Shown here in pieces: positions 1-64,000 of a DNA stretch of 64,000 nucleotides. This DNA is from Pocillopora damicornis (lineage: Eukaryota), in contig NW_020843860.1 in NCBI RefSeq assembly GCF_003704095.1, forward strand, positions 1-64,000, in the 5' to 3' direction. The notes under the pieces were generated by a model, which was not told the DNA's origin, did no database searches, and saw only the letters and a list, made by a program, of their open reading frames with translations. Within the stretch, counting starts at the first letter, position 1. Each line of letters opens with the position of its first letter. Position numbers and translations under genes: made by a program.

Positions 1-122
1 TGTTGTTGTTTTTTTTTTGCAGGGCCCTTATTGATATTAGCATTTTATGCCGAAGAGGTCACCCTGGTTAAAAACCATTTATTATTACATTATTATGATG
101 TTAATCTAAATGTTTACAACGT

Positions 123-155
123 ACTTCCGGCTTGCGTGCTGTGATCGCGTGACTT
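123..155 (+). promoter_or_regulatory. Conserved proximal promoter motif of the NLR-like genes
   Basis: ACTTCCG..TGCGTGCTGTGATCGCGTGACTT; near-matches upstream of copy B (14267-14290, minus strand) and copy E (35690-35720). Confidence 0.55.
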
Positions 156-209
156 ATATTTGTGCGTCCCTAGTATGGAGATCAGCGGTGTGTGTTAACA
201 GGCTCAAAA

Positions 210-1863
210 ATGGCGGTTGTCGATACCGAAAATAAATCAGATTTAAGACAACTTTTCCAAAATATATCACCATACTTTACTCCAGAGGAATCAGAACATG
301 TTGTACTGTCATTTAAACAGAATTATGGGGGGAAATTCAACTCTCTAGACGATTGCGATCTGCTGAAGTGTTTTCATCTTCTTGAAGAGAATGGGTATGT
401 ATCTGAAAACAACCTCAAACTAATCGAAGACTTCGTTGCTTTGAAATCGAGAGGAGAAGAACTCATTAAGGACGCTATGAAAACTTTTAAGGCCTCTCGT
501 CCAGTAAAAGCTGATCCAGAGAAGAAATTGCAGGGACGGAACGATGAAATCACGAAAATCAACCGAAAACTGGCATCAAAAGATTCTGCAGCTTTAAACT
601 TGTTTGGATCGTCTGGTTTGGGAAAGACAAGACTTGCTAAGGAAGTTTGCTCACAATGGCGTGGAACATATCATGTCTTTGATCTTAGAGAAGCAAAGGA
701 TATGAGAGCGATTTATTACAACATTCTACATTCTCTCGATCTAGCTGTTCCAGTTGGTTACATTGAACTAAAGAATGTTGTGGCAAAAGTTCAAGAGAAA
801 ATAAGAGAGTTGCAGACGAAAAGGGAGGGACATGGTGTTCTGTTTATGCTGGATAACGTGGATCGATTTACCGCAGGACACGGAAAGGACGGAAAGAACT
901 TGAAAACAGCTTTTATACAATTTTTAGAAAAGCTTCTAGAAACCAAAGAAAAAGGGTCTCCCTTGAAACTTTTACTTACATCAAGGGCTCAGTTAAAAGA
1001 TTCCAAAAAGGTGGAAGATTTTGAAGTCAAGTCCCTGAAAAGATCTTTTTCGGAGAAAATCCTCTTTCCTAAGGGGATGAATGATGTCCAACCCCACCAG
1101 ATGGATAAATTTGTTAATACCACCAAAGGATCTCCCCTTTTTCTAGAATTACTGGATCCTATTTTGCGACAAGGACGGAAATCTGTTGATGAACTCATCG
1201 CAAGACTTGCACTCACTCCAAAGAAATCCAAAGTGGAGGAAGATGCCTCAGAGAAGCCATTCGATTTTGAGGACGATGGAGTAGACATGGGTCAGATATC
1301 GGTAGTGAGAGAAACATTCGACACACTTCCCACTGAAAGTTTGAAGGTATCTGCAGTAGTAATCTCCTTGTTTCATGGGCCTTTCTCTGTGCCAACAGCT
1401 GCCAAAGTTCTTGGTATTGACCAGTCAGAAGCTATTGCTCAGTTAGAGGGTCTTGCAGCCAGTCGAATCATTTTTGTAGTTGACAAGGAAGCAAAAGAAA
1501 GGAAGTATGACATCCATCCACTCTTACAGAAGTATGCTGACAGTATCAAGAGTCAGGAAAACTTTCTTGCTCTCTATCTGGAGGCAAAAGCGCGCTTTTA
1601 TGAACTCTTCATGTCCAGGATGAAGGAAATTGCCAAACTCATTGAGCCAGACTATGTCAGAGCATTCCATTTATTTGAGACAGACAGAGGAAACTATGAG
1701 TTCACTGTTGACATATCTTTGCAACCAAAATATTTCAGTGTTCCAGGTGAATTCCATGAATATACTTTGATTGCCTCCCTTTTTGATGCAATGCTAAATG
1801 AGAAGAAAATAATCAAGGTGTTTCATAACTGGGCTGAGAAGTGCCAAGATGATGGAAAGACAG
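210..1863 (+). CDS. Copy A exon 1: DED-like + NB-ARC ATPase + winged helix
   Basis: ORF 192..1925; ATG at 210; donor CAG|GTACAG at 1863/1864, same position as in the paralogues (..DDGKTG|). Confidence 0.9.
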
Positions 1864-4800
1864 GTACAGTACTTTATAATGAAGTTTTGGTCATGCAATT
1901 ATTAATTCTTTTAAAAATTTTATGAACTGTGATTTGTAGTTTATTCTTTATACACATATATCTATATATCTGCATCTATATATATATCATTCTACATCTG
2001 CTTATCTGTACATCAGTATATCTCCATACTGGTCTCTGAATAATTCTTAAGGTTCTTAAATGGAGAATTTGTTAAAAAATCAAGAGCTTCTTTAGTTGGG
2101 GATCATTTCCTTTATTCCTGTGACCTTGATGTTTATTTATGATTCATGGATAAAATTGNNNNNNNNNNNNNNNNNNNNNNNNNNNNNNNNNNNNNNNNNN
2201 NNNNNNNNNNNNNNNNNNNNNNNNNNNNNNNNNNNNNNNNNNNNNNNNNNNNNNNNNNNNNNNNNNNNNNNNNNNNNNNNNNNNNNNNNNNNNNNNNNNN
2301 NNNNNNNNNNNNNNNNNNNNNNNNNNNNNNNNNNNNNNNNNNNNNNNNNNNNNNNNNNNNNNNNNNNNNNNNNNNNNNNNNNNNNNNNNNNNNNNAAGAC
2401 TAGCTAAAAAATTGCTCTGAATATCCTCTCACATATCAACCCTTCAACTCCTAAAAGTGATTAATATCTAATTTCTCCTTACAATGTCACTCCTGAATCA
2501 ATCATGAAGGTTATGAGAATATATGAACTGATCACCAATTAAAGTAGCTCTTCATTGCTGACCAAATTCTCCCTGTCAGCACCTTAGGAAACGTATAGAG
2601 AACAGTGTGGAGAATATGGATACTGATGTTAAGGTAATTCAGTGTAAAGCGTTAATGACTTGAAGTCCTACAATTTAGTCTTTTGGAAAATTGTTCACTT
2701 TGGGAATCCACTTGCAACTGTTATTAAATGAAACATCTGACTGTTAATTCTTCTGCTCTTACAAAATTATAAGCTCCAATAAATATTTTTCATTTTTAAG
2801 TTGCAAAACTGTGGTAATAAGATTACATAATTGACTTGTTGTGTAACATTTTTAGGTTCTCTCATGCGAGCACAGTTGAAATGCCGGGAAGTAAAGCAAG
2901 TTCTTGATGTCCATGGAACAGAGAGAGCATTTGAGGTACTGATGACAGCTTTCAGTTCACTGGAGAAAGTCAACAACAAAACTAGTGATTATTTTATGCT
3001 CACCAAAGGACTCTATCTGTATTGTGAAGGTGAGATCCTTTGGAGAAATGGAGACTTTAAGAAAGCACTTGAATGTTTGAAGTCATCCTTGGAATTCTTT
3101 AAGGCACTGCCAGAGGAGCACACTGATCTTGCGAGGTGCTACAATGCTATTGGAAACTGCTATTCGAGTCTAAAACTACTTGAGAAGGCACTTGAGTTTT
3201 ACAACAAAGCATATATGACTCAAAAGAAAGTGGCAGGATCTGAGCATCACTTTGACATTCCAATTTACAAGAATCAAATTGGAACTGTTTATGTTGGTCT
3301 AGGAGATTACAAAAAGGCTACCAAGTGTTACAAAGATGCCTTGGGCCTTTTGAAGGAACTAAACCTTTTAGATTCGTGGGATGAAGCTCACTTTCTGAGA
3401 AATCTTGCTAATGCTTACATTCACAGAAAGGAGTATAAAAAAGCAACTGAACCCGCAGATAGGGCTTATAACATAAGGATGAAGATTCTCGAAAATCACC
3501 CACTAACTGTGCAAAGCATATACCAGAGAGCAGTGATTCTGTCATACTTGAATGAAGATGAGAGATCCTTGCAGCTCCTTCTTGAAGCATGGAAGATGGA
3601 GAAAGCACTTGATGCAGGAAACCACAGTCCAGTTTGGCGAGATATTATTGTTGGTGTCGAGACCTCATATGATAATCTAGGGAAAGGAAACCAGAAGAAA
3701 GGATTTCGAAAAGAAGCATTGAAATTTTGTGAACATCTCTGGGAAGAACGAAAAGGCTCAAAATTGTTTTGCTTTGATGATTTCGACAAAGAAGTAATTG
3801 ATACTATTTTGGAACTTCTTAGCAAGAAGAAAGGCAAATACATTGTTTACAAAGTGGAAAAGGAACAATTTCAGAAGATGTATAGTGTTAAGAAAGAAGA
3901 ATTTCAAGAAAAAGCTGACCAGACCCAAAGAATTCTACTGCACTCAGGTAAAAGCCAATGGCATTGCAAGTTATTCCTAAATTAGAGTGTTGTAGGCATT
4001 TTGCTGTTAACCCTTTATACCCTAACATCAGTCTGTATATTCTCCATAGTGTTTTTATACAAATCCTTAGGTGCTAACAAGGAGAATTTGTTTATCAATC
4101 CAGAAAATATTTTGTCAATGATCATTTCCTTCATTCTCATGACCTTATACTGTCTGAAGCAGGGTTTATATTGTTAGGAGAAATTAGCTCTTGGTCACTC
4201 TCAGAGGTTAAAGGATAAACCCCTTAACCCCTAAGAGTGGTTAGGAACTATTTCCTCCTATCAGTGTCACCCTTAAAACAATCATTGAGGTCATGAGAAT
4301 AAGGGATATGATCACCAACTAAAGAAGTTCTTAATTGTTAAACAAATTCTCTTTGTCAATACCATAGGAAATGTATACAGAATGTTATGGAGAAAATGTA
4401 AACTGATGTTAAGATGTAAAGAGTTAATAGCATTTGGTGGGAAATGCATTGTCCTAATGGTTAGTGTGCTGGACTCCAGGTCAAGAGATCATGGTTCAAG
4501 ACCTGGCTGATCTAGTTATTGTGTTGTGTTCTTGGACAAAATACTTTAGCCAATTAATTCCCAAGATCTCATCAATAATTCTCCTTACTGTCTCCCATAC
4601 AGTTCTTGTGATGTTGGTTTGGAGAATTTGGTATTGGATCATCTTACAATCCCCTAACTGATATTTTTTGTTATTCTCATCACTTGTCTGCTTGATATTG
4701 TTTTGATATTGTAAGGAGAAATTCTGTCTTGGTCACTCATGGGAGTTAAAGGGTTAAATTACTCTGTCAGTGCCTCTTGAGCCCCATTCAGGACTACAAA

Positions 4801-7800
4801 TAGATACTGGCAAATTTTTAGGCAAGCCTGCTGAAATGCTGGGGTGGTAAACTTTCAATAGACTGGCATCCCATCTAGGGGGAAGTAGTAATACTCCCAA
4901 TCACTTCATGCTCAGGAAACCAGGATAAACTCCAGCTGGATGAGCCACTTTGACTCTTGGACTGAGTCTCACAAACCCAAACTGACACACATGTTAAGTT
5001 TACAAAGCATACAAAGTATAAAGTTGCATTTACACACTTGGAATTGTAGAGACACAGAGGTAAATTAAGGGAGATTAATACTGGTAATAGGACCAAGTGG
5101 AGTCCAATTTGTCTGTTCTCAGACTAGTGATTAACAAAATTGGACAACTATGAAGGGGGAGTCCGATTTGTCAATCATGAGTATGATTACCAACAGAATT
5201 GGATGACACGAAGTCCAGTTACCAATTAATCATGACTGTTTGAATTTCCAAAAAAACAAACAAACAAAAACAAATACACTTAGGACAAACATCTCCAAAA
5301 TTGACAATGTTTAAAGTAAAAAATTCTTCCATTTAGGAAGTTCCCCAGTTTCTTTTTTCAGGGTAAGTAGTTGTTTCTATGGTTATGGTGATCAATTTTG
5401 TGATTGGTGGATTTAGCTGAGGGAGTGGACTTTAGTTAGTATGATTGACTGCTTCAACTGTCTGCTAATGCACCAATCATGTTTGAGGCATGCAGTTTTG
5501 GTAGGAAATGCAATTTTTGCAATGCTATTTAAGGAAAACAACTATTTTTAGCCTCTGAGAGGGAAAAGGTGCCTGATGCCAAATCAGCAAAAGGAGATGA
5601 TGCAGAGGAGGAGGAAGAAGTTGTGGTGGAGTTGTCCGATGAAGAAGATTCAAAGCCAAACCCTAGAGACAGCAAAAAGATTGTGGTCAGGAGGTAATTC
5701 ATTTTTCTATCTATGATTTTTCTTGTTGTGCTGGGCTCTTACAGAACCTTCAAAGGGGTTGTAAAGCAAAGGCTAATGCTCTAAATGTCTATTTGCTCCT
5801 CAGAGATGAGATAACAGACAAGGGAGACACATGGAATCTACCGGAGGCTGGTGCATTTATCACCTTTTCTCCAGGATTTCTGAAAGAACCCTTGTGGGTC
5901 TCTTGTTCCATGTGGAGTCCTAGATCCCTCTCTCCTCCCATAGGCAGTAATGAGCTCTTGGTGAGTAATTTGATTGAACTATCTTATGAAGGCCCACCAA
6001 CTCTAGAGTCTGGGGAAGCTGCTACAGGATGCATAACCATGGGTTTGTTGCACAGTGCCTCTGATTTCAAGGGATATGAAGTAGTTATTAAGAAACTGGT
6101 TGACCAAGAAAACAATGAATGGGAAGATTTGGAAACAAGAATCATGTGGAATTCAGCAGGTATTTAAACTCAAGTTATTAAAATCATTTATCTACCCGAC
6201 TGGATATTTGTTATTATCCCAGCTATAAATCCAAAGGAAATTTTCTCCTCATACAGCTGTAGGTGCAATAATGATGATTATAATATGGCAAGGTAGTCCT
6301 GAGGTAAATCTTAGTGTTCTGATTGGTTCTTACTTGGTCAGTATTTTGCCATACAGAGTGTTTCCATGGAAACAGTTGTAAGCTCTGTATTTTTTTTTAG
6401 TTAAAGTAAGCAAATTCAAAATGGAAAAGTTTGGTCTGATTGCCATATGATAAACTACTTACTATGGGAACCTTGTTTTCAAAATACTGGATTTATATAG
6501 AGCAAAACTTGTCTTTATATATTGCAGACAAATTCATTTCCACAGTACAAGTGTAGATCCCCAATTGAGACTTATATTCCAGGTGTGCAGTTATCAAAAG
6601 CCAATTCATTTCTTTGATTGAAAGGTTAAGAGTGAGAATGCATCTGACAGCAAAGCTACAGATCGTTTTTTATTTTTTTAGAGAGTCGATGTAATACCCC
6701 TGTCTCTCTTTCCAAAAGGTATAGGTGACTTTTCTGGCAGGAGCTCAGGGGAGGGCCTAGTTTTTAATATGGAATCCCGCTAGGTACCCTTCATGCTGAA
6801 GAGTCAACTAAATTTACTAAATAAATGAATTTTTCATATTCTTTCTTGAAGAAATGAATCCAGCTGTTATGGACTGCCCATATGCTGAAGCGACTTGCTC
6901 TGGAATCTGCTTTACCTCCTTTGCGGTTATTTGGCGCCTGAAGTCTTTTGTCTTTTGGAAGACAAAGAATTTGAGCCCCGAGTTTACTTGCACAGTGCCA
7001 GACTATCCAAATGTCTGTGTTTCAATCCCATGGAATTCTGTTCCTGACAACACAGACTTCTCTTTAACTCTAAAGGTAACTAAACTTAGTGTAGGTTTCA
7101 AATAAGTCAAACCATAGCCACCTATAATGTCGGTGTCATAAATATTTGTTGTTCCTTCTGGATCACAGGTACAGGAGGCACCAAGCACCGATGGCAGAGT
7201 TGGAATCTTGTTGGGTCCGGTTCTTCACATTTCGTGCTCACATGGAATAACGCTCTTGGAGCCAGCAAAAATCAACCTTCCTCTTGCACTTTTTAAAGGT
7301 GATAGAGAATTGTTGGACATGCACTCAGGTCAGTGGAGGATATTTCACTTTCAGCAGGAATGGAGAGATATCACAGATCGGTTGGAGATGTCAGTTGCTA
7401 TTACAGATGGAATAGTGAGATTCAAAGTGAAAACTTTCTGCAGGTAAGTAAAGGTTCTCATTGGTTAAAATTTAAATTACATTAAAAATGTTCGTTGATC
7501 CCGGAAGTGTTCGTGATGTTATCACTTATAGACCAAGTAATGGTCAACCTCATGCATACTGTACTACTACGACTATGCTGAGAAAGACGAAAACGATAGC
7601 GTTAACGACCACGACGTCAACAAGGACGAGAATGACGACCATGACATGGACGAGGGCATGGACGAAGGCAAGGACAAAGAAAAATTGATAACATGGACAA
7701 GGAGGAGGGACGAGGAAGAGGAGGATGAAGAGGACGAGGACAAGGAGGGAGACGAGGAAGAGGAGGAGGAGGAGGAGGGGAGGAGGAGGAGGGGGACAAG

Positions 7801-9316
7801 GAAAGGGACGAGGAGAAGATGACGAGGACGAGGAGGGGGACAAGGAAAAGGGCCGAGGAGGAGTAGGAGTAGGGGGAGGACGAGGATGAGGACGAGGACT
7901 CAAACTGGGACGACAACTGTGACATTGACAACGAAAGTGACTATCACCTTGACGGTGAAGATTCCTTAACAATAATAATGAAAGTGTCAATGATAGCGAC
8001 ACATACAACAGCAGTAACGATGACTTTGGCATTGTCACCGATAGTAGCCATAGCAATCTATTTTCACTATTTTCCCTACGGTAGTAAGTTATTGACGAAC
8101 AGATTACTTTCCAAGCTATCGGTAATTTAAGAAACTAACCACCTGTGGAGTGCTTGTCTTTAATGTTAGTAAAAGAAGATGTTTTTTCGATGATTTTTAA
8201 AATGATGCCTTATCGTTTTCTCTCAGATTTTTGCCTTTGTGGGTGGTTGCTAATCTTGCTGGTGTTGATGCTGGTGATGTCTCTGATCTGGCCAGGAGAT
8301 CGATGAAACAACGAGCTGGGTTTTTAGCTTGCATGTGTCGAGATGTTGTACCTGAAAGATACTTGCTGAAGCTATTTTGTTTCCCACTTCATTTGAAATC
8401 CAAAGTGAATAAGAATATGGTAAAGTTGAATTACGATGTGATCTTTCAAGGAGATGGAAACTCGAAGAAACCTCTATTCAACGAAGACGAAACGTCTGTT
8501 GCTCTTTCAAAAGGACTGAAGGTACACGAAGGAGGAGATACTGACAACCTCTCCTTAACGTAAGTGTTTGTTGCTCATATCATGATTACTACCACTTGGT
8601 GCTGTTTTCTGTTTTCTATTTCATATTATATAGGGTCTCAAGCAGGAAACGTCTGCTGTAAAATGTTGTTCCAGACCCCCACAGCAAATCTGCACTCCAA
8701 TGATTCCCTTCTTAATCTTTGAATTTAACCTTAGACAAAATCGTTTAGGAGTACCACCGCCAAATGAAGTAAGATAAAGAGATGCTAGGCAATTAGGATA
8801 TAGAGATTACGTTTAGAACACAGGTAGAAAGACCAGCAAAATATTCAGAATTTATCGGGAATCAATTATGACAACATCACTAATGGTCCGTCGGGTGGAA
8901 ATCCCATCAAACAGCTGTTGGTGTCATTCTGTTAGAAGCAGCAACTTACCTGAGTAGACTTACGGTAATGGATTTTAGTTAAAAATGCGCCACAAAGAGA
9001 TACAAAAAGTGGGCATAAATTACCAGAGCAACTCGCAAGGCATAAGCTCAGTTTGTTTTTCTGCAGACAGATTTCCTAATTAATTTTGGTCGCAAGAGTC
9101 TCCGTTGGATTGCTTTTACATTAACGGAGAATGTATTATTTTCTTTCTTGTGTCAGGTTTTATGATGATGGAGAAGACCAAAATGATGTGTTCGTCACTA
9201 TTGAAGATAAAAGTAACATGTCAGTAGACTTCTTGAAACGGCTTAACGCCGAGGATAGGACAGACCATGAATTGTTATGTAAAGTTCGCATTATTATTCG
9301 AGGATCTCCATCGCAG
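210..9316 (+). CDS. NLR-like receptor copy A (multi-exon): DED-like - NB-ARC/STAND - TPR - acidic linker - ZU5-ZU5-UPA (PIDD-like); probably continues into the GT4 exon at ~9813-11040
   Basis: Phase-compatible GT/AG exons read by hand: 210-1863, 2856-3947, 5552-5693, 5804-6159, 6852-7075, 7169-7443, 8227-8559, 9157-9316. Motifs: DED-like LxxLEENGYVSENNLKLIE, Walker A GSSGLGKT, Walker B FMLDNVD, sensor-1 LLLTSR, GxP (KGSPL), MHD-like YDIHPLL, TPRs (LARCYNAIGNCY), ZU5 (LGPVLHIS..EPAKINLPL). Confidence 0.85.
2856..3947 (+). CDS. Copy A exon 2: TPR repeat region (short form)
   Basis: ORF 2831..3985; acceptor TTTAG|, donor CAG|GTAAAA; repeated TPR consensus (A..Y..IG..Y...G.Y.KA..CY..AL). Confidence 0.9.
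4007..4428. mobile_element. Two adjacent TTAA-MITE copies in opposite orientation
   Basis: TTAACCCTTTA..GGTTAAAGGATAAA followed directly by CCCCTTAACCC..GTAAAGAGTTAA, same internal sequence as the 37817 element. Confidence 0.65.
4445..4950 (+). mobile_element. tRNA-headed SINE interrupted by a TTAA-MITE (4547-4757)
   Basis: A-box-like CCTAATGGTTAG and B-box GGTTCAAGACC; the SINE body (TGTGTTGTGTTCTTGG..TACTTT) resumes after the MITE (ACTCTGTCAGTGCCTCT..CATCCCATCTAGGGGG). Confidence 0.6.
7560..7910. repeat. Purine-rich (GAC/GAG)n low-complexity tract in an intron of copy A
   Basis: Degenerate ACG/GAG triplet runs; lies between the donor at 7443 and the acceptor at 8227. Confidence 0.85.
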
Positions 9317-9812
9317 GTATTTCTTCTTGTTTTTTAGCTGCATTGATCCGGCTTCTCAATTTGCAGTAGAAAGGCATAGCAACGAATGTAAAATATGCCG
9401 GTTTAACACAGTCGTCATCTTAATTAATTAGCGGCAACCATGATTAGAAAAGCTACTTCTAAGAAGTTAGGTTGTTTTCCTCACTCATCCCCTACTCGAT
9501 CACAAAGGTCATCCGTACGTAAGTCCTTTGGTACAGATTTGACGTTGCCAAAATGACACACCAAGGGCTTAAACTTCNNNNNNNNNNNNNNNNNNNNNNN
9601 NNNNNNNNNNNNNNNNNNNNNNNNNNNNNNNNNNNNNNNNNNNNNNNNNNNNNNNNNNNNNNNNNNNNNNNNNNNNNNNNNNNNNNNNNNNNNNNNNNNN
9701 NNNNNNNNNNNNNNNNNNNNNNNNNNNNNNNNNNNNNNNNNNNNNNNNNNNNNNNNNNNNNNNNNNNNNNNNNNNNNNNNNNNNNNNNNNNNNNNNNNNN
9801 NNNNNNNNNNNG

Positions 9813-11040
9813 TCTTCAGATATAACTGACACGTCACAAAGCGAACGAGGAACTCGAGTTAATCCAAGAGGGCCCGACTCAAAATTGAAAGTCTCTCTTT
9901 TGGCAAGTGAGTGGAGCTCATCAATGGGAGGATTGTCCACCATTAACAGACACCTCGCCATTCAATTGGGCAGGCACGCCCAAGTGGAAGTCACTTTCCT
10001 TGTCCCACCCTCTAGCTGCTCTGAAGAAGAGATAGGATTAGCACGAAGCTGCAATGTTGCCATCAGGGAAGTACAGAGTCGTACAGGTTACGACCTCCTT
10101 GACTTCCTGATAACTCCGCCGGAAGACCTGGAAATTGATGTAGTAGTGGGTCATGGTCAGAAGCTTGGTAAACAAGCCCAGTTTATCACAAGATCACACG
10201 GTTGCAAGTGGATTCAGGTAGTTCATACTTCACCTGAGGATCTAGGAATGCACAAAAAGTATCCCAAGGCGATTTCAAAGGGTGGGAAGAAGAAAACAAT
10301 CGAAGTAGAGTTGTGTAAACAAGCAGATGCTGTTGTCGCAATTGGACCTACTTTAAAGGAGACCTTCTCAGCTTATCTTCGCCCCTGTGGCAAACAGCAA
10401 GACATAATTGAATTGACTCCAGGCATCTTCAGTGAATTTTCGACCATAAAACATGCTACAGTGGACAATAAAAACTTTAGGGTGTTAATCTTTGGTCGGA
10501 GTGATCGAGAGGACTTTGCAGTTAAAGGATACGATATAGCTTCCAAGGCAATAGCCGAACTGAGCGACCCTACTTACCGCCTGATCTTTGTGGGTGCACC
10601 TGACGGAGAAGAAGAGGAGATTAAAGAATATTTGCTTCAGAATGGAATTCCAGATGGCCAGCTAACTGTGAGAAAGTTTGTACAAAGCAAAGAGGAATTG
10701 GAAGAATTGTTTTGTGAGGTGGATCTGTGCATCATGCCATCAAGAGTGGAAGGGTTTGGCTTAACGGCCCTGGAGGCTATGTCAGCTGGTCTTCCCATTC
10801 TTGTCAGTGGCTGTTCTGGATTTGGAGAAGCACTTTGCACTGTGCTACTAGGCGAAGAAGTTGTTGTCAGTAAATCTGAGGATCCCAAGGAATGGGCAAA
10901 GGCAATCGCCGGTGTCCGCCAGAAGGAAAGATTACAGCGACTTCGAGAGATTCAACAGATACGGTGTTCCTATGAAGAGAAGTATGACTGGGAAAAACAG
11001 TGTGAAATTCTCGTGAAGAAGATGTGGGACATACGTTATG
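9813..11040 (+). CDS. GT-B fold family 4 (Glycos_transf_1-like) glycosyltransferase exon
   Basis: ORF 9885..11075; SEWSSSMGGLST N-terminal motif, KGYD, and EX7E donor-binding motif PSRVEGFGLTALEAMSAGLPIL; donor G|GTAAGT at 11040. The frame is open back to the gap edge. Confidence 0.9.
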
Positions 11041-13412
11041 GTAAGTCTAAACTTTGTGAAAATACTAATTTCTGACTCTGATACGGAGAATACGAAAGAT
11101 GCGAAAGTTTGAGCTTTTTGTTGGAGTAAGGAAAAATTGGTAACTGTCTCATCACGTTCATGGGACAGTACAGAGTAGAGTACAGAGTAGAGTACAGTTC
11201 TGAGTTCTCAACGAGGAATGGAACCTCAGACTTTGGAATCCTTACTCCGATTCTGTACTGACAGCTGACCTCCAAGGAGCTTTACTGTGAGTTAGGCTGT
11301 TATAAAAACACATAATTTGCCATCTTTCCAATCCTGGTTATCAATTGATATCAATTTAGTTGAGGAATACACTTATTATCTCCTGAAACATTGCTGATCC
11401 TAGCAGTACGCAGGGCGCCTGTCACGTAAAATGTAGCTCAGTAGTACAACATCGCAGCACGGAATCTAAAGGTCTGAGGTTTCGATTCCTCGTGGGAGAA
11501 CCAGATTTCTCTCCTTTGTTCCACGTTTGTGTGAAGACGAATACAGTCGAACCTGCATTAAGCGGTCGGTTGTCAAAGTCCCGAAATTTGTACTCCTTTA
11601 ATTACCGTAATTTTCACCTCTGTTAAACGGTCACCTCTATTAAGCGATCGTGGTTGCCCTTTACTGAGTCCCAACGGCCTGTTTGTATTTTACCCCGCCT
11701 GGACTGAGTCAGCATTTGAACTTTGAGTACTCAATGCTGGCATAAATTTGAGTTAAGATCTGAAAGCTTGAAAAGAAAGTATATTCAGCTTAACTCTTTC
11801 TGTCTTCCATTTGATGATTGAACGCTCCAAAAGGAAATGGGTAAAAATTATCCTCAACCGGCTTTTGAACAGAGAAATGTAGAAACCTAGATTAAAATTT
11901 AACCCTGGGTTAGCGCTAATCGGCCCTCCAAGAACTGGGCCCTGAAGTGTTAGCCAGCTTACTGTCCGCAAGGGAATTTTTCTCACGGTTTTCAAAAGAA
12001 GACCGCCTCAAATGCTGGCCCATCCACTAACAGGAATTTTGTCTCGTCCTTGTTGCAGGAATTGAGTCACTTGCAAATAGAAGAAATTGAGGGAAAAAAA
12101 AGGACAAAACATGCACAAAAATAACTTTGGAATTACGCGTGGACATTATCCTAGTGGAGTACAATAGCTAAGGAAATTGTCAGATATATCGCCATTCACC
12201 CTTGATCAAGCAGTGCCTTCATAGGTGAGTTTTAGCTTGGGGCTCTCGCTTGCTCTCCTCCTTTCATTGTTTAGTTGTTCATTACATAAATATCGTGTCT
12301 TAAATCTGGTACTTTTTAAACCACGTTTACGTCATACATAAGTATATCCGATTTCACAACTTACATCACAAAAAATAAAAATAAAAAAGGCAAATATGCA
12401 CTGTAAACATGCCTATTTGGATTTCGTCCGGTCATCTCATCAACTTGACCTGGGGGATAAAGCAGGTTCTTTTGCGCTAATTTCCATTGCATAATAGGTA
12501 GAGGTAGGATAGAATGCTTAATGTGTCAATCTAACTTGTGTGCACTTACCTTTTTGTCTTTTTATTTTCGCCATAGATCCTTACCATGACAGTAGAGCCG
12601 ACCTTTAACGTGACAATAAACAACTCAGATCAAATTGTTATCAAAGAAACCTCTGTGGCTCAAGATTCTTTAAGGCTTTGTGGTGCTGTTCACTGTTTTG
12701 GATGACAGTGCTCGATCCTATGAATGGAAATATTTCTGGAACAGCGATGAAACAGCTTAGAAATTCCCTTAAACTTGCAAACTCTTCAACCCTAGTTTAT
12801 TTCACCTGCATAGATTTCTCGGAGATATTTTCCATCGTATTCCGGCTATTCTTTTTTTGGCCTCGATTAAGCTGAAATTTAGTTTAAATGTCACTTCTGA
12901 AAATAAAAAAATCAAGAACATAAAATCATGTTTCTGTGACATGTGTGTTTCGTTAATTTTGCTTCCGCAGTATGCCTTCTCTCTTTGCTTTTTCTGATAG
13001 CAAATGGCGATTTTACTTAGTGCTTATTTCTTGCCGTTCACCTGCCTAGTCCCATCATCAATTTTGCTCGATCTGTACGATCGTGCCTCCAATATCATTG
13101 AGCCTGCTATTAGCTCATGTATCGCTTGCGGTCAGCAGCTACAAACTCGTCGTTTCTCCCCTTTCCTCCAATCTTGACTACACTCTAAGCTTCAGTGGTC
13201 GCAAAGCCTAGTTTTCGTGCCGTCGGATAACTCTCTCGGGGATTATATCTCAGGAGCAACAGAAGAGCGTTTTAAATTTGAGTCGGCTCTTTTGGTAAAA
13301 ATAATAATCATAACAAGCATCTTGGGAACGCCTAGGTTCAATTCCTCCCTACAAGACAAGGACAATGATTAAAAACAGGTTTTAACATCAATGTATCTTT
13401 CAAGTTGGTGGT
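11041..13412. repeat. Segmental duplicate (inverted) of ~14620-17180; third partial copy at 34194-35410
   Basis: Long reverse-complement matches, e.g. 13330-13412 vs 14620-14720 and 12541-12960 vs 15090-15480 and 34200-34620. Confidence 0.9.
12577..12608 (+). CDS. Putative short terminal exon after the GT exon ((D)PYHDSRADL*)
   Basis: Strong pyrimidine tract plus CATAG acceptor, phase 1 matching the GT-exon donor; conserved in the inverted copy at 15413-15444. Confidence 0.45.
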
Positions 13413-13512
13413 NNNNNNNNNNNNNNNNNNNNNNNNNNNNNNNNNNNNNNNNNNNNNNNNNNNNNNNNNNNNNNNNNNNNNNNNNNNNNNNNNNNNNNNN
13501 NNNNNNNNNNNN

Positions 13513-14197
13513 AGTTTTTCCCTTCTTTACCTTTTCCTGCGGTAAAGAGGTCTACATTGTCCAGCATAAATAGAACGGCATCTTTCTCACCTTTAAACTC
13601 TTCAACCTTCTCTAGAACTTTGGTAACAACATAATTTTGATCAACACGACCAACTGGGATTACTAGTTCGAGAGAATGCAGCATGTTGTAATAGATCGCT
13701 TTCATATCCTTTGCTTCTCGTAAATCAAAAACACGATAATTCCCTCGCCACTGTGAGCAAACTTCAATGGCAAGCTTTGTCTTTCCTACACCAGACGACC
13801 CAAACAAGTTTAGTACTCCGGTGTCTTTCGATTCCAGTTTTTTGTTAATTATTTTGATTTCTTCACTCCGTCCTTCTAACTCCTTCTCTGGATCACCTTT
13901 ACCCAAACGTGAGGCCTTGAAACGATCTATATCTTTCTTAATGAGCTTCTCCTGGTCAGATTTTGTAGCAACGAAGTCTTCGATTAGGTTAAGTTTGTTG
14001 TCAGACACATAGCCGTGCTTTTCAAGAAGTTGAAAACATTTCATCAGATCGTGACTATCCAGCAGATCAAATTTCCCTCCATAATTCTTTTTTAAAGTTT
14101 TCACGATACTTTCTGATTCTACAGCTTTAAATTTTGGAGAAATGTCTTTGAAAAGTTGTTGTAAACCTGGCACACTTTCGATACCAACTGCCGCCAT
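13513..14197 (-). CDS. NLR-like copy B, 5' part of exon 1 (DED-like + Walker A/B), truncated by gap
   Basis: ORF 13400..14218; MAAVGIES.., GSSGVGKT, FMLDNVD; runs into the 100-N gap. Confidence 0.9.
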
Positions 14198-17180
14198 CTT
14201 TGATAACTTTTTTTTCAACCACGATACTGCTGACCGCTCCGTATGTCCCCACGCGTGTACAGTGACAAGTCACGCGATCTCATCACGCATACCCCAAAAT
14301 TTAAGTAAGTACAACCATTCAGGCTCGGTAGGTCAATCTCTTTTGGTCTTTTAAACCTTGATTTATTCACCCATTTATTCCTTTTTTTTTTCTTTTTTGT
14401 AAACTTATATCATACATTTCACTTTTGTGCTACGATAACTAGGCCATCATTTACTTAGGAAAGATCTGAATAACATGGGACGCACCGTAACCAAAACTTC
14501 CTCTGGTCTGTTCGCGTGCGGCTTAGCACAAACTTTAAGCTTGCTCTAGCTTATTCATCTCAAACTGGGTGTAAAACTAACGTCGACTGCCTTTTTAATT
14601 CTTTTTTCTACTCTTTTAAACCATCAACTTGAAAGATACATTGATGTTAAAACCTGTTTTTAATCATTGTCCTGACTCCACTTCCTCTTATAGGGAGGAA
14701 TTGAACCGAGGCGTTCCCAAGATGCTTGTTATGATTATTATTTTTACCAAAAGAGCCGACTCAAATTTAAAACGCTCTTCTGTTGCTCCAGGGATATAAT
14801 CCCCGAGAGAGTTATCCGATGGCACGAAAACTAGGCTTTGCGACCACTGAAGCTTAGAGTGTAGTCAAGATTGGAGGAAAGGGGAGAAACTTCATTACAG
14901 GTAAGACGAGTTTGTAGCTGCTGGCCGCAAGCGATACATGAGCTAATAGCAGGCTCAATGATATTGGAGGCATGATCGTACAGATCGAGCACAAGTGATG
15001 GTGGGACTGGGCAGGTGAACGGCAAGAAATAAGCACTAGGCAAAATCGCCATTTGCTATCAGAAAAGGTAAAGAGAGAAAAATTAACGAAACACACATGT
15101 CATGGAAACATGATTTTATGTTCTTGATTTTTCTTATTTTCAGAAATGACATTTAAACTAAATTTCAGCTTAATCGAGGCCAAAAAAAAATAGCCGGAAT
15201 ACGATGGAAAATATCTCCGAGAAATCTATGCAGATGAAATAAACTAGGGTTGAAGAGTTTGCAAGTTTAAGGGAATTACGAAGCTGTTTCATCGCTGTTC
15301 CAGAAATATTTCCATTCATAGGGTCGAGCACTGTCATCCAAAAAGCCTTGACGAATTTTGAGCCACAGAGGTTTCTTTGATAACACTTTGATCTGAGTTG
15401 TTTATTGTCACGTTAAAGGTTGGCTCTACTGTCATGGTAAGGATCTATAGCGAAAATAAGAGGACAAAAAGCTAAGTGCACACAACTTAGATTGACACAT
15501 TAAGCATTATATCCTACCTCTACCAATTATGCAGTGAATATCACCGAAAAAGCACCTGCTTTATCTCCCAGGTCAAGTTGATGAGATGACCGGAACAAAT
15601 CCGAATAGGCATGTTTACAGCTAATCTTTGCCTTTTTTATTTCTATTTTTTGAGTGATACAAGCCGTGAAATCGGAAATACTTATGTATGACGCAGACGT
15701 GGTTAATAAGTACTAGATTTAAGACATGATATTGATGTAATGGACAACTATACAATCAAAGGAAGAGAGCAAACGAGAGCCCTACGTTAAAACTCACCTA
15801 TGAAGGTACTGCGGGAACGAGGGTAAACGGCAATATATCTGGTAATTTCCTTAGCTATTGTACTCTGCTAGGATAACGTCCACGCGTAATTCCAAAGTTA
15901 TTTTTGTGCGTGTTTTGGCCTTTTTTCCTCAGTTTCTTCTATTTGCAAGTAACTCAATTTCCTGCAACTAGGACAAGACAAAATTCCTTAGTTAGTGAAT
16001 GGACCAGCATTTGAGGCGGTCTTCTTTTGAAGACTGTGAGGAAAACTCCTATGTGCGGACAGGAAGCTGGCTAACACTTCAGGGCCCAGTTGTTCGAAGG
16101 CCGATTAGCGCTAACCAAGGGCTAAATTTTAATCTAGGTTTCTACATTTCTCTGTTCAAAAGCCGGTTGAGGATACTTTTCCCCATTTGTCTTTGGAGCA
16201 TTCAATCATCAATCATCATTGAAGACAGAAGCTTTCAGATCTTAACTCAAATTTATGCCAGCATTGAGCACTCAAAGTTCAAAGACTCGCTCAAAAATTC
16301 TACCAACATTGATTTCGGAAGATAAATAAGGATAAACTTATACGTGATAGATTATTCCTAATTTTATCTGAGTGGTCTCACTTTAAATGACCGTTCAGTC
16401 CAGGTTAGGTACAATACAAACAGGCCGTTGGGACTCAATAAAGGGTGACCACAACCGCTTAATACAGGTGAACGTTTTACAGAGGTGGAGTACAAATTTC
16501 GGGACTTTGACAACCGACCGCTTAATACAGGTTCGACTGTATTCGTCTTCACACAAGCGTGGAACAAAGGAGAGAAATCTGGTTCTCCCACGAGGAATTG
16601 AAACCCCAGACCTTTAGATTCCGTGCTGCGATGTTGTACTACTACTGAGCTACATTTTAAGGAACGAATCTTGTGAGTTAAGCCGTTACTTAAATGTTTT
16701 TACGTGACAGGCAACCTGCGTACTGCTAAGATCAGCAATGCTTGAAGAGATAATAAGTGTATTCCTCAACTAAATTGATATCAATCGATAACCAGGATCA
16801 GAAAGATGACAAATTATGTGTTTGGTGGTGGAATAGAGAGAGTTGTCACATATCAATTTGATAAAAGCCTAACTCACAGTAAAGCTCCTCGGAGCTCAGC
16901 TGTCAGTACAGAATCGGAGCAAGGATTCCAAAGTCTGAGGTTTTATTCCTCGTTGAGGACTCAGAACTGTACTCTTTGCCCCATGATCGTGATGAGACAG
17001 TTACCAATTTTTCCTTACTCCAACAAAAAGCTCAAACTTCCGCATCTTTCGTATTCTCCGTATCATGTGATGTTAATGTACTTGTAGTGGTGGAACACGT
17101 TTGATGTGGCCTCCAGCGGTACAAAAACACTCTTTCATAGTCCGAAATTAGTATTTTCACAACGTTTAGAATATTCTTAC

Positions 17181-17856
17181 CAGAACTTATATCCCACATC
17201 TTCTTCACGAGAATTTCACACTGTTTTTCCCNNNNNNNNNNNNNNNNNNNNNNNNNNNNNNNNNNNNNNNNNNNNNNNNNNNNNNNNNNNNNNNNNNNNN
17301 NNNNNNNNNNNNNNNNNNNNNNNNNNNNNNNNNNNNNNNNNNNNNNNNNNNNNNNNNNNNNNNNNNNNNNNNNNNNNNNNNNNNNNNNNNNNNNNNNNNN
17401 NNNNNNNNNNNNNNNNNNNNNNNNNNNNNNNNNNNNNNNNNNNNNNNNNNNNNNNNNNNNNNNNNNNNNNNNNNNNNNNNNNNNNNNNNNNNNNNNNNNN
17501 NNNNNNNNNNNNNNNNNNNNNNNNNNNNNNNNNNNNNNNNNNNNNNNNNNNNNNNNNNNNNNNNNNNNNNNNNNNNNNNNNNNNNNNNNNNNNNNNNNNN
17601 NNNNNNNNNNNNNNNNNNNNNNNNNNNNNNNNNNNNNNNNNNNNNNNNNNNNNNNNNNNNNNNNNNNNNNNNNNNNNNNNNNNNNNNNNNNNNNNNNNNN
17701 NNNNNNNNNNNNNNCAGGTGCACCCACAAAGATCAGGCGGTAAGTAGTGTCGCTCAGTTCGGCTATTGCCTTGGAAGCTATATCGTATCCCTTAACTTCA
17801 AGGTCCTCTCGATCACTCCGACCAAAGATTAACACCCTAAAGTTTTTATTGTCCAC
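17181..17856 (-). CDS. Second GT4 glycosyltransferase exon (partial, interrupted by gaps)
   Basis: VDNKNFRVLIFGRSDREDLEVKGYD.. and EKQCEILVKKMWDISSG| are nearly identical to the 9813-11040 exon; donor at 17181. Confidence 0.85.
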
Positions 17857-17957
17857 NNNNNNNNNNNNNNNNNNNNNNNNNNNNNNNNNNNNNNNNNNNN
17901 NNNNNNNNNNNNNNNNNNNNNNNNNNNNNNNNNNNNNNNNNNNNNNNNNNNNNNNNG

Positions 17958-20900
17958 GTCCCAAAAGGATGGATGATTTTGAAGTGGGTTCGCTAGAGAG
18001 GATTTCTTCAGAGAAACTAATTTTTCCTAAGGGATTGACTAATGTTAAACGAGAGCAGAAGGATAATTTAATGAGCATCACTAAAGGATTCCCTCTATTT
18101 CTAAAAGGACTAGGAGCTATTATGCGACAAGAACGAAAATCTCCAGAAGAACTTATTGCAGAAATTGTGCATGCTTTAAAAAAAATGAAAGTGGAGCTGG
18201 ATGTGAGTGGAAAGCTTGCTGGTTTTGATGAAGAAGGAGTGGATATCAATCAGATGTCAGCAGTCAGTTTAATGTTTGAGACACTTTCCACAGAAAGGTT
18301 AAAGTTATCTGCAGTAGTGGTTTCCTTGTTTCATGGGCCTTTCTCCGTGGCAACAGCTGCCAAAGTTCTTGATGTTGACCCCTCAGAGGCCACTGTTCAA
18401 CTAGAGGGTCTTGTAGCCAGCCAAATAATTTCTGTTGTTGATGAAGAAGCAAAAGAAAGGAAGTATGATATTCACCCTCTCTTATGGAAGTATGCTGACA
18501 GTATCAAGAATCATGAAGATTTTCTTGCTCCTTACATGGAGGCAAAAGCACGCTTTTATGAACTTTTTATGTCCAGGATGGAGAAAATTGCCAAACTGAT
18601 TGAGCCAGAATATGTCAGAGCATTCCACTTGTTTGAGAAAGACAGAGGAAACTATGAGTTTACTGTTGAGGTCTCCTTACAACCAGAGTATTTCATTGTT
18701 CGAGGTGAATTCCATGAGATTGCTTTGATTGCATCTCTTTTCACTGCAATGCTGAATCATAAAAAAATAATCAAGGTGTTTCATTCCTGGGCTGAGATGT
18801 GTGAAGATGATGGAAAAACAGGTGAGGGGCAGTGAAACTTTTCATGTGATATCGATATTGTCCAAATCTCATATTTAGCTTAACCTCATTGTCTGGGGAG
18901 ACATGGAAGATGTTTCTTTGAAACAGCTTACATGTAGTTTTAACTTATTGCAATAGTTACCTTATTTTATTATATGGCAAGATAGTCCTGAGGTAAATCT
19001 GAGTATTCTGATTGGATCTTAATTGGTTGAGATTTTGCCATATGGACCATTTCTTCAGAAACAGTTATAAGCCATGTATTTTTATTTGCAAAGGCATTAA
19101 ACTCAAAATAAAAAAGTTTGGTCCAAGTTCTGTATAATAAATTACCTACAGTACTGACCTTGCTTGCTTGCTTGAGCCATACTGGTCAACATTGTTCCCT
19201 GTCATTTAAGTACAGAAGGAGCTGTGCTCGGTCCATACCATCAATACTGGCCAATATACCTCAGTATGGCCCTTATGCTCAGTTAGTATGAATTTATTAT
19301 CTCTTTTGTAATTAGAGGCAGTATTATTCTCTCATGGGAATTCCTGTTATATAAACACCTTTCTATATATTTTTGCTTTTGTCTGAACCCCATCATCAGC
19401 TCTCCTGTCCATCATTAAATCCCATGTTCTTAAGTTTAGACATTTAGTTTATCATGTAACCTTGTGGCTTTCTGCCATCTATGATGATTAATGTAATGAC
19501 ACATGGCCGTTTAAACTGTTATTGCAGTTTGGCAATTGGAACAGTGGAGGAGGTCTATATGCAAGTAATTAAAATTTGACAGAGCCACTTTTGGATTACA
19601 TAATGTGCACAATTATCCCACCAAAATGTCAGACTTGACCTATCTGGAATAGCTAACTAGATTTTGGTGCTAAAGCTACGAGTCGCTGAAATTTGAGTGA
19701 CTACCTTATTTTATACCTTGCAAACCAAACTCGAGAAAAATCTTTAGTGAGGAGGCTATCCAGGTTCTGATGACCTTTAAGCTAATATATTGATTAAGGT
19801 GGCTCTGTCATGGCAATTGCAGATATTTTATGTCTCAGTCTTTTGTTACTTGTACTTTGCTGTTGATACAGTCAATTGGAATTTTTGTGTTGTGCAGCTC
19901 TGGGGTAATTTTGCCACTAATTTTTAAGCCAGCCTGCACTTTGCAATCAGTCAAGCTGAAATTATTCACCAATTTACTCCCAGAAGTCCTATTACCATCA
20001 CTTATGTAATTCCACACGGGAACTGGGGAGAAGCTACTTAGGAGGGGCTCTGAGGATAAGACAGATAACAAAAATAGTAAAAAAAGAAAGAAAAAAAGAA
20101 AGAAAGAAAGAAAAACAAAAAAAGTGAAATTTTTAAACCACTTCTTGGGGAACTGTTATTGAAAACAAAAAAAGATATGTCTTGTGATAATTAATTTACA
20201 CTTGGTCATTTATAGATACTGAGCACACTTCATCAGCAGTGATATCTGTTTATTAGTTTGATTCTTCATCTTTGTACAGGTTCTCTTTGCCGAGCGCAGT
20301 TAAAGTCCTGGGAAGCCAGGGAAGTTTCAGATGTTGATGGAACAGAGAGAGGATTTGAAACATTGAGGGAAGCTCTGAATTCACTGGAGAAAGTTGAAGA
20401 TCAAAGTAGTGAATCCTTTATGCTCACCAAGGGGCTTTACTTGCAAGCTGAAGGTGAAATCCTTTGGAGAAACAGAGACTATAAAAAAGCACTGGCAAGT
20501 CTGGAGTTGTCCTTAACTTTCTCTGAACCACTGCTAAAGGAGCATACTGATCTTGCAAGGTGCTACAATGCTATTGGAAACAGCTTTTTTCACCTGGACC
20601 AACCCAGGAAAGCACTTGAGTTCTATGAAAAAGCCTACAAAATGCAAGAGAAATTAGGATCAGAGAATCACTTTGACATGCCAATGTACAAGAATCAGAT
20701 TGGAACTGCGTATGAAGGCCTTAAAGATTATGGAAAGGCGGTTCAATGGTACAGAGATGCACTAAGTCTTTTGGAGGATCTTAAACTTTTAGGTGATTTG
20801 GACGAGGCACTCTTCTCAAGAAATCTTGCTAATGCACTCATGTTTCAAGACAAATATAAAGAGGCAATTGAACCTTCAGAGAGGGCTTACAACATAAGGA

Positions 20901-21913
20901 TGAAGCTTCTCGGAAATCACCCACAGACTGTGCGCAGCATTTTTCAACGAGGGGTCCTTCAGGCCAATCTTAAACACCCAAAAGAAGCTTTGAAGCTGTT
21001 TCTTGAAGCATGGGAGATGGAAAAGTCACTTGATGCAGGAAACCATAGTGAAGTGTGGCGAAAGATTATCACAGGTGTGGAAGATATGTGTGATTGGACA
21101 CTCAGTTTTCTACGGAAGAGGTCATTTAGGAAAGAGGCTTTCAAGTTTTGTCAACGTTTCTGGGAAGAACAGAAAGCTTCTCAACAATTCACTTTCAATA
21201 TGTTTAACAAAGGCATCGTTGATGCTCTGAATGATCTTGCTCATGACAAGAAAGACAAAGCTGTAGTACAAAAGGAACAGTTTTGGTTCTACGAGGCGAG
21301 GTGCAATGCCAACGAGAGAGAGTTTCAAGAGAAGTTTCATTCGGAAACTGATAATGATGCTCTCTGTGTCATGCTGAGTGAGAGGGAAAATCTCTTGGAT
21401 GACACAGTGGTGCTCTGTTCTCGACTTAAGGAACGCGAGAAGGTGAGGAAATACAAAATGGACAAGGTGGCTTTGTATAAAATGTGTCTGGTGAGAGCGG
21501 ATTTCCTTGGAAACAAAGAGGACAGGTCGGACAAAGCGTCATTGAAAATGAAGGTAGAAAATCTTTACAAAGAGACAGGACAAAAAGGAATGATCGCGAA
21601 ATTTCGAGAGACATTGTTGGATTTGTGGCAAAAGCAGTGGGAAGAAGGAAAAAGTAATGAAAAAACGGAGAAGATCGGCTTGGAAAGGGAGAGAACAATC
21701 GAGGGAATTCTCAATCTGTGCCTGGAACTCAAAAAAGTAAATATGTACAGACGGTATGGACAAGAAGCATTGAGCTTTTATGAGGAGATATGGGAGATAA
21801 AACATGCCAAGATGAAGGACCGTGAAATGAAGAAGTTTCTTCGTAAACTCAAGGAGTTAGCATCGTCCATTGAAGATTACACCAGCGAGAAGTTCTACAA
21901 AATTGCATTACAG
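17958..21913 (+). CDS. NLR-like copy C: 3' half of NB-ARC exon (17958-18821) + long TPR/helical exon (20280-21913)
   Basis: KGFPL, YDIHPLL, ..DDGKTG| donor at 18821; acceptor TACAG| at 20279/80; TPR ORF 20258..22045; donor CAG|GTAAGA at 21913. Confidence 0.88.
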
Positions 21914-22310
21914 GTAAGATCACGCTTATTTATCAACAAAAGTAAACGTCGAGCCTGTCTGTTATGCAAGCAGCTTTTTGTATCAGCTGTTCTCTCTTCA
22001 CTTTACACACATGACGTAACTCTTTTACTTCCAAGATCTTATTAGTGATTCTCCTTACTTTCTACCAAACAATTCTTATGATGTTATTTTGGATAATTTG
22101 GTTTTGGATCAACTTGTAATATCCTTATGGATATTTTTCTTAATTCTCACAACTTTTCTGCTTGGTATTGCATTGGTATTGTAAGGAGAACTTCTGTCTT
22201 GGTCACTCTTNNNNNNNNNNNNNNNNNNNNNNNNNNNNNNNNNNNNNNNNNNNNNNNNNNNNNNNNNNNNNNNNNNNNNNNNNNNNNNNNNNNNNNNNNN
22301 NNNNNNNNNN

Positions 22311-25300
22311 GGCTGAAGAGGAGGTGAACGCTGGGAGGGTTTCCATCTGAAAAGAGTCAGCGCAGTGTCTTCAGCAACAAAACCAGGTGGAAATACCAAG
22401 TGAGTTGCTGCCTTCCTCGCGTCCCAGTGGCCACCTTGTACTGTTACAATGTCTCTGTGAGATACAAGATAATAAATAAGTAATTTGTGGTAACCTTGTG
22501 ACTGAGATTTTTTTGATAGAATAGATGAGACTTTCGTTAAAAAAAGCACTTTTTCTCATGCAGTGGGAGGATTAGGAATGACGTCAGATAATCAAAATTG
22601 AACTGACGAACAATCGTAGAACAACTCTTCGTAAAGGGTGACGGGAAATGCCGAATTCTTCGATATTAGCATAAATCTACATTTGTTCTATCACAAATGC
22701 TGCAATCTGAATGGCTACGCTACTCGCTATTTCTTCCTTGATAGACAATGAGAAAAGTAAGTAAGATGCTTAACATTTTTAGGTTAGGAACAAAATAGAA
22801 TAAAATCATACACGAGCTTGCCTTGTTGTTAAGTTTCGGACGACTGCCCGACAACTTAGACTACTCGCGAAACCTAAGGAATGTGATTCTTAAAGTCAAG
22901 TTTCTTGAGTAAGTATCAGAAGAGCTGAATTTTTTCTTTTATTTTCTTCCCCAGAACCATAGCAAAAAGATAGACAGTGCTATTTCCAATTCAGTTCTTC
23001 GCTATTATAATCATTTCTAGCGGGTTCATTGCAGCAAAATACGGAGAATTCTCGACCATTCAGAGAGCACGTCTCCACGATCATCTTTGTAATTATTCGA
23101 AGCACGTAGTTTTGTTATTTACTTGAAGATGATGGTTCTGTCCTCAGTTTGAACATCTTCATCTGTGTCTTCTTGCCCCTCAGCTCCAACCTCACTCTCT
23201 TCTTCTGAACCAATTTCGATTTCCAATTCTTCTTCTTCTTCACTAACCTTCTCCTCTTCCATCGGTGTAGGAAAAGTCTGTGCGGCTATAAGAGAAGATA
23301 GAAAGGTCAAGAGAAGGCAACATGCTATAAGTAAAACTATGGAAACTAAAAAACCAGGCAAGAAGGAAGTCTAGATCTTTGGCAGCATGAACCGTCATAA
23401 TATTTCTCTTTCAGATGTTCGAGTTCACGAAAATTCAAAATTCTACATAATTTTAGTACCTCTTGGCCTTAATTTGGCTCCTGGATGTCTCCCAGTTTCA
23501 TTCAGCGCCTGGAAACAAAACACAACAGTTGAAGACAGAAGCTTAGAAACTACATGTATCTGAAATTTTAAGGAGAATTCGTGGACCTGTTTGCCGCGAT
23601 AAATCATGAATCAAAAAAGTTCAAGTTTACTAATATATCCCGATAAATGTACAAGCTCATATGTTTGTAATATCAGTGTCCAACAATGAGGATTTGTCGC
23701 CAGTGGTAACTACATCAAATCAGAACAGAAAACAGAGCGCAACAGAACAAACACATACATGAAATGAGAAGATTAGCCCTTTTCCTCCCAAGAGTGACCA
23801 AGACAGAAGTTCTCCTTACAATACCAATGCAATACCAAGCAGACAAGTGGTGAGATTAAAGAAAATATCCAAAAGGAAATTATAAGTTGATCCAAAACCA
23901 AATTATCCGAAATAACATCATAAGAATTGTTTGGTAGACAGTAAGGAGAATTACTGATGAGATCTTGGAAGTAAAAGAGTGGGCAAAGTGAAGAGAAAAC
24001 AGCTGATACAAAAAGCTGCTTGCATAAAAGACAAGGTCGACGTTTACTTTTGTTGATAAATAAGCGTGATCTTACCTGTAATGCATTTTTGTAAAATTTC
24101 TCGCTCGTGTAATCTTCAATGGACGATGCCAACTCTATGAGTTTACGAAGAAACTTCTTCATTTCACGGTCCTTCATCTCAGCATGTTTTATCTCCCATA
24201 TTTCCTCATAAAAGCTCAATGCTTCTTGTCCATACCGCCTGTACATGTTTACTTTTTTGAGCTCCCGGCACAAACTGAGAATTCCCTCGATTGTTCTCTC
24301 CCTCTCCAAGCCGATCTTCTCCGTTTCTTCATTACTTTTTCCTTCTTCCCACTGCTTTTGCCACGAATCCAACAATGTCTCCCGAAAATTCTGGATCATT
24401 CCTTCTTGTCCTGTCTCTTTGTAAAGTTCTTCTACCTTAATCTTCAATGACGCTTTGTCCAACTCATCCTCTTTGATTCCAAGGAAACCCACTCTCACCA
24501 GACACATTTTGTACAAAGCCACCTTGTCCATTTTGTGTTTCCTCACCTTCTCGTTTTCATCAAGCTGAGAAGAGAGCTCCACTGTCTCGTCCAAGAGATT
24601 TTCCCTCTCACTCAGCATGACACAGAGAGCATCATTATCAGTTTCCGAATAAAACTTCTCTTGAAACTCTTTCTCGTTGGCATTGCACCTCGCCTCGTAG
24701 AACCAAAACTGTTCCTTTTGCACTACGGCTTTGTCTTTCTTGTCATGAGCAAGATCATTCAGAGCATCAACGATGCCTTTGTTAAATATATTGAAAGTGA
24801 ATTGTTGAGAAGCTTTTTGTTCTTCCCAGAAACGTTGACAAAACTTGAAAGCCTCTTTCCTAAATGACCTCTTCCGTTTTCTTTTGTTTGTCCAGTCACA
24901 CATATCTTCCACACCTGTGATAATCTTTCGCCACACTTCACTATGGTTTCCTACACCAAGTGACTTTTCCATCTCCCACGCTTCAAGAAACAGCTTCAAA
25001 GCTTCTTTTGGATGTTCAAGATTTGCCTGGAGGACCCCTCGTTGAAAAATGCTGCGCACAGTCTGTGGGTGATTTCCGAGAAGCTTCATCCTTATGTTGT
25101 AAGCCCTCTCTGAAGGTTCAATTGCCTCTTTATATTTCTCTTGAAACATGAGTGCATTAGCAAGATTTCTTAAGAAGTGTGCCTCATCCCAGTAACCTGA
25201 AAGTTTAAGGTCCTCCAGGAGACTCAGTGCACCTCTGTAACATTGAACTGCCTTTTCATAATCTTCAAGGCCTTCATATGCAGTTCCAATCTGATTCTTG

Positions 25301-27322
25301 TACATTGGCATGTCAAAGTGGTTCTCAGATGCTAATTTCTCTTGCATCTTGTAGGCTTTTTCATAGAACTCAAGTGCTTTTCTAGGCTGGTCGAGAGCAA
25401 AAAAACTGTTTCCAATGGCATTGTAGCACCTTGCAAGATCAGTATGCTCCTCAAGCAGTGGTTCAGAGAAAGTTAAGGACAACTCCAGACTTGCCAGTGC
25501 CTTTTTATAGTCTCTGTTTCTCCAAAGGATTTCACCTTCAGTGTGCAAGTAAAGCCCCTTGGTGAGCATAAAGGATTCTCCAGTTTGATCTTCGACTTTC
25601 TCCAATGAATTCAGGGCTTCCCTCAATGTTTCAAATCCTTTCTCTGTTCCATCAATATCTGAAACTTGCCTGGCTTCCCAGGACTTCAACTGCGCTCGGC
25701 AAAGGGAACCTATACCAAGATGGAGAATCAAAACTAATAAACAAATATCACTGCTGATGAAATGTACTTAGTATCTACAAATAACAAAGTGTAAATTATC
25801 ACAAGTCATATCGTTTTGTGTTTTCAATAACAGTTCACCAAATAGTGATTTAAAGAGTTCATGTTTTAAGTTTTTGTAAGTTTGTTTGTTTGTTTTTCTT
25901 TTTTATTATTTTTTTTAAAAGTCCCTCCTGAGTAATTTCTCTCCAGTTTACCTGTGGAATCAAATAAGTGATGGTAATAGGACTTCAGGGAGAAGGTGGG
26001 TCAACAATTTCAGCTTGGCTGATTGCACAGTGCAGGGCTGGCTTAAAAATTATTGGCAAGATTGCCCCTGCACTACACATCAAAAAATTCTAATTGACTG
26101 TATCAACAGCAAAGTACATGTACCAAAAAACTCAGAGACATGAAATATTGACAGATGCAATGACAGAGCCACCTTTTTCAATTTATCAGCCTTAAGCTCA
26201 TCAGTGGTCCAATAGGCTAATTTTAAAACAGAACCTGCTCACTAAAGATTTTCCTTAGGTTTGATTGGCAAGTTATAAGTAAGGTAGACACTCAAATTTC
26301 ATTGACTGGTAGCATTAAGCACCAAATTTGAGTTGGTTGTTCCAGATAGGTCAAGTCTGGTGGCATGTTTGTGCTCAGTAAGTAATCCAAAAGTGGCTCT
26401 GTCAAATTGTAATTACATGCATGTAAGCCTCTTCCACTGTTCCAATCACCAAACTGCAATAACAGTTTAAATGGCCATTAATCTCATTATATCAACTGCC
26501 ATGGATGGCAGAAAAGCCAAGAGGTTAATATCTAACAAACTGAATGCTATGTCTAAACTTAGGAGAGTGGGATTTAATGATGGACAGGAGTGCTGATGAT
26601 GGGATTCAGACAAAAGCAAATAATTGTATATGGGAAGGTGTCTATATAACAGGGATGCCCAGGAGAGGATAACACTTGTACTCTCTCAAGTTACAAAAGA
26701 GATAATAACTTCATACTAACTGAGCGTAAGGGCCATATTGGGATATATTGGCCAGCATTGGCACTACAGACTGAGCACAGCTCCTTCCATACCAAAATGA
26801 CAGGGACCAATGTCCACCAGTATGGCTCAAGCAAGCAAGGTCAGTAAGAAGTTTATTATAGAGAACTTGAACCAAAATTTTTTATTTTGAATTTGATGCC
26901 TTTGCAATCAAAAAGACATGGCTCATAACTGTAACTGTAAAAATGATCCATATGGCAAAATCCTGACCAATTAAGATGCAATCAGAATGCTCAAATTTAC
27001 CTCAGGACTATCTTACCATATAATAAACTAACTCTTCTAATGAGTTTAAACTACATGTGAGCTACTTCAGAGAAAGATCTTAAATGCCTGCTCAGACAAA
27101 GGTAACTGACTAAATATGAGTTTTGAACAATTTTGATGTAACATGAAAAATTTAAGTGCCTCTCACCTGTTTTTCCATCATCTTCACACATCTCAGCCCA
27201 GGAATGAAACACCTTGATAAGTTGATTATCAGTCAGCATTGCAATGAAAAGAGATGCAATTAAAGCATTCTCATGGAATTCACCTGGAACAATGAAATAC
27301 TCTGGTTGTAAGGAGATCTCAA
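22311..27322 (-). CDS. NLR-like copy D: end of NB-ARC exon, TPR exon, 49-nt microexon, acidic exon, start of ZU5 exon
   Basis: Exons (minus strand): 27322-27167, 25709-24076, 23508-23460, 23285-23123, 22454-22311 (gap); phases compatible and homologous to the copy E exons. Confidence 0.88.
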
Positions 27323-27599
27323 NNNNNNNNNNNNNNNNNNNNNNNNNNNNNNNNNNNNNNNNNNNNNNNNNNNNNNNNNNNNNNNNNNNNNNNNNNNNNN
27401 NNNNNNNNNNNNNNNNNNNNNNAGAGCCTGGGTATGTGCAGACGATTGCTGTTGGCTTTCAACGATGTTCTATGCTCCCAGCCTGCCCGCCCATCAGAAC
27501 AAAGTCAGAAAAACGGCGTTTGGCCTAGTCCAGTTTATTTTGCTTCGAGACAGAAGTCAAAACCACGTCTTTGCAGTATTGCTTTTTACCTAATGATAC

Positions 27600-30270
27600 C
27601 TTTACCTTAATGTCTCTTTTTCGAGGGGGAAGGTCCATTTCTAGTTTGCACAGTTTATTTTCTGTCTTCTGTTCTCTGCTGTTGTAGAACTCAATTTTTA
27701 GCCATCCTTTGTCGACAACGCGTACCCTCAAACTCCTCTTAAAGGAATCATCTTTTTCAAATCTGCAAGGCATGGAGGAAAAAGTCTTAACGTATAAAGA
27801 AGATTAGGGATAATCGTCTTCTAAAGTTATCAAAATTTTTCCTAAGTTCTTGTTAGAGTGAAGTTCGCTAAAGGAAGTAGGTCATGAAATTGTGGGCCAT
27901 TTGGAGCAATGATTGAAAAATAAAGGCTAAAAGCTGTGCAATAGCTAAGGCGGTACCTTCGTTACATGACCGTCATGATTCGAGCATTGATATTGCTCTG
28001 CCAAATCGTAGCTGCGAAAAATCATTTGATTATCAAGTTCTTACAACTAACACTTCTCCGCGCAACTTCGTCATAATGGTAGTATAACTGAAAAAAATTT
28101 CAGATTCACAAGGAGGCATAGTACATTGGCCGCTTGCAACCACAGCTGAATGTTCAGATGCAATTGTAATTTTTTGTCCACATAGATTTACTTTTCAAGT
28201 ATTACATTCGTGCTTGCTATTGTGTACTTCAACTATTGTAACGGTTCTAGTTTCAAACATTCCATTTGATTTAAAATTATAACGTATTTGCATGTAACGA
28301 GTCAAAACATTACAACGCTGATGGCATGAGTCACACCGAAACATGGCTTTGAAAAGTTCTCTCGTGAAACCGAAATCTATTTTAAGTATGGGTAATAAAA
28401 TTATTTCGAGTGCAATTTGTTGTTAATAACCACGATTAAATTTTGTACAGACAACAAAATTGCACGAGCCCGTAAAGCAATTGCAATTTGTAGTCTTTGA
28501 AAAATGTACAAGTGCCTATTACACCAAATTGCAAGATAAAACATGTTATTACTTGATAATAATGTACATGAAAAAACATCACAGAGACACGACAAACGAA
28601 ATTTGAAACCGTGCACGCGCTAGTTGCAATCTTCATTCGTGTTACATGATGATGCACTCGTTTTCAGCCAATCAGGAGCGCTTAATTTTTTCATGCATAT
28701 TATTATAATAAAAAAGTAATGATCAACCACATTTAATCCATGAAACTTCTCCGAAAGTACAAACACTTTTTGGAACTTCACGCAAAAATATCCAAACACT
28801 CTGCAATCATTCTAAGACTTGGTCTGAAAATATTTTTTGATATTGCATTGTATGCTGCATCTTAAATTTCTAACATCTGATGGACAAACAGCCACTCGAC
28901 CAGATGAACCGACTAAGTTCAAATTACCTCAAGAGAAGGTGACTCACCCACCATCATGGTCACAAAAATTTCAAATTTCTTGTTAATCAATATTTTGTTA
29001 TTTCAGATCAAACTAGATGTTCTAGGTATCGACAAATGCCTACCGAAGTGTTACCTGACAAAAAAGTCTTCTAAATCCGCGACCTCGGCCGGCTGAACCA
29101 CGCTCCCTGAAAAAAACACATAAGCCACGTCGTGAGGTGCCATGTAATCCCATGCATTTTCTTCTTCCAACAAGTATTCCTCCTCATCTTTAATGTGCTT
29201 CCGTGTCGCGTTACTTGAACTGCAAATCACACGCAGCATTTTTGTAGAACCTAAGCTGGTATTTGCTGGAAGACAAGCTGTAAAAACTGCCACTTGGGGC
29301 ACATTGTGTGTGTCAAAGCTACGTGCTAATTCGACCATTTGTGACAAGACTGGTTTAACGCACCAATCTATCCAGCCCCAAAGTCTGCAACCAAACAAAA
29401 GCAACACCAGAATTACCTCCCTCCTGCAACTAACTTGAGCTTAAAACATAAAATAATCCCCTTGCCATTCAAAAAATATATAACGATACTGATAATGATA
29501 ATAGTAATAATATTAATATTATCAATGACAAAATCAAGCAAAATACAACAGAAGCAAAAGCAGAGCTCGTGGTTTTACAAAGCGCAAGATGTGAATCATT
29601 TGTAGACAGTGCGAACAAAATTTCGACCCCTGATTGACGAGTGAGGCGAATTTACATAGGTAAGATGATGTTTGAAATCTAATATTCTTTCTAGAGATGC
29701 TTTTAATCTACTAACAAGTAAATCAAAGAAGATTGGGATGCAGGTGTATCGCAAGAAAATAATTCACGCGTTAAATAAACATCAGCTGTATGTTCCCCGA
29801 TATTGTCATGCTAATTTCAACCCGATCTATCTTGATTCCCTACGCTTTGTTTTGCTTCCAGTTATTTTTGTTCCGAGTTGAGGTTTTTCAAATATTGCTC
29901 CAATAGAGACGCAAAGCACTCATAAAACATCTAAAAATTTGAAAGCAGTTACTTTGGCATACCTCGAGAAGTGCTTCACACTGAATTTGATGAGAGTCCC
30001 CTCCAGCCAAGGGGGGGAATCAAGAACATCTGTAATTTCGGTCCATTCTCGTCCTGTTCCATCAGATGGTTGCAACAAGACTCGGGCACGGACGAATGAC
30101 AGATCAGGAATACCCAATAACTCAGCTGCCTGATCCGTGTCTCTTAAGGATAACGGCAGCTGTACAGTGACTGGTTCCTGGAACTCCACCTCCTTATTGC
30201 ACAGAACACTGAGTATCGGGCCGGCCAACATCTCCTTGTTTCTTAACTCTCTGCTGCGAAATTCTTGTAT
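27600..30270 (-). CDS. NLR-like fragment F: ZU5-2 exon with HFS motif and UPA-like exons
   Basis: Exons (minus strand) 30270-29963 (..FQEPVTVQLPL..WTEITD..FSVKHFSR|), 29384-29055, 27762-~27600. Confidence 0.85.
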
Positions 30271-31372
30271 CTACAAGCAATGGAGAAACAAAATTCAGTC
30301 AGTTGGACGAGAAAGCGAGCCAACAATAAATTGTGGCCAGCGTAAAATCCATTTCTAAAACAAGATTATTTGTTTTTATCAGCTGAGTTGCTGATGTAAA
30401 TTGCCCACTATAAAGAGATATTGAGCTGACTTTTCGAGCGTTAGCCCCTCTTCAGAACTAATATTAATCATATGAAATTTTCATTTATTTAAGACTTCAC
30501 GTTGCCATGCGTTGAGTGGTAAGAGAAGTTTTCCTCACTGTTTTCCTCGAACTTCGCCCTTGGTCGCATCTCGGAACAGATAATGTCCGCGGACAAATAT
30601 CCGTGCACGTTTTCGCGCCAAATGAAGGCTACTGTTTATATATAGCGACAGAAAAAAAGAACAATTTTGGGCTTAACCAATTTAATAACTGGAAAAAGAA
30701 AACGAACTAAAAAACATTTTTTTTTTTGACTCAAAGAACCACAAAAAATATTTTTTGCCCAACTCAAAGAACCATGTAACTAGCCGNNNNNNNNNNNNNN
30801 NNNNNNNNNNNNNNNNNNNNNNNNNNNNNNNNNNNNNNNNNNNNNNNNNNNNNNNNNNNNNNNNNNNNNNNNNNNNNNNNNNNNNNGTTGATTTCTTAAC
30901 TTGTCTTTTCCAAGAATTTACAGTTCATGTTTTAATGCTTCTGCAATACCAAAAAGCCCCTTAACTCAAACAGTATGAAATCGGCCCTTTCAAAAGGGTC
31001 CGTATGGTGTTAAAATGAACAATAATAACCTACCAAGGCTTTTCCTTTGTTTGTTTGTTTTTGTCGGTTTCGTGTTGTTGTGTTTAGTGTTTTTTTACTT
31101 GAATTTGATATGGACACGATCCACCTAATAGATAACTTGCGCAACAAACATTTCTGAGTTTGATGACTTATCATTCTAACATTACTTACACAGTACAAAA
31201 AGCTTCCAGCAATAACACCATAATATACATACTAGAGAAGAGTGTCGACCTACCAAGTTACATATGAAAATAAAAGAGCCGAAATGAGGAAGTTTCAAGG
31301 CATTATCAAGTGCAGTGACCCTCATTTAAACTGGTAACTTGTTCTGAATTTTCATCCTTGGCTTATTTTCAG

Positions 31373-34093
31373 ATCTGCAGATAGCTTATCGCGATGATTT
31401 TCCTGATTATTGCCTTCCTGTTGCTGAGACTAAAATTACCCAGTGTTCCACATTTGCAGTGGTTTGCCGTCTCAAGGCCCACAAGTTCACCATAACCTCG
31501 CAACCGTCCACCCTTTCATTACCAGGCTTCCCATTGGTCAAAGTGTACTTTCCCTCAAACGCAGTCTCCGCCGCAGAAGAATTGCACGTGACTGTCACGG
31601 TAAGTGTCTGATTGCGTCAAACAATTACAGCTAGTTACATGGTTCTTTGAATTAAGCAAAAAGATTTTTTGTTAGTTAGTTTTTTTTTCAGTCATTAAAT
31701 TTATTAAGTACAAAATTGTTGTTCTTTTTTTGTAGTCTGTCGCTCTATATAAACAATAGCCTCCATTTGACGCGAAAACATGCTCGGATATTTGTTCGCG
31801 AACATTATCTGTTCCGAGATGCGACCAAGGGCGAAGTTCGAGGAAAATGTGAGGAAAACTGTGAGCGTAGAGCTTCTTTTGTAACTCGACGCACGGCAAC
31901 ACGAAGTCTTTTTATTTCGTACGATAAGAAAAAAAAATGCGCGTATGAGCGTATGTAAGTGATTATACGCACGTTATAAATTGAAATTTATTATATTTGA
32001 CTGATTAAGATAATGTGAATTGGCCATCGTTTAGATTCTCTAAAGCTGACATTTCAAATATTAGTTCTGAAGAGGGGCTAACGCTCGAAAAGTCAGCTTA
32101 AGATCTCTTTATAGTGGGCAATTTACATCAAATTATATTTGTAAACGGAATAAGAGAGATGGTAAGTTTTGACCTCAGTAAAGAAATAGAGAAGGATGTT
32201 TTTCGTCTTGTCGCGAGCGTGGGACAAAGAAAAAATCTGAGCCCCCATGAGGAATCGAACCTCAGACCTTCGGATGGCGCCATCGACATTGCTGATCGTA
32301 ATAGTATGCAGGACGCGTGTCATATGACTGAACTTCGTAAGAGACCTCGCTCACCGTAGAGTCTCTGTGGCTCAGTGATAGAGCATCGGAGCGCGGAATC
32401 CGAAGGTTTTAGGTTCGATTCCTCGTGGGGACTCGAAAAAGGAAATCTTTCCCAACGAATTGTCTTGTTTTAGAAATGGATGTTACGCTGGCCAAAATTT
32501 ATTGTTGGCTCGCTCCCTCGACCAACTAACTGAATTTTGTTTCTCTATCACCTTTAGATACAAGAATTTCGCAGCAGAGAGTTAAGAAACAAAGAGATGT
32601 TGGCTGGCCCGATACTCAGTATTCTGTGCAGTAAGGAGGTGGAGTTCCAGGAACCAGTCACTGTACAGCTGCCGTTATCCTTGAGAGACACGGAACAGGC
32701 TGCTGAATCATTGGGTATTCCTGATCCTTCATTCGTCCGTGCCCGAGTCTTGTTGCAACCATCTGATGGAACAGAACGAGAATGGGCCGAAATTACAGAT
32801 GTTCTTGATTCCCCCCCTTGGCTGGAGGGGACTGTCATCAAATTCAACGTGAAGCACTTCTCGAGGTATGCCAAAGTAACCATCTGCTTTCAAATTGTTA
32901 GATGTTTAATGAGCGCTTTAAGTCACAAGGGGAGCAATATTTGAAAAATCTTAATTCGGAACAAAAAAAACTCAAACCGAAACAAAACGTAGGAAATCAA
33001 GGTAGATCGGGTTGAAATTAGCACGACGAAATCAGGGAACATACAGCTAAGTTTATTCATTTTCTCGCGGTACGCCTGCATCCTAATCTTATTTGATTTA
33101 CTTGTTAGTAGATCAAAGGCATCTCTCGAAACAAAATCAGTACCTGTGTAAATTCGCCTCACTTGTCAATCGAAATCTTGTTCGCGCACTGTCTACAAGT
33201 GATTTACCTCTTGCGCTTTGTAAAAACACGAGCTCTGCTTTTGCTTCTGTTGTATTTTGCTTGATTTTGTTATTGGTAATATTATTATTATTATTATTAT
33301 TATTATTATCAATATCGTTATATATTTTTTGAAAGGCAAGGGGATTATTTTATGTTTTAAGCTCAAGCTAGTTGCAGGAGGGAGGTAATTCTGGTGTGGC
33401 TTTTGTTTCGTTGCAGACTTTGGGGCTGGATAGATTGGTGCGTTAAACCAGTTGTGTCACCAATAATCGAATACGCGCGTAGCTTTAACACAGAAGATGT
33501 GCCCCAAGTGGCAGTTTTTACAGCTTGTCTTCCAGCAAATACAAGCTTAGGTTCTACAAAACAGCTGCGTGTGATATGCAGTTCAAGTAACGCGACACGG
33601 AAGCACATCAGACATGAGGAGGAATTCTTGTTAGAGGAAGAAAATGCGTGGGATAACATGGTACCTCGCCAAAGGGCTTATGTGTTTTTTTCAGGGAGCG
33701 TGGTTCAGCCGGCCGAGGTCGCGGATTTGGAGGACTTTTATGTCAGGTAACACTTGCGATTTGGCATAGCAACATCGATTCCCGAATCATGACGGTCGTG
33801 TAACGACGGTTACGACTTAAGCTATTGCACAGCTTTTAGCCGTTATTTGTGAATTACTGCTCAAAATGACCGACAATTTCATGGCCCACCTACTTTAGCG
33901 AACTTCATCCTAACAAAAACTTAGGAAAATAATAATAATTCTAAGAGACGATTATCCCTAAATCTTCCTTATACGTCAAGACTTTATTCACCATGTCTTG
34001 CAGATTTGAAAAAGATGATTCCATAATAAGAAAGTTGAGGGTACATGTTGTCGACAAAGGATGGCTAAAAATTGAGTTCTTCAACAGCAGAGA
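31373..34093 (+). CDS. NLR-like fragment G: ZU5-1/ZU5-2 (HFS) and UPA-like exons
   Basis: Exons 31373-31599 (DLQIAYRDDFPDYCLPVAETKITQCSTFAVVCRLK.., not in the ORF track in this frame), 32558-32865 (..FNVKHFSR|), 33417-33746, 34004-34093 (gap). Confidence 0.85.
32140..32440. mobile_element. tRNA-derived SINE-like insertion with internal inverted repeat
   Basis: TGGCTCAGTGATAG (A box) and GGTTCGATTCC (B box) at 32386-32435, with an inverted partial copy at ~32238; absent from the homologous intron of fragment F. Confidence 0.7.
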
Positions 34094-35786
34094 NNNNNNN
34101 NNNNNNNNNNNNNNNNNNNNNNNNNNNNNNNNNNNNNNNNNNNNNNNNNNNNNNNNNNNNNNNNNNNNNNNNNNNNNNNNNNNNNNNNNNNNNGAAGCAA
34201 AATTAATGAAACACACACGTCACAGAAACATGATATTATGTGCTTGATTTTTAATATTTTCAGAAGTGACATTTAAACTAAATTGCATCTTAATCAAGGC
34301 CAGAGAAATAGCCGCATTACGATCGAAAATATCTCTGAGAAATGTATTCAGGTAAAAGAAACCAGAGTTGGAGAGTTTATAAGTTTAAGGGAATTTCTAT
34401 GCTGTTTCATCGCTATTCACAAGGTATCTCCATTCATAGGTCGAGCAATGTCATCCAAAACGACGAACAACACCATAAAGCCTTGACGAATCTTGAGCCA
34501 CAAAAGTTCTTTTGATAACACTTTGATCTGAGTTGTTTATTGTCACGTTAAAGGTCGGCTCTATTGTCATGGTAAGGATCCATGGCGAAAATAAGAGGAC
34601 AAAAAGGTAACTGCGCAGAACTTAGATTGACACATTAAGCATTCTATTCTACCTCTACCTATTAAGCAATGAGAATTAGCGCAAAAGAACCTGCTTTATT
34701 TCCCAGGTAAAGTTGATGAGATGACTGGACTAAATCCAAATAGGCATGTTTACAGTGCATCTTTGCCTTTTTTATTTTTATTTTTTGAGTGATGCAAGCT
34801 GTGAAATCGGAAATACTTATGTGTGACGCAGACGTGGTTTAATAAGTATTAGATTTACGACATGATATTCATGTAATGAACAACTAAGCAATGAAAGGAG
34901 GAGAGCAAGCGAGAGCCCCACGCTAAAACTCACGTATGGAGGCACTGCTGGAACGAGGGTGGATGTCAATATATTTGATAATTTCCTTAGCTATTGTACT
35001 CCGCTAGGATAACGTCTACGCGTGTATCCAGATTTATTTTTGTGCGTGTTTTGGCCTTTTTTCCTCAATATCTTCTATTTGCAAGTGACTAAATTCCCTG
35101 CAACTAGAACAAGGCAAAATTCCTGTTTGAAAATAGACCAGCATTTGAGGCGGACTTCTTTCGAGGACTGTGAGGAAAATTCCCACTGCGGACAGGAAGC
35201 TAGCCAACGCCTCAGGGCCCAGTTGTTCGAAGGCCGATGAGCGTTAACCCAGGGTTAAATTTTATTCTAGACTTCTATATTTCTCTGTTCAAAAGTCGTT
35301 TTAGGATAATTTTCCCCATTTTTTTTTTAAAGTGTTCAATCATCAAATTGAAGAAAAAAAGAGTTATGCTGAATTTTTTTTTCAAGCTTTCAGATCTTAA
35401 ATCAAATTAAATCAGATTTTACACTAAACCTTTAAAACGCTTTTCGGTGGCCAATTTACGTTATCAACTCAGTCGATAAAACTAAATTACCATGTTATAC
35501 TCTCTCAGCGACGCAGCCCACAGTTTCTTTAGAAACTTACCCCCTTTATCTAAAAGTAGACTGTCGCGGATAAAACCGAAAATCGTGTCTTTTAATGTAT
35601 CCCAATATGTTTTTCTAAAAAACTACCGAGACAAAGAGAAAAGTATATCTGATATAAAAAAAGTTGTATTAATAGGAGACTGTCTTATTACTTCCGTTTG
35701 CGTGATGGAACGCGTAACTTTCCACTATGCAAACGTACGCCCATAGTATAATGGTCAGCAGTATCCTGATGTAATGTAAATCAAAC

Positions 35787-37428
35787 ATGGCGGCAGTTGA
35801 AACTGCACAGCTACAACAATTCTTCGAAGACATTTCTCTTAAGATTACCCCGGCAGAAACGGAAAATGTTGTGCATTCTTTTAAACGGATATATGGGGGG
35901 AAGTTTAAGTCGTTGGAAAGCCACGATCTGTTGAAATGTTTGCAACTTCTTGCTAAGCAAAGGTATGTAACCGAAAACAACCTGAAACTCGTAGAAGACT
36001 TCGTTGCTCCGAAATGTAGCCAACAGAAGGACATTGAGGAGGCACTGAAAAGTTTAAAGGCCTCTCGTCTGATGAAAGCTGATCCAAAAAAGGAATTAAA
36101 AGGACGGAGCGATGAAATCACGAAAATCAATAGAAAACTTGAATCAAAAGATATTGCACTTCTAAACTTGTTTGGGTCGTCCGGGATAGGAAAGACAGAG
36201 CTTGCAAAAGAAGTTTGTTCAAAATGGAAAGGGATTTCTCGAATTTTTGACCTGAGGAAGGCACAGGATATGACAGCGATCTATCACAACATGCTTCATT
36301 CTCTCGAACTAGCTGTTCCAGCCGGTCGTGTTGAGCAATTGCAAGAGTATGTTGTAGCAAAGGTTCAAGAGAAAGTGAAAGAGCTGAAAGATGGGGAACA
36401 GCCTGTTCTTTTTATGCTGGATAATGTGGACCAATTTACCGCAGGGAAAAAAGAAGAGGGGAAAAGGTTAAAAAAAGCATTCCTACGCTTTTTAGAAGAA
36501 CTTTTAGAAAGTGAAGAAAAAAGACTTCCTTTAAAACTGCTTCTTACTTCAAGCACTAAGTTAGAGGAACTCAAAAAGATGGATGATTTTGAAGTTAAGT
36601 CTCTTGAGAGATCTTTTTCAGAGAAAATCCTCATCCCTGAGGGAATGACTGATGTAAAAACCCATCAGAAGGATCGTTTAATAAGCATTGCCAAAGGAAT
36701 CCCTCTTATTTTGAAAGGACTGGCTGCTATCTTGAGACAGGAACGAAAATCTGTTGATGATCTCATTGCAAGCGTCACTGCCTCTTCACAGCAATCTGAA
36801 GCAGAGGGAGATGCAAGAAGTAGTGTACTCACTTTTGAGCAAGAAGGAGTAGACATGGGTCAGATGTCAGTGATTCAAGAAATGTTTGATACACTTCCCA
36901 CTGAAAGTTTAAGGGTATCTGCAGTAGTAATTTCCTTGTTTCATGGACCTTTCTCTGTGAAAATGGCTGCCAAAGTTCTTGGTTTTGATGAGGTGGAAGC
37001 CATTGCTCAGTTAGAGGGACTCGTAGCCAGTGAAATAATTTTTGTTGTTGATGAAGAAGCAAAAGAGAGGAAGTATGACATTCATCCACTATTACAAAAG
37101 TATGCTGATAGTATCAAGAGTCTTGAAGACTTTAATACTTCTTTCCTTGAGGCAAAGGAACGCTTCTATGAACTCTTCATGTACAGGATGAAGAAAATTG
37201 CAGAACTCATTGAGCCAGATTATGTCAAAGCATTCCATTTGTTTGAGAGTAACAAAGCCAACTATGAGTACACTGTTGAGATCTCCTTGCAACCAGAATA
37301 TTTCAGTGTTCCAGCTGAATTCCGTGAAAATGCCTTGATGGCATCCCTTTTCATCGCAATGCTGCATGAGAAACTGATCCCGGTCTTTGGTTCCTGGGCT
37401 GAGAAATGTGAAGATGATGGAAAATCAG
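35787..37428 (+). CDS. Copy E exon 1: DED-like + NB-ARC
   Basis: ORF 35787..37592; GSSGIGKT, FMLDNVD, KGIPL, YDIHPLL. Confidence 0.9.
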
Positions 37429-40400
37429 GTACTTTTTCAATAATAAATTCTAATTTATTCAGTAATTTTCCCCACTGTCTGCCATACTATTTTTATGATG
37501 TTGATATGGTGAATTTGATTTTAGATCAACTAATAATTCCCCAATTGATATTTTCTTTATTCTCATCACCTGTCTGCTTGATATGGTATTAACATTGTAG
37601 GGAGAAATTCTGTCTTGGTCACTCAATTGGGAGTTGAAGGGTTAATGCTTGAAAATTTTAAATTTCAATTAAAATTACACAATGCATATTGATCTTTGTA
37701 AGGTAGAAAGTTCTCTTATTTTCCCAAATGTGATTGATGCATTAGCTGCTTTATTTTTCCAATGATTATTATCTAATCTAAGTGTAATTGACAGACAGTT
37801 GACTGTAATCTGACAGTTAACCCTTTAACTCTCAGATCAAATTTGTAATTCTCCTAAATGTCAACCATACAATTCTTATAATGTTAGTTCAGAGAAGTTA
37901 GTATTGGATCAACTTATTATCCCCAAATTGACATTTTTCTTTATTCTTATCACTTATCTGGTTGACATTGTGTTGATGTTGTAAGGAGAAATTCTGTCTT
38001 GGTCACTCATGGGAGTTAAAGGGTTAAAGCTACCAATCATATTAAGTCCACTCAGCTAAATTCATCAATCACAGAATTTATTAAAATAACTGATAGCAAC
38101 AACCACTTCCCTACAAATCTGGGAAATTGTCTAAAGGAAGGAATTTTTTACTTTAGAAAATGTCTCTCTGGGATATATTTTTCTCACAGTCAATTTTGAC
38201 TTATTTCCACAGTAATTTTATTTTTCGGAAATTACAATGGTTATGATAAATTGGTAACAGGACTTTGTCCAATTCTGTCTGTAATCATACTGGTAAAAAT
38301 AATTAACAAATCAGACTCCCTCTGCATAGTTGTCAGATTTTGTTTATACCTTGTATGATTACAGACTTAATCAAAACTATAACAAAATTCTTGAACTTGA
38401 CTGGTTATGACCAGCTCAATCTGAGTACTAATAAGTAGTGTACATGGCATGCTTTTAATTGGACAGTGTAATAGGACTGTTAAGGGGTCAGNNNNNNNNN
38501 NNNNNNNNNNNNNNNNNNNNNNNNNNNNNNNNNNNNNNNNNNNNNNNNNNNNNNNNNNNNNNNNNNNNNNNNNNNNNNNNNNNNNNNNNNNCCATGGCTT
38601 TCCTCTAGATTGAGATGTTGGCAATTATGTTTAGTGTCAGAGTAAGGAATTGGCATGGCCCCCATCTTGAAAGGGTTAGGGAGCATTATATGGGGGACAC
38701 TAAAGCAAAGGACTTCTAAGTTTTTCTGCTAAGAATCCATCAGTCATGGCTGAGATCGAACCCTCTTCTCTTATTTGTGAGTTTGGAAAAGCCTCATAAG
38801 TCAGGCCCTATTGAATTGCGTAGCTAAAGGGGCAGGAATAGGGGTAGTTATGTTTGTTATTTTATTTCTAATTTGTTTGCTTAATCATCTTTACATAGGT
38901 TCCCTTGCTCGAGCACAGTTGAAGTCTTGGGAAGCCAGACAAGTTGCAGATGTTGTTGGGACTGAGAAAGCATTCAAAGTATTGAAAGAAGCTCTATTTT
39001 CAATGGAGAGAGTTGAAGACAAATCTAGCGAGTCCTTTAAGCTCACCAAAGGCCTTTACTTGCACACTGAAGGAGAAATTCTCTGGAGAAACAGAGACTA
39101 TAAAAAAGCACTTGCAAGCTTGACGTTGGCCTTAACATTCTCTGAGCCGCTGCTGAAAGAACATACCGATCTTGCAAGGTGCTACAATGCAATTGGAAAC
39201 TGTCATCTAAGTCTGAAACAGCCCACAAAAGCGCTCGAGTTCTTTGAAAAAGCCTACATGATGCAAGAGAAATTAGCAGCCTCTAAGAACCACTTCGACT
39301 TGCCAATGTACAAGCAACAGATTGGAGCGGCGTATGATCATGATGGCCTGAAAGATTATGAAAAGGCAGTTGAATGTTACAAAGATGCACTGGGACTGCT
39401 GGAAGATCTCAAACTCCTAGGTTGTTTGGATGAAGCACACTTCTGTAGAAATCTTGCAAATGTGCTTATGTTTCAAAAGAAATATTCAGAGGCAGTCAAA
39501 CCTGCAGAAAGGGCTCTCAAGATTAGGATGGATCTTCTAAAAAATCATCCACTGACTGTGCGTAGCATTTTTCAGCGAGCGGTTCTTGAAGTTAATCTTG
39601 AACATCCAAAAGAAGCCTTGAAGTTCTTCCTTGCAGCATGGGAGATGGAAAAGTCACTCGGGGCGGGAAACCACAGTGAAGTATGGCGAAAGATTATTGA
39701 AGGTGTCAACGCTATGTGTTACCGCCTGAAAGAAAAACGACAGTGGGAAAGATTTAGGAAAGATGCCTTTAAGTTTTGTCAGCGATTCTGGGGAGAACAG
39801 AAAGTATCTGCACAATTCACCTTCAATAAGTACAACAGAGAAATCATTGATGCGCTAAAAGAGTATGCTATTGATAAGAAAGACAAACATGCAGTGCGTA
39901 AGGAACAACTTTGGTTCTACGAAGGGATGTGCAATGTCGACGAGAGAGAGTTTCAAGAGACGTTTGAACTGGAAAACGATAACAATATCCTCCTTGATCT
40001 GTTGAAAGAACGAGATAGGCTCTTAACCGATGTTATACGCCTTTGTTCTGAACTTCACGAGCGTGAGAAGCTTGCAAAACACAAAGAACACAAGGTGGCT
40101 TTGTACAAAATGTGTCTTGTTAAAGCGGGTTTTCTTGGTGACAAGGCAGATGGCTTGGACAAAGCGTCATTGAAGAGGAAGGTAGAGGAACTGTACAAAG
40201 AGATAGGAAAAGAACGAATCATCCTGGAATTTAGAGAGACATTGTTGGCTTCTTGGCAAATGCAGTGGGAAGAAGGAAAAACCAAAGAAAAGGCGGAGAA
40301 GATCGGCGTTGAAAGAGAAACGACAATCGATGGCATTCTCCAGTTGAGCAAAGAGCTGATGAAAGATACTGTGTACAAACAGTATGGACAAGAAGCGTTG

Positions 40401-43400
40401 AGTTTTTATGATGAATTATGGGAAGTAAAGCACGCTTCCTTGAAGAATCCCGAAATGAAGAGGTTCCTTCTTAAAGTAAAGGATTTGGCGTCGTCCATCG
40501 GTGATTACAGGAGTAAAAAACTCTATGAAGATGCATTAAAGGTAGGAGTTTACTCATGTGTCAAACAACCTTAAACGTCAATGCTGCACGATTTCTTGTA
40601 CGCTTTGCTCAGAGACAGCGAAGGAGCTGTTCGTACTAGCTGGTTCTTTGCAGGTATCGTTTACAATCTACTATCTTTTGTAATTTGTTTTGTTTTTACC
40701 CTTTTTTTGGTCCTGTTTTGGTTTTTGGAGAAATTTCACTTGGTACAAGTACCTTCGGCATCAAATTTACCTTACAGAGTGAGACACCAATAATTTTTCA
40801 GGAAATATTTTTGCATCTATGTTTTTTTTAGTGACTTACAACTTTTAAATCAATGATTTGAAGAGGCAATTAAGGATACTTATATTTAGAAAAACTCAGT
40901 TGAGTTTGAAATATTGTTCCTTTCTTCATGAGTCTTTGTACTTTGTTTCCAGGTGCTGAATGAAACTGGGAAACATCCAGGGGCCATATTGAGACCAAAA
41001 GGTAACACGCTTAGTTTAGATAATAACATGATTTCAAGCGCAATTTGCTGTTAGTAGCAAGAGTAAATTTTTCAAAGACAACAAAACTGCAAGAGCCTGT
41101 AGGGCAAGTGCAAAAAGTCTTTGAAAAATTTGCAAGTGCTTATTACACCAAACTGCGGGAGAAATCATGTTATTATATGTGAATAATGTACTTGAAGAAA
41201 CATTACAAGATGTCAAGACAGACGAAATTTTGAAAGCGTGCGCGCGCTATTTGTAATTTGCACTCGTGTTACATGAGAATGCACTCGTTTTCAGCCAATC
41301 AGAAGCGCGTAATTTTTTCATGAATGTACATTATTATTCTGTTATCTGAGTATTTACTTTACCCATAAGTAACTTCTGTTTTCCAGTATTGTATCTCAAT
41401 TGGTTTTATATATTTAGATACCTTGAATGTTGTAGTATGAAATTCTGAAACAACATCGTGCTTATTTTTACTGAGCTTTATATCGACTTCTGCGAGTGTT
41501 ATGACTTCGTTTGGAAATTGATAACAATAGTACCTTGAGTCTTAAGTTTATCAGAATTTCAAGTCTTGTAAAAATTCTTTTCTGATCTCTTTAAACAACA
41601 AAAAATTAAGAGAACAATAGTGGAGAACAATTTGAATGTGTTGAATTCAGAGACATAGGGGTTCTTGCTTTATTCCAGAAATCTCGGCTTTTGTTTTTCA
41701 AAGGTGCATTGCCATTGGTTCCAGTTGGACATGAAGCTGTATTTAGAACCTTGTCCCTCTGTTTTTACTTTTATTTATTTTGTTTTCCATTAGCTACAAG
41801 TTCCACTTCTAAATCGAAGAGAGAAGAGAAGGATGATGAAGAGGAAAAAGAGGAAATTGAGATTGAACAGAAAAAGGAAGAGCTCGAAATTGGCTTAGAA
41901 GAAGAAACTGAGGTTGGGGCAGAGATGGAACCCTCTTCTGAAGGTGTTCAAACTGATGAGAGAAGCATCATTTTCAAGTAAAGCCATGTTACATTTATTA
42001 TTTCAATAGACATTAGTATTTAGTTAAACAGCGGAAAGCGTTCAAAGTGCGCTCTGATTGGCTACTCAAACTCAGAATACCTTTGCTATTCATCTCCAAG
42101 CAACTCGGATTAATTATATGGATGTGCGTGCTCTGATTGGTCGTCGTCTCTCGCTATACTCAGCCATTGGGAGAAACTTTATTGTCAGAGAAAAACTAAA
42201 TGAGAAAGCGGGATGTTTGTAGCTTTTATCATTGTTTCAAGAGCTCACAGTGCACATAGCACCCCTTCAGTTCAGCGGGTGCTTTTCTCTATAACCTGAA
42301 GTTTAGAAAATTGTAAATATAAATGTTTCAATACCCTTACAACAAGAACACTGATGTAATATCATATTATGTTTATGGTATACAACACCAAATGGTATAC
42401 AAGGTGTGCAATTCACTAGATATTTTTTCTTTCAATTCACAGAGACACTGTAACAACACAAGGTGGCCGCTGGGACTTGAGGAAGGCAGCAACTCACTTG
42501 GTATTTCCTCGTGGTTTTGTTGCTGAGGACACTATATTGACTCTTTTTCGATTGAAATCCTCACTGTGTTCTCCTCCTCTTCAGCCAAATGAAGCCATAG
42601 TCAGCAATGTTCTTGAATTATCGGCAGACACTCCTGAAAGTCTTCTATTCAATAAAGAAGTCACGCTTGGAATTTCGCACAGTGCGTTGGACCTTAAAGG
42701 ATATGAAGTGGTGATTAAGACCTTGATAGACAGAGAGAGAAATGAATGGAAGGACGTCGAGCAAACAGTTGATTATAGATCTCTGTCAGGTAAGCATTGG
42801 AAGTCATCGTGAATTAACCATGGTAACTTGTGTTCAAGCAATAAAGTGGCCTCTCTCAAAAATTGTTCAAAAGTCAACTTGTCAAAGCGTGTCGATCTTT
42901 AACAGTTTTATCAATGTTCTCCGTTTATGTCGGTGGTTTTTTTTACTTTTCTTCTCCCCATTATTTCAGATAGTTTGATCAGTACACTTACCCACACTGT
43001 GTACAAGTGCATATTACTGTTTGAAAGGGAACCTTGCACTGCAATTTTTTGTTTCTGTAGGGAACGAACTGACTGTAAAACACAAACAGCAAACAAAAAA
43101 ACGTAAGAATATGTACCTTGATTCTCCCAGGGCGATTCTTATATAAATGTTGGTGATAGAGGACATCTGCCTGTAAACGACATTTTCAGGGAGAAGAACA
43201 CACAATATACCGTCAATCTATTAGATCTTGTGGTTGTTGGTTCGCCAAACAGGTTCTTGTGGCGAAAGGTGGCTACTTATGAAAAAAGTGTTGGCTGGGG
43301 GTGGGGGGGGGTCCCATTGGAAGAAGGAAGCTGGTTGGAGAACGAAGTAAGCGGTTTTTAATAAACATGTAACAAAAGGATATCCCGTATTCACGATTTG

Positions 43401-46400
43401 TCAATTGACTGCCTAAAAATTATTTTTGCAGATCTTCAGAGAGTCTATCACGATAATTTTCCTGACTATCTTCTTCCTGTTGCTGAAACGAAGATTATCC
43501 AGTGTTCTACCTTCGTTGTGGTTTGCCGTCTCAAGTCCTACATTTTTACGATAACATCAGAACCGTCTACCATCTCTTTGCCTGATTTCCCTTTGGTGAA
43601 GATTCATTTTCCACCAAATTCGGTCTCGTCCACTGAAGAATTCAGTGTCAGAGTAAGTTTTCTTATGTAGGGAAGAAACAAATTCGACGATGCAGTTTCA
43701 TTGGCTCAATATGTTCATCGTGTGAGTGGTCTTTTATCTGTGATGAATCATCTCGTCAGTAATTATTGTTACAGTTGTGTTTAATAAATGTAATGTTATT
43801 AATATTTATCATCGACTGAGTGATTAACTGTTTAGCTCATGCAACTCTTAGGTACAAGAATATATTTGAAAGGAATTGAAAGGCAAGGAAACGCTAGCTG
43901 GCCCCATCATAAGAATATCTTGCAACAAGGAGATTAAGTTTCAAGAAGCTGTCACCGTCCAGCTGCCGTTGTCCTTGAGAGACACTGAGCAGGACGCTGA
44001 ATCATTGGGTATTTCTGATTTGTCCTTAGTCCGTGCTCGAGTCCTGTTTCAACCATCTAATGGTACACAGCGAGAGTGGACTGAAATCACAGATCTTCTC
44101 GATTCCCCTCCGTGGCTGGATGGGTTTGTTATCAAATTCAACGTGAGACACTTCTCAGGGTACGTCAGTGCATCTCTTTACTTCTTTACTTTTTGCTTAC
44201 CACATCTGTCCCACTCTAAGTGGTACCTTTTCACATTTTTAGTTTATAAGCATTTTTGTGGAAAACCTGTTTGGTAGCCAAGGCTGTTAGATGTGAATCA
44301 ACTGCAAAACATTTGAATGAACAGATTGAATATTGTATTAAGTCATTTTAGCAGTGTTGAGATTCTCGTCCTCTTTTAAATCCTTACTGTTTTTCAATTT
44401 TGTTTCGTTTTCCTGTTGTGTATGCTTTCGTTTTTGGTTTGCGTTTTCGTTTATTTGGTAGAATGTCATAAGAAATCTTGATTGTACAATTTTGAGGAAC
44501 GTGTATTGACATTGGACTGTGTTCCTTTCCCCTTTTTTCTCGAAAGATTTTGGACCTGGCTCGCATCACCATTAACCCAAATTGCCCGTGCATGGAATAC
44601 GGAGAGTGTACGGCATTCAGTCGTTTTCACAGCTACTGTTCCAGTGCATACTAGACTTAACACCGATGTAGATCTGCTTTTGTACTGCAGTCCAAATGAC
44701 AAGAAAAGAGAACACATCGATGATGAGAAGATGGTTTGGTTGATAGAAGAAAGTGCATGGTACAGCATGGTCACTGATGATCAAGCTTACGTCTTCCTTT
44801 CAGGGGATGCAGCGCAAGTAGTCAATAAGGAACGACTCAAGAATTTTTTTCTCAGGTAAATTTAAAATAGGTTTGCTGAGTGTCTGTTAAGTGCTTATAT
44901 AGAAAGAGACAGACACTACGCCATGGAACGAATGGCTTTCCAAGAAATCTCCGCCTTGTAAAGTCCTTACTACAAAATAGGTTGTAAACGACTATGAATG
45001 TATGAAAGTCATAGACTTGAACTGCGGATAAAGACGTGAATTTGAACCCATGATCTCTGCGGTGCAGCGCTCTACCATCTGAGCTTACAAGCCAACTGGG
45101 AGCTGGTCATTCAACATAATGACCAGCTCCCAGTTGGTTTGTTAGCTCAGTTGGTAGAGCGCTGCACCGGTATCGCAGAGGTTATGGGTTCAAATCCCAT
45201 ACAGGCCTGAATTTTGTTCAGGCCTTATATCCACTACTGCTCAAGTAGTGTTCATTACTGCGAAAATCGCTAATACATTCAAAACAGATTGTCGTCATTC
45301 ACATGATCTCTCTCTAAAATGAAGATAATTTTCTATTGGTATCATTTTCTAGCACGTATATTTTTATTATATTCCACTCAAGTAAACACTGCTTTTCACG
45401 CTCCCTAATTGACCAGCTCCAAGTTGACTAAATAAATAAATGACTTGGGACAAAGTTTGGGTTGGCGACACAAATCAAATGAAGTTGTTTAATCTTCCCA
45501 GCCTAATATTGTAGAGCAAATGTCCAAGTTACCGATTGCTGTCGAGAATTATGAAAGGAACAACGCCCTCGTAGTTAAGCTAGTTTAGTTCTGTTAATAT
45601 ACCAAAAAACTGGTTGGAAATATAACTCCTGACTCGAGATGTTGTCTTTTCAGCTGCTCAGAGCTGAATGGTACTTGCTGATCACCTCCAAACCAGCCAA
45701 TCAGCGCGTGCGAAAAGCATTATTTATCTGTGTGGTTATACTTATTGTTAATTATCTAATTAGAATCCAATGAAGGAATTTCTTTAGTGAAAAACTGATG
45801 GAGAAAATGAAGCGAAAATCTTCGACTATTTCCAGTTATCCCTGTCTTTGAATGCTGCTATTTCCACAGGTTTGATAGAGAGGCTTCTAATTTTAGACGT
45901 CTGGCGGTACACGTGGTAAACAAAGGCGTCCTAACGATAGAGTTCTACAAAAGTAAAGATCGGAGTGATGGAAATATGATTGGTGTACTGGATATGAAAC
46001 TGCCTCCCGCGCTGGACCTTGCGGTGAGTATCTTTAGTCAGCGCCGTACAATATCATTTGTTGGTAATAGCTGTCCCTATCTCCTCCCCTTGCCACTTTC
46101 TAGAACAAACTAGGACCTTACACAAATATCTCTACAAAGAGTACAAACAGTTCAGAGCCACTTTAATTTTCAAATATATGGGTGGATCAGAGCCATTGGT
46201 ACATACTTTTTTATTCAACTTAACAGAAAGGTGATTGTTGATATGTTGGTTGCAATTCGTTTTTGACTTTTAAAGCACATAAAGGGCTATGACTAACATG
46301 CTGAGTAATAATTGGACATTCTTTTCACACAATTCTCTGGGGAACACATGGAAAAATATGTTAGTTTTGATTTGTTACAAAAAAAAGTGTTTCAGTAATA

Positions 46401-47326
46401 CAGAAAACATTCTGAGTTACTATTAGGTAAGGTGACTGTTGAAGTGTGAAATAACTTTAACTTGCAGAGTACTCCTGTGAAGTTTCTAGGCATTCCCGTA
46501 GATGACAGAATACTTCACGAAGCTCCTTTGGCCGAAATCCTGGCAGCATGTAACGGGGTGTTAGAGAAAATAGGCCGGTGGGATATTCATGAAAGTCATT
46601 TGCGAAGCAACCTCGATGAATTTCGCAAAAAATGTAGTTTCTACGGAGCTCTTGCGAGCTTACCCGTAGAGTATCAACGAGAGTGCTGTGATGCAATCAT
46701 TAGCTTTCTGAGGGAGCACAGACGAACCGGTTTCGAAGGCTTTAAACACATCGAAGAATATCTTATTCATGGTAAGTATGTAAAGCAATTAACTTTTTTT
46801 TCCCATTTATATATCAGTAATTTACCTTCAATAATACTTCCGAAGCTTCGTTAGAAAGTTAAAACTCACGGGAAACTTTTTAAAGACATGATTCGACATG
46901 ACTCATGCCATTCTAGTTTATTGTGTTGCATCCGTTGACTATGTTTTTGCACGCTACAGTCGACATATCTGCAAAAGACAAACGGCAATCACTTTTAAAA
47001 TGAACCTCGTTTATTCTTTCATTTGTTGCTGAATCCATCTGCGTTTGCTCTAGACTCACACACACGTAGCTTTTGACCACACTAGCGCACTCTTTTTCTT
47101 TACTGTTTTATGTGTTTTCCGGTTTGTGTTATATCCAGATGAGGGCCTTTTTTTCCCGGCCTTTCCACGGTACTCCATTCTGTAAATTGTAGCATTCGGG
47201 TTTTTAATTAAGAAATGTCACGGCAAATTTGCTGACACCCATCTGCTTACTCCTTAGAAGTGATCCCAGCTTGCTATTACATAACCTACATTTTTTTTTT
47301 TAATTTCCTTAGCAAAAGATGCCTGA
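35787..47326 (+). CDS. NLR-like copy E, most complete: DED-like - NB-ARC - TPR - acidic - ZU5-ZU5(HFS)-UPA - helical/CARD-like; contains an in-frame TGA (possible pseudogene)
   Basis: Exons 35787-37428, 38899-40541, 40953-41001, 41794-41977, 42443-42789, 43432-43652, 43852-44159, 44547-44855, 45870-46023, 46468-46771, putative 47313-47326 followed by AATAAA; all junction phases compatible; TGA at 43867-43869. Confidence 0.85.
37817..38027. mobile_element. ~210-bp TTAA-flanked MITE (piggyBac-like), best-preserved copy
   Basis: TIR TTAACCCTTTAACTC...GAGTTAAAGGGTTAA; related copies at ~2437-2655, 4007-4217, 4218-4428, 4547-4757, 22025-22210, 23775-23975, 37455-37645. Confidence 0.8.
38899..40541 (+). 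CDS. Copy E exon 2: TPR + helical region
   Basis: ORF 38811..40574; acceptor CATAG|, donor AAG|GTAGGA. Confidence 0.9.
41030..41335. repeat. Interspersed repeat, second copy at ~28390-28710
   Basis: Shared AAGTCTTTGAAAAAT..CAAGTGC.TATTACACCAAA and GCACTCGTTTTCAGCCAATCAG..GCG..TAATTTTTTCATG in non-homologous introns. Confidence 0.7.
44993..45282. mobile_element. Palindromic tRNA-derived repeat
   Basis: tRNA-like arm 45136-45208 (TAGCTCAGTTGGTAGAGC; GGTTCAAATCC) facing its own reverse complement at ~45042-45110; related copy at ~58600-58870. Confidence 0.75.

Positions 47327-64000: not shown

Follow-up and report, generated by a model that had tools for sequence, protein, structure and literature searches.

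We asked whether the NB-ARC-TPR open reading frames in a 64-kb stretch of the Pocillopora damicornis genome (NW_020843860.1:1-64000, hereafter the window) end at their TPR arrays or continue into nearby ZU5 exons, and what kind of receptor such genes would encode. In our judgement the window probably contains clustered coral STAND-receptor genes, paralogous to one another and arranged both in tandem and in inverted orientation, whose tail was inherited as one cassette and whose family is degenerate here. The full family architecture is likely to be DED - NB-ARC - TPR - acidic linker - ZU5 - ZU5 - UPA - (helical domain of ~100 aa) - Death.

Table 1. Exons and gene pieces of the seven copies (A to G) in the window
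Feature	Position	Strand	Evidence or remark
A, exon 1: DED-like domain and NB-ARC	210..1865	+	65% identity to E exon 1; Pfam NB-ARC 24.9 bits, DED E=0.0018
A, TPR exon, shorter than that of E	2849..3943	+	
A, tail: acidic stretch 5566-5694, ZU5a 5793-6221, ZU5a/b 6914-7066, ZU5b 7208-7441, UPA 8225-8527	5566..8527	+	
B, first 227 aa of exon 1	13514..14197	-	cut by gap 13413-13512
C, second half of exon 1 (17963-18823) and TPR exon (20252-21913)	17963..21913	+	gap-cut at both ends
D, exon 1 end 27165-27320, TPR 24076-25746, mini-exon 23461-23505, linker 23118-23219, ZU5a start 22311-22453	22311..27320	-	
F, ZU5b 29965-30249 (KHFS), UPA 29057-29344 and 27624-27761	27624..30249	-	
G, exon-6 equivalent 31375-31590, ZU5b 32579-32863 (KHFS), UPA 33418-33744 and 34005-34091	31375..34091	+	
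E, exon 1: DED-like domain (~35787-36080), then NB-ARC NTPase, P-loop GSSGIGKT	35787..37428	+	Pfam, AF2/Foldseek; donor GT at 37429
E, exon 2: TPR array	38899..40541	+	Pfam TPR_12 E=7.5e-21; acceptor 38898 phase-compatible; 3' donor joint in 4 RNA runs
E, exon 3: 49-nt mini-exon	40953..41001	+	GT..AG joints on both sides, 4 RNA runs
E, exon 4: acidic linker, translation E/D-rich	41794..41977	+	RNA joints
E, exon 5: first ZU5 (ZU5a)	42443..42789	+	Pfam ZU5 E=5.4e-7, 30.2 bits (cut-off 21); RNA joints
E, exon 6: ZU5a end (QCS replacing HFS) and ZU5b start	43432..43652	+	RNA joints; 49-58% identity to P0013, P0230, P0238
E, exon 7: ZU5b; in-frame TGA 43867-43869, HFS 44149-44157	43852..44159	+	acceptor 43852 in 4/4 RNA runs
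E, exon 8: UPA part one	44547..44855	+	RNA joints; colinear with P0013 and P0230 UPA region; family profile aligns to ankyrin-B UPA
E, exon 9: UPA part two	45870..46023	+	RNA joint 44855/45870; loose end 46023 matching 46468
E, exon 10: helical domain of ~100 aa, between UPA and Death in orthologues	46468..46771	+	consensus donor G/GTAAGT at 46772
E, probable decayed Death-domain exon	47312..47520	+	stops at 47324, 47327, 47495; by-eye alignment with the orthologues' Death exon

Domains and splicing of the fused genes

The NB-ARC domain passes the Pfam threshold (PF00931, 27.6 bits in copy E and 24.9 in copy A against a cut-off of 23.5) and has an intact Walker A motif, with P-loops GSSGIGKT and GSSGLGKT. 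A canonical NLR of the NACHT-LRR type was rejected, as NACHT scores 24.0 and 21.9 bits, under its cut-off of 26.7, and the repeats are TPR_12, without LRR. Ahead of the NTPase, Pfam DED is found under the gathering score (E=0.0018 in A and 0.0089 in E), and a family profile of this N-terminal domain matches cFLIP DED2 (E=0.014). An AF2 model of the first 110 residues of E resolves five helices (pLDDT 74). Its high-probability Foldseek matches are nearly all DEDs (PEA-15, cFLIP, caspase-8 and FADD; prob 1.00, E ~0.1), and it superposes on PEA-15 with a TM of 0.65 and an rmsd of 2.3 Å. These models support a predicted DED fold for the N-terminal domain, whose strict sequence membership is marginal.

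In RNA contigs from four runs of four studies, we found the TPR exon of copy E joined to the ZU5 exons by way of a mini-exon of 49 nt and then an acidic exon. The GT..AG joints in these contigs are 40541/40953, 41001/41794, 41977/42443, 42789/43432, 43652/43852, 44159/44547 and 44855/45870, followed by the loose end at 46023, and a single contig of 2,060 nt covers TPR to ZU5. All exon phases are consistent, the reading frames are continuous across the joints, and several intron bins have zero RNA depth. This RNA support consists of assembled contigs, not single reads, and concerns copy E only. The TPR and ZU5 exons of copy E are one transcript. The sequence-only reading, which had the TPR frames of A, D and E splicing on through the linker into ZU5, is thus borne out by RNA for E, and for A and D it is suggested by conserved exons and splice signals; the mini-exon with its splice signals is kept in D. 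The domain order that it gave, from DED to UPA, agrees with Pfam, profiles, models and orthologues.

The sole gap inside the E gene (38492-38591) lies within the intron between the NB-ARC exon, ending at 37428, and the TPR exon, starting at 38899; the link between exons 1 and 2 therefore rests on phase-compatible GT/AG signals and on colinear orthologues. From the TPR exon through the 3' end, E is gap-free (38592-55499). The same link crosses a likewise intronic gap in A (2159-2395), where TPR through UPA is gap-free (2396-9577), and D is gap-free from TPR through the start of ZU5a (22311-27322). The helical domain in E exon 10 is 36-39% identical to residues 1504-1608 of P0013 and 1664-1768 of P0230. 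Searches of Pfam, PDB and Atlas gave no match for this domain, which is single copy in the P. damicornis genome.

Layout of the cluster and state of its copies

The window contains 11 gaps, which truncate five of the seven copies (B, C, D, F and G); the order of these pieces is incompatible with any one gene. Exons are interrupted by gaps at 13513 in B, 17957 in C, 27322 and 22311 in D, and 34093 in G. Copies C and D are 87% identical and in inverted orientation, as are F and G at 88%; these five copies are probably pieces of a pair of inverted paralogues, one comprising C and G and the other D and F.

Copy E, transcribed and correctly spliced, is the only one contiguous from first to last exon. 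Given the RNA-supported acceptor at 43852, an in-frame TGA (43867-43869) falls inside ZU5b, upstream of HFS, at a position where F and G have AGC. The product predicted up to this stop is 1,367 aa long and lacks HFS, UPA and Death. An AG at 43871-43872 offers an in-frame alternative acceptor bypassing the TGA and is used by none of the RNA contigs; the TGA may be allelic, or may stem from an error in the assembly. The homology of the probable Death relic is weak (tblastn against P0238, E=0.033; local family HMM, iE=0.044) and unsupported by Pfam. With the in-frame TGA and a probable Death relic carrying three stops, E appears to have been disabled recently while still being transcribed. ZU5-ZU5-UPA had been taken as fully traced in A and E; in A, colinear tail exons match residues 1271-1616 of Stylophora P0253 (45-54% identity), and in E the trace is broken by the TGA.

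A Pfam search detected no Death domain (PF00531) on the contig at E<=0.01, and no Death exon was detected in copy A before the gap. In its ancestral form the family carries a Death domain as C-terminal effector; none detectably survives in the window.

An alternative that we take seriously, although we hold it to be the less probable one, is that the cluster consists mostly of pseudogenes and assembly debris, that the fused transcript of E is non-functional and NMD-prone, and that no working receptor is made here. The TGA in ZU5b, the three stops in the Death-like exon, the five gap-cut copies whose order fits no single gene and the absence of Death from the Pfam search are all in line with it. 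Against this, no stop interrupts exons 1-6 of E or any exon detected in A. The dN/dS is 0.12-0.3, and 0.12-0.13 for the ZU5 exons between E and G, indicating that these exons were coding under constraint. The 11 gaps within the 64 kb, and not decay, account for the fragmentation, and the truncated 1,367-aa DED-NB-ARC-TPR-ZU5 product could still signal via its DED.

The ZU5-ZU5-UPA-Death tail and its HFS motif

Two ZU5 domains are followed by UPA, and ZU5a is over the Pfam cut-off in E; ZU5b and UPA were recognised because they are colinear with orthologues for which both the family profile and the AF2 model match ankyrin ZZUD over its whole length. The profile aligns with ankyrin-B ZU5-ZU5-UPA-DD along the whole module (E=2.6e-38). 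The ZU5/UPA fold expected for the region is recovered in an AF2 model of the homologue P0011 (pLDDT 80), for which Foldseek returns ankyrin (PDB 4D8O, E=9e-30), UNC5b (1.7e-10) and the rat NLRP1 FIIND (2e-6). Corals also have the same ZU5-ZU5-UPA-Death block behind heads of the GT4 glycosyltransferase and CHAT types, and many database entries for the module are ZU5-Death-only proteins. There is good reason to regard the tail as one inherited cassette of ankyrin/PIDD type, fused behind the TPR sensor. An assembly from different parts, as earlier proposed, does not fit a tail that is homologous as one block to ankyrin ZZUD and recurs on GT4 and CHAT heads.

At the boundary between ZU5b and UPA, E reads RHFS, F and G read KHFS, the NB-ARC-TPR orthologues have HFS and the Porites ZU5-Death family has RFS; copy A has TFC (7433-7441) where E, F and G have HFS. 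The P0011 model places the motif after the final strand of ZU5b and ahead of the first strand of UPA. ZU5a ends in QCS or ECS, not HFS, and therefore at most one PIDD-type site is expected. PIDD1, UNC5CL, NLRP1 and CARD8 cleave at HF/S or SF/S at the ZU5/UPA junction. The conserved HFS tripeptide, together with fold homology, leads us to infer a PIDD/NLRP1-like self-cleavage in this family.

In the mechanism that we envisage, the TPR and NB-ARC parts would form a ligand-gated oligomerisation switch and the N-terminal DED would recruit caspases bearing a DED. The second ZU5 would cut itself at the conserved HFS, like PIDD1 and the FIIND of NLRP1/CARD8, and the UPA-Death fragment, held non-covalently, would upon release seed a second, Death-domain signalling platform. 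More speculatively, and with considerable doubt on our part, the NB-ARC-TPR receptors of scleractinian corals may correspond to mammalian NLRP1 by convergence. The HFS cut would then be constitutive, and the docked UPA-Death would be freed when a pathogen activates or destroys the sensor half, yielding a PIDDosome-like caspase platform with the DED as second output. The tail would be a shuffled 'release cassette', also carried by GT4 and CHAT protease heads.

It is possible, if rather unlikely, that the tail is instead a non-cleaving supramodule of the ankyrin/UNC5 type. As a closed unit, either autoinhibitory or binding a scaffold, it would keep Death masked until the receptor opens, and HFS would be a structural remnant. 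Such a unit would agree with best sequence and structure matches to ankyrin ZZUD and UNC5b rather than PIDD or NLRP1, with a ZU5a lacking HFS, and with the TFC of copy A and the HFT, HFC or HLS of some members. However, at least 90% of 37 aligned family members have (H/R)FS, placed precisely at the junction of the ZU5b and UPA strands; ankyrin reads VSA there, and PIDD1, UNC5CL, NLRP1 and CARD8 are cut at this junction.

Related genes and proteins

The full architecture, which the sequence-only reading had supposed to be undescribed, is present, though unnamed, in the gene sets of other corals. Montipora, Acropora and Stylophora have full-length, colinear NB-ARC+TPR+ZU5+Death gene models. P0013, P0230 and P0238 (1,716-1,889 aa; Montipora and Acropora) match E exons 1-10 in colinear order and have Pfam Death at their C-terminal end. 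Such models are annotated as 'uncharacterized protein' or 'Nephrocystin-3' (Montipora foliosa P0230, Acropora palmata P0238, A. digitifera LOC107327669 and Stylophora pistillata P0253; orthogroup OG0000273, PMC10236652). They follow the window genes exon by exon through the DED-like domain, NB-ARC, TPR, ZU5, ZU5, UPA and the helical domain, at 36-64% identity, and share with E the HFS at the ZU5b end. Their Death domain is intact, whereas in the window the Death exon of E is seemingly decayed, in addition to the premature TGA, and that of A was not found. Noel et al. 2023 (PMC10236652, supplement file 16) tabulate 'NB-ARC,Tetratricopeptide_repeat,ZU5', and NACHT-ZU5 combinations are mentioned in PMC8260672 and PMC12909245. 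The coral DED/CARD/Death - NB-ARC - TPR proteins of Hamada et al. 2013 resemble the N-terminal two thirds of the window genes (DED, NB-ARC, TPR) and their tandem clusters; their description, in the summary given by PMC4083563, includes no mention of a ZU5-UPA-Death tail.

That each NB-ARC-TPR gene is followed by a distinct gene made of the ZU5 exons, the fusion being read-through or a contig-assembly chimera, is highly improbable: the RNA evidence is indeed assembled contigs rather than single reads, and many entries for the module are ZU5-Death-only, but four independent runs share the same GT..AG joints, the conserved mini-exon is sensible only as a connector, the reading frames are continuous, and RefSeq models of three coral genera have the same fusion.

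Among known systems, the ZU5N-ZU5C-UPA-DD of ankyrin-B/G/R matches the tail of the fused coral genes in all four domains. Ankyrin differs from them in having VSA and no self-cleavage, in binding spectrin, and in carrying ankyrin repeats instead of a STAND NTPase. The closest solved relative, by sequence and by structure, is thus a non-cleaving protein, which counts against autoproteolysis.

PIDD1 (LRR - ZU5 - ZU5 - UPA - Death) shares with the coral genes the double-ZU5 - UPA - Death tail, the HFS at the ZU5b/UPA junction and a repeat-type sensor upstream, a resemblance drawn from established knowledge and from the ankyrin and NLRP1 structural matches. Unlike the coral genes, PIDD1 has neither NTPase nor DED, its repeats are LRR rather than TPR, and both of its ZU5 domains have HFS, where the coral ZU5a has QCS or ECS. 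Membership of the NLRP1/CARD8 family was rejected, as no sequence test supports it. The likeness to NLRP1/CARD8 (FIIND, that is ZU5-UPA, then CARD) lies in the layout, a STAND NTPase and repeats followed by ZU5-UPA and a death-fold domain, and in the predicted coral cleavage site between ZU5 and UPA. The coral genes have NB-ARC for NACHT, TPR for LRR, DED for PYD, two ZU5 domains, and Death for CARD.

RNA evidence for the TPR-to-ZU5 junctions

We found that assembled RNA contigs join the TPR exon to the ZU5 exons in copy E, one of the paralogous receptor genes or gap-cut pieces (copies A-G) of the window. The contigs, from four runs in four studies, were mapped on 40250-46249, and the joints were shifted to GT..AG; the runs containing window sequence carry the label of either a coral or a marine metagenome. 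The joints at 40541, 41001, 42789, 43652 and 44159 occur in all four runs, and those at 41977 and 44855 in two of the four each. A single contig of 2,060 nt starts far inside the TPR exon, crosses a mini-exon of 49 nt and then the acidic exon, and reaches the first ZU5 (ZU5a); overlapping contigs extend this chain through the UPA. One loose contig end at 46023 exactly matches 46468, the start of exon 10. Several intron bins have an RNA depth of zero, indicating spliced RNA and excluding contaminating DNA. Every exon phase of copy E matches the open frames. The exons were joined solely for this check of phases and stops, and all domains were called exon by exon, by reference or via database orthologues.

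The alternative that the ZU5 exons form a separate gene is refuted for copy E by the recurrent joints and agreeing phases, and by copy D, in which the mini-exon, the donor of the linker and the acceptor of ZU5a are all retained together with their splice signals. Thus, the proposal made from the sequence that TPR and ZU5 share one transcript was borne out for this copy. Short database matches to ZU5a (P0001-P0009) are genomic ORFs with intron flanks and were set aside as splicing evidence. No gap interrupts the stretch from TPR to ZU5 in E (38592-55499), A (2396-9577) or D (22311-27322). E and A each have a single intragenic gap, located in the intron that separates the NB-ARC exon from the TPR exon, so the link between these two exons rests on phase-compatible GT/AG sites (in E, donor 37429 and exon 2 start 38899) and on orthologues.

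Domains of the encoded receptor

Exon 5 of copy E exceeds the Pfam ZU5 threshold by itself. Exons 6-10 of E and the tail exons of A, each searched singly, gave no Pfam match and were identified through orthologues. The ZU5a exon, searched against 1.84 billion representatives, retrieved a Montipora protein of 1,716 aa (P0013). This protein matches E exons 1-10 colinearly, and a Pfam Death domain follows at its C-terminus. With P0013 as the query, we found RefSeq models of 1,700-1,990 aa with NB-ARC, TPR, ZU5 and Death domains in Montipora and five Acropora species, as well as a Stylophora 'Nephrocystin-3' of 1,785 aa. All E exons are colinear in P0230 (Montipora foliosa) and P0238 (Acropora palmata), and copy A is colinear with the Stylophora protein through the UPA. 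Among PDB sequences, a 37-sequence family profile matched the ankyrin-B ZU5-ZU5-UPA-DD crystal construct over the whole module (E=2.6e-38). An AF2 model of P0011, a 628-aa homologue (pLDDT 80), matched 4D8O (E=9e-30), AnkB/G ZZU structures, UNC5b (1.7e-10) and the rat NLRP1 FIIND (2e-6). These profile and structural matches confirm the 'ZU5-ZU5-UPA' assignment. The domain reading as a whole is correct. As judged from the profile and the predicted structure, the tail is a single-unit homologue of the ankyrin/PIDD-type supramodule. In other coral proteins, the same block stands behind a GT4-conflict glycosyltransferase (P0088, P0226 and P0225) or CHAT (P0227); its behaviour is thus that of a C-terminal cassette subject to shuffling.

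The last strand of the second ZU5 (ZU5b) carries RHFS in E and KHFS in F and G. HFS, the putative self-cleavage tripeptide at the ZU5b/UPA junction, is also found in the NB-ARC-TPR orthologues, with RFS in its place in the Porites ZU5-Death family; conservation of the F-S pair is at least 90% (n=37 sequences). In contrast, VSA is aligned at this position in ankyrin, which is non-cleaving. The ZU5a ends in QCS or ECS, and the ZU5b of copy A has TFC. This pattern is consistent with a single, motif-predicted cleavage site of the PIDD type.

The N-terminal domain can be accepted as a DED-type death fold from sequence profiles and structure prediction, as had been proposed. Two paralogues independently gave weak Pfam DED matches, and a profile built from seven sequences, all copies from this genome, had cFLIP DED2 as its top match. 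An AF2 model of E residues 1-110 (pLDDT 74) gave high-probability Foldseek matches that were nearly all DED structures. In the orthologues, the DED-like domain begins at residue 1.

The helical domain of exon 10 is present as a single copy in the genome, and acroporid orthologues keep it between their UPA and Death domains; Acropora muricata P0255 has two (351-432 and 1042-1143). ESM Atlas, profile comparison with PDB and Pfam returned no known fold or family for exon 10. In local hhalign runs, the exon-10 family matched neither the Death nor the DED alignment, and as a Death-versus-DED control was likewise negative, this comparison is powerless. One idea is that the domain might be a divergent CARD.

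Gene copies, assembly gaps and the apparently disabled copy E

The underlying assembly comprises 234 Mb in 4,393 contigs, and the window has a GC content of 38.6% and 11 runs of N. Its nearest named proteins in a database search are scleractinian. STAND NTPase and TPR exons form long ORFs on both strands; among these ORFs, NB-ARC scores above and NACHT below its own Pfam cut-off, and TPR_12 E-values go down to 1e-26. Searches by blastn and tblastn with copy E resolved seven copies or fragments.

Positions of receptor copies, splice junctions and neighbouring features
Feature	Positions	Strand	Remarks
Copy A	210-8527	+
Copy B		-	only the first half of exon 1
Copy C		+	part of exon 1, TPR
Copy D		-	exon 1 end, TPR, mini-exon, linker, ZU5a start
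Copy E	35787-47520	+	sole fully contiguous copy, first to last exon
Copy F		-	ZU5b, UPA
Copy G		+	ZU5a/b to UPA
Copy E junctions	40541/40953, 41001/41794, 41977/42443, 42789/43432, 43652/43852, 44159/44547, 44855/45870	+	RNA contigs, GT..AG
C1651 DED-NB-ARC exons		both	several
C1651 ZU5a	115148-115501
C1651 ZU5b	118241-118450
C1651 Death exon	123975-124184
GT4-conflict exon	9813-11040	+	PF20706, E=1e-80
GT4 fragment	17716-17853	-	52-62% identical to P0088/P0045
~1.2-kb element	34194-35408		upstream of E exon 1
~1.2-kb element, around B	11745-12965	-	85-87% identity
~1.2-kb element, around B	15076-16225	+	85-87% identity
Inverted repeat flanking B	11715-13412, 14620-16283
EGF-like exons	52872-53111, 56610-56816, 57538-57774	+	translation reading
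ShK-type cysteine motif	53858-54049	+	translation reading
Astacin-type HExxH metalloprotease exon start	63724-63999	+	translation reading

C/D and F/G are inverted pairs with 87-88% identity including introns, indicating paralogues and arguing against haplotigs, for which this identity is too low. The scaffold order C, D, F, G matches no single gene; two inverted genes, C+G and D+F, with contigs interleaved by scaffolding, would account for it.

Copy E itself appears to be disabled. With the acceptor 43852, used in all four RNA runs, exon 7 reads TGA at its sixth codon (43867-43869), where F and G have AGC. The predicted product has 1,367 aa and would end within ZU5b ahead of HFS. An AG at 43871-43872 is a possible in-frame alternative acceptor, used by none of the RNA contigs. 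Among the 40 listed of 70 base differences between RNA and genome, none falls at 43867-43869; the RNA contigs of E probably carry the TGA. A consensus donor follows exon 10 at 46772, and the frame after the next acceptor, at 47311, reads four residues, TGA and TAA, about 55 residues and a further stop. The features that this frame has in common with the Death exon of the orthologues are an 'AK..' start, 'KIK..IDAI' and the pattern C..A.L..Y....S.AT, with weak statistics (tblastn E=0.033, local HMM iE=0.044). Pfam gave no match for this candidate and zero Death domains in a six-frame search of the contig. The stretch is probably a decayed Death exon, judging by these shared residues. For the ZU5 exons, dN/dS of E versus G is 0.12-0.13, indicating that purifying selection acted on the tail over most of its history; accordingly, the damage to E arose recently, is allelic or reflects an assembly error. 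The copies present in the window are incomplete or disabled. A second cluster of the same family lies on another contig (C1651, 80001-130000, loci L005-L009) and is equally gap-ridden, so that no intact copy is demonstrable there.

Relation to described architectures and neighbouring features

To our knowledge, STAND receptors followed by a ZU5-UPA 'function-to-find' module are, among characterised systems, a speciality of vertebrate NLRP1/CARD8. There, the module is the basis of sensing via 'functional degradation'. Reef corals splice an equivalent tail, with RNA support and HFS conserved, onto DED-bearing NB-ARC-TPR receptors. These receptors offer a test case for whether the release of a death-fold fragment via autoproteolysis is recurrent in animal immunity or ancient.

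The sequence-only reading overstated the novelty of the architecture, since NB-ARC/TPR/ZU5(/Death) models exist in RefSeq for Montipora, Acropora and Stylophora, and 'NB-ARC,Tetratricopeptide_repeat,ZU5' genes, along with one orthogroup with TPR, P-loop and ZU5, are tabulated in the supplement of Noel et al. 2023 (PMC10236652). DED/CARD/Death-NB-ARC-TPR proteins occur in tandem clusters in Acropora (Hamada et al. 2013, according to a passage in PMC4083563). Partner domains of cnidarian NACHT include ZU5, Death and glycosyl transferase (PMC8260672), and 'NACHT-Zu5' is an architecture of unknown function common to early metazoans (PMC12909245). Kaur et al. 2021 described the coral GT4 expansion and predicted PIDD-like autoproteolysis for other invertebrate ZU5/FIIND fusions (PMC8195603). 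FIIND-like tails in corals go unmentioned in a survey of NLR evolution from 2024 (PMC11508797), and our literature search found coral proteins with NB-ARC-TPR and a ZU5-ZU5-UPA-Death block nowhere treated as NLRP1/PIDD analogues. The architecture is thus already catalogued; in the searchable literature, the mechanism is neither proposed nor tested. The analogy of the coral receptors to NLRP1/PIDD is reasonable but unproven. The architecture sits in RefSeq as 'uncharacterized' or 'Nephrocystin-3', and fragmented assemblies readily split it into two genes, one 'NLR' and one 'ZU5-Death', which calls for caution in annotation.

The GT4-conflict exon lies 3' of the copy A UPA, whereas GT4 is N-terminal to ZU5-Death in the coral proteins P0088, P0226 and P0045. 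It is open back to the gap at 9578-9811, which separates it from copy A and masks any join. It has no start codon and has a consensus G/GTAAGT donor near 11040, and therefore looks internal. The second GT4 fragment is alone on a 142-bp contig with a gap on either side. Repeats in two introns of E (41050-41450 and 45040-45250), where RNA-contig depth reaches about 12,000 and loose ends are numerous, are probably transposable-element fragments; 45040-45195 is a near-perfect palindrome that occurs again at 58649-58778. Downstream of E, unrelated genes read from translations only occupy 52872-64000 (+).

Follow-up and report, generated by a model that had tools for sequence, protein, structure and literature searches.

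In a coral genome, a complete glycosyltransferase exon lies behind the exons of an NLR-like gene, which raises two questions: is it the last module of that gene, and could it be the gene's output? The case comes from a window of 64,000 nucleotides of Pocillopora damicornis (NCBI RefSeq assembly GCF_003704095.1, contig NW_020843860.1), in which the copy concerned, termed copy A, lies among related ones, including copy E. The initial annotation proposed that the glycosyltransferase (GT) is spliced, across an assembly gap, to the UPA-like exons of copy A, and that paralogues share a sensor chassis while swapping the output module. We will consider the exon itself, then the transcript that carries it, and finally what it might do. 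The features on which we rely are collected in Table 1.

The exon is a full-length member of the GT4-conflict family, which has the GT-B fold and is of the CAZy family 4 type. The translation of 9813-11041 (+) matches the Pfam profile PF20706 at 1.2e-80 (271.8 bits, with a cut-off of 26), covers profile positions 2-383 of 385 and is free of stop codons, and its open frame extends back to the edge of the gap at 9812. No in-frame ATG lies ahead of the domain in this open frame, the first methionine being within the domain itself. UPA-like exon 2 ends about 495 nt upstream on the same strand, a distance to be taken as approximate since the length of the gap is an estimate only. The initial annotation, which spoke of an intact GT4 exon downstream of the UPA exons and without an upstream ATG, thus described it correctly. 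In the C-terminal Rossmann half, the stretches FGRSDRE..VKG and PSRVEGFGLTALEAM align with the GR..KG and E-x7-E motifs of glycogen synthase 2bis, and these motifs, which serve nucleotide-sugar binding and catalysis, are kept. Matches to solved GT-B enzymes also include MshA (3c4q) and WaaG (2iv7). Judged from its sequence, the GT4 of copy A is a predicted enzyme whose nucleotide-sugar and catalytic motifs are intact.

The splicing of this exon can be followed in RNA contigs (Logan) of four runs from four studies, assemblies that indicate the presence of a form and not its abundance or isoform share. The contigs of all four runs contain the joint 8559->9157, with GT..AG ends, the joint 9317->9812, with one unplaced letter, and the joint 11040/41->12060, while the joint 12219->12572, again with GT..AG ends, is found in X5, X9 and X10. 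The GT exon starts with two letters that fall within the gap, so the acceptor site is unseen; together with base 9812 they make up one codon, and the reading frame is therefore continuous across the gap. This bridging uses the letter count alone, the gap sequence having been left unfilled. Upstream, the loose end of the contigs before 8224 is an exact match to 7411-7440, the junction 7443|8227 read from the sequence is canonical, and the contigs reach about 625 nt before 8224, that is, into the second ZU5 region and no further. As the genome contains no further copy of the UPA exons at 100% identity, a retrocopy can be dismissed as the origin of the spliced form. The exon chain thus runs from ..7443 to 8227-8559, 9157-9316, the GT4 exon, the stop-codon exon and the 3' UTR exon, all in frame. 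The splice link that the initial annotation had left unproven, from 9316 into the GT exon across 9578-9811, is bridged in four runs from four studies with the frame kept.

The 3' end tells us where the protein stops. The stop codon lies 2-11 codons past the end of the GT exon, which makes the GT the C-terminal domain; in 4/4 RNA runs there is one A more than in the reference at 12059-12061, so that the stop falls 2 instead of 11 codons into the stop-codon exon. A GT upstream of and spliced to an NTPase was not encountered, the GT donor being joined to the stop-codon exon in 4/4 runs. The last exon junction lies about 155 nt downstream of the stop; in vertebrates, a stop some 155 nt before the last exon junction would mark the transcript for nonsense-mediated decay. 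A scan of 11000-13400, where a tRNA-derived repeat was suspected, found no tRNA.

Table 1. Features of copy A, of its minus-strand GT4 relative and of copy E in the window.
Feature	Position	Strand	Basis
First large exon: DED-like N-terminus and STAND (NB-ARC/AP-ATPase) P-loop NTPase	210..1922	+	Pfam; identity to copy E
TPR exon	2831..3982	+	open-frame bounds, not splice ends; TPR_12 1.2e-26
First ZU5-like exon	5667..6164	+	open-frame bounds; similarity to copy E exon
'Mid' and second ZU5-like exons, TFC end (HFS in paralogues)	6821..7443	+	RNA loose end; junction 7443|8227
UPA-like exon 1	8227..8559	+	RNA joint 8559->9157; eight paralogous exons in genome
UPA-like exon 2, phase 0 end CAG|GT	9157..9316	+	RNA contigs; frame read
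Assembly gap: 3' part of intron, acceptor, first two letters of GT exon	9578..9811	.	joint 9317->9812
GT4-conflict glycosyltransferase exon, complete GT-B domain	9812..11040	+	PF20706; donor phase 1, G|GTAAGT
Stop-codon exon, remainder 3' UTR	12059..12219	+	joints 11040/41->12060, four runs
3' UTR exon behind UTR intron	12572..12936	+	joint 12219->12572, X5/X9/X10
Second GT4 exon copy, partly gapped	17181..17856	-	own donor G|GTAAGA; diverged downstream copy 17170-14620
Copy E UPA-like exons	44548-44855, 45870-46023 (phase 0 end)	+	sequence alone
Copy E helical exon, 101 codons	46468-46771	+	phase 0 start; phase 1 end G|GTAAGT; sequence alone

The exons further upstream give the chassis its character. 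The first large exon matches NB-ARC at 24.9 bits (cut-off 23.5), with additional AAA_22 and NACHT-like matches, and is 65% identical to its counterpart in copy E; its DED-like start (210-509) reaches E 0.0015 with PF01335, which is below the cut-off. The TPR exon shares 54% identity with residues 30-393 of the copy E TPR exon, and the first ZU5-like exon shares 40% (5e-27) with copy E 42420-42809, which is itself recognized by Pfam as ZU5 at 5.4e-7. Pfam gave no match on the ZU5, 'mid' and UPA exons of copy A. These exons were searched singly, and for the multi-exon fold the transcript-derived relatives L033 and P0158 served as stand-ins: the ZU5b-UPA model of a relative (pLDDT 59) matches the ZU5-ZU5-UPA-DD structure of ankyrin-B (4d8o) with a Foldseek probability of 0.97, and at E<=1e-3 ankyrin-B ZU5-ZU5-UPA-DD was the only match of the ZU5-UPA model. 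The paralogous UPA exons likewise end in ..Q|GT.

How much of this belongs to one transcript can now be weighed. The joints could in principle be assembly chimeras between paralogues, as the family is large (86 matches in the genome) and the X9 and X10 contigs are 2-3% divergent from the window; this is, however, scarcely credible when a single contig of 1918 nt (X1 record 1) runs through four exons with two mismatches in total, none in either UPA exon and two over 9812-11041, and when the joints, placed exactly at GT..AG exon ends and with the frame preserved, are met again across four studies. The GT4 exon could also be an independent gene with its start and promoter in the gap, given that its 5' edge lies in unread sequence and that many of the GT4 paralogues stand alone or have the domain at the N-terminus. 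Since 9316 is joined in frame to the GT exon in 4/4 runs, with two letters in the gap, and no in-frame ATG precedes the domain, we hold this to be very improbable, save perhaps as a minor isoform that the contigs would miss; a stop or polyA site after 9316 with a separate GT promoter, the alternative named in the initial annotation, was not seen in them.

A more serious contender, though still an unlikely one, is that ZU5-ZU5-UPA-GT4 forms a transcription unit of its own, starting from the intron before the first ZU5, and that NB-ARC and TPR belong to a separate shorter gene. The RNA contigs do end within the ZU5 region, the related transcript contig L033 has intron-like sequence at its start, just before the first ZU5 exon (its called ORF starting from an internal Met), and 'ZU5+ZU5+GT4' models of 1030 aa exist in Acropora (PMC8195603). 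The same picture would, however, arise from short contigs and incomplete gene models, and a stop-plus-UTR structure was not seen after the TPR exon, while the exon order on one strand is repeated in copy E and in other copies of the window. Moreover, the Fig. 6 source data of Kaur, Iyer, Burroughs and Aravind (2021, eLife; PMC8195603) list XP_015759356.1 of Acropora digitifera as 'APATPase+TPR+ZU5+ZU5+GT4', next to XP_015748402.1 ('ZU5+ZU5+GT4') and XP_015774318.1 ('PNPase+TPR+ZU5+ZU5+GT4'). From the same-strand order, the intact open frames and the Acropora listing, we infer that the NB-ARC and TPR exons are on the same transcript as ZU5-UPA-GT4, in the order DED-NB-ARC-TPR-ZU5-ZU5-UPA-GT4.

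Is the last module exchangeable? At the equivalent place, copy E has the unrelated helical exon of about 100 residues that had been noted there: it has no Pfam match and no relative in the genome, its single-sequence AlphaFold model (pLDDT 57, hence low confidence) has four helices and finds nothing in the PDB with Foldseek at E<=0.001, and recognition in the ESM Atlas stayed below threshold and was uninformative. A death-fold or CARD identity was considered for this exon. However, copies A and E are paralogues of old standing, between which similarity of the UPA exons can no longer be detected (BLASTP E 0.16), so that a clean exchange of the last exon from one to the other is not what they show. 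The general idea of a shared chassis with a swapped output stands on other loci. In C1129 and C2360, the closest chassis paralogues of copy A, Death-domain exons (C1129:972966-973166 and C2360:19718-19954) lie downstream of the UPA exons on the same strand, a link given by strand and order alone, and at C1529 and C1088 the UPA exons are followed by GT4 on the same strand. The GT tree is at odds with the chassis relationships. The GT exon of copy A groups with GT exons that adjoin OTU or LRR-Roc-COR exons. By exon order, the GT4 of copy A occupies the slot where its nearest paralogues carry a death domain. Its introns are of phase 0 on the 5' side and phase 1 on the 3' side, as for the last module of copy E, so that it behaves as an exchangeable exon cassette.

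The same fusion is met in relatives. The survey for UPA-GT4 fusions that the initial annotation called for found them, besides C1529 and C1088, in the nine transcript-contig ORFs (746-815 aa) of the P0023 cluster, which have mid-ZU5b-UPA-GT4 in one frame and end 5 residues after the GT. At least 40 of the GT4 copies in the genome are intact. The minus-strand copy in the window is 97% identical to copy A over 10461-10602 and 94% over 10990-11040, and its downstream region (17170-14620) 78-91%. A Stylophora PIDD-like protein (P0162) has a Death domain at its end, and bacterial-type proteins with STAND, TPR and a C-terminal GT4 were also found (P0110, P0118, P0149).

These architectures can be set against known systems. 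In the canonical ZU5-ZU5-UPA supramodule of ankyrin, UNC5 and PIDD, a death domain follows the UPA. Copy A, with its two putative ZU5 and putative UPA, follows the plan of ankyrin-B (4d8o), UNC5 and PIDD1, but a predicted enzyme of 400 residues replaces the death domain, and TFC stands where PIDD has HFS. NLRP1 and CARD8 resemble it in layout only, being of the NLR type with a ZU5-UPA before a C-terminal output, which is a CARD and not a predicted enzyme, and with a different cleavage motif. The Acropora digitifera entries have the domain order predicted for copy A, in which a STAND NTPase is followed by TPR, a pair of ZU5 and a C-terminal GT4, and belong to the same coral GT4 expansion; they are computed models from another coral family, likened here by their listed domains, whereas the ZU5-UPA-GT4 junctions of copy A are seen in RNA, and copy A differs from the listing by its DED-like N-terminus and by the TFC at the ZU5/UPA junction. 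One Acropora model runs ZU5-GT4-NACHT-TPR and looks like two merged genes, an example of how unreliable gene models are because of tandem arrays. The bacterial STAND+TPR+GT4 and NACHT+TPR+GT4 proteins (e.g. HCS09332.1, KWK82218.1; PMC8195603) likewise carry a GT4-conflict domain at the C-terminus, in effector position, behind a P-loop STAND NTPase and TPRs, but they are single ORFs and not spliced exons, have neither ZU5-UPA nor death-fold, and their GT is 32-37% identical. Finally, the coral Glycosyl_transferase,NACHT,LRR proteins (Additional file 16 of Noel et al. 2023; PMC10236652) combine the same GT family with a STAND NTPase and LRRs, with the GT N-terminal to the NACHT, unlike copy A in which it comes last, behind the NB-ARC, TPR, ZU5-like and UPA-like exons. 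A phrase search for ZU5-GT strings in the supplements of that paper returned no match, for which the comma-separated fields are probably to blame. The novelty that the initial annotation saw in a C-terminal GT4 does not hold, as the AP-ATPase+TPR+ZU5+ZU5+GT4 order was already published for Acropora digitifera and GT4 had already been predicted to be a conflict effector (PMC8195603).

The reading that we favor, with a probability of roughly 70%, is that copy A is a multi-exon DED-NB-ARC-TPR-ZU5-ZU5-UPA-GT4 gene, in which GT4 comes last, as an exchangeable cassette and putative enzymatic effector. The STAND NTPase with its TPRs would sense a trigger and oligomerize, and the C-terminal GT4 would then move sugar from an NDP-sugar to an invader or host target, as in the proposal of Kaur et al. 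(2021). It is also conceivable, if improbable, that the GT4 is not the output but an integrated decoy, a self-modifying regulator or a sensor that binds a ligand or a sugar, and that the DED-like N-terminus signals. In Apaf-1-type STAND proteins, indeed, the output comes from the N-terminal death-fold domain, with sensing left to the C-terminal parts, and copy A does have a DED-like N-terminus. On the other hand, the catalytic-type motifs of its GT4 are intact, the family has grown to 40 or more intact copies, and the slot is one of effector or adaptor domains (the death domain here, effectors of many kinds in bacterial STAND and AP-GTPase proteins), all of which argues for an output.

Within the favored effector reading, the FIIND-CARD layout suggests, by analogy, that release of a UPA-plus-output fragment may be a possible mode for copy A. 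The junction of copy A reads ..KVKTFC|RF, so that the PIDD/FIIND-type motif HFS (or SF|S) is not found there, while HFS is present at this junction in copy E and in the copies at 32558 and 29923. The transcript relative P0023 has KTFC|RFW at the same junction, and TFC is kept in a relative with only 55% identity. A very doubtful extension would be that, in one lineage of this chassis, the death domain was swapped for GT4 at a conserved phase-0 intron, that HFS changed to TFC, and that self-cleavage by the cysteine could, upon activation, free UPA-GT4 as the output of an NLR-like sensor. If true, such a device would resemble an inflammasome but have an enzyme as its output, in which the freed GT modifies host or invader molecules in place of death-fold polymerization.

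Copy A is a further probable example of an architecture already catalogued in Acropora digitifera, to which RNA support for the ZU5-UPA-GT4 junctions is added; what is known of the modularity of coral immune genes is unchanged by this locus. What it brings is transcript-level proof, for an architecture formerly known from computed gene models alone, that a bacterial-type GT4 'conflict' domain closes a coral gene, probably of the NLR-like or PIDD-like type, as its C-terminal module and takes the usual slot of the death domain. It also provides, with UPA-GT4 (about 600 residues), a defined construct for a first biochemical test of the expanded GT4 domains of corals.

The initial annotation had left uncertain the splice link between the last UPA-like exon of copy A and the GT4 exon, which are separated by an N gap. 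Contigs assembled from four RNA runs of four different studies (X1, X5, X9 and X10) were placed on 8100-14099. The joint 8559 to 9157, with GT..AG ends, is present in all four runs, as are the joint 9317 to 9812, with exactly one unplaced letter, and that from the end of the GT exon to 12060, and the joint 12219 to 12572 (GT..AG) is found in three of them. In particular, a 1918-nt contig of X1 (record 1) holds 8224-8559, 9157-9317, 9812-11041 and 12060-12224 together, with two mismatches in total. The exon 9157-9316 terminates on a whole codon (CAG|GT), the codon at the gap border is made of two RNA letters inside the gap plus base 9812, and the GT frame continues from 9813; the crossing itself is judged from the letter count alone, as the acceptor falls in unread gap sequence. 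With these joints in four of four runs and complete codons on either side, the link is real, and UPA-like exon 2 is joined in frame to the GT exon. The competing case, a stop or polyA after 9316 with a separate promoter for the GT, is contradicted by these contigs, which are blind to minor isoforms. A retrocopy as the source of the spliced RNA is ruled out, since the genome (234,350,878 bases, 4393 contigs) lacks any further identical copy of the UPA exons.

Further upstream, the unplaced contig end 5' of 8224 matches 7411-7440 exactly, which defines a canonical junction 7443|8227 out of the second ZU5-like exon, and the splice inference is thus confirmed for ZU5-UPA-GT4. Beyond about 625 nt 5' of 8224, no RNA contig extends. 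Judging from strand and order, intact open frames and analogy, the TPR (2831-3982) and DED-like/NB-ARC (210-1922) exons would belong to the same gene. The exons were searched singly, each domain match being that of an exon and not of a joined copy A protein. Domain identity, intact catalytic-type motifs, exon junctions and the terminal position of the GT are established for copy A.

The GT exon is intact, as had been claimed from the sequence. It matches PF20706 at 1.2e-80 over profile positions 2-383 of 385, its frame is open back to the gap edge, and no in-frame ATG is found 5' of the domain in the sequence read. In alignments to solved structures, its best matches are the GT-B enzymes glycogen synthase (2bis), MshA (3c4q) and WaaG (2iv7), and, with the GR..KG and E-x7-E motifs retained, nothing points to a dead enzyme. 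Full-length copies of the domain, each in a single exon, number at least 40 in the genome. The features of the window, a tandem and in part inverted array of STAND-NTPase/TPR/ZU5 genes, are collected in the table.

Coordinates of GT4 exons, downstream repeats and opposed exon pairs in the window
Feature	Coordinates	Strand	Remark
GT4-conflict glycosyltransferase, copy A	9813-11041	+	stop-free translation, complete domain
Second GT4 exon copy	17181-17231 and 17715-17856	-	94-97% identical to copy A GT; 483-N gap inside; own G|GTAAGA donor
Downstream repeat pair	11046-13412 vs 17170-14620	second member -	
Downstream repeat pair	11745-12965 vs 35408-34194	second member -	
Near-identical second ZU5 exons	32558-32941 and 29923-30270	+ and -	opposite orientation
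Near-identical E-type UPA exons	33451-33747 and 29054-29347	+ and -	opposite orientation

The copy A GT exon ends on a phase-1 donor (G|GTAAGT), and the stop comes 2 codons into the next exon with AAA (four runs), 4 codons in with an upstream acceptor used by X9 and X10, or 11 codons in with the reference AA. Thus, no further domain follows the GT, and the exons 12059-12219 and 12572-12936 are almost entirely 3' UTR. At 12059-12061, all four runs read AAA against AA in the reference, which gives a tail of 2 instead of 11 residues; the paralogous stretches 15921-15988 and 35057-35126 also carry one extra letter (GGAAATT and GGGAATT, against GGAATT in the reference), and the base missing from the reference is probably due to an assembly error or a private deletion. 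Within 12051-12058, the acceptor of X9 and X10 lies 6 nt upstream of that of X1 and X5, at a site that reads TG in the reference and AG in the inverted paralogous copy 15921-15988 (CTAG|TTGCAGG), which points to a difference between alleles or species, one that would create a NAGNAG-like alternative acceptor. From the stop to the last exon-exon junction, 12219|12572, the distance is about 155 nt (window 12063-12572); in vertebrates, a stop this far 5' of the last junction is a mark for nonsense-mediated decay, and the gene here is a coral one.

It was also proposed that paralogues share the chassis and swap the output module. As a clean exchange of the last exon between copies A and E, this does not stand. 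Identity between the two falls from 65% in the NTPase to 54% in the TPR, 40% in the first ZU5 and 28% in the second, no similarity is detectable between their UPA exons, and E-type UPA exons are, in a genome search, restricted to the window; A versus E is therefore an old divergence. The two do share an exon layout, with a phase-0 end to UPA exon 2 and a last module that has phase 0 at its 5' border and phase 1 at its 3' border (G|GTAAGT). The proposal is supported through other paralogues. The closest paralogue of the copy A UPA exons (contig C1129, 45% and 39% identity) has, by strand and order, a Pfam Death exon 2.5-2.7 kb 3' of them on the same strand, as does C2360, and a Death domain is also the C-terminal end of a Stylophora PIDD-like protein (P0162). 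A tree was built from 28 GT4 domains. The GT of copy A falls there in a clade (SH-aLRT support 99) together with the GT exons of C1776 and C2788, which lie ahead of OTU exons, that of C1653, which lies behind LRR-Roc-COR exons, and that of C1664, part of a tandem GT array; the GTs of the transcript-contig ORF P0023 and of C1529, although UPA-linked as well, lie outside. A single clade of UPA-linked GTs, a group chosen after the tree was seen, is rejected by the AU test (p = 0.00084, two rows of unknown context left free). Together with the Death exons, this indicates that GT4 exons moved between chassis types and that this chassis bears either a death domain or GT4. The GT4 exons closest to that of copy A have other gene neighbours: at C1776:90811-100810 and C2788:56300-66299, OTU cysteine-protease exons follow the GT4 exon, and at C1653:152700-162699, LRR, Roc and COR-A exons precede it, in a chassis of ROCO/DAPK type that ends in GT4.

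Coral GT-NLR fusions do tend to have the GT at the N-terminus, as had been stated; among the protein representatives of coral relatives, GT4 is mostly N-terminal or stand-alone. The exception is a cluster (P0023/P0158) of nine transcript-contig ORFs of 746-815 aa, ordered mid-ZU5b-UPA1-UPA2-GT4 in one open frame that ends five residues past the GT. In the window's genome, GT4 exons also lie 3' of UPA exons on the same strand at C1529 and C1088, where UPA exon 2 ends ..Q|GT, like that of copy A. A Foldseek search with a model of the relative's ZU5b-UPA part (pLDDT 59) matched, at E<=1e-3, only the ankyrin-B ZU5-ZU5-UPA-DD structure 4d8o (prob 0.97), which lends modest support to the label 'UPA-like'.

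Neither the C-terminal arrangement nor the idea of an effector is new to the literature. For bacterial conflict systems, GT4 was described as a predicted effector that often follows a STAND NTPase at the C-terminal end, and it was laterally transferred into metazoans, with a lineage-specific expansion to more than 500 paralogues of very variable architecture in Acropora digitifera (Kaur, Iyer, Burroughs and Aravind, eLife 2021, PMC8195603). The source data list XP_015759356.1 as 'APATPase+TPR+ZU5+ZU5+GT4', along with 'ZU5+ZU5+GT4', 'RVT+DEATH+ZU5+ZU5+GT4', 'PNPase+TPR+ZU5+ZU5+GT4', a bacterial 'STAND+TPR+GT4' and an amphioxus '...STAND+LRRs+Death+GT4' (PMC8195603). Bacterial-type STAND+TPR proteins with a C-terminal GT4 were seen directly here too. 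The RefSeq model P0167 (Acropora digitifera LOC107354065 isoform X4) runs ZU5 (126-202), GT4 (457-819), NACHT (912-1077) and TPR (1462-1565), and probably fuses two neighbours of a tandem array, the first by its 3' end and the second by its 5' part, which illustrates the value of RNA evidence such as the copy A junctions.

The assembly of the array has oddities of its own. In the piece 13513-17856, which has N gaps on both sides (13413-13512 and 17857-17956), one half of an NTPase exon, the N-terminal one, is found at 13513-14269 (-), and the matching C-terminal half lies directly past the next gap at 17957-18832 (+). Its orientation in the scaffold is probably wrong. Turned round, the piece would run from the second GT4 exon through its downstream region into the DED/NTPase exon of the tandem copy that follows. 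This GT4 copy, whose upstream exons fall outside the assembled sequence, may form the C-terminal exon of a further chassis copy. The 2.4 kb 3' of the copy A GT exon, both 3' UTR exons included, have two more inverted copies in the window (78-91% identity), and both the RNA depth and the numerous loose ends at 11500-12100 point to a dispersed repeat in part of this stretch. The opposed ZU5/UPA exon pairs flanking the gap 30787-30886 are either an inverted duplicate or a mis-oriented contig.

At the ZU5/UPA junction, copy A and its relative P0023 read TFC, whereas copy E and PIDD-type sites read HFS, so cleavage of the PIDD/FIIND type is not to be assumed for copy A. As this architecture is already catalogued, copy A adds a member to a known kind, in which the STAND/TPR part would sense the trigger and GT4 would act as the enzymatic effector, its release possibly being under ZU5-UPA control.

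What the first reader, a model, noticed from the sequence alone, without database searches (positions are those of the whole stretch)
44075..44561. Intact PIDD-type HFS autoproteolysis motif at the end of the second ZU5
Seen: spliced copy E reads WTEITDLLDSPPWLDGFVIKFNVRHFS-G|FWTW (HFS at 44149-44157). F and G read ..KHFS-R|LWGW (29965-29973 minus strand; 32855-32863). All are preceded by F(Q)E(P/A)VTVQLPL. Known: PIDD1 self-cleaves intein-style between F and S of HFS in the context W.DIT...F.V.HFSW.W.W, preceded by FLQPVTVQLPL (context recalled from memory). Inference: these receptors are cut into a sensor half and a UPA-effector half. The motif sits right at an exon boundary, so the released half is also a clean exon-shuffling unit.
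Basis: partly seen in the sequence, partly recalled or inferred. Interest (0 to 1): 0.85.

Follow-up and report, generated by a model that had tools for sequence, protein, structure and literature searches.

The report
Coral immune-receptor self-cleavage motif, partly decayed
Three copies of a coral NLR-like immune-receptor gene carry the His-Phe-Ser motif that lets PIDD1, NLRP1 and CARD8 cut themselves in two. This is a new member of a known mechanism, and the best-studied copy here (E) has a stop codon upstream of the motif in its own mRNA.

Summary
HFS is encoded at 44149-44157 (+, copy E), 32855-32863 (+, G) and 29973-29965 (-, F). Each time it forms the last full codons of a homologous exon and is followed by a phase-2 GT..AG intron. 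For E, RNA contigs from three runs confirm that intron.

The genes are coral NB-ARC–TPR–ZU5–ZU5–UPA–(Death or glycosyltransferase) receptors. Among 41 cluster representatives that reach the site, Phe is invariant (41/41) and the next residue is Ser or Thr (39 and 2). The residue before Phe is His (27), Arg (11), Gly (2) or Pro (1). AlphaFold models of two homologues place Phe-Ser in the two-residue turn between the last strand of the second ZU5 and the first strand of UPA. The whole module matches ankyrin ZU5-ZU5-UPA-DD, UNC5B, NLRP1 and CARD8. A PIDD/FIIND-type self-cleavage site is therefore the best reading for the family, but it is untested.

"Intact" fails for copy E. The RNA-supported acceptor at 43852 puts an in-frame TGA (43867-43869) 93 codons before HFS, and the frame also stops ahead of a Death-domain relic. 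F and G are 88%-identical inverted partial duplicates beside an assembly gap, and their upstream exons are not assembled. The exon-shuffling idea is not supported, because effectors are swapped downstream of UPA.

The mechanism is known; these are new members.

The parts
44149..44157 (+). HFS codons of copy E (CAC TTC TCA), the predicted scissile F|S
43852..44159 (+). Exon 4 of copy E, the second half of ZU5-2, with RNA-supported boundaries
   Evidence: Joints 43652|43852 and 44159|44547 in X1, X2 and X6; translation
43867..43869 (+). In-frame TGA in exon 4 of copy E, 93 codons before HFS. It aligns with Ser in paralogues (VQEFPS.., IQEFRS..)
   Evidence: X1 and X2 RNA contigs cover it with 0 differing letters
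44160..44546 (+). Phase-2 GT..AG intron, starting two bases after the Ser codon
   Evidence: RNA joint in three runs; sequence
44547..44855 (+). Exon 5 of copy E: (G)FWTWLASP..., the first UPA strand and the start of UPA
   Evidence: Homologous to UPA of P0013/P0018, which match ankyrin UPA structurally
43432..43652 (+). Exon 3 of copy E: end of ZU5-1, with QCS at 43500-43508 in the position equivalent to HFS, then the start of ZU5-2
42443..42789 (+). Exon 2 of copy E: first ZU5 domain
   Evidence: Pfam ZU5, 21-30 bits; RNA joints
32558..32865 (+). Copy G HFS exon (IQEFRSRELRNKEML...KHFS + AG), open; HFS at 32855-32863
33417..33747 (+). Copy G UPA exon, beginning (R)LWGWIDW. The 3' end is approximate: the stop-bounded frame ends at 33747 and the donor was not mapped
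29963..30270 (-). Copy F HFS exon, open; HFS at 29973-29965. Part of an inverted duplicate of G, 88% nucleotide identity
29054..29384 (-). Copy F UPA exon, beginning (R)LWGW. The 3' end is approximate (end of the tblastn match)
7433..7441 (+). Copy A: TFC at the equivalent site, followed by the same phase-2 intron (ACT TTC TGC AG|GTAAGT)
47324..47329 (+). Two in-frame stop codons in exon 8 of copy E, ahead of a weak Death-domain-like remnant (47330-47494)

Best explanation
The window holds a cluster of coral NLR-like genes with the architecture NB-ARC ATPase – TPR – acidic linker – ZU5 – ZU5 – UPA – helical linker – effector. The effector is a Death domain or a GT4 glycosyltransferase.

The conserved [H/R]-F-S at the last turn of the second ZU5 is most likely a PIDD1/UNC5CL/FIIND-type autoproteolytic site. 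Phe would be buried and strain the backbone. The Ser hydroxyl would attack the Phe-Ser peptide bond (N-O acyl shift followed by hydrolysis). The sensor half (NB-ARC–TPR–ZU5–ZU5) and the UPA–effector half would then be separate chains, held together non-covalently until activation. The first ZU5 carries QCS at the equivalent turn and probably does not cleave.

Shown here: the motif, its position, its conservation, the fold, the splicing and the expression. Inferred: cleavage itself and what follows from it.

In this particular window the motif is mostly a relic.
- Copy E is transcribed and correctly spliced around HFS, but carries an in-frame TGA upstream in the same exon and stops before its Death-domain remnant.
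- F and G are diverged inverted partial duplicates whose upstream exons are not in the assembled sequence.
For: - Motif and splice sites.
- RNA joints for the whole ZU5–UPA part of E in three runs from two studies.
- Architecture: NB-ARC, TPR, ZU5 and GT4-conflict exons in the window. Full-length coral relatives (Montipora, Acropora, Porites) have NB-ARC/TPR/ZU5/Death or glycosyltransferase.
- Conservation: F 41/41; S 39 and T 2; residue -2 is H 27, R 11, G 2, P 1. HFS in 18 of 24 full-length proteins listed, 17 of them acroporid. RFS in 109 of 119 in a Porites-like subfamily. Further HFS, HFC, TFC and RFS exons elsewhere in this genome share the same intron.
- Fold: P0018 model, pLDDT 81, has F338-S339 between strands 330-337 and 340-347. 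P0047 model has F101-S102 between strands 93-100 and 103-110.
- Structural matches: Foldseek ankyrin-B ZU5-ZU5-UPA-DD E=2e-30, also UNC5B, rat NLRP1 and CARD8. VIA Z 27 (ankyrin-B), 17.4 (UNC5B), 16.7 (NLRP1), 16.0 (CARD8).
- Non-cleaving ankyrin has V-S-A where these proteins have R/H-F-S.
- Literature: Ser is essential, Phe is structural and residue -2 is dispensable in PIDD, CARD8 and NLRP1 (PMC3210808). PIDD1-CC, made by cleavage at S588, is needed for signalling (PMC7883297).
- Decay of E.
- F/G inverted duplication.
Against: - No biochemical evidence of cleavage exists for any member.
- Pfam Peptidase_S68 (the PIDD site model) matches neither the genome nor three full-length relatives.
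- Pfam does not call the second ZU5 or UPA on single exons.
- Structural aligners superpose the NLRP1 and CARD8 ZU5 on the first ZU5, not the second. The one-ZU5 model P0047 gave no clean residue-level match to the NLRP1 C-terminal fragment. Equivalence of the ZU5-2 F-S with NLRP1 F1212-S1213 therefore rests on an internal-repeat alignment (weak statistics) and on secondary-structure position.
- The accessory His/Glu residues known for CARD8 could not be mapped.
- The tripeptide alone does not guarantee cleavage.
Confidence: 0.65

Rival explanations
1. The ZU5-ZU5-UPA module is only a structural scaffold, as in ankyrins and UNC5A-D. F-S is conserved because Phe fills the hydrophobic core, and no self-cleavage occurs.
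For: The closest structural and sequence relatives are non-cleaving ankyrins. Peptidase_S68 does not match. No accessory catalytic residues were identified.
Against: Ankyrin has V-S-A at this turn, so the fold does not need F-S. Yet F and the hydroxyl or thiol residue are invariant over 41 clusters, and the only replacements of Ser are Thr or Cys, all nucleophiles. The -2 position is mostly His, as in PIDD and Nup98 (PMC3210808).
Confidence: 0.2
2. Copy E still makes a cleavable receptor. It would do so through a minor acceptor at 43873 that skips the TGA, or through stop-codon read-through.
For: An AG at 43871-43872 would keep the frame. Contigs drop rare isoforms, so absence is not proven. 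The transcript is seen in several samples.
Against: The only joints into this exon go to 43852 (three runs), plus one out-of-frame joint to 44030. Paralogues all begin the exon at the VQE/IQE position. The frame also ends in two stops before the Death-domain remnant, so decay is seen at two places.
Confidence: 0.1
3. The two halves are separated by a trans-acting protease, or not at all, and the conserved intron after HFS marks a module boundary used for exon shuffling.
For: The intron phase and position are conserved across all genomic fragments, which read on as S-[GRKE]-Y from GTA.
Against: No family member shows ZU5-2 without UPA or a different partner after HFS. The variable effectors are attached after UPA and the linker. 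Conservation of an intron position shows ancestry, not shuffling.
Confidence: 0.05

Closest known systems
PIDD1 (LRR–ZU5–ZU5–UPA–Death)
   Same: Two ZU5 domains, UPA and a Death domain in the same order. HFS at the ZU5-2/UPA junction, followed by an aromatic-rich strand. In PIDD1, cleavage at this second site (S588) makes the signalling fragment (PMC7883297, PMC3210808).
   Different: The sensor part is NB-ARC plus TPR, not LRR. The first ZU5 has QCS instead of a second HFS. Some members end in a glycosyltransferase. The Pfam PIDD-site model does not match.
NLRP1 / CARD8 FIIND (ZU5–UPA, SF|S)
   Same: A STAND-type NTPase receptor with a ZU5–UPA module just before a death-fold effector. F|S at the junction, with a variable -2 residue. 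Structural match Z 16-17.
   Different: A single ZU5 in FIIND against two here. NACHT-LRR and CARD against NB-ARC-TPR and Death/GT4. The aligners pair the FIIND ZU5 with the first ZU5, not the second.
Ankyrin ZU5N–ZU5C–UPA–DD supramodule
   Same: Best sequence match (E=4e-32) and best structure match (Foldseek E=2e-30; VIA Z 27) over the whole module.
   Different: Ankyrins have V-S-A at the site and, to my knowledge, are not reported to self-cleave. They have no NTPase or TPR part.
Coral NB-ARC/TPR NOD-like receptors with Death or glycosyltransferase domains (PMC8260672, PMC10236652)
   Same: The same gene family and domain combinations, expanded in tandem arrays.
   Different: In the passages and searches made here, those surveys list the domains but no statement of a cleavage motif or of the ZU5-UPA junction was found.

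Membership tests
ZU5–UPA autoprocessing modules (PIDD1, UNC5CL, NLRP1, CARD8) | Ser/Thr/Cys nucleophile directly after a buried Phe | tested here: met
   F-S in E, F and G. F 41/41 and S/T 41/41 in relatives. Cys variants.
ZU5–UPA autoprocessing modules (PIDD1, UNC5CL, NLRP1, CARD8) | The site lies in the turn between the last ZU5 strand and the strand that follows it | tested here: met
   AlphaFold models of homologues P0018 and P0047. The window's own spliced protein was not folded.
ZU5–UPA autoprocessing modules (PIDD1, UNC5CL, NLRP1, CARD8) | ZU5 and UPA folds followed by a death-fold or other effector | tested here: met
   Foldseek and VIA matches to 4d8o, 3g5b, 7crw and 7jn7. Death domain by Pfam in relatives.
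ZU5–UPA autoprocessing modules (PIDD1, UNC5CL, NLRP1, CARD8) | Residue-level superposition of the ZU5-2 F-S on the NLRP1/CARD8 scissile F-S | tested here: inconclusive
   The NLRP1 C-terminal fragment (starting at 1214) aligns from model residue 192, which is the first ZU5. The one-ZU5 model gave an unclear range. An internal-repeat hhalign pairs ECS with RFS.
ZU5–UPA autoprocessing modules (PIDD1, UNC5CL, NLRP1, CARD8) | Actual spontaneous cleavage that is lost in S-to-A | not testable with these tools
   Needs expression and mutagenesis.
Pfam Peptidase_S68 (PF10461, PIDD auto-processing site) | Match to the 33-position model above 31.9 bits | tested here: not met
   No match in the genome (with no positive control ringing) and none in P0070, P0047 or P0071 at E up to 10.
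Pfam ZU5 (PF00791) | HMM match above 21 bits | tested here: met
   First ZU5 of copy E scores 30.3 bits and 21.1 bits. The second ZU5 is not called on single exons but has the ankyrin ZU5B fold (3ud1, Z 19).
Functional gene (copy E) | Uninterrupted reading frame through the RNA-supported exons | tested here: not met
   TGA at 43867-43869 and two stops at 47324-47329.

The most novel reading that the evidence does not exclude
Coral NB-ARC–TPR receptors work like NLRP1. Constitutive self-cleavage at [H/R]F|S would leave a UPA–effector fragment caged by the sensor half, to be freed when the sensor half is degraded or rearranged. In some paralogues the freed effector would be a conflict-system GT4 glycosyltransferase rather than a death-fold adaptor. 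That would make 'functional degradation' signalling pre-bilaterian and extend it to an enzymatic effector.
Probability: 0.25. Interest if true: 0.7.

Novelty: new member of a known kind. Interest (0 to 1): 0.35.

Why it matters
If the site cleaves, reef-building corals carry many STAND-type receptors built on the same self-cutting ZU5–UPA latch as human PIDD1, NLRP1 and CARD8. That would date the latch to before the cnidarian–bilaterian split. It would also give coral immunology a simple, testable activation mechanism.

The natural variants provide a ready-made mutant series: HFS, RFS, HFC, TFC, and QCS in the first ZU5.

For annotation, the result is a caution. A perfect motif in this window sits in a transcribed copy that cannot be translated through it.

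Tried and rejected
- Pfam on the HFS, UPA, helical and Death-relic exons alone: no significant match.
- Peptidase_S68: no match in the genome or in full-length relatives.
- PDB sequence search with the single exon: nothing. The family profile was needed.
- A transmembrane reading of exon 41691-41981 (weak Pfam noise): rejected. RNA shows the exon starts at about 41792 and encodes an acidic linker.
- Residue-level mapping of ZU5-2 onto NLRP1 with the P0047 model: inconclusive.
- Tinel et al. 2007 (PMC1782377) is not held, so the PIDD sequence context remains from memory.
- Findings search by words: blank.
Exons were handled singly by reference, and folds were made on database homologues.
- N stretches were left as they are.

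Full report
**What is in the sequence.**
The window is intron-bearing eukaryotic DNA from a 234-Mb, 4393-contig assembly. RNA holders are labelled coral or marine metagenomes, and the nearest full-length proteins come from the corals Montipora, Acropora and Porites.

HFS is encoded at 44149-44157 (+), 32855-32863 (+) and 29973-29965 (-). All three lie in homologous open frames that read ...F(Q)E(A/P)VTVQLPLSLRDT...REW.EITD.LDSPPWL.G..IKF.V[RK]HFS. The exon ends two bases after the Ser codon:
- E: TCA GG|GTACGT ... AAAG|A TTT TGG ACC TGG, which reads HFS-G-FWTW.
- F and G: TCG AG|GTATGC ... TGCAG|A CTT TGG GGC TGG, which reads HFS-R-LWGW.

**Splicing and expression of copy E.**
RNA contigs from four runs were laid on 41600-47400. 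Runs X1 and X2 (one study) and X6 (another study) gave GT..AG joints at 41977|42443, 42789|43432, 43652|43852, 44159|44547 and 46023|46468. The joint 44855|45870 was seen in X1 and X2 only. The joint 46771|47313 was seen in all three, though the tool marks what lies between its two sides as not known, as it also does for 44855|45870. The intron right after HFS is thus confirmed in all three runs.

The same data show that the HFS exon begins at 43852. Exon-by-exon translation with phase bookkeeping gives VQEYI*KELKGKETLAGP...RHFS. There is an in-frame TGA at 43867-43869, 93 codons before HFS.
- X1 and X2 contigs cover it without a single differing letter. X6 has one unlisted difference somewhere in the exon.
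- Paralogues start this exon with VQEFPS... or IQEFRS..., so the stop aligns with a Ser.
- There is no Met between the stop and HFS.
- Further on, the frame runs into two stops at 47324-47329. After them comes a weak Death-domain-like remnant, collinear with the Death domain of P0013 (pairwise E=0.014).

Copy E is therefore a transcribed, decaying copy. A rare isoform using the AG at 43871-43872 cannot be excluded from contig data.

**Copies F, G and A.**
F (29046-30374, -) and G (33755-32454, +) are inverted duplicates with 88% nucleotide identity, on either side of the N run 30787-30886. Their HFS exons are open and have canonical splice sites.

G has an exon 3 (31373-31600) but no assembled first-ZU5 exon. 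F has no exon 3. Whether the missing parts lie in the gaps cannot be told, and the gaps were left alone.

Copy A (5802-7441) has TFC at the equivalent codons with the same intron. It is followed by a GT4 'conflict-system' glycosyltransferase exon (PF20706, E=1e-80).

**What the genes are.**
Pfam finds NB-ARC/STAND ATPase exons at 192-1925, 35787-37592 and 13400-14218 (-). It finds TPR exons at 2831-3985, 20258-22045, 23773-25731 (-) and 38811-40574, and a ZU5 at 42444-42716.

A whole-library HMMER search with the HFS exon found 58 relatives. Most are single-exon fragments, together with full-length coral proteins.
- P0013 (Montipora, 1716 aa) reads TPR – acidic linker – ZU5 – ZU5 (HFS at 1325) – UPA – helical linker – Death. 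Its N-terminal NTPase region is not called by Pfam, but close relatives carry NB-ARC.
- Other relatives carry a glycosyltransferase instead of a Death domain.
- The helical exon of E (46468-46770) is homologous to the linker between UPA and Death in P0013 (E=3e-16). It is not a separate effector.

**Conservation of the site.**
Among the 41 cluster representatives (clusters at 50% identity) whose match reaches the site, Phe is 41/41. The next residue is Ser in 39 and Thr in 2. The preceding residue is His 27, Arg 11, Gly 2 and Pro 1.
- 18 of the 24 full-length proteins listed have HFS; 17 of these are acroporid. The rest have HLS, HFT, QFS or RFS, and one has no recognisable site.
- A Porites-like subfamily has RFS in 109 of 119 members.
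- Elsewhere in this genome there are further HFS (3), RFS (1), HFC (1) and TFC (1) exons, all ending at the same phase-2 intron.

This pattern is an invariant Phe, a nucleophile after it, and a tolerant -2 position. It matches what mutagenesis showed for PIDD, CARD8 and NLRP1 (PMC3210808).

The first ZU5 ends in a conserved QCS/ECS-T[FY] turn. A profile alignment of the two ZU5 repeats pairs this turn with RFS (weak statistics).

**Fold.**
The joined window protein was not folded, by instruction. Two database homologues were folded with family alignments.
- P0018 (628 aa; 43% identical to the E exon; RFS at 337-339) gave mean pLDDT 81. F338-S339 is the two-residue turn between strands 330-337 and 340-347. 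C190-S191 is the matching turn of the first ZU5.
- P0047 (368 aa; HFS at 100-102) gave mean pLDDT 76. F101-S102 lies between strands 93-100 and 103-110.

| Structure | PDB | Foldseek E | VIA Z |
|---|---|---|---|
| Ankyrin-B ZU5-ZU5-UPA-DD | 4d8o | 2e-30 | 27.1 |
| UNC5B | 3g5b | 7e-11 | 17.4 |
| Rat NLRP1 | 7crw | 2.5e-7 | 16.7 |
| CARD8 | 7jn7 | 1.2e-3 | 16.0 |

The family profile aligns to ankyrin-B at E=4e-32. There, ankyrin has V-S-A where these proteins have R/H-F-S.

One caveat applies. The aligners put the single ZU5 of NLRP1, CARD8 and UNC5B on the first ZU5 of the coral module: the NLRP1 C-terminal fragment, from residue 1214, aligns from model residue 192. The one-ZU5 model gave no clean range. 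Direct residue equivalence for the second ZU5 is therefore inferred, not shown.

**Mechanism.**
The most likely reading, at about 0.65, is a PIDD/FIIND-type N-O acyl shift at F|S. It would split the sensor half from the UPA-effector half, and the two would stay associated until activation.

Shown: the motif, its position, its conservation, the fold, and RNA splicing. Inferred: cleavage and its consequences.

Pfam Peptidase_S68 does not match, so membership of that narrow family is not claimed.

The exon-shuffling inference is not supported. The intron position is conserved, but no relative separates ZU5-2 from UPA, and the effector swap lies after UPA.

**Novelty.**
ZU5 self-cleavage is well known (PMC3210808, PMC7883297). 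It has been predicted in general terms for invertebrate ZU5/FIIND proteins (PMC8195603). Coral NB-ARC/TPR receptors with ZU5, Death and glycosyltransferase domains have been catalogued (PMC8260672, PMC10236652). The passages and searches I made in the held library turned up no description of the site in these receptors. This is a new member of a known kind, of moderate interest, lowered for this locus by the decay of copy E.

Noticed in passing
window 43867-43869 and 47324-47329: Copy E is transcribed but carries an in-frame TGA in the HFS exon and two in-frame stops before a weak Death-domain-like remnant (47330-47494). It is probably an expressed pseudogene.
   Followed up: yes
window 18666-22210 vs 27322-23790; 29046-30374 vs 33755-32454; 11745-13412 vs 16212-14620 and 35408-34194: Large inverted segmental duplications with 85-89% identity, each bounded by N runs. 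The receptor array is a mosaic of inverted partial copies, and the scaffolding may be unreliable here.
   Followed up: partly
window 45092-45285 (intron of copy E): RNA contig depth jumps to 1300-4100 in all four runs, with many loose ends. This looks like a short, highly expressed or highly repeated element.
   Followed up: no
window 43500-43508; homologues P0013, P0018 and others: The first ZU5 ends in a conserved QCS/ECS turn at the position equivalent to HFS. Cys replaces Phe here, so the first PIDD-like site appears to be lost across the family.
   Followed up: partly
window 7433-7441; L006 (G000:C1579:8584-8835); L008 (G000:C1129:977471-977713): Natural Cys variants of the site (TFC, HFC) with the same intron. 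They may use a thiol nucleophile or may be inactive.
   Followed up: partly
window 9885-11075: A single exon encodes a complete GT4 'conflict-system' glycosyltransferase (PF20706, E=1e-80) downstream of copy A's ZU5-ZU5 part.
   Followed up: partly
window 43468; 43652 to 44030: Run X6 has a 6-base insertion (TCTTCT) after 43468, in frame within exon 3. Run X1 shows a rare out-of-frame joint 43652|44030 that skips most of the HFS exon's first half.
   Followed up: no
window 40980-40999 joined to 41792: Loose ends of RNA contigs at 41792 match 40980-40999. An extra small exon therefore lies between the TPR exon (ending about 40574) and the acidic-linker exon.
   Followed up: partly
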